Shown here: in pieces, positions 1 to 46,531 of the stretch
How positions within the stretch are numbered: position 1 is the first letter of the stretch
How the letters are laid out: each line of letters begins with the position of its first letter
Assembly: GCA_001724265.1 (NCBI GenBank)
Contig: MEDY01000345.1
Span: 1-46,531 of the forward strand
From: Rhizaria sp. SCN 62-66
Taxonomy: Eukaryota
Length of the DNA: 46,531 bases
Direction: 5' to 3'
Program-made: the position numbers and the translations under genes
Notes under the pieces: generated by a model
Told to the model about the DNA's origin: nothing
Database searches by the model: none
What the model saw: the letters and a program-made list of their open reading frames with translations, nothing else

Positions 1-256
1 AAATAAACCACGTAGTTTGATAACTTCTACGAAAGTGCGCCAAAGTCGCAAAAAAAGCGCGAATTCGCGTTTTTTAGTTGACGCTACATAGGGGTTATAT
101 AGATTTGAGAGAGTAATTCAATACAGATTAACAGATTTGATTCATATGAGCAGAAGTGCAAGAAATAAATATGGATGAACACTCTGTATTGGGTTTATGA
201 GGAAATAATGAATTAAATATAACTAGATATAAGTTGATAATGAATTGTACGTTTGG

Positions 257-3200
257 TCACTTCTTGTTATTTAGCTTGCTATCTTTCTCATTCTGCGTAG
301 GAGTCTTGTCCATGCTGCGCACGTGTTGACTAAGACCGTAACCGGACCCAAGACTGCCACTGCCGAATGAGTTTGCAAAAACTGATTTGCCTGTACCTGC
401 ACCACCACTACTACCACCAATAATTGACTGAATAGAGCTCTTCAAGCTACTGCTTGCGCTGGCGGTGGCACTCGCGGCCCCTGCGTTGCCGCTCTTGGTT
501 GCTTGCTTGGTAGTGCTTTTACTCGATGAGGCCTTTACTCCCTGTGCTCCTTGTGACGGTGTCTGCACCTGGACCGGCTTTTGCGGCTGCGCCTGTGGCG
601 GCGCATGTGACTGCGATTGTGTGCGTACTTGGGCTTGCGTCTGGGCGGCAGCGCTAGCTAGTCCAGCCCGACTACTGACCACAGACTCAGTTGCGGCCGC
701 AGGTGCGACAGCAGCTGGACCAGACTTCTTGCTCGTGATAGACTGTTTGAGCATATCGAATGCCGCGTTCGCGCGCGCCACGGCAGTAGGCTCACGCGTA
801 GGGGGCCCAGCATCAGAGGCAGGAGAGTGCGCCGCGTGCGGAGCGGTCTTAGCCGCGGTCGCAGTGAAAAGAGTCGGGTTCATCCATGCAGGCCCCAGCG
901 CAGTGCCGGTGACAGCGGCTGCAGCAACACTTGCGTTTGCATTCACCCCAGCACCTGCTGCAGCGCTCGCAGCGGAGACGCGCGTGGGCGTAAGGAACGA
1001 CAAGAACGGGGACCCACGCGGTGCCGCCGCAGCCGCCGCCGCAGCGGCAGCAGGTGCAGTTGCAGCAGCAGGAGCAGCGGCGACGAGGGGCGTCTGTGCG
1101 GGTGCGGGATGCTTCTGCGCAAGCTTCTTGCTTGCAAAGTCACCAGTAGACACGAGCGCTGCGTTCCAAGGACGGCGAGAGAGACCGCTTTGAAGATTCA
1201 TCATTGCGGACATCAAGGGCGGTGCAACCACACCCGCCGCAACCGCGTCGCCGATCGCAGGACCGCGAGAAGTGGTATTGGCAGCATGAGGCGCAACAGC
1301 TGCGTTGGTGCGCGAGCCGGCGTCAAGCCGGTGCGCGAGTTTGCGCTGACCCAGGAACTCCTCGGGCGTGCCCCAGAAGAGCGCGTCAGCCGCGTAGTTA
1401 GAGTACACTACAACGGGCGCGTCACCGCCGTCGCTATTGCAGGTGTTGTCTCCGGTGCTGGAGCCAGTGTCGGTGGCGCTATCAATGGGTAGCCCGGAGA
1501 AGTCCATGCGCACCACAGCGCCGCTTGCGGTCACAGTCGGAATCGCGCTCCGGTTCTGCCGCGTGCCGTGCGCGGACGAGCTCGCAGCTCTGACGCGTGC
1601 CAAGTCCGCCGGCGCAAGCTTGCGCGCGAGCTTCTCCATCACGCGGCGGTCAGATCGCGCGATCACGCGCACCTGCTGCAGTGACATCACGCGCGGGGCC
1701 CGGTGCGATGCCGCGATCCCCGCCGCGGAGGGCAAGTGCCCGTCGCGCGCAGACTGGTAGCCGAGGATACCCGCGCTCACGGTGCCACAGCCCGCGCTCG
1801 CGTTGCCGCCAGCGCCGCCGGACTCGTCCGCACTGGCACTTGCACTCGCGAGCATGGGCGCGGCGTCAGAGGCGAAAAGCGGCTGCTGCTGCTCCAGCTC
1901 GGCCTCGTCCAGGAAAACCTCGTTGAGCGCCTCGACCAGCAGCGACAAAGGACCGCGCGGCGCGCGCACGATTGCCTGAGACGTGACATCACGGAGCTCG
2001 CGCGCCGCGCGTCGGGAGGGCTTCGTCACGGCCGCCGTAGCCGCGGTCGTGACAGCAGGGGCAGGCGTGACGTCTGCGCTCTGAGTGGTATCGCTCGTTG
2101 GAGTCATACTCGTCGCAGCATCCTTGCTCTCAGAAGAAGCGTTAATATTGAGGTTCTTGGAAATGTCCTCTCCAGCGACTCCCGCAGCGCGCTGCGTCGC
2201 CTCCGCCCCAGCTTCGGCCTTCTGAAACTCGTCGACTGCGGCGTTGGCGTGTTCCACGCCAGCGGGACCCGTGGCGACGGCGTACACCATCATGTCGTCA
2301 TCAAGCGAGCGCAGCGCGCGCAGGCCCAGAGGGTCGAACGCGCGCTCGGGCAGCGACACGGGGCGGTACTCTTGCGCGGTCTCGAGCCACACAGTGGACG
2401 GCAGCAGCGGCGTGGGCCGCGGGTTCTGGCGGCGGCGGCGCTCGCGCATAACCATCACGCGTACGTGTACGGCGCCCGCGTCGGCCCACTGCGGCAGGAA
2501 CGGCGACGGCGACGACGCGGGCGTTGCGTGGGACGCGAGCATTGCGGCCGCACCCTCCCACGACGAGTCGAGATTCACAGCAGTCTCGTCGCCTGCGCCA
2601 GAGGCGGCGGCGACGAGCGCGGGCGGCGGCAGCAGCGGGAGCAGCTGGCGCGCCGCAGGCGAGGTGAGCACCGCGGGCGACACGTACGGCAGCCGGAACG
2701 AGCCCGTGAAGAACACGTCGCTCGGCGCCAGCGGCGCGAGCGTCGGCGGCGCGTGCGCACCTGCGCTGCCGTCCCCCGCGGGCACATGCGCGCCGGTTTC
2801 TGCGACGGCGAGCGCAGCGGCGGCGGCCAGCGACGCGTGCGTCTCTGAGCCGTCAATCGCGCGACGGTACGCGGCGGCCGAATGGCGCGCGCGCGGGCCG
2901 GCGTAGAGCGTGAGCCGCAGCGCGCTGTCGATCAGCGGCAGCCCGCTCGCGTGCGGCGACAGCGACAGGTGCGACAGGAACGGCGGCACTGCGCTCGACG
3001 ATGATGTCTCCGCAACTGCCAAGGCGTCGCCGCTTTCGCTGCTCTCGTTGCTGCTGGTGTCCTTCGTATTTGCTCCAAGGATCGAGGCCGGGTCGGGGTA
3101 CACGTGCGCGTACACCGGCATCAGCACAGGCGGCTGCTGCGACGCCTTCGCGCGGCCCGGCGCCGCCGCAGCAGCCGCGGCCGCACTGCCCTGCCAGAGT

Positions 3201-6200
3201 CGCAGCGCCATGACGTCAGCGCTCACAGTCGGCATGTGCGGGTCCGCGGCCGCGGCGCGCGTCTGCTCCCAGCTCGCCGCGGCAAGGCGCTCCACGGTCG
3301 CCGTGTCGGCCTGCGGGTACATGTTGCGGAAACGGTCGCGCTCGGCCGCGGCCACCGCGTCGGGCGTCGCCCCCGCCAGCCCGTACAGGAAGGCGTGCAC
3401 GGTGCGTGCGGCCTCAGGCTCCGTCGCCGACACGGGCTGCCGTAGCGGGTTATCGTCGGCCAGCGCGATGTGGCGCAGCGAGACGGGCTCGTCGCGCTCC
3501 AGCGCGGGCGCAGGGGCGAGCGCGAGCGGCACCGCGGCCGCCTCGGCCGTCGCCGCGGCCAGCTCGCGCAGCATCATGTCTTTGGCGGCCGCCTGGTCTT
3601 CCGCGGCGAGCTGGTTCAGCGACGCCGTGGCGGCCTGCACCTTGGCCATGGTCGCCTGCAGCCGGTGCTCGCCCGCGGCGCCCGACGCGCGCATCGACGC
3701 CAGCCGGCGCTTGGCGTCCGCCGCCGCCACGGCCTGCGTCAGCGTGTTGCGCTGCAGCCGGCGCCGGTCCGCGGCTTCGGCGTCCGCGGTCGCGACGGCC
3801 TGCATCTCGGCTTGCTTCTCTGCGCGGGCGCGCTCCACTCCGGCGATGGCGTCAGCCATGACTGCGCTGAGCTCGCTCGCGCCAGTGCCGTTGGCCGCAC
3901 TGGATGCGGCCTCGGCGGCTGCAGCGCGCGCGTGGGCGTGGTCCTACTGGATGCGCTCGCGCAGGGCCTCCGCAGTGGAGAGCGCGGTGGCGCGGCGCGT
4001 GGCCACGGTCTCGAACTGGGCCAGCGCCCCGAGCACCTGCGTCTGCAGCTGCTTTGCGATTGCAAGCGTCGGCGCTTTGTCCATCAGCGCGCCCGCGGCA
4101 GCGGTGTGCGCGAGCAGCGCGTTCTCGCGCGCGGTCCACGCCGCGTTGTCCGCCGCGGCCGTGATTGCGCTCTCAATCGCTGCGTCGGTCGCGGCGGCTG
4201 TAGCCTCGTCGGCGTCGCCGGCCAGCTCCGACGGCGCGTTCTGCACCAGCGCCGCGATCGTGGCCTCGCACATCTGCGACAGCTGCTGCACTTCGTCGCT
4301 CAGCAGCGCCAACGCGGCCTGGGCCTCGGCCGCGGCGGCGGCCACGGTCTCCGCGATCTCGCGCTCGCGCGCGCCGCTCATGGCGTGCGACTGGATCGCA
4401 AATGACGGCAGCGCAGACAGCAGAGGGGCCGGCTGCGCGTGCGCCGGCTGCGGCAGGATCGAGCGCCGCGCGGGCTCGCCGCCGTGCGCGCCTTGGGCGC
4501 CCTCTGCGGCAGTCTCGGTGTGCGCGAGAGGCAGCAGGCGGCGCGCTGACGCGGGCTTGGCCACCAGCGACGCCAGTCTGACAGCGTTCTCTGCAGCGGG
4601 TGCGTTTGCTGCGGGCTTCGGATTCCCGACGGACTGCTCCGCTGGGTTAGCCTCGCTATCGCCATCGCCACTGGCGTTCTTGGACTTCGATTTGAGCAGC
4701 GCGAAGCGCGAGGCGTCGCGGCGCATCTGCGGACGGCGGCCTTCACCGGCCTCGAGCCCCGCGGCCGCGGCCGCAGCCAAGTACCGCGCCGCGGCCTGTC
4801 CAGAGAGGCCGAAGCCGCTGCCCGCGTGCGCGCCCACGGCGGCAGCCGCGGCTGCAGCTTCTGCAGCTTCCGCGGCAGCGGAGGCAGCGGAGTGAGCGTT
4901 GTGGCCCTAGGTGTTGTCGGCGTCGTCACCATTGCGCGCGAGCCGCGCTAGCAGCGGGCGCGAGGCCTGCAGCATGCGCGCGACGAGCTGCCCGCCCACA
5001 GTCATTTGCAGCGGCGTCCGTTTCACAGAGCGCGCGTGAAAGGAGTACTCGCGCCGCGCGTCCGTGACCACAGCTCCCACAGCGGGACCGCCGCCGCCGC
5101 CGCCGCCGCCGCGCGTCTCTGCGAGCAGCTCCTTGGTGCGCGCCATGCGTGCCTTGAGCTCGGCGAGCGCTGCGCGCCGCGCCGCCGACGCGCCGGGGCC
5201 CTTGGTGGTGATCGCGGCGGTCAGATCTGCAGTGGAGCGCGCCGGGGTATCAGCGAGCGCGGCGCTGAACAGCTCAGCGCGGTTGATGGCGGGCTTTGCG
5301 GGCGCGGCAGCTGGCGCCACCGACGCCGCCACAGGTGCTGCCGTAGGCGCTGTCGCGGGCGTGACGGACGCAGCGGAGTCAGGAGCGGTCGCAGAGGCAG
5401 AGACTGAGGCAGAGGCGGCTGCGGGCTTCTGCTTGGCGGGAGGCACGAAGACGCCCGCGGCGCGGAGCTGCGCACGCATCTCGGCCAAAAGCTCCTCCTT
5501 GGTCTTGGCGCGGCCCAGCGGCACAGGCACGGACACGCCGGACACAATCACGCTCCCGCGCGCGGGCGCCACGGCCGCGGATACGGGCTTCACCGCCGCT
5601 GGCGTCGCGGCCGCGGTTGGGGTCGACAACGCAGACGCGGCGGCGGAGGGCTCTTGGTAGCTCCACAGCGGCTGCTGCTTCGCTGCGCTCGCGCTGGCGC
5701 CGCGACCCTCGTTATCGTTGCCGTCAGCACCTTTGCGCGCACGCGTCTGCTGAGGGCCGTCGTCGTCGGCGACGGTGTCGGCGAGGTTGTGGAGTGGCGA
5801 GTTGCGGCGCGCAAAGGCCGCGGCGTCGTGTTTGCTGAGCCCCGCGGCGCGGAGCTTGCGCGCGGCGATGTTGACGCTGAGTCGTTCATCAACCAGCGCT
5901 TGCGCGAGGCGTGCCGTCTCCTCCGCGGCCGCGACGGCCTCGTCGCGCGCGGCCTGCTCCGCGGCGGCCTCTTCCGCGCGCAGCTCGTCGCGCAGCGCGG
6001 CGCGGCGCGAGACGGCCCCGCGCGCGACAGCGTCGGCCGAGTCGAAGGCGTCGCGCTGCTGCGGCACGCCCAACCGCTCGGCGGCCTGCGCGGCGCGCTC
6101 CTCGGCCAGCAGCCGGTCCAGCGGGCGCGCGTCGCCGTACACGCTGCGGTGGGCCACCGCGCGCAGTGTCTCGCGGTCCACGCGGTCCGAGCCGGCGCGG

Positions 6201-9200
6201 TTCAGCATCTGCAGCCGCTCCAGCGTCTCGCGGAAGCGCATGTCCGCCTCGGCCTGCGGGGCTGTGTATTGGCGCGAGACGCCGAAGTTGGCCGCCTGGT
6301 GAGTCGTGACCGCGATGGAGCCGAACACGGGGCCCTGCGGCACTGGCGGCGAGGGGGGCTTCTTCCTCCGCTTGCCATCGAGCAACGCACTGCCACTACC
6401 GCTGTTGCTGTCGTTGCTGTCGGTACTGCTGTTGTTGTTGGTGTTATTGGCGTTGTTGCGGCGCGCGAGCGACTCCTGCTCCGCGACCACTGCCTCGGCC
6501 TGCCCGCGCGCCCACGCCCGGAGCTCGCTGCGCCGCGGCACACTCACCGCGGCGTCCTTTTCTCGCTGCCGCTGCTGTGTGTCGCGCGCGTCGAGGTCTT
6601 GCTGCTGGCGGTCCAGCGTCGCCGCGCGCACGTACATGTCCCACGCGGGCCACGCATACCGCTCGAGGTAGTACACAAGCCGCCCCGGCTCCCACGTCGC
6701 CGGCACGCGCAACTCGAGGCACGCGTCGGCGAAGCTCCCCGGCGGCGCCACGCGCGAGAGCAGCTGCGAAGGGTGCGCGCAGCCGCTGGCCTTAAGCGCC
6801 TGCGCCAGTGCCTCGGGCGGCACGTGCGCCAACTGGTCGCCGCCGTTGCGTACCGCAACCGCGCCGCCACTGCCATCGACTGCATTTGTGCTGCTGCCGC
6901 TGTTGGGACTGTTGGAGCCGGCGACGCCGCCAGTGACGTTGCTGTTGCCGAGCAGCGCAGCGAGCGAGTCGCGGTGCGCCTTGGCGGTGGCGCGCTTGGA
7001 CAGCAGCTCGCGCTCGCGGCGACGCGCGGCGTCGGCGGCCGCGGCCATGCGGTCGTCGTTGCTACCGTCATCCGCCGTCCCTGTAGAGTCCACGGGCGTG
7101 GCGGCAGCGGCGGCGGCGGAAGTGACAGGCGGGAAGAAGACGGAGCCGTCGTGCGCGATGTGCGCTGCGGGTTCCCGGTTCTTACTCGCGCTACCGCTGC
7201 TGCTGCTGGCAGAGGCGCGTCCGTTGCGCAGCAGCCTCAGAGAGCGCGGTCGCGCGCTGCCATCACTAGCAGCGGCGGTGGCGTTCTCGGCAGCGTTGGC
7301 GTCGGCGACAACGCTCGCGGCCTCGGCGGCCTCGGCGGCGGCGCGCGCGGCGACTGTCGCCGTCTCGAGCGGCGCGTTGGTGATGGCGCCGGCGCGCGTG
7401 TTGGTGACGCCGTAGCGCGCGAGCATCGCTTTGTAGCCGGCGGACACGACGCGCGGGGCCTGTGCGAGCGCGCCGCTGCCGACCTCGAACGCCTCGACGC
7501 CGGGCGCGAGGTCCAGCTCGTGCGTCTCGCCTTCACTGTCGCCGCCAGCGCTATTGCCGCGGGTGCGAAGAGTCAGCGAGGGCGCAAAGGTAGACGCGCC
7601 GGGCGGGAGGAAGTGCACTGCGACGCGCAGGCGGTACCCGAAGCCCTTGGAGGCCTGCGGCCACGCGTCTTCGTCCTGTGCCAGTCCGGCCTCGCGCGCG
7701 AGCCGCGCCGCCGGCGACCCGTCGTCGCTCCCCGCGCCGGTGCCAAGTCCGTACTTGCCGCGCGCGGCCTCGGCGGCGGCCTCGGCGCGTGTGAGGCGGC
7801 GCGACCACCAGCGTGAGCCGTTAAGCAGCGCGTAGCCCTGTTTGTTCATCACCGTGTTGCGTAGCGTCTTGAGCGCGAGGAGACGCTCGTGCTGCGCGAC
7901 GGCCGGGTCAAACGTGACGAACCCCTCGGCCATCATGGCTTCGAGCAGGAAGTACCGCGCGTGCGTCGTCTCCTCGACCGTCTCGCTGCGCTCTTGGTTG
8001 CCGGCGTAGAACAAGTGCGCCCACGCGCGCGGCGACGACGCGAACTCGGCCATATCGTCCCCCACAGGGTTCGTTGTGTCCGACTGCTGCGCGCCAAAGT
8101 ATCGGTTCATCGCCGGGTTGGCCCCGCCCGCGGCGGACTTGTTCCACTGCGCGCGCGCCCGCTGCGCCTGCATCAGCGCCAGCCACGCCGCGGCCTCGGC
8201 CGGGGAGGCTTCGTCGCCGAGCTCGCCGACAAGCTTCGCCAGCGCCGTGTCGACGGCAATCACGCCCGCGGGGGCCATTGCGCGCTCGCGGCGGCGGCGC
8301 TCGCGTTCACCCGCGTCTAGATTGGGCGACTGCGCCTCGTCCAGCTCGTCCACGCCCCCGTTGCGCACGCCCTTCGCTGAGGAACTGCTGCTGCTGTTGT
8401 TGTTTTCGTCCTGCGCGAGAGACTGCAGGTACGCTGGGTCGCGGTACAGCGGGTCCCAGTGGCGCTCGCGGCGGTCTGCGCGCTCGCGGGTCAGCGACTG
8501 CAGCCGCACGCGCACCAGCCTCACGTGCGGCAGCGCCGCCGCAGCCGCCAACGGGTCCACCGTCGCCGAAGTCGCATCCGAGTCCGCGGTCCTCTCGGCT
8601 GCGGAGTCTGCGTCTGCGTTCGTGGTGGGAAGAGTGCGGGGGAGGCGGTTGGCGGCAGCTTCGGCCGAGTTGGCGGCGAAGTTAGGCCGCAGACACGTCA
8701 CAGCCGAGTCGAACCGCGGGGGCTCGGACAGCAGACGCAGGCGCGCGCGCGCCACGGCGGGCTTTGGGACGTATTTATCGCTCAAATCACGCGCTAAGTC
8801 GAGCATGCCTGACCCACCACTCACACTATCACTCGACTCACTGTCGTTGTTATGATTATTGTTATTAGACTCATCGGCATTGCGACCGCGGCCGCGCGGG
8901 CGGACGTAGAAGGACAGGATGCCGCCGCGCGGGGGCTCTGCTGTCGCGGTGTCAGGGACACGGAAAGGGTCAGCCAAGTCGAGGTCGTCGGCCACAGAAG
9001 TCTGCGCCTTGCGGTAGTCGAGCGCGGCGTTGAGTAGCGCCAGCTGCTCCTGGTTGTGCTGGCGGATCAGATCCAGCGATAGCGGGTAGTACAGGGCGCG
9101 CCCGTCCCCGTTGTCATGTGTACCCCCATGCGTTCCGCCGTGTGCTCCATTGTTGTGTTGCGGGAAGACGTCTTTGAGCGCGGAGTGCTCCTGCTGCCGC

Positions 9201-10387
9201 TGCAGCGCCGCAGCGTCTTCCCCCTCAGCGCTTTGACTGATATCGCCGCCGTGGAGTGTGTTTCGTAGACTGGCGGCCTCGGCGCGGCGGAGGTCTTCGC
9301 GCTCTTTGACGGAGCGGACATAGCGCGACGACTCGTCGATGACCATCGCCGTCGCCGCGTTGGCCGGCCCGCCGTGAAAGAGATCCGGGTGCACGCGCAT
9401 CGCCACGCGCGCGGCATAGTCGACGGGGCTCTTCCGCAGCGCAGCCGCGGCCGAGAGCGGAGTGCGCACACTCGACTGCAGCCGCGCCGCGCCACTTGCG
9501 GTCGCGGTGGTGTCCTCGCCCCCGCCTTCCCCCATAATAGCGGGGCCGCCGCGGCGCGTGCGCGTGCGGGACGTGGGACCCGCTCCGGCGCCCGCGCCTG
9601 CGCCGTAGCTTGTGGAGTAGTGCGCTGCGTTAGCGGCTGCTTCGTCGTCCTCGATTTTGCGCTGCAGCCGCGCGCGCGCGCGTTCCTCGATCTCCTGCCA
9701 CGCCTCGCCCATTGCGCGGTCCGCGGCGGCGCGCGCGGCGCGGGCCTGCGGGGACAGGTCGAGCTCGAACTCCTCGCGCTCCAGCTCGCGCGCGCGCGGG
9801 ATCCGGGCCGCAAACGCGCGCTGCTCTTGCTCGATCGCCGCAGCGGAGCCGGCGCTAGCGGCGTCGTACTCGCCGGCCGCGCGGGAGAGCTGGGCGTGCT
9901 CGTGCTCGCGCAGCAAGCGCTGGTAGAGCTTCTCCTCGACCTGAGCCTCGAGCCGCGCCTGGTTGTACCCGGCGTCCGCGAGCGTCGTCTCGGTCTCCAT
10001 GTCTGTGGGGCGGCTTAGCTTGAGCAGGTCGAATTCGCTGTAGTCGTGCGCGCGGCGGCCAGAGCCCGGTAGGCGCTCGCCAGGCAGCGCACCCCAGGGG
10101 ACGCCGCCGTCGCTGGCGCCGTTCTTGCGGTGTTTGCGGCCGCCGGGGCCGTCGCTGTGAGCGTCGTCGGTGTTGCCGTCAGAGCCGCTGGCGCCGCTGC
10201 CAGGCGGGCGCGCGGTTGTAAAGTGTGCGCGCGGGCCTGAGCGCGCCAGGAGCAGCGAGGATGTTGTGGGTGTGAGTTGGGGACGCGCGGCTGTTGCGGA
10301 GAGCTGTGGCAGCCGCGCGGGGCCGACAAGAGCGGCCAAGTGGTGTGCTGAGCTCTGCAGCGCTCGGACGCGGGCGCACCCGAGCAT
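257..10387 (-). CDS. Giant (~3376 aa) intronless Ala-rich protein with a probable mitochondrial presequence and a TCAIM/DUF4460-like HPD domain; contains two in-frame TAG codons
   Basis: ORFs 4907..10387, 3944..4837 and 257..3859 share one frame and are separated only by TAG (4907-4909, 3944-3946) with open linkers. ATG at 10387, TGA at 257-259; 10131 nt = 3377 codons. The N-terminus is Arg/Ser/Ala-rich and lacks acidic residues. Motifs VHPDLF...HNQEQLALLN...LSFYVR recall TCAIM from memory, not from a search. Confidence 0.75.
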
Positions 10388-10853
10388 CGTGCGAACCTAG
10401 GACGGGCATGGGGAGGAAATAAAAAGAAAAGTTGGTATACTAAGCCAAATTAATACATAAGACGCTATTATTAACCTTATTGACGATTCAGTTAGCTCAG
10501 TGCACATCGCGAGAGATGACCGAGCGGCATTTCCTTCCCGAGTTTTTCGGTCCACAGCCGGTCGGCGAACGCGGTCGACAATCGCTCGCTTCGTTGGGCT
10601 GACGAGCAGCGCGTATTGGGAGCCTATTTAACAGGTCATTCCGTCGGAGAATATTGATGCCAGTATAATAATTGTCCTGTCGCGACGCTAAAGTATCTTT
10701 TTTGTTTAGCCTAGGTCGCCCACTATCTGTTTATGCCTTCTATGACAACGTTTGGTTGCGGTCGTGCTGTAGCCATGCTCTTTGCTCTGTTGCTTGCTCT
10801 TGTCTCACAATTTCCGACTCATGCGCTTTTCATTTTCTTGCTGCACAGAGACT

Positions 10854-11301
10854 ATGCCGAAGGAGGCCAAGTTTGTTACCCCTCAGTGGATCTACTCTCC
10901 CTGGGGCTCTGGATGGAGCGTCTCCGCGCCCGGCGCCAGCAAGCGCTTCGCGATCGCCTTCCCCGTCTTCCTCACCACCGTTGGCGCCATCACCTACTAC
11001 GTCGAGACCCAGTGCAAGGTGCGTCGCTCTTCCCCCACATAATCTCACAGTGCCTTTACTACTCAATTCTTTGTTGCGCGCCGTTCCTGGTCATATATCC
11101 TCGCTATAGCGAGCTTGCTGTCTCTCTTACCGCTCTTGCTCATTCTCTCACTCATCTCACTCTCTTGCTCTTTGTTCCGCCACTCCCGCTGCTCTTCACT
11201 TTGCCCTGCTATGCCCGCCGTAGACCGTTCTGCGCCAGCGCGACCCCAACCTTGTCGTCACCGCGTACGAGGCTAAGCACAAGGACGCCCAGAAGCACTA
11301 A
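10854..11301 (+). CDS. Small (80 aa) single-TM protein, possibly a mitochondrial complex I accessory subunit; exons 10854-11018 and 11224-11301
   Basis: Spliced product MPKEAKFVTPQWIYSPWGSGWSVSAPGASKRFAIAFPVFLTTVGAITYYVETQCK|TVLRQRDPNLVVTAYEAKHKDAQKH*. GTGCGT...TAG intron, strong C-ending codon bias, TAA stop. The function call rests only on a loose resemblance to small fungal complex I subunits (P-x-W-x-x-SP-x-G-x-x-W followed by a TM helix). Confidence 0.6.
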
Positions 11302-12075
11302 ATGACTTAGCCCGAATCGCAGCGTTTTGTGACCCATAGCTTTGCGAAACAACCGCAGCAGCTTGTATTTGACAAAATAACCCGCAGTGCAAGCTAGCAA
11401 ACCTCTCACGACTCTCAGTTACGCCCAGCTATGCCGCATCAGCTGCAGAACTGCGTCACAGAGCCTGTTCGCGTGCAAACGCGCGTGCGTGTGCGTCTTT
11501 TGCGCCATTCACCTGCTCACACGTCCATGCTCTTGCTTGATTGACTCAGTCTCGTGCGAGTCTTTATTAAACCGCCACCAGTGTTTCCATTTTCTTTTGT
11601 TTTTAAATATTTGCTGCGGTTTGCAGCAGTAATGAGGAGATGCGTACGCACTCATTCAAGCGTGTGTGTGGAGGTGCAACAAAACAAAACTACACCACTC
11701 AGATACATAAATTATGCCTTTTACAACACTAAATCATCTCGGTTTTATCTGTACTGAATGGGTTGATTGTATTATGATGTTTTGTTTGAACTGTTTCGTT
11801 ATATCGCGGTCATATGGGCATCATTTGTCATCATCGCACTGTCGCGCGGAGCCGGGTGATCGACTGGCGGCACTGCTTTTGACCATTGTTTACTTGACCG
11901 TATCCACGACACAGTCAGAGGCTCCGTTTATTCACTCACCAATACGCACAATATCACGCCGAAGTGACGCGATTTTGCCGCTGCGCGCCAGTTGCAGCCG
12001 CTGTCGACCTAGGTTGTTGAAGATGTTTGAGCATCGCTCGTCTGCTTTGTAGCTGATGTAGGTATTGAAGGCGGC

Positions 12076-12762
12076 TTAGCCATTGTTGGCGGAAGACACG
12101 CGCTTCAGCACCCACGGCTGGTTGTCTATAAAAGGGGAAAACACGCGGCGATAGTCCCAAAACAAAGTATTGAGAGATACGTGAGGAGAGTTGAGGGGAC
12201 GGCGGAACACAGCAAGAGTAGTTTGAGATGGATACGAAGACACAAGTGGGTGAATATGCGCGGAGTAAGGCAACAGGGAGAACGTACCAATGGGACAGGC
12301 GTTGCGGACCTTGAGCCAGCGGTCGAGGCAGTGCGTGTGGAAGGCGTGGGTGCAGGCGCCCCAGGAAATGGAGCAGTTGATGGAGGACTTGCTGGTGCAG
12401 TCGATGCAGGGCATCATAACGATGTTGCGGCAGATGGAGCACGTGTCCGCGTCCAGGTCCCACTTCCACAGAGCTGCGCCGATGCGCGGTGACACAGTAG
12501 AAGTGCGGGTACGGGGGTGGCGGAGGGGAAGGGAGGGAGACGACAGAGGCAGGGAGATTGTAGCAACGAGGAGCCGGAAGCGATGGTGTTAAGATGAGTA
12601 GGAGTGTTAAATGAAGCTGCGGACAGATATCAGAAAGCAATTAGATTTATCCAGAGAGATAATTTTGTATCATGATCGCAAATTTCTCTCTAATGTTGTT
12701 TAGGACGTACCAGTGGCGTTCCACTCCTTGAGAGTGACAGTTCCAACGGGGGGCTGACTCAT
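12076..12762 (-). CDS. RBX1: RING-box protein RBX1/ROC1 (cullin-RING ligase subunit); exons 12762-12711, 12473-12288, 12125-12076
   Basis: Spliced product MSQPPVGTVTLKEWNATALWKWDLDADTCSICRNIVMMPCIDC...CSISWGACTHAFHTHCLDRWLKVRNACPIDNQPW...* matches the RBX1 RING-H2 pattern. Both introns are GTACGT..AG and phase-compatible; TAA stop. Confidence 0.9.
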
Positions 12763-13656
12763 GTCTCTGGCGGTACAGTAGAGCGCAAAGGCGTCGACTA
12801 TGATCGTTCTTTTATTTAAACGGTTGGCTAAAACAAGAAAGCTATCCGCAGCGAGTCCAAGAAAGTCCGTGACGATCAAACAAGCCTGCTTTAACCGCAC
12901 AAATATCCTCTCTGCAGTCCCGCACCCCCCCCCTGGCCACCACAAACGAAGCGCAAGCTCGCTCGTGGCCAATCGGCTACAGTGACGGTCGCGGTTGAAT
13001 ATGAGAGTCTAAAATTACAATTTGAATGACGGAATCGCTACGCTGATTTATATCCAGAAAGATGAGTCATTTAACTCAGGAGTCCCGAAGTCGTGATATA
13101 TCGCGAGTGAAGTGTTTTGCTAAGGCGACATCGAGTTGCTTGTGAAACAAATAGTACCCGTTTTTTATTGGCTCAGTAACAGTGGGTACCTGTAAAACAC
13201 GTACATATAATATAACAAACCACCCCCAACATCACACACACGCAGAGAGGCGGAGCGCGGGCTGCCCCGTCAGTCACTACTACCGTCGCTTAGCACAGCT
13301 TTGGGATGCAACTACATCCAGACTGTTGGAGTTGTGCAGCTAGCATGTGCGTTTGCCAACTGTGGATACGCCACAAAAAACTAAACACGTACAAGCAGCA
13401 ACAGCAGGCCGATGCAGCAGACGACGAGAGAAGGGCTCAAACAAGGCTCAAACAAAAAAATAGACGAGAAAAGACAACGCAAAGACGCAAGGTCAATAGA
13501 TAAAGATTAAAGACCCTTGCGCTGCCATCATGCCATCACACACACACACTACTGGTATATAGCAAGTGCGCGCAGAGAAGCTTGAGATCGAAAGCAGCGC
13601 GCAAGAGAGTTCGCAAGTAAGCAAGTTGCCGTCGAAAAGACGGTAGCTTGCTTGCT

Positions 13657-13965
13657 TTACTTGCCGGTGATGGCCGACATCGCGGCCTGCTGCGCGGCGG
13701 CCTGCTGCTGCTTCTGCTCCGACAGCTGCTGGATGATGCGACTGGCCTCGTGCTGCGACGCCATGTACTTGATGGTGCAGCGGTCGAGGCAGGTCGTCTC
13801 GGCGACGGTCAGGTCGGGGGTCAGGTGGGCCTTGCCGACGCACTTGGCGAAGCAGGCGTTGCTGATCGAGTGGAAGAACGTGGACATCGTCTCAATCTCG
13901 TGCTTCGCGGACACAACGAGCATGGCGCGGGACGCGTCGGCGGACTCGGGCGGGGGGATGTTCAT
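13657..13965 (-). CDS. TIM10: Small Tim mitochondrial intermembrane-space chaperone (Tim10-like)
   Basis: Twin CX3C motif (CFAKC...CLDRC), with EIETMSTFF and DLTVAETTCLDRCTIKY typical of Tim10; TAA stop. A TTTTCAG just upstream of the ATG suggests a 5'UTR intron. Confidence 0.8.
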   Translation of the reverse strand: MNIPPPESADASRAMLVVSAKHEIETMSTFFHSISNACFAKCVGKAHLTPDLTVAETTCLDRCTIKYMASQHEASRIIQQLSEQKQQQAAAQQAAMSAITGK

Positions 13966-14508
13966 CGCTGAAAACGGGACTGCGCCGGATCGGTCGGAGA
14001 GAGGTCAGGGTGGGGATCGAGCAGGGAGCACAGAAGGGTGAGGAAAGGGCAAGGGACAGTGCAAAAAGATAAATCAACTAAAAACAAACGTGCAAATACA
14101 GCACTGCAGTAACACATCCAGTTGACGGTTTTTCGACCGAGAACGCACGCAAGACCGATCTGCGCTCGGGTCACAGACAGAGAGCGAGAAAGAACAACAG
14201 CGAGAGTTTTTCGGTCCCTCAGTCGGTTGGGTTGTTGCTGTTAACCACAAACGGTTTTGGGCGAGACCACCAGTGTTTGCGCCGCTTTTCATCGAGTGCG
14301 CATGCCTCACATAGACCGTCATACCCGCTTAAATTTAACCTGCAAAGGGTTACACCCGCTTTGAAACATGTCTAAGTTTGTTTATTTCTGACTCGCTGTC
14401 ACACACCTCTCCTGGCCACGCTTACTCGCACCGCTTGCCGACCACAAACCGTAAACTTGAACAACTCTGCGTCACCTCTACCCGTACGCGCATGCAGGCG
14501 ACTGCGCA

Positions 14509-14774
14509 ATGAGCAGCGGCCGTTCCCGGTCTAAGCGCGGCGGACGCACCGCCCCCGGGCCCGCGTTTCTGTCGTTTTCTTCGTCCGCGCGCAACGACTA
14601 CGACGACTACGGCGACGAGGAGGCCGAGTACAACGCCTACGACCCCTACGACGACGAGTACGACAACAACACAAACAGCCGGTCGCAGCGTCACTACGGA
14701 AACAACAACAGCAGGGGCCAGTACCAGCACCAGCAGGCTGTGCACGAAGCCTCATCGCCGTCCCCGTGCACCCC

Positions 14775-14806
<32 letters not shown>

Positions 14807-17800
14807 GCACGTCTGCCTCTAAGTCTGCGGGTGCAATGACAGCGGCTGACGCGGTGGCGGCGGCCGCTCGCGGTGGAGCCTCACCGGCGGGTGCAACTGC
14901 CCCGCGCCGCCGCACCCCGGCGTCTTTCACGCCGCTGCCTCATGTGCCGCCCTCTCTGCGCTTCAGCAACGGCGGCAATAGCGAAGGTTACAGTGAGACG
15001 ACGCTGGCGCTGGCGGGCGCGCTCGTGGAGGCTTTCCCCACAGCGGATTACTTCCTTGCCTGCTCCATACTTGCGCAGCTTGATGACGATATGGACGCCG
15101 CCGCCGCTGCGTTGCTTGAGATGGGGCTCGACGGCAACAGCAACAACGACAATGCACTGTCGAAGAGCAACATCAACAGCAGCAGCAACAACGCTGATGC
15201 TGAGACGGAGCAGGGTCAGGCGACTCCGCGCTGCGCCGCTGCCGCCACATCGAGCTCCACCGACGCAGTCACGTGCTCATCCTCATCTTCATTGTCGTCA
15301 GCATCTTCCTCGCTCTCTGGCCGTCAGAGTCAGAGCACCGGCGGCGGCACTGTCGTCGTCTCCAGCGTGTCTACGCCGCCCCCCGCGCCCGCGGACCGAC
15401 TGGGCGCTCTCAGCGACGACGTGCTCGCGCTCATCTGCCGCTACATTGGCGCACGCGACGCCGTCCCCGCGTTCCAGCAGCTCTCCACCCGGTGCGCCGC
15501 GTTCATCGCCCACCGCGGACTCGCGCGGCACTTGCTCTCGCGCGCACAGCGGCCCGTGGCGCTGTCGACGCTCCCGGGCCACGCCGCGCTTGCTCAGCTG
15601 CGGAGCGCGCGGGAACGCATGACGCGGCTCGACCTCAGCGGCTGCGCGGGCCACTTCACGCTCGCGGGCGCGCTCGACGCGGTCAACTGCGCGCAGATCG
15701 AGCATCTGTCGCTGCGCAAGCACACGGGGCTGCGCACCGCGACGCTCGCCGCGGCGCTGGCGAGGCTGCCCGCGCTTACGTCGCTGGATCTCTCTCACTC
15801 GGACGTTACCGGGGACATCCTGGAGGCGATCGTCGACGCGCCGCGCCTGCGCACGCTCTGTCTCGCACACACGAACGTGGACACGGTGGGCGTCGCGCTC
15901 GCGCTGCGCAGCTGCCAGGCGCTGGCGCACCTCGACCTGCGCGCAACGCAGGTCACCAAGGAGGTGCTCCCGCCCATCGAGGCGCACCCGGCGCTCGAGA
16001 CGCTGGACCTGTCCGGCTGCAACAAGCTCGAAGCGCTGGTGCTGTACACGCCGCCGCGCTCGCGCCTGCGCTCCGTCACCTGGACCGACTCGCGCCAGCT
16101 TAAGGGCGTGCTGCTCTTCTCCACCTCGCTCACTGCGCTCAAGTTCGACCGCTGCCACAACCTGTACCAGCTGCGCGTTGCGCTGCCCGCGCTCGAAACA
16201 CTCTCGCTGCGCGGGTGTTACGGCATGCGGCTGCTTGAGACCGTGCCGCACTCGTTCGCCGCCACGTCGCAGCTGCGGGCACGCGCGCTGGTCGAGAGCC
16301 GGATCTTTGCACCGCACTTCTGGCCCGCGCCGGCGCCGACTCTGCCGCCGCGCGCAGCCTGGCCGCTCGCCTCCGCATCCGCCGCAGCCGCTTCTGTCGC
16401 AGCAACGACAGCGACGACGGCTACGACGGCGACGACGGCGGCGGTGAGTGGCGGTGGCGGCGGCACAGTGCCGTCCGCGGCCGCACTGCTGTCGACGCCC
16501 GCGTTCCCGTGCCTTCGCGCGCTGGACCTGGGCTCGTGCTCCTTCCTGGTGCCTGCCGCGCTGGTGGCCACGCTGTCGCACCACTGCCCCGCGCTGGCGC
16601 GACTCGCGCTTGACGGACTGCGGCGCTTCCCGGCGTCCTTCTACGACGCGCTGGCCGCCTCGGCCGTGCCGGACTCATTGCACACGCTCGTGCTAGGCGG
16701 GGCGAACCTCGCGTCTTCCGGGGCAAAGACGCGGATGCTTGCGCGCATGTGCGCAGCGGCGGCTGCAGCCGCGGAGGCCGCAGGGACAGCGGGCAGGGCA
16801 GTGGCGGGCGCGGCGGGCGCGTGTGCGGGCGCTGACGGCGCAGCTGGTGGGGTTGCTGCCGACGAGCATAGGCAGGGGTCGCCGCAGATCATTCTCACGA
16901 ACCAAGCCAACAATAGCGGGAATAATAGCGCTGCGAGCAGCGCGGTAAACACGCCCAACGCGAAGTCTCCACCGCAACAGCAGCAGCAACAGCAGCAGGC
17001 GCTTCTGCGCAGCAACAGTGGCGACGCGAGCGCTGTCTCGACCCCCATTGCCGGCGGCCGCAAGCCGGGTGATGCCAGTGCGCTGACGAGTCCTGCAGAG
17101 GACGGCGGGGTTGACTGTAGCGCCAGCACGGTCCCGGGCGCGTGGTGCCATAGTACGACGGCGGGGGACGCTGCCGTGGTGGACATCGACGCGCTGTACG
17201 CACACTTGCCCCACGACGACCCGGACAGGCTGATTGCGGCGTTCTCGCGCCCGCGTCCGCTCTACAGCAACAGCAACAGCAACAACAACAGCGCTGTTAG
17301 TAACAACAATGAACCAAGGTCGGCCACTGTGCCGTCACTTCTGCTGCTGACCAGCGACGGCGACGCCAATGCTGCAGACAATGCTGACGACAACGACAAC
17401 GACGCAAAGGAAGACGGCATCGGCACTGGCACTGGCATTGGCACTGGTTTTAGCCCAGGCCCTGTCTTTAGCCATGTCTTTAGCCCTGGCGCAGACTCTG
17501 GTGCTGGCGCTGGCGCTGGCGCAGACTCTGGCACCGCCGGTCCTGGACTGGGCCGCACTGCCGCACTGCTGCGCGGGCTGGAGCGCGGCGCTCTGGCGGG
17601 CGAAGCTGCGCGCGCACTGCACTACGGCGCCTTTGCGCTGCTGTCGCGAGATGCACAGTGGGTGCAAACTGGCAGTCTGACGGCTCTGAGCGCCGTGCCG
17701 TCGCCATTTGTGGCCGCGGACACGCGGTACAACCGGCGCCGCGACGCAGAGGCCGCCGTGCGCGAAGGGCTTGCGGCGGGCATTGCGGCGGGAGGGACGG

Positions 17801-17943
17801 CTCCTGTCGCTGCGGTCGCTGCCGCGGTCCTCGCGTCCAAGGGCAAGGGCAAGGGGCCCTGTGCGAGTGCGAGCGCGAGTGTGAGTGCAAGTGTGATGGG
17901 CACGGGCCGGCTTGACTTTGATGCTGCGGAGAACGACTTTTAA
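14509..17943 (+). CDS. F-box/leucine-rich-repeat protein with an N-terminal CUE-like domain
   Basis: 1144-aa ORF. CUE-like LVEAFPTAD...DMDAAAAALLEM (~15020-15125); F-box-like LGALSDDVLALICRYI (~15400-15520); repeated LxxLDLSxC/S LRR units; polyQ and polyN tracts; TAA stop. Confidence 0.8.
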
Positions 17944-19018
17944 CTGACATATCTGTTGGTTTTTGTCTGTTTTCATCCATGGTCACTGTCTCAGACAACC
18001 CTGTTGCCACTTTCTTCACGAAGAAAGTGATACTCTCAGTGATCGCTTTCCCGCTGCCTCAGCACGTTGCGCTGCCACCGGGCGTTTATTCTCGCTTTTT
18101 ACCACTGAAACATAATTTTATTGGCGCAGCAACTTGCATAGCATCCGCTGTGCGTCCTGTTTGCCGATGCACGTGTGGTGTTTTGTGGAGAGTGCCTTGT
18201 TGTCGCTAACATAACACACACGTTCTTGTGACTGTGCGTTCGTGATGAACCATGCGACCGTTTTTCAACGGACTTCGATTACCTTCTTCTCAATACAACA
18301 ATCTTGTTTATTCTATCTTTCTTTGTACCATTCTTGTTTCTTAGCGATTCTCTCCTAACTGCAACGTGCAGTAGTGCAGGATTACATAGCGATCACGATA
18401 TCTATTCGACTTGTTTAAAAGATGTATACTGCTATTGATGAAAGTGAGGTGTATATATACCAACGGATGCTTAGAGATTTATTGGATGGTAATCTTACTT
18501 TAGTCGGGTGTGAAGGTGACAGCGTGTTTGTGTAACTTTTATATATTATTTATACGTGTTACAAGTGATACACATGTCATCCGTTACTCACCGTATCAAG
18601 TGGAGTTCGAAGTCACGTAGAATAATAACAATATCAAAATATATATACTGTATGTGAGTACATTATATTTTGTGAGTGACTTGCACAGGCATTCGTATAT
18701 GCGTTACTTCACCTTCATTTCTACCTACAATACAGACTTGGTCGCAGCAGCTCTTACGCCATCCCTGCGGCAGAAGAATGGCATAAAGAGATTGACCATT
18801 TATATTAATATTTCAACATAGAAAACAGTTTAAGTCATCCAATTGATACGTTCATCTTGAGGCTGAAAACATATATCGCGATAAATGCAAGAAGATTCGT
18901 GTTTTGCACAGTGGCAAGGGTGAGCTCAGGCGACACGTGGTGAACGGATCTTTCGTTGCATTAATACGCGCATTCCGTCGTTGTATATCGCTTTTGTGCT
19001 GCTTGTAGGTATTCAACA

Positions 19019-20646
19019 ATGTCCGATTTTACTTTAGCAAATTCACACTCTGAAGCAGGTACGATAAACCTCGAGTATCCACCTTCTCATTCCCTCGTCA
19101 TGACCCTGTGGATCCACGCTATGTTTCTATGCTTTCCAAGCCACGTTCTTCTGCAATGCCTCCCGCTCATCGCACATTTTCACCACATATCATTTAACAC
19201 ACGTTAAAATCGCCATACGCAGTGGACACAAGCCCGACACGCAAGGCTGCGGCGAAGCACCGCGTGGCGCCGGTGATTTCCTTCAGCCGCGGCGAGAAGG
19301 ACTTGTCGTACATGCCACCGTCCTCAGAGCTAGCCAACCTTGCTGCCGTGGGGCCCGGCCAGTACGACACACAAGCTGACTGGGCTATCTCCTCATCAGG
19401 CTTTACGATGTCTGCGCGCCTGCCAGTCTCGGATGCCACCCTTGCTCCGGGCCCGGGCACCTTCGATGTCGCCGCCGCCGCTTCCGCCGCCTCGCCCGCG
19501 CCGCGCACCGCCACCCTCCGCGGCAAGCCCACGATTTCCCACGAGACCGTCGCCCCCGGCCCCGGCACTTTCGACGTTGCTGGCGCGTCCGCCGCCGCGG
19601 GCGCCTCGGCGCGCGCCGCGACTCTCCGCGGCAAGCCCGTCGTCTCCCACGAGACCGTTGCGCCTGGCCCCGGCGCGTTCGACCTGGCCGCCGCCGCCGC
19701 GGCTGCCGCGCCTACCCCGCGCACGGCCGCGCTGCGCGGCAAGCCCGCCGTGTCGCACGCCACGCTGGCGCCCGGTCCCGGTGCTTACGACCACGGGCAC
19801 GCGACCGCGCGCGGCGCGTCCCCGACTCGCGCCGCTCTGCTGCGGGGCAAGCCCGCCGTGTCGCACGAAACAGCCGCGCCGGGCGCGGGGGCGTACACGC
19901 CTAGTCTTGCCGCCGTTGTCCCGCGCGCGCCCGCGGCCGCCGTGCGCCCGCGCCCGCGCTCGCCCTCGGCCTCGGCGACGGCCGCGGCCGCGGGACTTGG
20001 CCCCGGCAGCTACGACGTCGCCGCCGCCGACCCCGGGCGGTTCGGCGCCGGCGCGGGCCCGCTGCTGCGCGGCAAGCCCCGCGACACGCTCCCGCCCGCC
20101 GCCGCGGCCGGGACGGCGGCGCTGGGCGGCGCGGCGGCCATGGGCGCGGCCGCGGGCGCGAGTACGACTGCGGCTGCAGGTTCGGTGGGGCCCGGGAGCT
20201 ACGGCACGTTGCTGAGCCCGGGCGACTTCGGCTACGCGCTGCAACAGCAGCAGATGCGACAGCAGCAGCTCAAGGAGTCCAAGATGCGCACACAGCAGCT
20301 GCAGCAGCAACAGCAGCAGCAGCGCCGCGGCCGGACGTCTGTCAGCCCCCAGCGCTCGCAGACACTACCGCAGTCGCCGCAACCGCAGTCGCATTCGCTG
20401 TCTGCGATGTCGGCGACGGCCACGGCTGCGGTGCCGGTTGCTGCGGCGGCCGCGCCGTCGGGGAGTGGACGCTGCAACAGCCCCGGGAGCAGCGGCAGTC
20501 GCAGCCGCGCGGCCGGCAACGCCAGCACCAGCAGCAGTCTCAAGGACGCCGATGCAGAGGCTGAGGCTGCGGCGAAGACGAAGGCGACTGCGTTGGACAG
20601 CGAGGAGCGCAGGCTGACGGCGGAGATCGCTGCGATGGCAGTATGA
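19019..20646 (+). CDS. SHIPPO-1/ODF3-like PG-rich repeat protein (cilium/flagellum associated); exons 19019-19058 and 19223-20646
   Basis: Repeated PGPG(T/A/S)(F/Y)D motifs. A GTACGA..CAG phase-1 intron joins MSDFTLANSHSEA to VDTSPTRK in frame; TGA stop. Confidence 0.8.
19441..19900 (+). repeat. Intragenic tandem repeat of ~36-40 codons (APGPGxFD...LRGKPxxSHET)
   Basis: About four to five imperfect copies, visible in DNA (cgcggcaagccc...cacgagacc) and protein. Confidence 0.8.
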
Positions 20647-21473
20647 TGAGGCGAGCGTGTGCTGTAGTGTGACTGATCATGTGCAGGCGGTCGAGTGACT
20701 CGAAAAGGTCGCTCCGGGCGTAACCGTGACTCGATCAATTCGTGACTCTAATTTGTGAGCGCTGATGAGGGTCCGATCAAGGCTGAATCTTTCGATAACA
20801 GGATATTTTATTTGTCGCTGTTCTGTGTTTCTCCTATCAGGGCCTCGTTTTATATCGACTTAATACACAGTAGTCATGTGTTGTCAATTCTCATCTTTGT
20901 CATTCTGTTGGCCCTTTTATGCTTTAACATCCTCCTCGGTGTTCTCATCAAAGCGAGTTTAGTGTCTTGATCATGGTGAGCGCAAATGTGAAACTCGCGT
21001 CCTTTTGGTGATTTAAAAATGTTTGTATTCAATGAGAATTTAATGTTTACATGCTGGTTTATTGAGAATATTGTTGTTGATGCTGTTAGTGTGTGTGCTG
21101 ATCAATACAACACTAAACACCAAATGAATGAAAGAAAATACAACTGAATGAAGGAAATGAACTGAAATAAAAACGGAAAACAACTATTTTGAAGAGGCAA
21201 CAAACCACAAAGCCGAGGCCAAACAAAGCACAGCTGTCCTACACAATAAATCAACAAAGTAACAACAACATGGTGGCTTGTTCAAGTTCAAAATGAAAAG
21301 CCGTTCAGTCTTAATACTACTTATGCGACGCATACAGCCATAATGGCGACCTACGCTTGTGGTGTGTGATTGCTAACTTCGCTTTCGCCCACTTTGCTTG
21401 CTGTTGCTTGGTGACTTAACTGATCGTTTCTGGCTTCTGACCGGTGTCGTCTGATGTGTCGCTGATACACGGC

Positions 21474-22453
21474 TTATGAGCAGCAGCCAGTCTTCTCAGT
21501 CGCGCCGCCGTCGTCCGAGATGTCGATGTGCGCGCGCGTCTGGCGCCCGCCGGCCCCAGCGCCCTGCTGGGGCGTGGCGAGCGACGGGCCCGCGCCCGAC
21601 GACAGCGTCGGCTCCTCAACCGCGGAGCCCGACTGAAGCATCCCCTTAGTGAGCTCCAGGAAGGCAGAGTCGACGCCCGTGCCGGACTTGGCGGAGCAGA
21701 GCACGTGGATGGCGCCGACGGACTGCGCGTATTCCTGCGCCTCCTCCAGGTTCACCTAGACACAGTTAAATGAAGCGCAAACAGAAGAAGAGTAAGAGTG
21801 AGTTCGGACAGGGTGATTTCATGCATTAATAAGACTATAGTCAAGATATAGACATTGCTTCGTATTATTTTTGCTTTCGTTAAAATTTATCCGTACCTGG
21901 CGGTTCTTCTCGAGGTCACTCTTGTTGCCGGCGATGACGAGAACAATGTTCTTACCGACGATCTTGCGGAGTTCCTTGACCCAGTTGCGGACCTTGGCGA
22001 ACGAGTCGCGGTCCGTGATGTCGTACACAAGCAGCGCACCGTTGGCGTCGCGGTAGTAGAGCGACGACAGCGCATGGAAGCGCTCCTGACCCGCGGTGTC
22101 CCAGATCATCAGGCGCACGGACTTCTTGCCGACGTTAAGACGCTTGTCCAGAAACGTCGCCTGCGCGGTGTCATAAAGAGCGAATTATGAGCAGCAAAAC
22201 AAAGACAGAAAAGGATTTAGGTAGGATATTAATGAGATAAGAAAGAGATGCGTGTTATTGTTTGACATTGATGCAATTTGTGGTTATTGTGCGGCGCAAG
22301 GGCGCGATATTTGTCAGTGAAGTGAAAGGGGCGGACCTGGATGGTGGACTCCTGGTCGGAGGAGAAGGATTGCTTGACGTAACGCAGGCAGAGGCACGTC
22401 TTGCCGACGCGGCCCTCACCGAGGAGGACAACTTTGAAGGCGGAAGACGACAT
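21474..22453 (-). CDS. RAB21: Rab GTPase, Rab21 subfamily; exons 22453-22337, 22160-21897, 21755-21474
   Basis: FKVVLLGEGRVGKT, effector region STIQATF, IWDTAGQERFHAL, YYRDANGA, GNKSD, SAK, and a C-terminal CCS prenylation motif followed by TAA. Both introns are phase 0, GT..AG. Confidence 0.9.
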
Positions 22454-23604
22454 GTGTGGGGCGCAGCAGCGGGGTCAGCAGAAGCGACAGCAACGATATG
22501 TTAAGATAGAGAGTGTGTTGAGGTGTGCTGGCGGGCAGGGAACACGGAGACGCAGCGGGCAACGAAGGGCGCGTGCGAGAGTGTTTCAGGCGCAAGCGGC
22601 AAACGTAGAGGGCAGCAGGCAACAGGACAGCGACTGCAGACAGGACGACGCGAGGGCAGGGGTGCTCTCGAGCAGGGAGGGCTACGTAGTGATCAAGAAG
22701 AGAGAGGGCGAGTGGATATTTCAAGAGTGATAAGCGGATGTTGGAAGCAAGCTAAGCCTTCACCAATTAAAATCCCAAGTTAACTCGCAACAGGCAAGCC
22801 TGACACAAAATTAATCCCGCAATGAACGGAAGATACGCCGAGAATCAGTGCGACACCACGAACTCGTCAGCCAGCCTTTGACGACCAACGAAGCCAGCCG
22901 GCCACGAACCGACCGAAAAAGCAACCGATTTTTGCGAACCAGCCAGACTGCGGCGGCGTGGCAGCTGTGGCTTGTTCGTCTTGCTGATTGGTCTCCGAGG
23001 GGAGGTCTTGAAGGCGGGCGTTAGGGGCGGCTTAATCGCCCAACTGCGCGGATACATCATGAGAAAGGGTTGTCTGTGGTGGGGATTCTATTTTCACTCT
23101 TATCTCTGCGCAGCGCAAACATGCCGTGTGTTATTATGCCATTCACAGCTTGGCTGGACGCAGCTCCGACAGGTTGCCCTCAAGTCGGTCTCTTTCCTCT
23201 CCGTGGACCTTGACAGAACTGCCGTTCGGCCGCCATTCCAGTTTCTTATACTTACACGCATTTTTGTGCTACCATTTCTAATTCTCCGATCTCTCCACAG
23301 CTCGCGCTTGCGGCGGCAGCTCTTCAGTTGCATCCGCTCAGCTTTCCGTTCCTTCCCAGGCAAGTCGGCTTCTCGACCTTCGAGAGGCTCTCGCTGTCCG
23401 CGCCTTCTGCCTTTGCTGCAGAATCGCCTTTTCCAGCTTTCCACACCTCTTTCACTGTTCACAGTTTGCAGGTCACCCCTTTTCTGTGCACTCTCGCCCG
23501 TGATTAACTTGATCTTTTGATCAGTACTGCTTCAGTGTTGTTGCCTCGCATCTTCATACTTCCTCTGCCCGACGAGCGAGTTCAAGACAATACCTTCCCC
23601 CGCA

Positions 23605-24921
23605 ATGGCTGCCCCTCAGACCCCCAAGTCACCTGCCTCTACGACGTCCTCGCCGGCGTCGTCGTCGTCGGCTGCCGCTGCCGCCGCAGTTGCGCGACCG
23701 ACCGTGAACCCCAAGGATTCTACATTCGAGCGCATTAAGTACAACACCATCTGGACGCTGACGATCCTGGTGATTTTCCTTACGGCCATGGTGCTCAACG
23801 TGCTCCAGGCCGTGGCATTGCCCGTGTACTACTTCCGCAAGACGTACTACCGCACGTGGATCCAGACGATCGACTTTTCGTACTCGTGCCTGCTCGTGTT
23901 CCTCATGGAGTGGAAGTCGGGCATGACCCACGTGTACTACGGCGACGCCGGACGCTTCCTCGACCGCCGCGGGCCCGGCGGCTCGCTCCCCTCGGCCATC
24001 TATATGTCCAACCACACTTCCTACGCCGACTGGGTGGTATTCTACGGCGTGCTGTGCCGCCAGGGCGGCGCGGGCGCGATCCGGTTCTTCCTCAAGGACC
24101 TGGCCAAGGTGCTTCCGGGCATCGGCTGGGGGTGCTACCTGTCCGAATTTTTCCTCGTGCGCAAGAGCTCTACGCGCGGCGACTGGAACCGCGACGGCGA
24201 CGTCATCGTCAACCGCCTCAAGTCCTTCGCGGAGACGGGCGATCTGATCTACCCGGCCATCTTCCCCGAGGGCACATTCCACGACGGCGCGGACCCGACC
24301 CTGGTGGAGCGGACGCAGAAGTTCGCCAAGGAGAACGGGCTGTCTGTGCTCGAGTACTTGCTCACCCCGCGCGTCCGCGGCTTCTACGCGTGCACGTCGA
24401 ACCTGCGCGGCCACGCCGAGTACATCGTCGACCAGACGATCGCTTTCACGGGCAACAAGGACCGCTCGCAGGTGCCTTACTACACCGCCAAGCCTCTCTC
24501 AGACGCCACGCGCGTGATGCCCGACGCCGCCGACCTGCTGGCGTACCGCGGGCCGGAGCACGTGCACATCCACATCCGTCTGATTCCGCTCGCGGACGTG
24601 CCGACTGATGAGGCCGGCGCCAAGCAGTTCCTGATGAAGGTGTGGGACGAGAAAGAGACGCTGCTGCGGGACTTCCGCGCCAACGGCGACTGCTTCCCCG
24701 GCCAGGCGCACACCCGGCCCAACGCGCTGTGGGGCTCGGCGGCCTCCACGGGCGGCGTCGGGTACCTAGTATGGCACTTCTTGCTCTGGGTGGTGATGAT
24801 GTTCTCGCTTGGATACGCACTCTCGCTCATGTCCATGTGGTTGCTTGGAAACGTCGTGCTCGTCATCGGCGCGTGCGCGCTTGTGGGCATCCTCGTCCAG
24901 CACTTCTGGAAGGACAAGTAA
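23605..24921 (+). CDS. PlsC-family lysophospholipid acyltransferase (AGPAT/LCLAT1-like)
   Basis: 438-aa ORF with catalytic NHxxxxD (NHTSYAD), FFLK...PGIGWG, IFPEGT and LLTPR motifs, plus N- and C-terminal TM segments; TAA stop. Confidence 0.92.
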   Translation: MAAPQTPKSPASTTSSPASSSSAAAAAAVARPTVNPKDSTFERIKYNTIWTLTILVIFLTAMVLNVLQAVALPVYYFRKTYYRTWIQTIDFSYSCLLVFLMEWKSGMTHVYYGDAGRFLDRRGPGGSLPSAIYMSNHTSYADWVVFYGVLCRQGGAGAIRFFLKDLAKVLPGIGWGCYLSEFFLVRKSSTRGDWNRDGDVIVNRLKSFAETGDLIYPAIFPEGTFHDGADPTLVERTQKFAKENGLSVLEYLLTPRVRGFYACTSNLRGHAEYIVDQTIAFTGNKDRSQVPYYTAKPLSDATRVMPDAADLLAYRGPEHVHIHIRLIPLADVPTDEAGAKQFLMKVWDEKETLLRDFRANGDCFPGQAHTRPNALWGSAASTGGVGYLVWHFLLWVVMMFSLGYALSLMSMWLLGNVVLVIGACALVGILVQHFWKDK

Positions 24922-25692
24922 AGGAGGCGACACTAAGCGAAGCGGGCAACTCAGCACTCAAGCAAGCAAGGTAAAAGCAAAAGCAAGTAATGTAAAGACG
25001 CGGTTCTCGTGTGTTGTTTTTCTTTTGTCTTGCATTGTCTTGATGTTTGTTGTGCTTGGCGCGGACCCATTGTGTGTTTTGTGGACATGCAAGAGACGGG
25101 TGCAGTCTATAGTGATAAAGCAGATTGCAAATGCAGTGCAAATGCAAGCTATAGTGCAGTGGCAGTGAAGAGTTAGCTTTCGTCGCCGGTGCAAGTGAAG
25201 TCTGCAGCGCGTGTGCAAGACACAATAGCATTGAGCAACAGTATTTTATTATTTTATTTCATTTTTCCTTTGTTTTCTTTTTGGACTAGCTTCGGTAACA
25301 CCTTTTCATTCTTCTTTTCCTTCTTTCGTTTTTCAAGATTGAGGATATGTTGTATCATATCAATATAGTTTCACAAATAAATCAAAACAAATACATTTTT
25401 CATGTAACAACAAAGATCATACTTCCTTTCCATTTGTACACTGTTTACAAAAGACGAACGTAACACAACTTGTGGCAGCAACGTCTAGTCTCTCGGCTTC
25501 CACTCGCTCAGAATGGTCAGCGATTTGGATCAAGCTGATCTGTCACAAAGATCTGGTAGAACAGACTACAGAGCAAATATATATGAGATCTTGTAGCATG
25601 GTGTTATGCTGTTTAATTATGTATTACTACATGTAGAATATCGCTCACAATCCTATCGAACCTGCTTGCTCTTTCGCCCTCCGCAGTCCGGG

Positions 25693-26134
25693 ATGTCGTC
25701 CGAGAAGTTTAATCGCCAGTCCCAGATGGAGCACATGCAAATGAAGTATGTCGGCACCGGCCACGCTGACATCACCAAGTTGTACGTCATCTATCCATTC
25801 AAACTGTCCCTATGTTTTCTTTATGTCCCACTATCCCGCTTGTTCTGCCCTTACTCTCCCCGAACTGCTCTCGCGCTCACTTCATCTCTCTTTCTCTCCT
25901 GCTGACATCCCCCGTTGCGTTCCCTGCGTGGCGCCCCGCAGTGAGTGGGTGCAGAATCAACACCGCGATTCTCAGGCCTCGTACATCGGCCACACGCCGA
26001 TGCTACACCTGTTCTCGGCCGCCCAGAACAAGAGCCTGGGCCGCGTGCGTTACGAAGCTATCACGCGCATGGTGCGTCCTATTGGCCGCAACCCGCTCAC
26101 TGCTGCCGCCGCGGCCGCTAAGGACGACGAGTGA
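25693..26134 (+). CDS. SF3B5: Splicing factor 3B subunit 5 (SF3b10); exons 25693-25781 and 25942-26134
   Basis: Spliced product MSSEKFNRQSQMEHMQMKYVGTGHADITKFEWVQNQHRDSQASYIGH... is the characteristic SF3B5 signature. GTACGT..CAG phase-2 intron; TGA stop. Confidence 0.93.
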
Positions 26135-26730
26135 GCAGCGCGCGCCACGCGTGGTACAACACCGAAGACACGCGCATTCGTGCTTTGATCGATAGACCGT
26201 CCAACCGAACGGCCAGGTCATGCAAGATGTGGCAAACCCAGGCTCCGCATCGTTACTTTAGAACTCAATTTCATACATATCGCGGAGCAGGAACAAAAGA
26301 TCATATAATTAATTTTCGTACTAAGGATAATTGATGAGACGCGACGCATGAAATCGAAGATAATTTTAACGAAAATGTTCTATTACAAAGCTTGTTTCGC
26401 ACAGAGTGTGCGTTTGCATACAAAACTAAAGCCAGTCAGCCAGCAGTAGCGCTGGCGACCGCCCGCGCCAGTCCGCGCGCGCGCCAAACGGGCACACAAC
26501 GCAGCAGCACGAAGACATCCATAATCTGCGCGCTGAGAGCGACAGAGCGTGCCACAGCAGCGAGCGTGAGGGTTTGTTCCCCGACGTCCGTTTTCATGCG
26601 GTGTGATACGTCGACGCTTACGGACAGCGCAGAAACCCAAGTGCCAATCACCAACAACCCGACTCCCCACGGGTCGCGTGAAGAGGTCTTCTTTCACATC
26701 ACATCGGACAGCGCAACCCAAGAAGAGGGC

Positions 26731-26733
<3 letters not shown>

Positions 26734-26764
<31 letters not shown>
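26734..26764. repeat. (GA)n microsatellite in a 3'UTR
   Basis: About 15 GA units read directly from the sequence. Confidence 0.9.
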
Positions 26765-26767
<3 letters not shown>

Positions 26768-26787
26768 TAGATCGGGGGACGGCGCAC

Positions 26788-27182
26788 TTAGTGGGGGTAG
26801 TGGCCGTGCTTGGCCTTGTACTCCTCCTTGATGATGTCACGGTTAAGGTACTCGGAAGCCTGCTTGGCCTCATCTGTGGGCGGGGTGAAACAAAAGAGAA
26901 AGAGAGAGAGAGACATGAGCAGAGGTGAGGAAAAGGGGAGCGGTAGGCAGGTGGGAAAACGGAAGGATCCAAATGTAGACGGGCAATAGAACGCGTGGAC
27001 GTACCGGAAGCGCCGACGGAGAGGGACTTGATGATGACAATGCCGGCCATGGAGCTGAGCATGTAGGGCCAGACACTGGGGTGGCGGGCGAAGCGGTCGA
27101 ACTTGGTGAACCAGCCGGCCATGTCGGCGGGCTTGTGCTTGATGATCTTGACGATGTCAAGAGAGTTCGCAATAGAAGACAT
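26788..27182 (-). CDS. Small (87 aa) single-TM protein resembling mitochondrial ATP synthase subunit i/j (plant 6-kDa type); exons 27182-27005 and 26873-26788
   Basis: Spliced product MSSIANSL...FARHPSVWPYMLSSMAGIVIIKSLSVGAS|DEAKQASEYLNRDIIKEEYKAKHGHYPH*. GTACGT..CAG intron, strong codon bias, TAA stop. The WP(F/Y)+TM+acidic-K-x-x-S pattern resembles subunit i/j from memory. Confidence 0.55.
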
Positions 27183-27799
27183 CACGACTGTTTAGGAGGT
27201 CAAGTTGTGGACAGGGTGAAAATAGAGAACGGTAGATATGTGAATAAGCAATCAGAAGGCAATGGAGTTAAAAATTGAAGGCATCAGAGCGCGGGAAAGG
27301 AAGGACGAGTAAGGTGAGGCACCAGACATCGTTAGGTATCTGCGGAAGCCTCGTTCTAGCTAGAGACAAGAGTTCGTGAAATGTCCTAAGTACCACTACA
27401 AACAATCCAACGTGGTATATGCATGGCAAATTCCAGAGCATTATCAGAGAACATGTAGGGGTCTTACGAGGGCCTCCATATTTGTGGCTCACGCGTTGGC
27501 TGAAATGCTTAGTGACTGTGGGGGACGGACGGACGGACTGTGAGCGACTGCCGGCTCACGGTCATCGTACGTTTAGGAAGTTAGCACAGCAGATTCTACG
27601 CGATATATGACCGCAGAAAAAGGAACATCACGACATAACACGACCGTTCATATGCGGATTATGCAAGCACTTCAATTTAATCTAATCACAATATCGTGAG
27701 GGAAACCTGTCGTCTGTTTCTGGCCTCCAAGGGCATGACCCTCCACAATGCTCTCCCTAAAAGGTCATGACATTCCCTGCAGACTGCAAGGAGTGCGCA

Positions 27800-28250
27800 C
27801 AAAACCTCACTTGCGGCGTAGAGACTTGTTCCGTGCCTTTTTGAGCTCCGCGTCAGTGATGCCGAGCATCTTCCTGAACCCCTTGATCATCGCCTGCATG
27901 CGCGACATAATCTTGGCGGCCGAAGCCCCCTTGCGGCGAACCTTGACTCCGATCACGTCCGAGCGCGACGTGACTTGATGACGGCGAGGTCGAGTGGCTG
28001 GAGCAGGGACGTCCCGTTGGCACAAACGTAACGTAGCGTCACGTCGTTGTGATAACACCACTTGCGGAACCACGCCATGAGGTGGCTGCGAGCGGAGTTG
28101 CAGATGAGCATCTTGGCGCAGTCTTTGTAGCGGCCCACAAGCGTTGTGTCGCGCAGGAGCTGCACTTGCTCAATGAAGGTCTCGCTGTATTCGCCGGTCG
28201 ACATGGCGCTGCGATTCACATGAACGATCGCGTTGGACGGAGGGTTCATG
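27800..28250 (-). mobile_element. Degenerate pogo/Tigger-like DDE_1 transposase fragment
   Basis: The translation contains LICNSARSH...LRYVCANGTSLLQPLDLAVIK, matching the DDE_1 'D..xxH...TSxLQPLD' region. The second catalytic Asp appears as Asn, there is a frameshift near 27960, and I found no TIRs. Confidence 0.7.
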
Positions 28251-28734
28251 CATTACGTCTCGTTATAGGGTCAAGTCGCTCGTGCCCGACATCAACGGCG
28301 GCGCCTATGAGGCTACTATCGACAAGGATCTCACGCCCACGCGTCTGCTGGGCTCCATGCACGCCGTGGCGATCCTGTCCAACTTCGTGTCCCCCGAAGG
28401 GCTCAAGGAACCAGAGATGACATTTAGAACCCCGGTAGAGGGGGCAGGGCAGGTGGTATCGACGTGTGCGCAACTACAATGTGAGGTTGCTCACCATTTG
28501 CGCATAACAATGACGTCGATTACATGTGATGAAAGTGTTTATGGATTGAATATGATGTATAATGAAGATCGCGAAAATTAGTATGACAACGATGTGGAAT
28601 GTGGGGAACATTTTGATTTGACAGAACGAAGTGGCAGTGGACAACATGTGGACTAACTGACCTGCTTTAAATGTGTATTTACACTATTCTACGACTTGCT
28701 CTTCGTGTAGAAGCCTCGGACCTGCCCACAGGGG

Positions 28735-28894
28735 TTAAGTTTGTACTTTCCAAGATAGGGAGATTAGATGTAGCATCAGAATTTTAGGGGATATATGAAG
28801 TTTATATGCAAGGAGACCAAGAAATATGCTGAATATGCTGTATATCGAAGACTGTATTGAAGGGAAATAACAATTAAGTTTGTACTTTCCAAGA
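28735..28894. repeat. 21-bp perfect direct repeat (TTAAGTTTGTACTTTCCAAGA) at 28735-28755 and 28874-28894
   Basis: Read directly; lies in the AT-rich spacer next to the transposase remnant. Confidence 0.8.
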
Positions 28895-29450
28895 GTAGAA
28901 ACGACCTATCTGACGCACGAAGAGCGAATTCTCACTCTGACCTTCCTTAGTTTGAACAACATCTAATTCGTGAAACACAGAATGAGCTGGCAAACGTCCA
29001 AACTGAGAGAGGCGAGCACGCAACATCTCGAACGCAGCTTGACTAGTCCACTTAAGACTCGACTAGGCGTGGTAGTCACAAGAAAGATGCATATTTTCCA
29101 TGAGCAGTTGGAACTCATCCTCAGTCCGTGCCTTCTTACATTTGTCGATCAAGTTACTAACGATGAAAGCACATTTTCCCTTCTTCTCACACCTGCTCAC
29201 GGTTAGTTTCGTGCAGTGGCAGACACATGCCGGCCAATGTGGTAAGCCATCACAGCTTGACCTGGCGACAGTACTTATCACACGGGGGGGGATAACGAGT
29301 TGAAGTGAAAGCAAAGTCATATTTTATTCGTACACAGGAAATTCTATATATTTATACACTCTAATTAAACAACTTTAGTACTGCAGCGCACAGTATCACG
29401 CCGCATATATCATAAGTTCATTCCGGTTAACACTGACACTGTCACGCAAA

Positions 29451-32400
29451 TCACTCGTCACCGGTGACGACATTGCGTTTGCACATAGGGCAGAGCTTGG
29501 AGCGTTCCCACCACTTGCTGCCGCATTCCCAGTGCAGCTGATGGCGGCAGTGCAGCGGCGTGACCACCTCGTCGCCGGCCTTCATTTGCTCGAAGCAGAT
29601 GAGGCACTCGCCGCAGCCACCGTTGCCTTCGCTGGGTGCCGCGAGCGTCTCGCGCGGCAGCTGCGCGCGCTCCTCCGCGTTCAGCCCCACGGGACCCATC
29701 GCGGCGCCCGCGCTGAGGCCCGCGAGCAGCGCGTTGGCGCCCACGCCGACCTGCGCCAGCGCCATAAGAAGCCCGCCCAGGATGCCAGCCATCGCGACCG
29801 TGCCGCTGCTGCTGTCACCGCTGTTGTTGCTGTTGCTGTTGCTGTTGTTGTTGCTGCTGGCGTCGGGCAGAGAGGCGAAGGGCGCGACGGGTAGCGCAAT
29901 GGCGTGGCTGGTACGCATGACGCCGTGGCGGTATTCCACAAAGGCAGCACCACCGTCTTCGTCGTCGTCATCATCATCGCTATCGTTGCGACTGCGGCTG
30001 CGACTCTCACCGTCCTGACTGTTGACGAAGTCCTCCAGACCCCACGGCTCGCGAGCGCGGCCACTGCGGCTGCTGTTACTGCCGCTGCCATGCTCAAGCT
30101 CCTCAGCGTCACGGCGGGCGAGTGCCATCGCGACCAGTGCGCGCGCGCCCTCAGTCCCGCCCATCGCGCGCAGCAGCGCAGGCGAGCCTCCCACAGGCTG
30201 CTGTCCCTGCGCCTGGCCCTGTTGGGAGACGACAGCGGCCGCGGCTGCAGCAAGGGCTTCGGCACTGCCGGGTCCGGTGCGGAGCGACGCGCGCGGCAAT
30301 ACAAGCATCACCGCGCGCGCGCCTGAGGGGTCGCTAACCAGCGCCAGGTGCGGGAACGCGGAGCCGCGGCCCAGCGCGGACATGGCGCGGAAGTTAGGCC
30401 GTGTCTGCGCCTCGGCGCGCGGGCGCAGTTCGGGCAGGAACATCTCCTCCGCGCGCGAGCGCCCGCGCGGCGACCGCGTCGCTGACGCTGACGTTGACGC
30501 TGCGGGCGCGGAGCCAGAAGCAGAAGCGGAGCCAGAGGCAGACGAGGGCGAGAGCGGCAGCGGCATCGGGTCCGAGTGCGGCAGGAGCGAGCGCGCAAGC
30601 CCGGAGCTGGTGACGAGCGACAGCAGCCTCACTTGCGCCATCTGCAGGTGTAGCTGCGTGAGCCGCACTTCCTGTGTCAAGCGGTCGGCCTCGCGCGCCA
30701 AACGACGCCGCAGCAGGGCCGCTGCGCCCGAACGCACGCGCGCCGCGGCCGCCGCCTCCTCCACCGCATCCGCGCTCTCGCGCTCGCTCGTGTCACCGCG
30801 GGCGCTGGCGCTGGCGCTGGCGGCATTGAGGAGGCTGTCTGCGGCGGGCGGCGCGGGCGGAAGTGAGTCGAGCATGGACATAATCTCGGCCAGCGCGAGC
30901 AAGTGCGCGTCCGCGGCGGCGGCGCGCGCCTGCGCCTGTTGCTGGCGCCGGAGAAGCGCGGGCATGAGCGCGATTACACCAGCGTCGCGCGCGTCCTCGC
31001 CGTCGCGACCGCGCTCCACAACACTGTTCTCGCCCGCACCGCCGCTGTTGCTACTGCTGCTGCTGCTGTTGTTGAGGGAGGCAAGCTGGCGCAGCGGCGC
31101 GGCCAGCGGCAGTGCGTCGCCGTTGCCTTCGGAGTCGTCAAACCCGTCGGGCACGTCCGCGCGCGAGCGCCGCAGCAGCGCGTCAGCCTGCGCCGTGAGC
31201 GCAGTGAGTGGGTCCGAGGCGTCGGCCTCGGCGCGCGCGCGCTCGCGGGCCAGCGCGCGCCGCACGCCATCCACCGCGGGCGCAGTGTCAGCGTCGGCGT
31301 CGGCGCGCGCGCTGGTGTCGACCTGCGCGCCGTTGCGCGAGGAGCGGAGCACGCTGCGGTGCACAGGCCGTGCATCGGAGGGCGCGGAGGAGTCGAAGCT
31401 CCAGTGGTTCAGCGACGCCTGCGCGTTGTTGCCGCGAGCCCCGCCGCCGTTGCGGGCGTGGCGTGCGCCCCATACGCTGCAGTCGTCGTCATCCTCCTCA
31501 TAGTCGTCATCGCCGTCGTCTTCGTCGTCGCCGTCGTCGGAGCCGTCGCTGTCGCGCTTGTCTTGGCGATTGTTTCTGCGGTTGTTGCTGGCTGTGGCCG
31601 TGCCGGCAGATCCCGCTGCGGGGGAGCGTGTCGCGGCGTTGTTTGCAGCGGCGCGCCTGGGCCTGCGGTTGCTAGGAACGCCGCCGCTGTCGCTGCCACT
31701 CTCTTCTCCATCTTCCAGCGCTCCGGAGGCCATGGTCATGATGCCGCGCACGGCGCCCATCATGCCGCTGAACATCGACACCATCGCGCGCGCAGTCGCG
31801 CCGTCGACAGTGCCAGCAGCCGCCGGTGCAGCCGCAGCCGGTGCAGCTGGTGTCTCAGCCGCGGCCGACGCCGCCGGTGCAGGGACTGCAGTGGAGGCTG
31901 TCGGAGCAGCGGCTGCACGAGGACTGCTCTTATCGTTGGCAGTCTTACTCTCGTCGTCAGTCTTGGTCGCAGTATCCGGCTTCTTCGCATTCTTATCGTG
32001 ATCACTGTCTTTGCCTTCATTGTCGTTGATGTTGACTTTCTCGCCGCTGACGTCCTCACCATCGTTGTCTTTCTTCTTGCCGCCATCCGCAGCCGCCTCG
32101 GCCTCTTCCTTGGCAATAGCCTTGCGCAGCGCGGCAATGACACGGTCATTACGCTTCTTGGTTGCGGCAATATTGGCGCGTGCTTGCTTCTCAAACTCTT
32201 CGTCACTTGTATCTGGCGTGAGATCACTGTCGCTGCCACGACGGCCGAAACGTGCAGCAGTTTTTCGAGCAGCTCCTGCGCGCTGGGGCCACCCGGAACA
32301 AGCATACATTCGAGATCCTCTTCCTCGTCTTCCTCATCATCTGGGTTGCTTTTGTCGTCGTCGTCGTCGTCGTCGTGGTCGTCGTCGTCTTCGTCGTGGC

Positions 32401-34891
32401 GCTTGTTGACGTTGCCAGTCGCAGCAGCAGTAGCCGGCGCATCGGCCGCTACCACTGCCGGACTCGCCTCTGTAGGAGCCACACGAGGAGTGCTGCTGCT
32501 GCTGCTGTTGCTGTTATTGGTGTCAATAGCCTTGTTCTTCTGATCGGACTTCGCGTCAGTGTCAGGCGTCTTCTTCTTTTCGCTGTCACTGACTTCGTTC
32601 TTGCCGTCAGCGTCGTGGGCCTTTTCGCCGTCATTGTCGTCATCGTCTTTGTCATCCGTGTCTTTCTTCTTGCCACCGCCTGCGGCCTCCTCGGCCTCTT
32701 CTTTGGCAATCGCCTTACGGAGCGCAGCAATGATCCGATCATTACGCTTTTTAGTGGCGGCAATATTGGCGCGTGCTTGCTTCTCAAACTCTTCGTCACT
32801 TGTATCTGGCGTGAGATCACTGTCGCTGCCACGACGGCCGAAACGTGCAGCAGTTTGCGCATCGACCATCATCTCGAGCAGTTCTTGTGCGGTAGGGCCG
32901 CCGGGCACGAGCATGCATTCGAGGTCCTCTTCCTCATCTTCGTCATCGTTGTCGCTCTTGTCGTTGTCATCGTCGTCATCGTCGTCGTCACTGGCCTTCT
33001 TCTTGTCGTGGAACTTCTTGTCCTTCTTCTCGATGTCTGCGTCGGCATTGACAGTGGCAGTCTGAGGCTTGCTCTTCGTGTCGTCGTCACTTGTCGCAGA
33101 GCCACTCTTAGCAGCAGCGGCGGCGTCGATATTCTTGGTCTCACTGCCATCAGCTTCATTTGCAGACTTCAGTGTGCCCTTAGTCGCAGCGATGTCAACC
33201 GCCTTGTCATCAGCAACCTTAGGTGCAGCGACCTCAACAGCAGCCTCAGGTGTAGCACCAACTCCATCTGCAGCCTTAGCCTCGGGCTCCTTGACATCAG
33301 CGTCATGAGCAGCATCAGACCCCAAATCCGACTTCGGCGCAGACACTGGTGCAGGCACATGCTTCGGTGTCGGAACCAGCTTCGGTTCAAGCTTCACCTC
33401 ACGCACAGGCTCAAGCTTCAACTCGGGCTTAACAGGCTCCGGCTCAGGCTTAACCTCATGTACAGGCTCAGGTTTCGAGTCAGGCTTGTTGTTATCATCA
33501 TTGTCGCCGGCCTTGGCTGTCGGACTGCCACGCTTATCCCCAATGGCGTCCTCGCTAGTCTCCGCAGCAGCAACAACAACTGCAGCAGCAGCAACATGGG
33601 CGTCAGCTGCATGCGTCACTGCGGGGGCCACAACCGGAGCGAGGGGAGCCTTGGCTGACGGCGGCCTGTTGCTGTCGTGGTCACCTGAGGGCCAGCGCGC
33701 CAGTGTACGCACTGGGGCCGCGGAAAAACCGCCCGGCAGCACTGTACCAGCACTAGCGCCAGCGCCCGCGCCGGCGCCAGCAGGAGAGGCATGAACGGGA
33801 GCGCGCGCTGCTGCAGACGCCCGAGCACGGGTCGCTGCAGTCGCCGCCGTCGCAGCAGCGCCAGCGCCAGCGCTGGTGCCAGCGCCAACGCGGGGCGGAG
33901 GGCTGCCTGCGGTCTGGCGCGGGTTAGCATGTGCACCGACGGGACGCGCTGCGTGTATGCCACCGAGAGGTGCGCGGACGTTACTCGTGTTCGGAGCGTG
34001 GCCGTGACCGGGACCGACAGCGGTAGCGGCAGCGGGCCGTATGCTGGAGCCAGCGCGCACAGCCGCGGGGGCGCCGGTAGCGCTAACAGGCGCTGCGGCT
34101 GCGGCGGCGGTCGGGAGGCGCGTGCCGCCACTGGTGGGGGGCCGCACCTGCACGCGGGTGCCCGCAGCGAGACCCAGGTGGAGCGCGGGGGCTGCGGGCG
34201 TCTGAGTCACCGGCACGGGTGCGGGCGTGCGTGAGGGCGCGTGTGCGGGCGCGTGTGCAGCGACGCGACCGTGTGCAGCGCCAGCGGCAGTGCCGGTGGC
34301 TGCGGTGCCGCGGTGAGCCCCGGGCGCGGCGGTGGCGGCCGTCGTGGAGAGGCTCGAGGGGCGCACGGAGGGCACGAAGGAGGAGAACGAGCGCGGCGCA
34401 GGGCGCGCCATGGGCTGCACCTGCGGGCGACCGAAGCGGGCGCCGGGGCGCGAGGCGGCGGCGGCCGGGGCCGATGTGCGCGCTGCGGGAGCCCCTGTCG
34501 CGGCCGTCCTCGTTGCGGCTGCCGTCGGGCCAGTCGTAGAGGCAGCAGCTGGGGCGGGTTGAGTGCGAGCGGGAGCGGCCGAGACCGAGCGGCGCGATGC
34601 GGGGACAGTCGTGCTAGCAACGGGCTTGGCGGCGGACGGGGGCATGGGAACTCGAGTAATCGGTGCTGCACTGGGCGTCCTCGTGACTGATGCTGGCGCC
34701 GGGCCGGAGGGAGGATGGGGCTTGGCGTGAGCGGGAGGGTGGCCCTATGAGCTGACAGATGCAGGACCACGAATGCGCGAACCGGTGCGCGCAGCGGGGG
34801 CTTGCTGTTGTGGTCTGGCGCCGAATGGCGCAGTCGGGGCCACGCCCGGGACCACTGGAGGGCGCGGGTTTAGACTTGTTGTGTTAGGCAT
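29451..34891 (-). CDS. Large low-complexity protein with a C-terminal RING-H2 finger (putative E3 ligase); one in-frame TAG (34745-34747) and an apparent 16-nt deletion frameshift at ~32263
   Basis: C-terminal CLICFEQMKAGDEVVTPLHCRHQLHWECGSKWWERSKLCPMCK, then TGA. The frame of ORF 31760..34645 extends upstream through a single TAG to an ATG at 34891 (MPNTTSLNPRPP...). It switches to the frame of ORF 29451..32309 inside an internal duplication. Confidence 0.7.
32070..32990. repeat. Internal tandem duplication (~590-nt spacing) in the RING gene with a 100-nt identical core (32164-32263 = 32757-32856)
   Basis: Both copies encode EEEDLECMLVPGGP(T/S)AQELLE...TAARFGRRGSDSDLTPDTSDEEFEKQARANIAATKKRNDR. 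Confidence 0.9.
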
Positions 34892-35498
34892 GGCGACGCG
34901 TGCGAGCTGTCAACTATCCAAGCACTGCCTGCTTTGTTCGAGCGAAAAAAAAGGAAAGCAAATTTATTAGAAGATGCAAACAATTCCTTTTAATTAATTG
35001 AAATTGCGAGCACAAGTTGAAGCCCGAGTTGTGTGGTGTAATGTCATCTGAGTTAGAGAATTTGGGACCTCCATTTCGGCATTGTCGATCGCTTTCGCAC
35101 CACAAACGACTCATCCCGCAAGTAAACACCGCTACCATCATCTAATCAAAACAATTTCGATCAGGCTTTGAATAACACGTTTTCCAAAGGACATACCAAC
35201 TTATATTCAAATTTCGCCACAGTTGCCCCTTGCTGTATCCTATAAAACCCCTTTGAAAATTTGGTTCCGATTTTCGCAATGTGTGATTGAGTTCGTTTAT
35301 CATGTGTGTGGTGTGACTAAAACATCGAGGTAAGTACCTGTACTACTGTATAAACATCTCTAAAATGTGAACTAACTAAATATACAAATCGCACCGAGAC
35401 ATCTCGTAGTTCCACGCCGCCTACTAGCGAGAGGCTTCATCGCACTTCAAGTCACTCGCACTTGAAGTGGGTTTGCATTCGCCACAAGCAGCACACTT

Positions 35499-37230
35499 TT
35501 AGAATGAGAGCCCATTGTGCAGCACGACACGCGGACCCATCTTGCCCGGCACCAGAGACCGCTGCGCCCTGATGCCCTTGCCCACGGCCCCATTCGCGCC
35601 GCCGCTACTGACACTTCCTACCGGCACATTGCTGCCTCCGCCGTTGCCGTGACAAGCCGCCCGATTGCCGGCCCCAGTGACGAGCGCAAGCGCGCGCGGG
35701 TCAATCGCTGCACACGAGCGCGCAAGCGCCTTGGCGCGCGTCAGCGACGTCGGACTGCGCTTGACAGTGTCGAGCGGAGCGGGCAGGCCTGACTTGGCTT
35801 GCGCCGCAGGACCGCCCTTCGACGGGGACGCGGGCTCTTTGCTTTCCTGCGGCGACTCAGCCCGCGGCAGCCGCGCCGCGGGGTGCTGTTGACCGCGCAG
35901 CAGGGTGGCGTTAACGCGCGGCTCTGGCGCGTCCAATGCGAGCGAAACGGGGTGCTGGACCGAGAAATTGTCGGGAAACGCCCGGACCTGCTGTTGCTAC
36001 TGCACACGTGACTGTGACGAGGGGGTGATGGCCACAAGCGAGGAGTGCAGTCCATGAGCGCAGCCGCTGGTCGTGGACCATTGTCGCGCCAGCGCTTGCG
36101 CTTGCGCCTGCGCTGCGGTGGCCTCGGCAGCGGCTGCAGCGGCAGATGCTGTGTGCGTGTGCGTGTGCGCGACCGTGCTCTGGACAGGATGCGGCAGATA
36201 CGGGCCGTATGCGCCAGCGGGAGCAAATGCCGTCGCAGATGCAGCGGTAGCGCCACACGCGCACACATGGTAGCCACCAGCAGCGCAGCCACAAGCGACA
36301 CCGCTATAGCCAACTCCGTAGCCGGAAACAGAGCTGGTGCCAGTGCTATGGTTGCTGGCCAGAGCCGCAGCGGGCAATGTCACACAGGCACTATTGCTAC
36401 TGCTGCTAACAAGATTCGCGTTGTTGTTGGTGATGTTGCTGCTAACGTTGACCGCGATAGTGCGCTCAGCGTAGTAGCGCAGCACAGCATCGCGACCCAT
36501 CACAGCGGCCGCCACCGCAGCGTCCGCGCGCGACGCTACCACGGGCGCCCACACGCTGGGGCCTGTCAGACCGTCGCCCGTGCTAGCCGCAGTCTGCGCG
36601 GCTGCGGCTGACGCGGTTCCAGAGTTCGCGAGCCGCGCCGCAGCGGCGGCGGCGACTGCGGCGGCCGCAGGTGGGTGCGGCTGCGACGCGAAAAGCCCAG
36701 CCGCGGAGGCGCCAGGCGTTACCACAATGCGCCCACCGGGCAGAGCGGCGCGGGCAGCGGGCGCAAGCGCGCGCTCGGCCTGTCCCAGCGCGAAGGACGA
36801 GCTGGGGCGCGGGGCCGCGGCGGCGGCGGCGCGCACGGCAGCAGCGCGCGCACCGCCGGCAAGCATCGTGGCCTCCTGCGCGCGCTTGCGCGGAGTGCGC
36901 GTCATGCGGACAGGCCGTGCCGCCAGTGTCGCGGGCGAGGAAACGTCCCAGAAAGAGTTGGGCAGACCGCGGGGGCCGTATGCGCGTGTGACGTGCGCAG
37001 AGGCGACAGCGTGCAGTGCAGCGCAGGCGGCGGCGCGCGAGGGAGGTGTGACCGGCGCGCTCTGAGAAACTTGGCGCTGCCACTCAGTCTGTTAAGGGTC
37101 ACAAATCGGGGCATGCTGTGTGAGAACAAAATTCGAATTTGTGCCGGTTTAGGCCGTTATCAATGCATGTGAAGACGAACAAACTGGACCACACACGTAC
37201 CTCTGAAAATGGTTGAGGATCAATCTGCAT
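35499..37230 (-). CDS. Hypothetical Ala-rich protein (~539 aa); exons 37230-37201 and 37088-35499; in-frame TAG at 35997-35999
   Basis: MQIDPQPFSE|TEWQRQ... joined by a phase-0 GTACGT..AACAG intron. ORFs 35997..36905 and 35499..35936 are co-frame across the TAG (context SRVQ*QQQVRA); TAA stop. Confidence 0.7.
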
Positions 37231-37983
37231 TTTTCAGATCTAATATAAGGGAATTGCAATAAAATTGGGGTATGTTGTGTGAGAACGTAAAAGTAATACT
37301 TTTATACAGTCATATTCAAAATCACGACAGCTGGTCTTGCGTTGTGCTTGAAAAGGCTGAATGCAGGCGAGGATCGAGGCGAGATAGCGCGCGAAATGTG
37401 GAGGCTCAAACCACGAGCTATATCTCTTACAGCCAAAAGTACATTTTGAATAATCATACGATCTCCACAAAAAGTTACCGTGCAAATCATAACATTTCGG
37501 TTTCACGATAGGGACATGTTACAATCGATGTTTCTTTAGCATGGTCTGTCTTTTTTTGCTGATGAGTGCGATGCAGTTGACTCATGAGTGCAATCTTACA
37601 GAGATCTTTCAGGGATGATCAAATCCGGTACAATAAAGATTGATACTATACATGCCAACAAACCATGTAACAAAAAATCGAGCGCAAAATATCAACGATC
37701 CCACATTCCGAGACATATGGTGTTTTCTCTCTTGTTATACTGTGTACAAAACCGTATGTGGTGGCGAGCGCGCATGCCGAAGGAGGGTTGAAGAACTCCG
37801 CAAAAGACATCAGAAGTTGCCACAAATACTGTAAATTGGAATGATGCTTCTAGTTTGGAATATAAACGCAACAAATCTCTTTGGTTCATATTTTTTCTAT
37901 CGAAAATACTCTTATTTTATCACGTTTAGAAGCTCCTTCGCCGCGTCGGTTTTCCGCGTGCCTCCAGCTCGTTCAAACCCTGC

Positions 37984-40900
37984 ATGTCGAAGGACCTCAA
38001 GACCCCTTTGTTGGGTTCTCCGCCGCCCTCAGATGGCAATTTCCCCAAGTTTGCGCCCTCCGACTTTGCGTCTGACTCGTCAAGCTCGTTCTCGGCCTCT
38101 CATCCAAGCGGCAACAGTGCTGTCAACGCTAATAACACAGACTCCTATGTCATGCCTTCTTCAAGCTCCGTGTCGTCCATGAAGACCCCAGGCGGGCTCG
38201 CTGCAATCATCCAGCGACGTAAGGCGCGCTCACAGAGCAGCTCATTACCAGATTCCGCGAGCGACAGCAGCGAGAAGAAGGACAAGGGCGCGGCCCGCGA
38301 GGCCGTGTTGTGGACGCGGTGGATGCTCTCGCTGCTGCTTATCATCGCCGACGCGCTGCTGTGGGGTGTCGGCGTCTTCGCGGCCGAGTACGGGCTCAAT
38401 TGGGCGCGTTTTACGGCTGCGCTGGACCATTATGACGTTGAAAGCGACCTCGCCGACCTCATGGTGGCATCCGCAGTGCGTTGCTTTTTCGTGTTGTTCA
38501 ACCTTGTTACGCTGCGCAACGACGAGCGCCGCAGCGCCGTGCTCTCCTTCTTCTCCTACTGGTCTGTCGCGCTGTCCGCCATTGCCGTGGTGTGCAAGTG
38601 TATTCTCTACGCCGAGTGGGGCAACCGCGTCGCCCCGTCCGTGCTGCTCGCGCTGGCGGTGCCACTGACGCTGGCCCAGTTCTACGCGCAGACAGGCCTC
38701 CAGCGACCGCTGCGGCCCGGAGAGGGTGACCCAGTCACGGCCGAGGAGGTCGCCGCCAAGGCCGAGCGCGCGCGCGCCAATGCGGCGGCGTAGCAGCGCG
38801 CATCCGAAGTCGCTGCGACGCTGCAGGGGGCCGAGCTCGAGGCGCACCTCGCCAAGGAGGCCGCGCGCGCCAAGTCCGCTGCGTACGTCGAGACGACGCT
38901 GGCCAACTCTGCGGCGCTGTCGGCGTCGAAGCAGCGCATGCGCGGGCGCGAGCTACTGTTGCTGCTGCAGCCGTATTTCTGGCCCGACGGATGGGCGAAC
39001 CGCGTGCGCGTCGTACTCACGTGGATTGCGCTCGGCGCCTCGCGCGTTATGAGCATCATGGCGCCGCTCTTTGTTGGCCGCGCGACGGACATGCTCGTGC
39101 GCGACCACGAAGTGCCGTGGGTGTACATCTCTCTCTACTGCGCGCTGACGTTTGGCTCGACCGGGTTCAAGCAGCTGCAAGCGGTGTTTTACATGCGCGT
39201 GAAGCAAACGGCGTTTGCGCAGGTGTCGAGCTTCACGTTCCGCCACATCCACAGCTTGTCGCTGCAGTACCACCTGAATAAGAAACTCGGCAACGTGCTG
39301 CGCAGCATTGATCGCGGTATTTCCTCCGCCGAGACTGTCGTGTCGGCCGTGTTCCTGCTTATGCTGCCCGCGCTCGTCGAATGCACTGTGGTGTTTGTCA
39401 TCTTCTACATGCACTACAACGAGCCGCAACTCTCTGCTCTCGTCTTCGCGTTTGTTGTTGCGTACCTCGTGCTCACGGTCAAGCTTACGCTGATGCGCAA
39501 GAGTCTGCGCCGCGCAGCGAACAAGTACGACAACGAGCTGCACGACCGCGCGACGGACTCGCTCATAAACTACGAGACCGTCAAGTACTTTGGCAACGAG
39601 GAGTACGAGACCGCGCGCTACACTGAGGCCGTCACCAAGTTCCAGGTACGTTATCGAATGCTATTATTACATTATATTGAACTCCTCATCTCCTAAGACA
39701 TTGTTCCACTGAACTATATGACTAATTCGCCCCCAAATTTCCTTTATTTTTGATCGTATTGTTTCTTTCCAGTCGTACGCAGTGTCTACGCAGCGGTATA
39801 TGGCGCTGCTGAACGCTACTCAAACGATGACGATCCAATTTTGCCTCGCGTGCTGCATGTTCGTGACCGCGACGCGTGTGGCTGCGGGCGACATGACCAT
39901 CGGCCAGTTCTCGGCCATCAACGCCTACGTGCTGCAGGTTTTCGCGCCGCTTTCTGCGATGGGCAACCTGTACGACCAGATTGTGCAGGCTTTCACGGAC
40001 CTCGCGAACCTGTCTGAGCTGCTGGCGGAGGAGCCCGACGTTGTGGATGAGCCCGATGCGCGGCCGCTGCAGTTGCGTGATCCGGCCCGCGGCGCGACGA
40101 TCGAGTTCCGCGACGTGTGCTTCAACTACCCCGAGCAGACCGCAGGGCTGCGCAACATCAGCTTCACTGTGCCCGCGGGGACGACGACGGCGCTTGTCGG
40201 TACCACGGGCAGCGGCAAGTCGACGTGCGCGCGCCTGCTGTTCCGCTTCTTCGACCTGAAATCGGGACAGATCCTCATCGACGGACAGGACGCCAGCAAG
40301 GTCACGCAAGCCGGGCTGCGCGCGATGCTTAGCGTTGTCGGTCAAGACACCGTGCTATTTAACGACACGCTGTACCACAATATCTGCTACGGCCGCCTCA
40401 ACGCGACGCATGAGGAGGTCGAGGCTGCGTGTCGCAGCGCGCAGATTCTTGACTTCATCCTCTCGCTTAAGGCGCAGTTTGAGACCAAGGTCGGGGAGCG
40501 TGGTCTGCGCCTCTCCGGCGGCGAGCGCCAGCGCATTGCCATTGCACGCGCACTGCTTAAGGACTCCCCCATTGTGCTGCTCGACGAGGCCACTTCCGCG
40601 CTTGACACGGTCAAGGAGATGGAGATTCAGGTACGTTATCTCAACATCAATAGTCGGCTTCATGTAACACTTGGTGAAAGCGCTGCGAACAACATCATAT
40701 TGTAGTTTTTACTGAACTGGCGAATTTCTACTTAATTTCTCATGTTACTCACGTCTTGTTTGCTTCTTACACGTACACACAGGGCGCGCTGCGTTCCCTG
40801 GAGAAGGGCCGCACGACTCTTGTTATCGCGCACCGCCTGAGCACTGTGATGCACGCCGAGCAGATCCTTGTCCTGGAGCAGGGCGTGATCATTGAGCGCG

Positions 40901-41652
40901 GCACGCACGCCGAACTCATCGCCCTGGGCGGCAAGTACGCTGCGCTGTGGAACCAGCAGGCCACCAAGGCTACCGAAGACGCCGCGCGCGCCGCCGCCGA
41001 GGCGCAGGCCGAGGCCGAGGCCGAGATCGAGGCCGCCACCGAGCACAGCGGCAACGACGGCAAGCACGGCGCAGGCGCTGGCGCTGGGCCCCGCCGGCCC
41101 GGAGGCGTTAACACCACCTTCGGCGCCCCTTCCCCTGTGTCTGTCGGCACTGGCTCTGGCTCTGGCTCTGGCTCTGGCTTTGCTTCTGGTGCTGGCGCTG
41201 GTGCTGGACTGCCCCCGCGCGCGCCTGCGTTGCGCTCGCGCTCACCGTCACAGCCCACTCTGTTCTCCCCGTCCAACTCGTCCCACTCCCCTTCTCCCGC
41301 CGCCTCAGCGCCCGGGTCTGCGGCGGCGGCGTCGGTGGCCGTGACGGGCTCGGAGACGCCGTACGGCCGCCGCAGCCCCGCGGTCTCGGACGCGGGTTTC
41401 CGCGAGTATGTTGACAGCGAAGCGTTGATGCTGCCCTCGGTCGAGAGAGCCATGTCCTCCGCCGCCGCGGCCGCGGAAGCCGCCGCCGCCGAGGCCTTGC
41501 CGGAGCCGGAACCCCGCGTCGCCGGCGCAGCCCAGTCGCAGGCTAAGGCCGTGCCTGAGCTGGCCGATGCTGAGGAGGAAGAGGAGGAGCAACAACAGAC
41601 CCACTCGACTGCTGCTGGATCTGGCAAGAAGAAGGGCAAAGGCCGGAAGTAA
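37984..41652 (+). CDS. ABCB half-transporter, ABCB6/HMT1/ATM1 family, with an N-terminal extra TM domain (~1129 aa); exons 37984-39645, 39773-40630, 40783-41652; in-frame TAG at 38791-38793
   Basis: Family motifs [25 protein letters not shown]; Walker [10 protein letters not shown]; signature [15 protein letters not shown]; Walker [18 protein letters not shown]. Two phase-0 GTACGT..CAG introns. The linker 38794-38937 is open in frame after the TAG; TAA stop. Confidence 0.92.
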
Positions 41653-41950
41653 TCCGACCCGAGTCGAAGTACTCCTTCACTTACCCGCGGTGCTGCTGCG
41701 CCATGCTGGCGAGCAGCCTTGATATGTTTTAGTGTCTTTACTTTGCACTTCAATTATTTTTTTCTGTGTTTATTCTGTATCTTATGTTTTGTCGCCGTGT
41801 AAGCGTTGTGTCAATGCGCACCCGCAATTTCAGTTGCATCAAATATCAGTGTCGCTGGCCGCGTTTTCAGCCCTCTATTCAAGGACTCTGGGCGCGCGCA
41901 CACTGATCTTATCATTGCTCCGTATATTGCCACGCTGCGATGTACTGCTG

Positions 41951-41953
<3 letters not shown>

Positions 41954-41986
<33 letters not shown>
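41954..41986. repeat. Poly(T) homopolymer (~33 nt)
   Basis: Read directly; intergenic or 3'UTR. Confidence 0.85.
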
Positions 41987-42899
41987 CTCTGCGCGATACT
42001 CTGTATTGACTGCACATGCGTAATTTGCTACGTTTTGCATCGTGGGCGCAAGAAGGTGTTACTTTGCAACACCTTTTTTATGCACCCCCTTGCCCCCCTC
42101 CCTCCACTGTTCATTGATTGCCCCCATTTACCTCGTTACCCTTTCGTACTATTTCATGCAGTTTTGCTGTCTGCCGCTGCACTTGTGCTCAACACCACAA
42201 AAGCAACCGAACTGCTATGCTAGTGAATCTTCGTCGTCGTTTCGCAATCACATTATATGCCGTGTGTGGCTCTCTCGCGCGCTCGCTCCGCGCTCTCTGT
42301 CAGCTCCTGCCTTTGCTTTGTTTTACCACCAATATTTGTTTTCCGATAAGCTCTCATATATCTATGTCTCTCTGTACTAGTCTGTTCGAGCTATCTTGCT
42401 GTGTTATACGCTCACTGTATCTGTCGATCATGAGACGTGCGCTCGTGGACCCGCGTTGGTTGCGGTCTGTATCGCGCTTGTCCGACGATTGAGCAGCTGA
42501 TTGACAGCAGCACTACGATGTCTGGGACTATAATATATGTTGGTGCCATTGCAGGAGGCTCACTGTGATCTTTGGCTGTTATTTTTTCAAGTGGTTCTGA
42601 GATATATCTTTGTTCTCTCACTTACATGCTTTTTTTCTGTTCTAAGCCGGCCAAACGATTTTCTACGTGGATAATTTGAGCTTGAATACAAAATATGTCT
42701 TACATATTATAGTTCAAGTCTATAGTTTCTCTGGCTGGCGTCAGAATACATAATGCAGAGTGTTTTATAAAATCTCTTCGACTCGGACACTGGGCCGAAA
42801 AATCTGTGCGCACGGTCACTTTAATTTTGCGCGACCCGCCGCTTACCGCGTAGAGATGACCAAGCAAGAGGATGAAAGAGTTGCGCAAACCAAGTAAAC

Positions 42900-43696
42900 A
42901 TGGTACGTTGACATTTCTCTCATATCATATAATTTTCACTGCAATTTTCTATCTATTCTCTTCATTCACACTTTCTTTGACGGTCAGTGGCGGGTTCCCT
43001 ATCGCCTCAAAGTGGTGCGCATTGATTGAAGCACAGAAGCTCCACTTAATCATCTTTGCTGCCTTCCCACGCTCACTGTTGGCTTTGTTGTTTTCGTTAA
43101 CCAACTTCAATAGGTCGAGCACATCTGGCAGAAGCCCGCTAAGACGGGCAAGGTCTTTGGCAAGGGTAACCGCACCTGGTACGTCTCTCTTTGTCTCTTT
43201 GCCCTCTCAGTGAGGACTCTTTTGCTCAGTCATAGAATCTTGTTCCAGGTATTGCATGCACGTGACTTCTTTCATTGTGATTTTATTTGCTGGTATCTGC
43301 GATATTTGTTCTAATAATTGGCGTCCAGCTCACTCATAAACTCTTCTGTCTTATTGGTTGCCTGATCCCTATAGCCGTATCACTAACAACCACCGTGGTC
43401 TGATCCGCAAGTACGGCCTCTACGTCTCCCGTCGTTGCTTCCGTGAGATCCACAACGACCTCGGCTTCAAGAAGGTACGCTTGCCATCGTTTCTCCTTGA
43501 TGTCTCGTTCACGCGTGTTGCTTCACCAGAATATGCTTTGCGACTGCGCTCATGCGTGGTCATTTGCTACGTAATAACTGTGCATGCTTGTGCATGCTTG
43601 CTTTTCTCACATTAAGCTCACTGAACTTAACAACATTCACTCACTCCTCTGCTACTCACTTTCTGCAACCCCTACTTTCACACACAGCTGAACTAA
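42900..43696 (+). CDS. RPS29: 40S ribosomal protein S29 (uS14); exons 42900-42902, 43114-43178, 43375-43474, 43688-43696
   Basis: Spliced product MVEHIWQKPAKTGKVFGKGNRTCRITNNHRGLIRKYGLYVSRRCFREIHNDLGFKKLN* with the GLIRKYGL hallmark. Three phase-compatible GTACG..AG introns; TAA stop. Confidence 0.9.
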
Positions 43697-44446
43697 TGTT
43701 TCTGACCGATGACAACGTACTCCAACAGGGCAACTCAAGCATAATTGTTGCGGCTGTCGACTGGTATTGCTACATGGTGGCGTGACACCCCAAATACACT
43801 AAACTTTCAACCATTTGAACATTTTGTGTGCGTTATGATTTTTGTCGCTTGCGCCAACCAACAACGACTTGTCGAGTACGCCGCCAAAAAATAACTGTTG
43901 TGGTCATCAAATTCTTCCTGCGCAAACTTTCTTGCAAGTGTGACATCAAAAACAAGACTCGCTGAGCCTTGACGCACTTGTACACAAAATGATATTGAAC
44001 AGAACAACATGTATTGTCAAAAATAATCATTCCAGCTATTGGCTTTAAAAATTGAATGATTGTTCCTTGATATGAAGATAAATACTAACACTAATAAATA
44101 ATAAAGAAAATGCGTCGTTGCAGCAACGCGTGCGGTATGCGAGCAGACGCCACTATGTTGGCCTTACTCGGAGGAACAAATGAGGTCGTAAAAGAGCACT
44201 CTCAACCTTGCAGTTAGCCGTGCTCTCAATAAACTTTTCTCCTCTCGACCATACTTGATTGAGTCAACCTTGCAAGACGATGCAATGGCACAGACTTAAC
44301 TGGCAGCAACACAACAGCGTTAACGGACTGGCCGAGTGCCTAATAAGGATCGAAGTAAGTGTGCTCCATAGCATATTGGCGAAGTTCAGGAAGGGGTCGT
44401 CGAACGCCCCGCCTGCTGCTGCTGTTGCTGTTGCTGCGGCTGCGAC

Positions 44447-46531
44447 TTAAACTGCTGCTTCTATGACGGCGCGTGTCGCGCCGCCAAACGACGTGTCGGC
44501 GAGCAGCGACGCGAGGTCGATCAACCCCTAGTCGCCGCCGTCCAGGGCGGGCGCGGCCGCGGGCGGAGCATCACTAGAGCCGCTGGCGCCGGCGAAAGCG
44601 AGCATCACGAACGGGTCGCCGTCGTTCTGCTTCGGCTTGGCGGGGGTCGCCAAGTAATCTATACGCAGTCGTGATAAATCTATCGTTGATATGGTGTCGT
44701 TGTGAGTCGCGCACCTGTCCATTCTATCGCAACTCGAGATTCTGCTCAGCGATAGCGCGCTGCCACTGTCGTCGCGCTCGACATCGCCCAGCGCGGCAGG
44801 GACAATGCCTCTCTGCGACGTGCGCCGCGCCTGCGCCTGCGGGGAAGACACTGCGGAGCCTGCGGATGAACCCTCCGCGAACTACACGTCCGGAGCGCCC
44901 GACAAGGCCAACATGCGCTCGACGTCCTTGATCTTGATGCGGACGGCGCGCACTACGGGCATCGCGAAGTCGGACTTAGCCAGCTCGTCGGCGCTGGCGC
45001 AGGCGTTAATCACGTCCTCGAGCATCGTCGCCGACTCGGTCGCCGCGCGCGCCGGCGGGTCCGTCAGCGCCGTTGCAAGCGGGGTCAGCCGCTTAGCGCG
45101 CAAGACCGAGAGCAACTCAACATACCTACACTGAGGAGCATGTGGCGCAAATAACAATCACCATCGTAATGCATCCACGATAACGCCATGACAATGCACG
45201 GATTTACGTGGTGACTGCAGTACAAACTCACGCAGCCCTTGCCAGTAACTGCGCCAGTCACTTGGGCACCCATTGGATGCGAGCATTGTCGACTGACTCG
45301 TTGACATCCTGCATGGGTACATCGGCAATAATAGCATAACACCCAAGCGCAGCTGTGCAAATAAGCGGGTGTTCCTGATTGTGGGCTTTCTCTACGACAT
45401 AGCAGTAGTCAACATGCACATTATTGACAAGAAATTTCTTGCCATTTTTGTCACTCAGAAGCCCCTAGAATTTACGCTGAAAGCTACCTTTGAGGTCTGA
45501 TGCACGATCGCGATATCGCCAGTGCTGAACAGGGGTTGTGACGTACTCGACCTGTAAGAGAGTGATACGCAGATCAACGGCTGGGATACCCGATAAGTCC
45601 TCGCTACTACTTGCACCCGTGTCATTAACTGCGTTCAAGAGCGCGGCAGTACTCGACTTTGTGCCAGGAGCAGCGTTGACGAGTACCTTTGAGCACGGCG
45701 TCGGGTCCTCCTTGGCAAAACGGTATGCGTCGACTGCAACATGATTGAGGTCCTCGGGGAAAGCCATGATGGCATGTTGGTTGTCATTAGCTAGTAGCTG
45801 CAACACAAAGTGTTCGAGCTTCTCTGCCACATGATCTGCCGTTAGCGCAACACCAGAAATAGTATTGCATGGCGTGTCGTCTGTAGCTTGGCTTGAAGAA
45901 ATCTTTGCCATCAGCGACAACTGTGAAAGGCCCGAAGAAGTCGCCGTGTCAATGACGTAGCCAGTCGAAGAACCCCGGGTCTATGAGCGCTTTAACGCAT
46001 AGACTCGAAAGGGCTGAGGGTGATTGCATGCGAACAAAGCTGCCTTGAAAAAAGAACCTTTAGCACTGGAAGTAAGAGGCTGAAAAAAGAACGAACGAAT
46101 AGCACACATCCCGGCGATATTCTGTTCACTCTTTTCCGCGATCACCTGGTTTAACACCCAAGCAGCCAACTCCGAGGTTACCATGAAGACAGGTTTCCGC
46201 CAGATTTTGACTTTTTTTTTCGGGTCGGATTCACTGTTTTCCGGGTCGGATTCATTGTGTTCCGAGTCGGATGCATCATGGCTGCAAGACCTGTAGGAAA
46301 ACAAGTGACCTGAGTCGATTGCAGGCAGCACAACAAGGTGGCGCGCTTCATGGTTGCGTGCAAGTGAGGCGCTGTTGCTCGAATATGCTTCAATAGAGCA
46401 AGGTGGTGACTGAATTGTAACGAAATGAGAGACATCAGGCGTGGACAGGCGGTATAGGAATGACAAAGATTGGAATACCGAATCAGGCATGTTGCGGACA
46501 ACGTCAAGCATGATTTCAGCGTTAAAATATT
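44447..46531 (-). CDS. 5'-partial hypothetical gene (or decaying gene) with four in-frame TAG codons (45981, 45465, 44882, 44528); junction near 45130-45320 unresolved
   Basis: ORFs 45981..46511 and 45465..45920 are co-frame, and the frame is open from the window end to a TGA at 45258 except for two TAGs. ORFs 44882..45157 and 44528..44851 are co-frame and open to a TAA at 44447 except for two TAGs. Joining the two blocks needs an intron without a consensus donor. No recognisable domain. Confidence 0.45.

What the first reader, a model, noticed from the sequence alone, without database searches (positions are those of the whole stretch)
257..46531. Non-standard nuclear genetic code: UAG is read as sense while UAA and UGA remain stops
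Seen in sequence: nine in-frame TAG codons interrupt otherwise continuous coding frames in five genes, at 4907, 3944, 34745, 35997, 45981, 45465, 44882 and 44528 (minus strand) and 38791 (plus strand). In each case the same frame continues with coding-like composition. All 14 gene ends I could define use TAA (11301, 12076, 13657, 17943, 21474, 24921, 26788, 35499, 41652, 43696) or TGA (257, 20646, 26134, 29451), never TAG. TAA directly follows the Rab21 CCS motif and the conserved RPS29 end, so it is a true stop. Established knowledge: in most nuclear code variants UAA and UAG are reassigned together, as in the ciliate code. UAG-only reassignment is known from very few protists, for example the fornicate Iotanema spirale (Gln) and a rhizarian (Leu). 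Inference: this organism, which has mitochondrial genes and probably a flagellum, carries such a code, possibly of independent origin.
Basis: partly seen in the sequence, partly recalled or inferred. Interest (0 to 1): 0.95.

Follow-up and report, generated by a model that had tools for sequence, protein, structure and literature searches.

The report
UAG read as sense codon
An uncultured, GC-rich wastewater protist appears to translate the stop codon UAG as an amino acid (probably glutamine) while still ending its genes with UAA and UGA, a rare kind of nuclear genetic code change.

Summary
All 9 reported in-frame TAGs and all 14 TAA/TGA gene ends are at the stated coordinates. The window is a nuclear contig of an uncultured, intron-bearing, high-GC eukaryote from bioreactor and wastewater metagenomes.

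The key evidence is homology across TAGs. Two distant homologues align without a gap across TAG 45465. The 68 codons after that TAG match them on their own (E = 2e-7 each). On a contig of the same sample (L004), paralogues align through three TAGs of a 777-codon ORF.

In an unbiased scan, 7 of 27 TAGs with 80 or more open codons on both sides lie in the best coding frame on both sides. The figures are 1 of 9 for TAA and 0 of 49 for TGA (Fisher p = 0.0011).

The annotated coding sequence holds 8 TAG, 0 TAA and 0 TGA in 9,539 codons. No gene ends in TAG.

Independent assemblies carry the same TAGs.

Not shown: the amino acid (Gln favoured, weakly), a tRNA-CUA, eRF1, TAG in mRNA, and the lineage. 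UAG-only codes are already known in several protists, so this is a new member of a known kind.

The parts
257..10387 (-). Gene A: about 3,376-codon Ala-rich protein with no Pfam family. It has in-frame TAGs at 4907 and 3944 and ends TGA at 257-259.
   Evidence: The ORF has no TAA or TGA over 3,456 codons. GC1/2/3 is 0.72/0.59/0.80. The coding frame is best of six on both sides of both TAGs. No Pfam hit for the two downstream segments.
4907..4909 (-). In-frame TAG (gene A, codon 1907 of the ORF)
   Evidence: There are 1,829 open codons upstream (P = 5e-13) and 320 downstream to the next TAG (P = 0.044), then 1,228 more. Best coding frame on both sides. GC 0.72.
3944..3946 (-). In-frame TAG (gene A, codon 2228 of the ORF)
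   Evidence: 1,228 open codons downstream (P = 4e-11). Best coding frame on both sides.
29451..34744 (-). Gene B: low-complexity protein with a C-terminal RING finger. It has an internal duplication and a change of frame near 32.3 kb, and ends TGA at 29451-29453.
   Evidence: Pfam zf-RING_2 at the C-terminus. A repeated ARFGRRGSDSDLTPDTSDEEFEKQ... block appears in two frames.
34745..34747 (-). TAG upstream of gene B's long ORF. This is a doubtful sense codon and may be 5' leader.
   Evidence: Only 54 open codons upstream (P = 0.26) and no coding signal on either side.
35499..36905 (-). Gene C: low-complexity protein with no Pfam family. In-frame TAG at 35997, ends TAA.
   Evidence: 530-codon ORF. 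No Pfam family. Frame best of six on both sides, but with weak scores of 0.02 and 0.10.
35997..35999 (-). In-frame TAG inside a glutamine run (..VQ-TAG-QQQ..)
   Evidence: 364 open codons upstream (P = 8e-4) and 165 downstream (P = 0.04). An identical TAG is present in DNA contigs of another study (record 14).
37987..41652 (+). ABCB-type half transporter in three exons. Introns lie at 39646-39771 and 40631-40782, both starting GTACGTTATC. It ends TAA.
   Evidence: Pfam ABC_membrane and ABC_tran. Intron sequences read.
38791..38793 (+). In-frame TAG between an N-terminal hydrophobic region and the core transmembrane domain of the ABC transporter
   Evidence: 287 open codons upstream (P = 7e-4) and 300 downstream (P = 6e-4). 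Best coding frame on both sides. Identical in DNA contigs of another study (record 15). No homologue covers this stretch.
44447..46531 (-). Gene D (5' end off the window). D1 is 45258-46529 and D2 is 44447-45157. They are probably joined by an intron, or are two genes. The family has no name and D2 ends TAA at 44447-44449.
   Evidence: ORFs and sequence. No Pfam family. Three hits in 1.84 billion representatives. The D1-D2 join is my inference from reading, not shown by RNA.
45465..45467 (-). In-frame TAG bracketed by homology. This is the best single site.
   Evidence: P0006 (42% identity) and P0007/P0010 (39%) align without a gap across it. The aligned residue is H or T, and the invariant VDYCYVV motif lies 18 codons downstream. 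The 68 downstream codons alone match P0006 and P0010 at E = 2e-7 each.
45981..45983 (-). In-frame TAG in D1
   Evidence: 182 open codons upstream (P = 1.6e-4) and 171 downstream (P = 3e-4). The downstream part is homologous to P0006 and P0007. The upstream part has no detectable homologue. A 21-nt, in-frame deletion variant at 46216 in run X4 lies in the upstream part (table 4).
44882..44884 (-). In-frame TAG in D2
   Evidence: Strong coding signal upstream and weaker downstream. 144 codons to the next TAA/TGA (P about 0.1).
44528..44530 (-). In-frame TAG in D2, 26 codons before the TAA
   Evidence: The statistics are weak on their own (P = 0.6).
21474..22474 (-). Rab GTPase in three exons. 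It ends ..GCCS then TAA. One AT-rich intron (GTACGG...TCTAG) holds an in-frame TGA at 21819.
   Evidence: Pfam Ras on all three exons. Intron read. C-terminus.
42899..43696 (+). RPS29 in four exons with introns starting GTACGT or GTACGC. It ends ..GFKK|LN then TAA at 43694-43696.
   Evidence: Sequence read. Pfam Ribosomal_S14 profile positions 19-53 of 54 fall on the third exon.
27200..29200 (-). Degenerate pogo-like DDE_1 transposon copy, many copies in the genome. It is not part of the code evidence but was used to reach other contigs.
   Evidence: Pfam DDE_1. About 12- to 20-fold higher depth than the flanks in three runs. Related copies on L002-L005 at 82-88% nucleotide identity.

Best explanation
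The contig comes from the nuclear genome of an uncultured, GC-rich, intron-bearing eukaryote of wastewater bioreactors. In this organism UAG is a rare sense codon, about 0.8 per 1,000 codons, and UAA and UGA are the only terminators.

What is shown:
- Reading frames, codon usage and protein homology continue through TAG.
- TAG never ends a gene in the sequence available.

What is inferred:
- A tRNA with anticodon CUA decodes UAG.
- eRF1 no longer, or only poorly, recognises UAG.
- The amino acid is most likely glutamine. My odds are about 55% Gln, 15% Glu, under 10% each for Lys, Leu and Tyr, and the rest other residues. A Gln assignment would make this the same as NCBI table 15.
For: 1. Homology across TAG. 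An exhaustive HMMER search with D1 found 3 hits in 1.84 billion representatives. One is the window's own fragment, cut at the TAGs. The other two (P0006, P0007) align gap-free across TAG 45465 with invariant blocks on both sides. The post-TAG segment alone matches P0006 and P0010 at E = 2e-7 each.

2. Paralogues on contig L004. L004 comes from the same JGI sample series as L001, which is 99.9% identical to window 26729-28330. L004 holds a 777-codon ORF with 3 TAG, 0 TAA and 0 TGA. Paralogues P0011 (74% identity) and P0012 (66%) align through TAG 483, and P0011 also through TAGs 705 and 742.

3. Unbiased scan of the window plus L004 and L005. The codon model was trained only on TAG-free, Pfam-supported genes. 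Among stop triplets with 80 or more open codons on both sides, the frame is best of six on both sides for 7 of 27 TAG, 1 of 9 TAA and 0 of 49 TGA. Fisher p = 0.0011. Without the transposon-derived site it is 6 of 26, p = 0.0031. For the window alone it is 4 of 22 against 0 of 47, p = 0.0085.

4. Codon counts. There are 8 TAG, 0 TAA and 0 TGA in 9,539 annotated codons.

5. Gene ends. All 14 listed ends use TAA or TGA, as do 5 further ORF ends on L004 and L005. The Rab protein ends GCCS-TAA, and RPS29 ends at the end of its Pfam profile.

6. The TAGs are not assembly errors. DNA contigs of another study are identical over 34787-38542 and 38519-40814. Gene callers working on other assemblies produced proteins that stop exactly at these TAGs: P0005 on 6 contigs, P0013 and P0023, and P0015 and P0024.

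7. The TAGs are not introns. Known introns here are AT-rich, 125-150 nt long and start GTACG. The TAG contexts have no such signals.

8. Evidence for Gln:
- P0011 has Q at TAG 705 inside a conserved block.
- The Pfam Rcd1 profile scores best with Q: 193.6 bits against 192.3-193.0 for six other residues and 192.4 for X.
- TAG 35997 sits in the run Q-TAG-Q-Q-Q.
- Residues aligned to the TAGs are all polar (H, T, P, K, Q, E).
Against: - No tRNA gene of any kind was found in 46.5 kb plus 26 kb, and no eRF1 was available.
- No RNA contig listed bridges a TAG. Presence of UAG in mature mRNA is therefore not shown, and U-to-C editing is not excluded.
- Most TAG-bearing genes (A, B, C, D2) are low-complexity with no homologues. 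For them only frame statistics apply, and several single-site P values are weak, at 0.04-0.6.
- Site 34745 is probably not coding on its upstream side.
- L004's ORF could be a young pseudogene of a multicopy family. TAGs in decaying transposon copies align with CAG, GAG and TGG, which shows that plain nonsense mutations to TAG do occur here.
- The amino-acid call is weak. TAG-aligned positions are variable, the Rcd1 preference is only 1.2 bits, and an ungapped alignment of that helix would put Leu there. That last point is my own reading plus a recalled human sequence, not a tool result.
- That L004 and L005 belong to the same genome rests on a shared sample, a shared repeat family and similar composition, not on linkage.
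Confidence: 0.85

Rival explanations
1. UAG is ambiguous or leaky. It remains a terminator in some contexts and is read through in others, either by near-cognate tRNAs or by a context-dependent stop/sense mechanism as in Condylostoma or Blastocrithidia. It would then not be a cleanly reassigned codon.
For: TAG is rare, at 8 in 9,539 codons. It is absent from the short, probably highly expressed genes RPS29, Tim10, SF3b10 and Rab. In the Rcd1/CNOT9 gene on L005 the TAG lies only about 5 profile columns before the end of the domain, so termination there would be tolerable. No tRNA-CUA was seen.
Against: None of the 14 listed gene ends, and none of 5 further ORF ends on L004 and L005, uses TAG. 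The nucleotides after the TAGs follow no common readthrough motif: GGC, GAC, GGC, CAA, ACC, GGG, TTC, GGG, CAG. Several TAGs lie far from the 3' end of long genes, with 1,549 and 1,228 codons still to go. Inefficient readthrough there would be very costly.
Confidence: 0.07
2. The TAGs are removed or changed at the RNA level, so the code is standard. Either U-to-C editing makes TAG into CAG, or unusual GC-rich in-frame introns remove the sites.
For: No RNA contig listed bridges a TAG, so the mRNA sequence at these sites is unknown. The organism does have introns, and one intron holds an in-frame TGA.
Against: The introns read here (two in the ABC gene, three in RPS29, one in Rab) are AT-rich, about 125-150 nt long and start GTACG. 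TAG contexts are 44-76% GC with no such signals. At 45465 and at L004 TAGs 483 and 705 the homologues align residue for residue across the TAG, so nothing is spliced out. Nuclear U-to-C editing of this kind is not known to me; that statement is recalled, and no literature search was made for it.
Confidence: 0.04
3. The TAGs are ordinary stops. On this view the long frames are separate adjacent genes, or genes followed by chance-open GC-rich sequence. Alternatively the genes are pseudogenes, or the TAGs are sequencing or assembly errors.
For: In 70% GC sequence long chance ORFs are common. 9 TAA and 49 TGA triplets also have 80 or more open codons on both sides. C-to-T change of the abundant CAG codon favours TAG among nonsense mutations, with 282 CAG against 59 CAA. 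Decaying transposon copies do carry such TAGs.
Against: Homology runs across TAG 45465 and across the L004 TAGs. Only TAG lies in the best coding frame on both sides. GC stays high after TAGs but drops after real stops, and real intergenic regions here are 45-55% GC. No frameshift and no TAA or TGA accompanies the TAGs in 9,539 codons. Independent assemblies carry the same TAGs.
Confidence: 0.03

Closest known systems
Iotanema spirale (Fornicata): UAG = Gln, UAA and UGA stops (Panek et al. 2017, PMC5304391; passages read)
   Same: Only UAG is reassigned. UAA is kept as the dominant stop. Gln is the amino acid I favour here.
   Different: Iotanema is an anaerobic metamonad known from a transcriptome. 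This organism is GC-rich, has a Tim10-family gene and an ATP-synthase alpha/beta-like gene, and is known only as metagenomic DNA. Its lineage is unplaced and Gln is not established.
Rhizarian exLh (Sainouroidea): UAG = Leu (PMC5304391; passages read)
   Same: UAG-only reassignment in a non-ciliate protist, discovered in data from another target.
   Different: In exLh UAG is frequent, with 384 in-frame UAGs in 71 genes, and sits at conserved Leu positions. Here UAG is rare at 0.84 per 1,000 codons. It sits in polar, variable positions aligned with H, T, P, K, Q and E, so Leu is unlikely.
[quoted passage not shown] 2024, PMC11687900; abstract read)
   Same: UAG alone is reassigned and UAA is fixed as the preferred stop. 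The finding was also made partly from metagenome-derived genomes.
   Different: Those are ciliates, and suppressor tRNA genes were found in two of the genomes. This contig has 125-150 nt introns, 53-73% GC and long multi-kb genes. I judge this non-ciliate-like from recall, without a test. No tRNA was found.
Oligohymenophorea sp. PL0344: UAA = Lys, UAG = Glu (PMC10553269; search listing and start of abstract only)
   Same: UAG and UAA have been uncoupled.
   Different: There both codons are sense. Here TAA terminates at least 8 domain-supported genes, and there are 0 in-frame TAA in 9,539 codons.
Code 6 type (UAR = Gln in many ciliates, diplomonads and ulvophytes)
   Same: A stop-to-Gln change by a mutated tRNA-Gln would be the same mechanism in principle. 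This is an inference.
   Different: UAA is not reassigned here.

Membership tests
Nuclear code with UAG-only sense reassignment (table-15-like) | In-frame UAG inside coding sequences, with homology continuing on both sides | tested here: met
   Met at TAG 45465 and at L004 TAGs 483, 705 and 742. For 4907, 3944, 38791, 45981 and 35997 only frame and codon-usage statistics apply.
Nuclear code with UAG-only sense reassignment (table-15-like) | UAG not used as a terminator | tested here: met
   0 TAG among the 14 listed ends of the window, of which 11 have domain or long-ORF support. 0 TAG among 5 ORF ends on L004 and L005. The sample is small: at an expected TAG share of 20%, P = 0.014 for 19 ends.
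Nuclear code with UAG-only sense reassignment (table-15-like) | UAA and UGA still terminate and do not occur in frame | tested here: met
   0 TAA and 0 TGA in 9,539 annotated codons. The only TGA flanked by coding signal lies in the Rab intron. The Rab protein ends GCCS-TAA, and RPS29 ends at the end of its profile followed by TAA.
Nuclear code with UAG-only sense reassignment (table-15-like) | A cognate tRNA with anticodon CUA | tested here: inconclusive
   ARAGORN found 0 tRNA genes of any kind in the window and in L001-L005. About 72 kb is far too little to judge.
Nuclear code with UAG-only sense reassignment (table-15-like) | eRF1 with altered stop-codon recognition | not testable with these tools
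   No eRF1 gene lies on the sequence held.
Nuclear code with UAG-only sense reassignment (table-15-like) | UAG present in mature mRNA, and peptides spanning it | tested here: inconclusive
   PolyA metatranscriptome contigs of X7 match the window at 100% in places, but none of the listed pieces bridges a TAG. Only contigs could be laid, not raw reads.
UAG = glutamine specifically (NCBI table 15) | UAG aligns preferentially with conserved Gln | tested here: inconclusive
   Q at one conserved-block site. The Rcd1 profile scores best with Q by 1.2 bits over X. There is a Q-run context at 35997. Other aligned residues are H, T, P, K and E at variable positions.
Code 6 / UAR reassignment | UAA also read as sense | tested here: not met
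   TAA ends 10 of the 14 listed genes, and there is no in-frame TAA in 9,539 codons.
Codes with no dedicated stop (Condylostoma, Blastocrithidia type) | All three stops occur in frame within genes | tested here: not met
   0 in-frame TAA or TGA.

The most novel reading that the evidence does not exclude
This may be a so far unsampled, aerobic, GC-rich, intron-bearing protist lineage, recurrent in wastewater bioreactors across at least five studies' runs. It would have reassigned UAG alone independently of Iotanema, the sainouroid rhizarian and the phyllopharyngean ciliates, and would be at an early stage in which UAG is still rare and confined to variable, polar positions. Public assemblies already hold contigs of up to 203-263 kb from it or its relatives. 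Its tRNA-CUA, its eRF1 and the order of events in codon capture could therefore be read from existing data.
Probability: 0.45. Interest if true: 0.8.

Novelty: new member of a known kind. Interest (0 to 1): 0.72.

Why it matters
Nuclear code changes that separate UAG from UAA are few. The papers I saw report one fornicate, one rhizarian, three events in phyllopharyngean ciliates, and one ciliate with two different meanings.

Each new and independent case tests the idea that the two codons are coupled through eRF1 and wobble decoding. It also tests whether reassignment goes through a stage of rare, low-cost use.

This case has three useful properties. It is genomic rather than transcriptomic. 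It comes from a GC-rich genome, where TAG can arise from the very common CAG by a single transition. And UAG is still rare in it.

There is also a practical consequence. Standard gene callers have already cut this organism's proteins at every TAG in public protein collections (P0005, P0013, P0015, P0024). Eukaryotic bins from wastewater metagenomes need code-aware annotation.

Tried and rejected
- Whole genome: none is held.
- tRNA and Rfam scans: nothing found in the window or loci.
- Homologue search on the ABC transporter's N-terminal 60-420 region, which includes TAG 38791: 0 hits among 8,000 scored candidates.
- Laying runs X7 and X11 (polyA RNA), X4 and X3 on 26532-46531: only contigs were available and no listed RNA piece bridges a TAG or an intron. 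This gives no verdict on mRNA. Much of the elevated depth is low-complexity cross-matching.
- PDB sequence searches on the L005 WD-like gene and the L004 ORF: no useful match at the TAGs.
- PDB alignment of the L005 Rcd1/CNOT9 protein: it stops 6 residues before the TAG.
- Homologue search with that protein: only itself and one plant protein at 36% identity, whose alignment also stops before the TAG.
- D1 upstream of TAG 45981 against P0010: no similarity, E = 2.2.
- Protein atlas on the L005 dymeclin for taxonomy: only broad Eukaryota clusters, so no placement.
- TAGs in transposon copies: considered as decoding evidence and rejected, because the copies are decaying and align with CAG, GAG and TGG. 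The 'X' in L002's transposase is an N, not a TAG.
- An intron in D1 starting GTACCC at about 45321: I first proposed it, then dropped it because homology to P0007 continues to ..WVPK.
- Literature: no report of a code variant in an activated-sludge eukaryote among the 5 papers listed of the 6 that held all five terms. The giant-virus catalogue PMC13524828 (passages read) mentions alternative codes in viral bins from anthropogenic habitats but nothing about this organism. Supplements of the papers were not opened.

Full report
**What the window is.**
The 46.5 kb window alternates GC-rich stretches (60-73% GC) with stretches of 45-55% GC. It carries eukaryotic nuclear genes:
- an ABCB-type half transporter, an LRR protein, a SHIPPO-repeat protein, an acyltransferase and a RING protein;
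- Tim10, SF3b10 and a degenerate DDE_1 transposon;
- a three-exon Rab GTPase, RPS29 and an Rbx1/APC11-type RING-H2 protein.

Spliceosomal introns are 125-150 nt long, AT-rich and start GTACG. There are no tRNA genes and no Rfam matches.

A k-mer search places the sequence in bioreactor and wastewater metagenomes. Nine run records from five studies hold part of it. One is marked as the possible source, and one polyA metatranscriptome holds a small share.

**Checking the observation.**
All nine reported TAGs are in frame at the stated coordinates. Their +/-60 nt context has 44-76% GC and shows no intron signals. All 14 listed terminal codons are TAA (10) or TGA (4) as stated. GC drops after these stops (for example 0.67 to 0.49 at 17943 and 0.61 to 0.35 at 29451) but not after the TAGs (for example 0.72 to 0.73 at 3944).

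Qualifications:
- TAG 34745 has only 54 open codons and no coding signal upstream.
- The ends at 11301, 12076 and 26788 lack domain support.
- Two more TAGs (10397-10399 minus, 37927-37929 plus) precede the likely start codons.

**Is it more than chance?**
In GC-rich DNA long open frames are common, so openness alone is weak evidence. I built a codon-usage score from six TAG-free, Pfam-supported coding segments only. I then scanned every TAG, TAA and TGA triplet on both strands.

With 60-codon flanks, 3 TAGs (38791, 4907, 3944), 0 TAA and 1 TGA were flanked by in-frame coding signal on both sides. That TGA (21819) lies in the AT-rich Rab intron.

A second scan covered the window plus two related contigs. 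It required 80 or more stop-free codons on both sides and the frame to be best of six on both sides. The result was 7 of 27 TAG, 1 of 9 TAA and 0 of 49 TGA, Fisher p = 0.0011. Dropping a transposon-derived site gives 6 of 26, p = 0.0031. The window alone gives 4 of 22 against 0 of 47, p = 0.0085.

The single TAA (L004 position 3196) is followed by a frame whose translation does not look protein-like to me. I did not follow it up.

Chance probabilities that the frame stays open were estimated from off-frame stop density.
- Strong: 4907 and 3944 (1,549 and 1,228 codons to the next TAA or TGA), 45981, 38791 and L004 TAG 483.
- Weak: 44528, 44882, 45465 and 35997 taken alone.

The annotated coding segments hold 8 TAG, 0 TAA and 0 TGA in 9,539 codons.

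**Homology across TAG (the decisive evidence).**
Gene D1 (45258-46529, minus strand) has no Pfam family. An exhaustive HMMER search of 1.84 billion representatives gave three hits:
- P0005 is the window's own fragment. It starts at the first Met after TAG 45981 and ends at TAG 45465.
- P0006 (42% identity) and P0007 (39%) align without a gap across TAG 45465. The blocks LR(I/V)(T/N)LL....F(Q/K/V)(R/S)(K/R)F-[TAG/H/T]- and the invariant VDYCYVV motif 18 codons downstream are conserved.

The 68 codons after the TAG match P0006 and P0010 on their own (E = 2e-7 each), at the expected place in those proteins. The segment before TAG 45981 has no detectable homologue. For that site the support is frame statistics, plus an in-frame 21-nt deletion variant at 46216 in run X4 (table 4).

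**More of the genome.**
The window holds a degenerate pogo-like transposon at 27.2-29.2 kb with about 12- to 20-fold higher depth than its flanks. L001 is 99.9% identical to window 26729-28330. L002-L005 carry copies at 82-88% nucleotide identity. L001, L003, L004 and L005 share one sample-series prefix.

L004 holds a 777-codon ORF (P-loop NTPase-like) with TAG at codons 483, 705 and 742, no TAA or TGA, and a TAA end. A homologue search returned four proteins:
- P0013 is the same gene, cut by the gene caller exactly at TAG 483.
- P0011 (74% identity) and P0012 (66%) are paralogues that align through TAG 483, where they have P and K. About 220 well-conserved codons follow.
- P0011 also aligns through TAG 705, where it has Q inside the block DENDID.VS-Q-NDID, and through TAG 742, where it has E.

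L005 carries several genes:
- an Rcd1/CNOT9 gene with TAG at codon 362, ending TGA;
- dymeclin, ending TGA;
- an ankyrin protein, ending TAA;
- an ATP-synthase alpha/beta-like gene, ending TGA;
- a WD-like ORF with one TAG.

No tRNA was found on any locus. That L004 and L005 belong to the same genome is inferred from the shared sample, repeat family and composition, not shown by linkage.

**The TAGs are not errors.**
DNA contigs of a different study (X3) are identical over 34787-38542 and 38519-40814, which include TAGs 35997 and 38791. Proteins predicted from other assemblies stop exactly at the TAGs: P0005 on 6 contigs, P0013 and P0023, and P0015 (4 contigs) and P0024.

**RNA.**
Only assembled contigs could be laid. 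PolyA-library contigs match parts of the window at 100%, but none of the listed pieces bridges a TAG or an intron. Whether UAG is present in mature mRNA is therefore untested.

**Which amino acid?**
Evidence for Gln:
- Q in P0011 at TAG 705.
- The Rcd1 Pfam profile scores 193.6 bits with Q and extends to profile column 256 of 260. It scores 193.0 with W, 192.9 with E or K, 192.6 with S, 192.4 with L or X, and 192.3 with Y.
- TAG 35997 sits in the run Q-TAG-Q-Q-Q.

Residues aligned elsewhere are H and T and P, K and E. All are polar and sit at variable positions, and by my reading most TAG contexts are hydrophilic. This argues against Leu, the meaning found in the rhizarian exLh at conserved Leu positions (PMC5304391, passages read).

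TAGs in decaying transposon copies align with CAG, GAG and TGG and say nothing about decoding. I put Gln at about 55%.

**Mechanism.**
Shown: translation-level continuity of frame, codon usage and homology through UAG; no use of UAG as a terminator in 14 plus 5 gene ends; and UAA and UGA as terminators. Inferred from how all known cases work: a tRNA with anticodon CUA and an eRF1 that spares UAG. Neither could be examined here.

**Comparison with what is known.**
UAG-only reassignment is known in:
- Iotanema spirale (Gln) and the rhizarian exLh (Leu) (PMC5304391, passages read);
- phyllopharyngean ciliates, once to Leu and twice to Gln, with UAA fixed as the preferred stop (PMC11687900, abstract read).

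A further ciliate reads UAA and UAG as different amino acids (PMC10553269, listing only).

The present case shares the defining pattern. It differs in three ways: UAG is rare here (0.84 per 1,000 codons), the genome is GC-rich and intron-bearing, and the habitat is wastewater. I found no paper describing a code variant in an activated-sludge eukaryote. These are word searches of open-access text, and supplements were not opened. I could not place the lineage, so independent origin stays open.

**Verdict.**
It is a new member of a known kind, worth following up because the genome can probably be recovered from existing public data.

Noticed in passing
window 27200-29200 (minus); L002 981-2900; L003 244-1209; L004 6034-6564; L005 5570-7295: A pogo-like DDE_1 transposon family with many copies. 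Depth is about 12- to 20-fold above the flanks in three runs. The window copy is degenerate, with frameshifts, while L002 holds a 640-codon open frame.
   Followed up: partly
window 39646-39771, 40631-40782, 42902-43116, 43179-43370, 43475-43687, 21759-21894: Introns are 125-215 nt long, AT-rich and share an unusually strict 5' end, GTACG(T/C/G). Several end in ..ACACAG. This might help to identify the lineage.
   Followed up: no
window 29451-34744 (minus): Gene B contains a duplicated block (ARFGRRGSDSDLTPDTSDEEFEKQARANIAATKKRND.. and DLECMLVPGGP.AQELLE). The reading frame changes near 32.3 kb. This suggests an intron or an assembly collapse in a repeat. Run X4 has a 9-nt, in-frame insertion variant at 31839.
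   Followed up: no
L004 1-2331 and proteins P0011-P0014, P0020, P0021: A multicopy family of coiled-coil plus P-loop NTPase proteins with no Pfam family beyond a weak AAA_16 hit. Paralogues lie on contigs of up to 203 kb. P0012, P0020 and P0021 all end at ..LLLQITAS, where L004 and P0011 continue. That may mark a further TAG or an intron in those copies.
   Followed up: partly
L005 2646-4031 (minus): The Rcd1/CNOT9 homologue is unusually divergent, at 36% identity to the one other protein the word-indexed search returned. It carries a C-terminal run of about 45 glutamines after the TAG.
   Followed up: partly
window 45258-46529 (minus) and P0006-P0010: D1 belongs to a very small unnamed protein family, with 3 hits in 1.84 billion representatives. 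All are from metagenomes, and all share an invariant VDYCYVV motif. Its function is unknown.
   Followed up: partly
window 22882-23520 (plus): A 212-codon open frame directly upstream of the acyltransferase gene, in the same frame and separated from it by TGA. It has no coding signal. It is an example of a chance long ORF in this DNA, which is why openness alone was not accepted as evidence.
   Followed up: yes

Follow-up and report, generated by a model that had tools for sequence, protein, structure and literature searches.

Genetic codes that split UAG from UAA, so that one is read as sense while the other still terminates, bear on the one-at-a-time capture of stop codons. As far as the accounts in PMC5304391 and PMC11687900 go, such codes are rare and have been described in a single fornicate, a single rhizarian and a small number of ciliate lineages. 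The fornicate, Iotanema spirale (Metamonada, Fornicata; Panek et al. 2017), is a non-ciliate flagellate described as reading UAG as Gln and stopping at UAA and UGA. Its assignment was based on 28 hyperconserved columns, 22 of which were Gln, plus likelihood, with 204 UAG codons in 126 genes and stops of 104 UAA and 15 UGA; UAG was never a terminator in that account, and the proposed cause was a tRNA-Gln(CUA) derived from tRNA-Gln(CUG) (PMC5304391). The phyllopharyngean ciliates Hartmannula sinica and Trochilia petrani are likewise described as using UAG for Gln and UAA and UGA as stops, an arrangement that arose independently more than once (McGowan et al. 2024; PMC11687900), and three uncultured phyllopharyngean ciliates are reported in the same source to use UAG for Leu. 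In the rhizarian exLh (Sainouroidea), UAG is described as Leu at conserved Leu columns and as rare in highly expressed genes (PMC5304391). Reassignment of UAA together with UAG (UAR) to Gln is reported for many ciliates, hexamitin diplomonads and ulvophycean green algae (PMC11687900, PMC2984419).

We analysed a DNA stretch of 46,531 nucleotides (the window), a nuclear contig of an uncultured eukaryote whose source is wastewater and bioreactor metagenomes and whose sequence is found in the assemblies of several studies dated 2015–2025. The DNA runs X1–X4 contain the contig, which extends to 96 kb elsewhere. Six TAG triplets interrupt coding sequence in this window, and we conclude that TAG is very probably a sense codon in this organism, most likely specifying Gln.

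Gene set and in-frame TAGs

The window is 60% GC overall and holds several genes in 46 kb, separated by spacers of intergenic DNA that are kilobases long with a GC of 0.45–0.55. Its exons are GC-rich and its introns are AT-rich, starting with GTACGT. Four genes without a TAG served as controls: an LRR protein (14509..17943, plus strand) and a lysophospholipid acyltransferase (23605..24921, plus strand), both ending in TAA, and a SHIPPO-repeat protein (19222..20646, plus strand) and a RING-finger protein (29451..32309, minus strand), both ending in TGA. Matches of the acyltransferase in the Atlas were broad eukaryotic acyltransferase clusters only, and none was found among viral contigs or prokaryotic genome contigs. 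The conserved TAG-free genes contain no TAG in 3614 codons, which makes TAG a rare codon at best and perhaps one that is read inefficiently. In the small sample of eight gene ends in the window, TAA and TGA were each used four times and TAG was not used. ARAGORN detected no tRNA gene and Rfam detected no family within the window, which also contains neither an eRF1 gene nor a phylogenetic marker gene. The reading frame is broken between gene G6 and the RING-finger gene, so at least one gene at this place is damaged or mis-assembled.

The sequence-only reading had counted nine in-frame TAGs. We likewise found nine in the long gene-bearing frames bounded by TAA or TGA, but only six of them, at 4909, 3946, 35999, 38791, 45983 and 45467, lie in sequence with coding signal. 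The other three should not be counted because they lie in AT-rich or signal-free leaders just 5' of the first ATG; a Gln codon adjoins none of them. One (10397..10399, minus strand) lies 12 bases ahead of the G1 gene's ATG in an AT-rich leader, where the upstream GC is 0.43 and GC3 is 0.34, another (37927..37929, plus strand) is in the 5' leader of an ABC transporter gene, with an upstream GC of 0.35, and the third (34745..34747, minus strand) precedes the ATG of G6 at 34645, with in-frame log-odds of -0.25 and -0.27 on either side. A contig from an RNA library covers 37731–38028, the leader region of the ABC gene. No paralogous copies of the TAG neighbourhoods were found within the window. 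As the earlier reading had stated, no TAG falls in a column known to be conserved; the Pfam domains cover none of them.

Coding signal and open frame across TAG

We scored coding potential by codon-usage log-odds trained on the 3614 codons from TAG-free genes. Downstream of the TAGs at 4909, 3946, 35999 and 38791 the score stayed positive in the same frame, with 0.14 to 0.51 per codon; the remaining sense frames scored -0.4 to -1.0. Past the TAA and TGA gene ends, all seven tested showed negative log-odds, a GC of 0.3–0.5 and 1–9 stops within 100 codons. We then scanned all stop triplets of the six frames without preselection, requiring coding-like and stop-free flanks on both sides. The scan passed 0 of 606 TAA, 0 of 1201 TGA and 4 of 527 TAG triplets (38791, 4909, 3946 and 16643), the last of which is an antisense false match; under a stricter scan with a six-frame margin and 100-codon flanks, three TAGs and no TAA or TGA passed. 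At all six sites, the frame is open and shows coding signal before and after the TAG; in this window UAA and UGA still stop, whereas UAG ends none of the eight genes. The support for a sense reading is strong at 38791, 3946, 4909, 45983 and 45467 and moderate at 35999. Chance probabilities for the open frames given below were judged from the TAA and TGA frequency in the other five frames.

The ABC gene (37984..41652, plus strand; 1129 codons, ending in TAA) encodes an ABCB6/HMT1-like half transporter. Its three exons (37984–39645, 39773–40630 and 40783–41652) have joints that fit the relatives P0001 and P0002, and its two AT-rich introns, of 127 and 152 bases, start CAG/GTACGTTATC. Pfam identified ABC_membrane (E 3e-24) and ABC_tran (E 3e-30), and the best match among solved structures was human ABCB6 (E 1e-37). 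The in-frame TAG (38791..38793, plus strand; A-A-A-TAG-Q-R-A), whose context GCG TAG CAG CGC was confirmed, lies in the linker that joins the transporter core to a four-helix membrane domain at the N-terminus, a segment to which the relatives do not align. The open reading frame upstream of it encodes four hydrophobic helices that resemble the N-terminal domain of P0001 (BLASTP E 0.006 over 32 residues), and P0001 has the same layout of four helices and core in one contiguous chain. The gene thus has the ABCB6/HMT1 layout of an extra N-terminal membrane domain followed by ABC_membrane and ABC_tran, and the Pfam family for the ABCB6 N-terminus was detected in neither this protein nor P0001 at E up to 10. 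From the TAG to the next ATG there are 48 codons with an in-frame score of 0.51 per codon; the match to human ABCB6 starts 14 residues ahead of that ATG, with no in-frame ATG separating it from the TAG. The open frame after the TAG has a chance P of 0.01, and a contig of another study crosses the TAG with no differences. A search with exon 1 gave two matches only, P0001 with 48% and P0002 with 70% identity, the latter without the N-terminal part and encoded on a 6.1-kb contig by an open reading frame that begins mid-domain. A metagenome scan with exon 2 yielded 80 loci, none above 58% identity; they look like ordinary ATM1-type genes, and the P0002 contig was not among them. Viral contigs gave three distant ABC matches, and an exact 42-base word of the gene was absent from prokaryotic genome contigs.

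G1 (257..10387, minus strand) encodes an orphan low-complexity protein of 3376 codons, ends in TGA and contains two in-frame TAGs. Its three parts scored 0.37, 0.40 and 0.29 per codon, while the remaining sense frames scored -0.5 to -0.7. The TAG at 4907..4909 (minus strand; D-N-T-TAG-G-H-N) passed the two-flank scan, and the one at 3944..3946 (minus strand; R-I-Q-TAG-D-H-A), confirmed in the context ATC CAG TAG GAC, passed every threshold tried and is followed by 1228 open codons; the chance P of the open frame after the TAGs is 1.7e-9. A 1200-aa stretch with both TAGs was searched against 1.84 billion representatives, and only the window's own three open reading frames matched. The 1826-aa open reading frame that ends at TAG 4909 has been recorded from five contigs, with one variant that differs at 1 of 1826 residues, and those ending at 3946, 4909 and 38791 have been recorded from 3–7 contigs.

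The second gene with two in-frame TAGs, G9 (45258..46529, minus strand), has its 5' end beyond the window, comprises at least 423 codons with a GC of about 0.5 and ends in TGA. Its frame contains no TAA or TGA, whereas the other five frames average 15.0 (Poisson P 3e-7), and the open frame after the TAGs has a chance P of 4e-4. No intron signals are found near the TAG at 45981..45983 (minus strand; K-R-S-TAG-T-R-G), and the frame is also open at 45465..45467 (minus strand; R-K-F-TAG-G-L-L). A contig from run X5, 88% identical, covers 45387–45654 and thus extends across the latter TAG. Searches for relatives of G9 gave no match among proteins of 232–741 aa and, among shorter proteins, only the window's own 148-aa open reading frame; nothing was found in the PDB or in viral contigs.

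The weakest of the six sites is in G7 (35499..36905, minus strand), an Ala/Ser-rich gene of 468 codons that belongs to no known family, gave nothing in Pfam at E up to 10 and ends in TAA, past which the GC drops to 0.37–0.49. Re-reading the letters confirmed GTG CAG TAG CAA CAG CAG GTC on the minus strand from 36005 to 35985, which places the TAG (35997..35999) within V-Q-TAG-Q-Q-Q-V. The frame continues for 165 open codons up to the TAA at 35499 and is both the top-scoring and the sole stop-free frame of the six on both sides; the site does not pass the strict two-flank coding test, and the chance P of the open frame is 0.07, only mildly unlikely. DNA contigs from two other studies cross the TAG with 0 and 1 differences.

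Two technical explanations were rejected. Independent assemblies and contigs hold the same TAGs, which excludes assembly error, and the TAG sites show neither intron signals nor GC dips, in contrast to the two introns of the ABC gene. The reading that TAG does not terminate is well supported, because signal and frame continue across it, TAG alone occurs inside coding sequence, none of the eight gene ends is a TAG, a stop would split the domains of the ABC transporter, and the independent assemblies agree.

Amino acid identity and rival explanations

The claim that TAG behaves as a synonym of CAG held in its first part, that TAG is not a stop, on the evidence of the frames, the coding signal and the gene ends, while Gln is a best guess drawn only from neighbouring residues and from precedent in other eukaryotes. 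A Gln codon adjoins three of the six coding TAGs. A Gln neighbour is found beside 24% of the Gln residues encoded by the window's genes and beside 1–11% of the other 19 residues. The probability that three or more of six sites lie beside Gln is 0.156 if TAG is Gln and at most 0.019 under any other assignment (Leu 0.0066, Glu 0.0047, Tyr 0.0031, Lys 0.0069, Trp 0.019), a likelihood ratio of about 8 to 50 from only six sites and for a hypothesis suggested by the same data. A neighbour-likelihood classifier placed Gln first at window sizes of 1–3, with a lead of 3.3–4.0 log units for the four strong sites and 2.6–3.5 for all six; in calibration it picked Gln in 49–58% of cases when Gln was true and in 0–14% when another residue was true.

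A CAG-to-TAG origin would leave the same Gln-rich context whatever TAG now encodes, and the Gln neighbours could thus merely record that origin at unconstrained positions while TAG specifies Leu, Glu, Tyr, Lys, Trp or some other residue. We consider this unlikely, given the values of 0.0031–0.019 for these five residues against 0.156 for Gln and the ranking by the classifier, although three of the six sites (T-TAG-G, S-TAG-T and F-TAG-G) have no Gln neighbour and a change from Gln could be tolerated at sites that all lie in linkers or orphan proteins. Precedents are also at hand in the accounts of UAG as Leu in exLh (PMC5304391) and in the three uncultured phyllopharyngean ciliates, and of UAR as Glu in peritrichs and Tyr in Mesodinium (PMC11687900). 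Strains differ so little (1 of 1826 residues) that no TAG/CAG polymorphism is visible.

Explanations that keep TAG as a stop fare worse. Under a standard code, the TAGs would be leaky stops with some readthrough by near-cognate tRNA-Gln(CUG), aided by surrounding Gln codons, and the Q-TAG-Q context at 35999 also fits such readthrough of a real stop, as it does a CAG-to-TAG origin. In a yeast preprint, readthrough is reported to be higher at a Q-stop-Q motif and in Gln-rich transcripts, Gln being the residue inserted (PMC13192750). The motif is exact at 35999, and a CAR codon follows the TAG at two of the six sites (38791 and 35999), but Q-stop-Q is found at one site of six, low-level readthrough would have to account for the ABC core as well as two thirds of G1 and most of G9, and a GC-rich genome with the standard code would be expected to end some genes in TAG, which none of the eight does. 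We therefore regard leaky stops as very unlikely. That the TAGs are real stops, either between neighbouring genes that share a frame by chance or as recent nonsense mutations in decaying genes, we judge highly improbable: frame, coding signal and high GC run without a gap across the TAGs, whereas true intergenic DNA here is kilobases long at GC 0.45–0.55; after TAG 38791, no in-frame ATG occurs before the ABCB6 match begins; the identical sequence recurs in assemblies of several studies from 2015–2025; and it would take breaks in four of the nine genes within 46 kb, none of them by a stop other than TAG. In favour of decay, one frame break is known, between G6 and the RING-finger gene, and no homologues were found by which the integrity of G1, G7 and G9 could be judged. 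The exclusive use of TAG at all six sites is weak evidence on its own, because about 66% of random nonsense mutations under the GC3-rich codon usage, or about two thirds, would yield TAG (P for six of six, 0.08–0.10).

Editing of the mRNA from U to C, which would turn TAG into CAG, or the presence of TAGs inside unrecognised short introns is scarcely credible, even though none of the RNA contigs listed crosses any of the six sites; stretches that no contig covers carry no weight either way. Around the TAGs there is nothing that resembles the real introns, with their AT-rich composition, lengths of 127 and 152 bases and GTACGTTATC start, the GC is 0.70–0.78 on both sides at four TAG sites, and excising the TAG regions alone would need in-frame introns at six places. 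We know of no general mechanism of U-to-C editing in nuclear mRNA.

The reading we prefer is that the organism has dropped UAG from its stop set and reads it as a rare sense codon, with TAA and TGA still terminating; jointly with the assignment to Gln, we give it a probability of roughly 0.6. If TAG is most likely Gln, it would be a third and rare Gln codon, the putative Gln codons of the nine genes comprising 6 TAG, 269 CAG and 58 CAA (333 in total). Decoding would be performed by a tRNA-Gln with the anticodon CUA that a single base change had produced from tRNA-Gln(CUG), and the release factor eRF1 may no longer recognise UAG well, as proposed for other eukaryotes with such a code. New TAGs would arise from CAG by neutral C-to-T changes, mostly in poorly constrained places; those observed are in a poly-Q run, in linkers and in orphan proteins.

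Comparison with described codes

Standard annotation pipelines truncate the proteins of this organism at TAG, and pieces of G1 and of the ABC transporter have been entered as separate proteins in a public protein collection. The habitat is engineered and accessible, and both DNA and poly(A) RNA data are public, the latter from an activated-sludge study (X6, X10 and sister runs). In the limited collection of literature searched, we found no wastewater eukaryote with a reassigned UAG. A GC of 60%, several genes in 46 kb, spacers of kilobases and introns of 127–152 bases beginning with GTACGT are features that we take to be unlike a ciliate macronuclear genome. We tentatively propose that an undescribed non-ciliate lineage, GC-rich, intron-poor, probably flagellated and living in wastewater reactors, may have split UAG from UAA independently and use it as a rare Gln codon; if so, it would be at an early stage, with UAG at unconstrained positions. 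Such a further lineage would matter as one outside the ciliates, with a very different and GC-rich genome and an accessible habitat, and the rarity of UAG (6 of 333 putative Gln codons) could show an early stage of reassignment.

The readthrough described in yeast shares the Q-stop-Q motif and Gln insertion with site 35999, but it is described as a partial leak at premature stops under the standard code, which leaves the five sites without the motif and the absence of TAG ends unexplained (PMC13192750). The UAR codes resemble the present case in turning a stop codon one step away from CAG or CAA into Gln, and differ in that UAA is reassigned too, whereas TAA here ends four of eight genes and never occurs in frame. 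In exLh and the three uncultured ciliates, UAG is uncoupled from UAA while UAA and UGA stop, as here, and the rarity of UAG in highly expressed genes of exLh parallels the TAG-free conserved genes of the window; in contrast to their Leu, the context here favours Gln (P 0.156) over Leu (0.0066). Hartmannula sinica and Trochilia petrani show the change that is probable here, of UAG alone to Gln with UAA kept as a stop. Iotanema likewise has UAG alone reassigned, with UAA and UGA ending genes, and differs from the present case in its conserved columns and its stop usage, since the six TAGs of the nine genes here all fall outside conserved columns, and TAA and TGA end four genes each. We conclude that the window very probably represents a further case of this rare code, in which UAG is sense and UAA and UGA are stops.

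The contig and its in-frame TAG codons

The overall GC content of the window (46.5 kb) is 60% and uneven, long stretches of 0.64–0.73 GC alternating with stretches of 0.45–0.57. Long ORFs occupy the GC-rich stretches, and their domains are eukaryotic: leucine-rich repeats (LRR), sperm-tail PG-rich (SHIPPO) repeats, a lysophospholipid acyltransferase, a RING finger and a half transporter of the ABC type. Window DNA recurs in bioreactor, wastewater, microbial-fuel-cell and activated-sludge metagenome contigs from five studies (2015–2025), one of which is possibly the source of the contig. These domains, this occurrence and the introns of the ABC gene identify the window as a nuclear contig from an uncultured eukaryote. 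Its 46.5 kb yielded neither a marker gene nor a tRNA or Rfam family. The stretch 27200–29200 contains a pogo-like DDE_1 transposase remnant (e.g. 27953–28252, minus strand; Pfam E 1.8e-4), has contig depth far above its surroundings in three sequencing runs (X6, X3 and X4) and shows identical alternative letters in each of the four runs. A mobile element that the organism carries in multiple copies is the probable explanation.

With TAA and TGA as the sole stops, the gene-bearing frames hold nine TAGs. The sequence-only reading had taken TAG as a sense codon for Gln, and the TAG contexts that it quoted were reproduced letter for letter when the sequence was re-read. Six of its nine sites lie in genes; the other three (10399, 37927 and 34747) precede the first ATG by a few codons, where the sequence is AT-rich or lacks coding signal, and are ordinary leader. 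TAGs 4909 and 3946 are in G1 (257–10387, minus strand), an Ala-rich orphan gene of 3376 codons without a Pfam domain, for which no homologue outside the organism was detectable among 1.84 billion representative proteins (G1 matched itself only). TAG 35999, in the context V-Q-TAG-Q-Q-Q-V from which the Gln claim had been drawn, is in G7, a 468-codon minus-strand gene; TAG 38791 is in the plus-strand ABC gene (37984–41652); and TAGs 45983 and 45467 are in G9, a minus-strand gene running off the window. Three minus-strand TAGs precede Gly/Asp-His codons (TAG GGC CAC at 4904–4909, TAG GAC CAC at 3941–3946 and TAG GGC CAC at 34742–34747); the last is non-coding and the pattern is perhaps due to chance.

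Coding signal across the TAGs

Codon log-odds scores were trained on 3614 codons of TAG-free genes. The in-frame score stayed positive downstream of the TAGs in G1 (0.40 and 0.29) and G7 (0.14) and was 0.51 for the 48 codons from TAG 38791 to the next ATG, while the other sense frames beyond the TAGs scored −0.4 to −1.0. Beyond all seven tested TAA/TGA gene ends, the score was negative, GC dropped to 0.3–0.5 and the first 100 codons contained 1–9 stops. We also scanned all stop triplets in six frames, independently of gene models, for stop-free, coding-like 60-codon flanks on both sides; 0 of 606 TAA, 0 of 1201 TGA and 4 of 527 TAG passed, the four being 38791, 4909, 3946 and one false match antisense to the LRR gene. 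When a margin over the five other frames was required, no TAA or TGA passed at any setting and one to three TAGs did, 3946 always and 38791 and 4909 with longer flanks. The chance of a downstream frame without TAA or TGA, estimated from their rate in the five alternative frames of each stretch, was lowest in G1 (1.7e-9), followed by G9 (4e-4), the ABC exon (0.01) and G7 (0.07). None of the eight gene ends was TAG; TAA and TGA accounted for four each. TAG 35999 failed the strict flank tests; the signal of G7 is weaker, yet of the six frames its own scores best and is alone in being stop-free on both sides of the TAG. This site is the weakest of the six; G1, the ABC gene and G9 carry most of the case.

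The ABC gene, which among solved structures matches human ABCB6 best, independently supports reading through TAG 38791. The ORF upstream of the TAG encodes four hydrophobic helices, with the transporter core downstream; in the relative P0001 (core 48% identical), four helices and core form one 808-residue chain, the N-terminal part of which weakly matches the upstream ORF (pairwise comparison, 12/32 identical, E 0.006). The ABCB6 match starts 14 residues ahead of the first ATG after the TAG, with no in-frame ATG between. Without readthrough, the core would have to start at an internal ATG behind a 269-codon ORF.

The two AT-rich introns of this gene (39646–39772 and 40631–40782) both start CAG|GTACGTTATC and end in CAG, and their exon joints agree residue for residue with P0001 and a second relative, P0002. 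Their first ten bases (GTACGTTATC) are identical, and a donor so rigidly conserved suggests that the genome has few introns and strict splice signals. The P0002 ORF (70% identical) is unbroken across both intron places and starts, with VKQNAF, midway through the membrane domain at a point that corresponds to window residue 405 of exon 1; this start may be due to the end of a contig, to an intron or to an in-frame stop in P0002. A run of 34 T (41953–41986) lies ∼300 bases behind the ABC stop codon.

Assembly error, splicing, editing and gene decay

Contigs from two other studies span TAG 35999, one identical over 3756 bases and the other with 1 difference over 1538; TAG 38791 is likewise spanned, with 0 differences over 2296 bases. 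ORFs ending at 3946, 4909 and 38791 were recorded from three to seven contigs, and the sole variant differed at 1 of 1826 residues with the TAG retained. An X5 contig matching 45387–45654 at ∼88% (33 differing letters in 268) spans TAG 45467 and belongs to a related species or a paralogue. GC is 0.70–0.78 on either side of four TAGs, and no GTACGT-type donor was found around any of the six. mRNA editing or cryptic splicing is formally possible, since none of the listed RNA-library contigs covers a TAG site.

The TAGs might instead be nonsense mutations in decaying genes. With the GC3-rich codon usage, ∼66% of random nonsense mutations would give TAG, so six TAGs of six would have a probability of 0.08–0.10 under decay; the gene-end sample is small (eight), the conserved genes are free of TAG, and G1, G7 and G9 are without homologues against which their integrity could be checked. 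The window also contains one frame break: G6 (31760–34645) and the RING gene (29451–32309) appear to be a single gene broken at 32250–32300 (minus strand). A unit (...EDLECMLVPGGP[ST]AQELLE...) occurs in two copies in G6, and the second copy is continued by TAARFGRRGSDSDLTPDTSDEEFEKQARANIAATKKRND in the frame of the RING gene, with a one-base shift at a five-A run; an indel introduced in assembly, a genuine frameshift or damage to the gene could each account for it. Decay is nevertheless unlikely, because four of nine genes would have to be broken by TAG alone, with no TAA, TGA or further damage, and to have stayed unchanged across assemblies ten years apart. We concluded that TAG is very probably a sense codon, with a probability of roughly 0.85.

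The amino acid and known codes

As the sequence-only reading had conceded, no TAG lies in a conserved column, and no Pfam domain covers any of them. TAG 38791 falls in a non-aligning linker, G9 had no match in protein searches or the PDB, scanning metagenome, viral and prokaryotic collections gave no close-relative DNA, and the strains are nearly identical (1/1826 residues). The neighbouring residues were therefore used. A Gln codon adjoins three of the six TAGs. In the window genes, a Gln neighbour is found for 24% of Gln residues versus 1–11% of other residues, so the probability of at least three such sites is 0.156 if TAG means Gln, against 0.019 if it means Trp, 0.0135 if Ile and <0.008 for the remainder, including Leu, Glu, Lys and Tyr. 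A neighbour-likelihood classifier ranked Gln first at window sizes 1–3; in calibration with four sites, it called Gln in 49–58% of trials when Gln was true and in 0–14% when another residue was. With a flat prior, the adjacency values give ∼0.6 for Gln, and more with a prior from known eukaryotic reassignments. This figure is to be discounted, as the sites are few, the pattern itself prompted the hypothesis and an origin of the TAGs from CAG leaves an identical Gln-rich trace whatever TAG now means. The Gln assignment, although unproven, is the best reading of the neighbouring residues, and we moderately favour it overall.

Published work describes a code in Iotanema spirale in which UAG alone means Gln while UAA and UGA remain stops, demonstrated on conserved columns (PMC5304391), and reports UAG alone as Gln in two phyllopharyngean ciliates (PMC11687900); UAG alone as Leu is described there for a sainouroid rhizarian (PMC5304391) and other ciliates (PMC11687900), and 'code 15' for Blepharisma is treated as an error (PMC5304391). 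In the literature searched, no wastewater or GC-rich non-ciliate eukaryote was found to use UAG as Gln and UAA/UGA as stops. A yeast preprint describes Q-stop-Q contexts as leaky, with insertion of Gln (PMC13192750), a pattern that TAG 35999 fits but the other five sites do not. If TAG is Gln here, the code is of a rare type already known, of which this organism is a new member.
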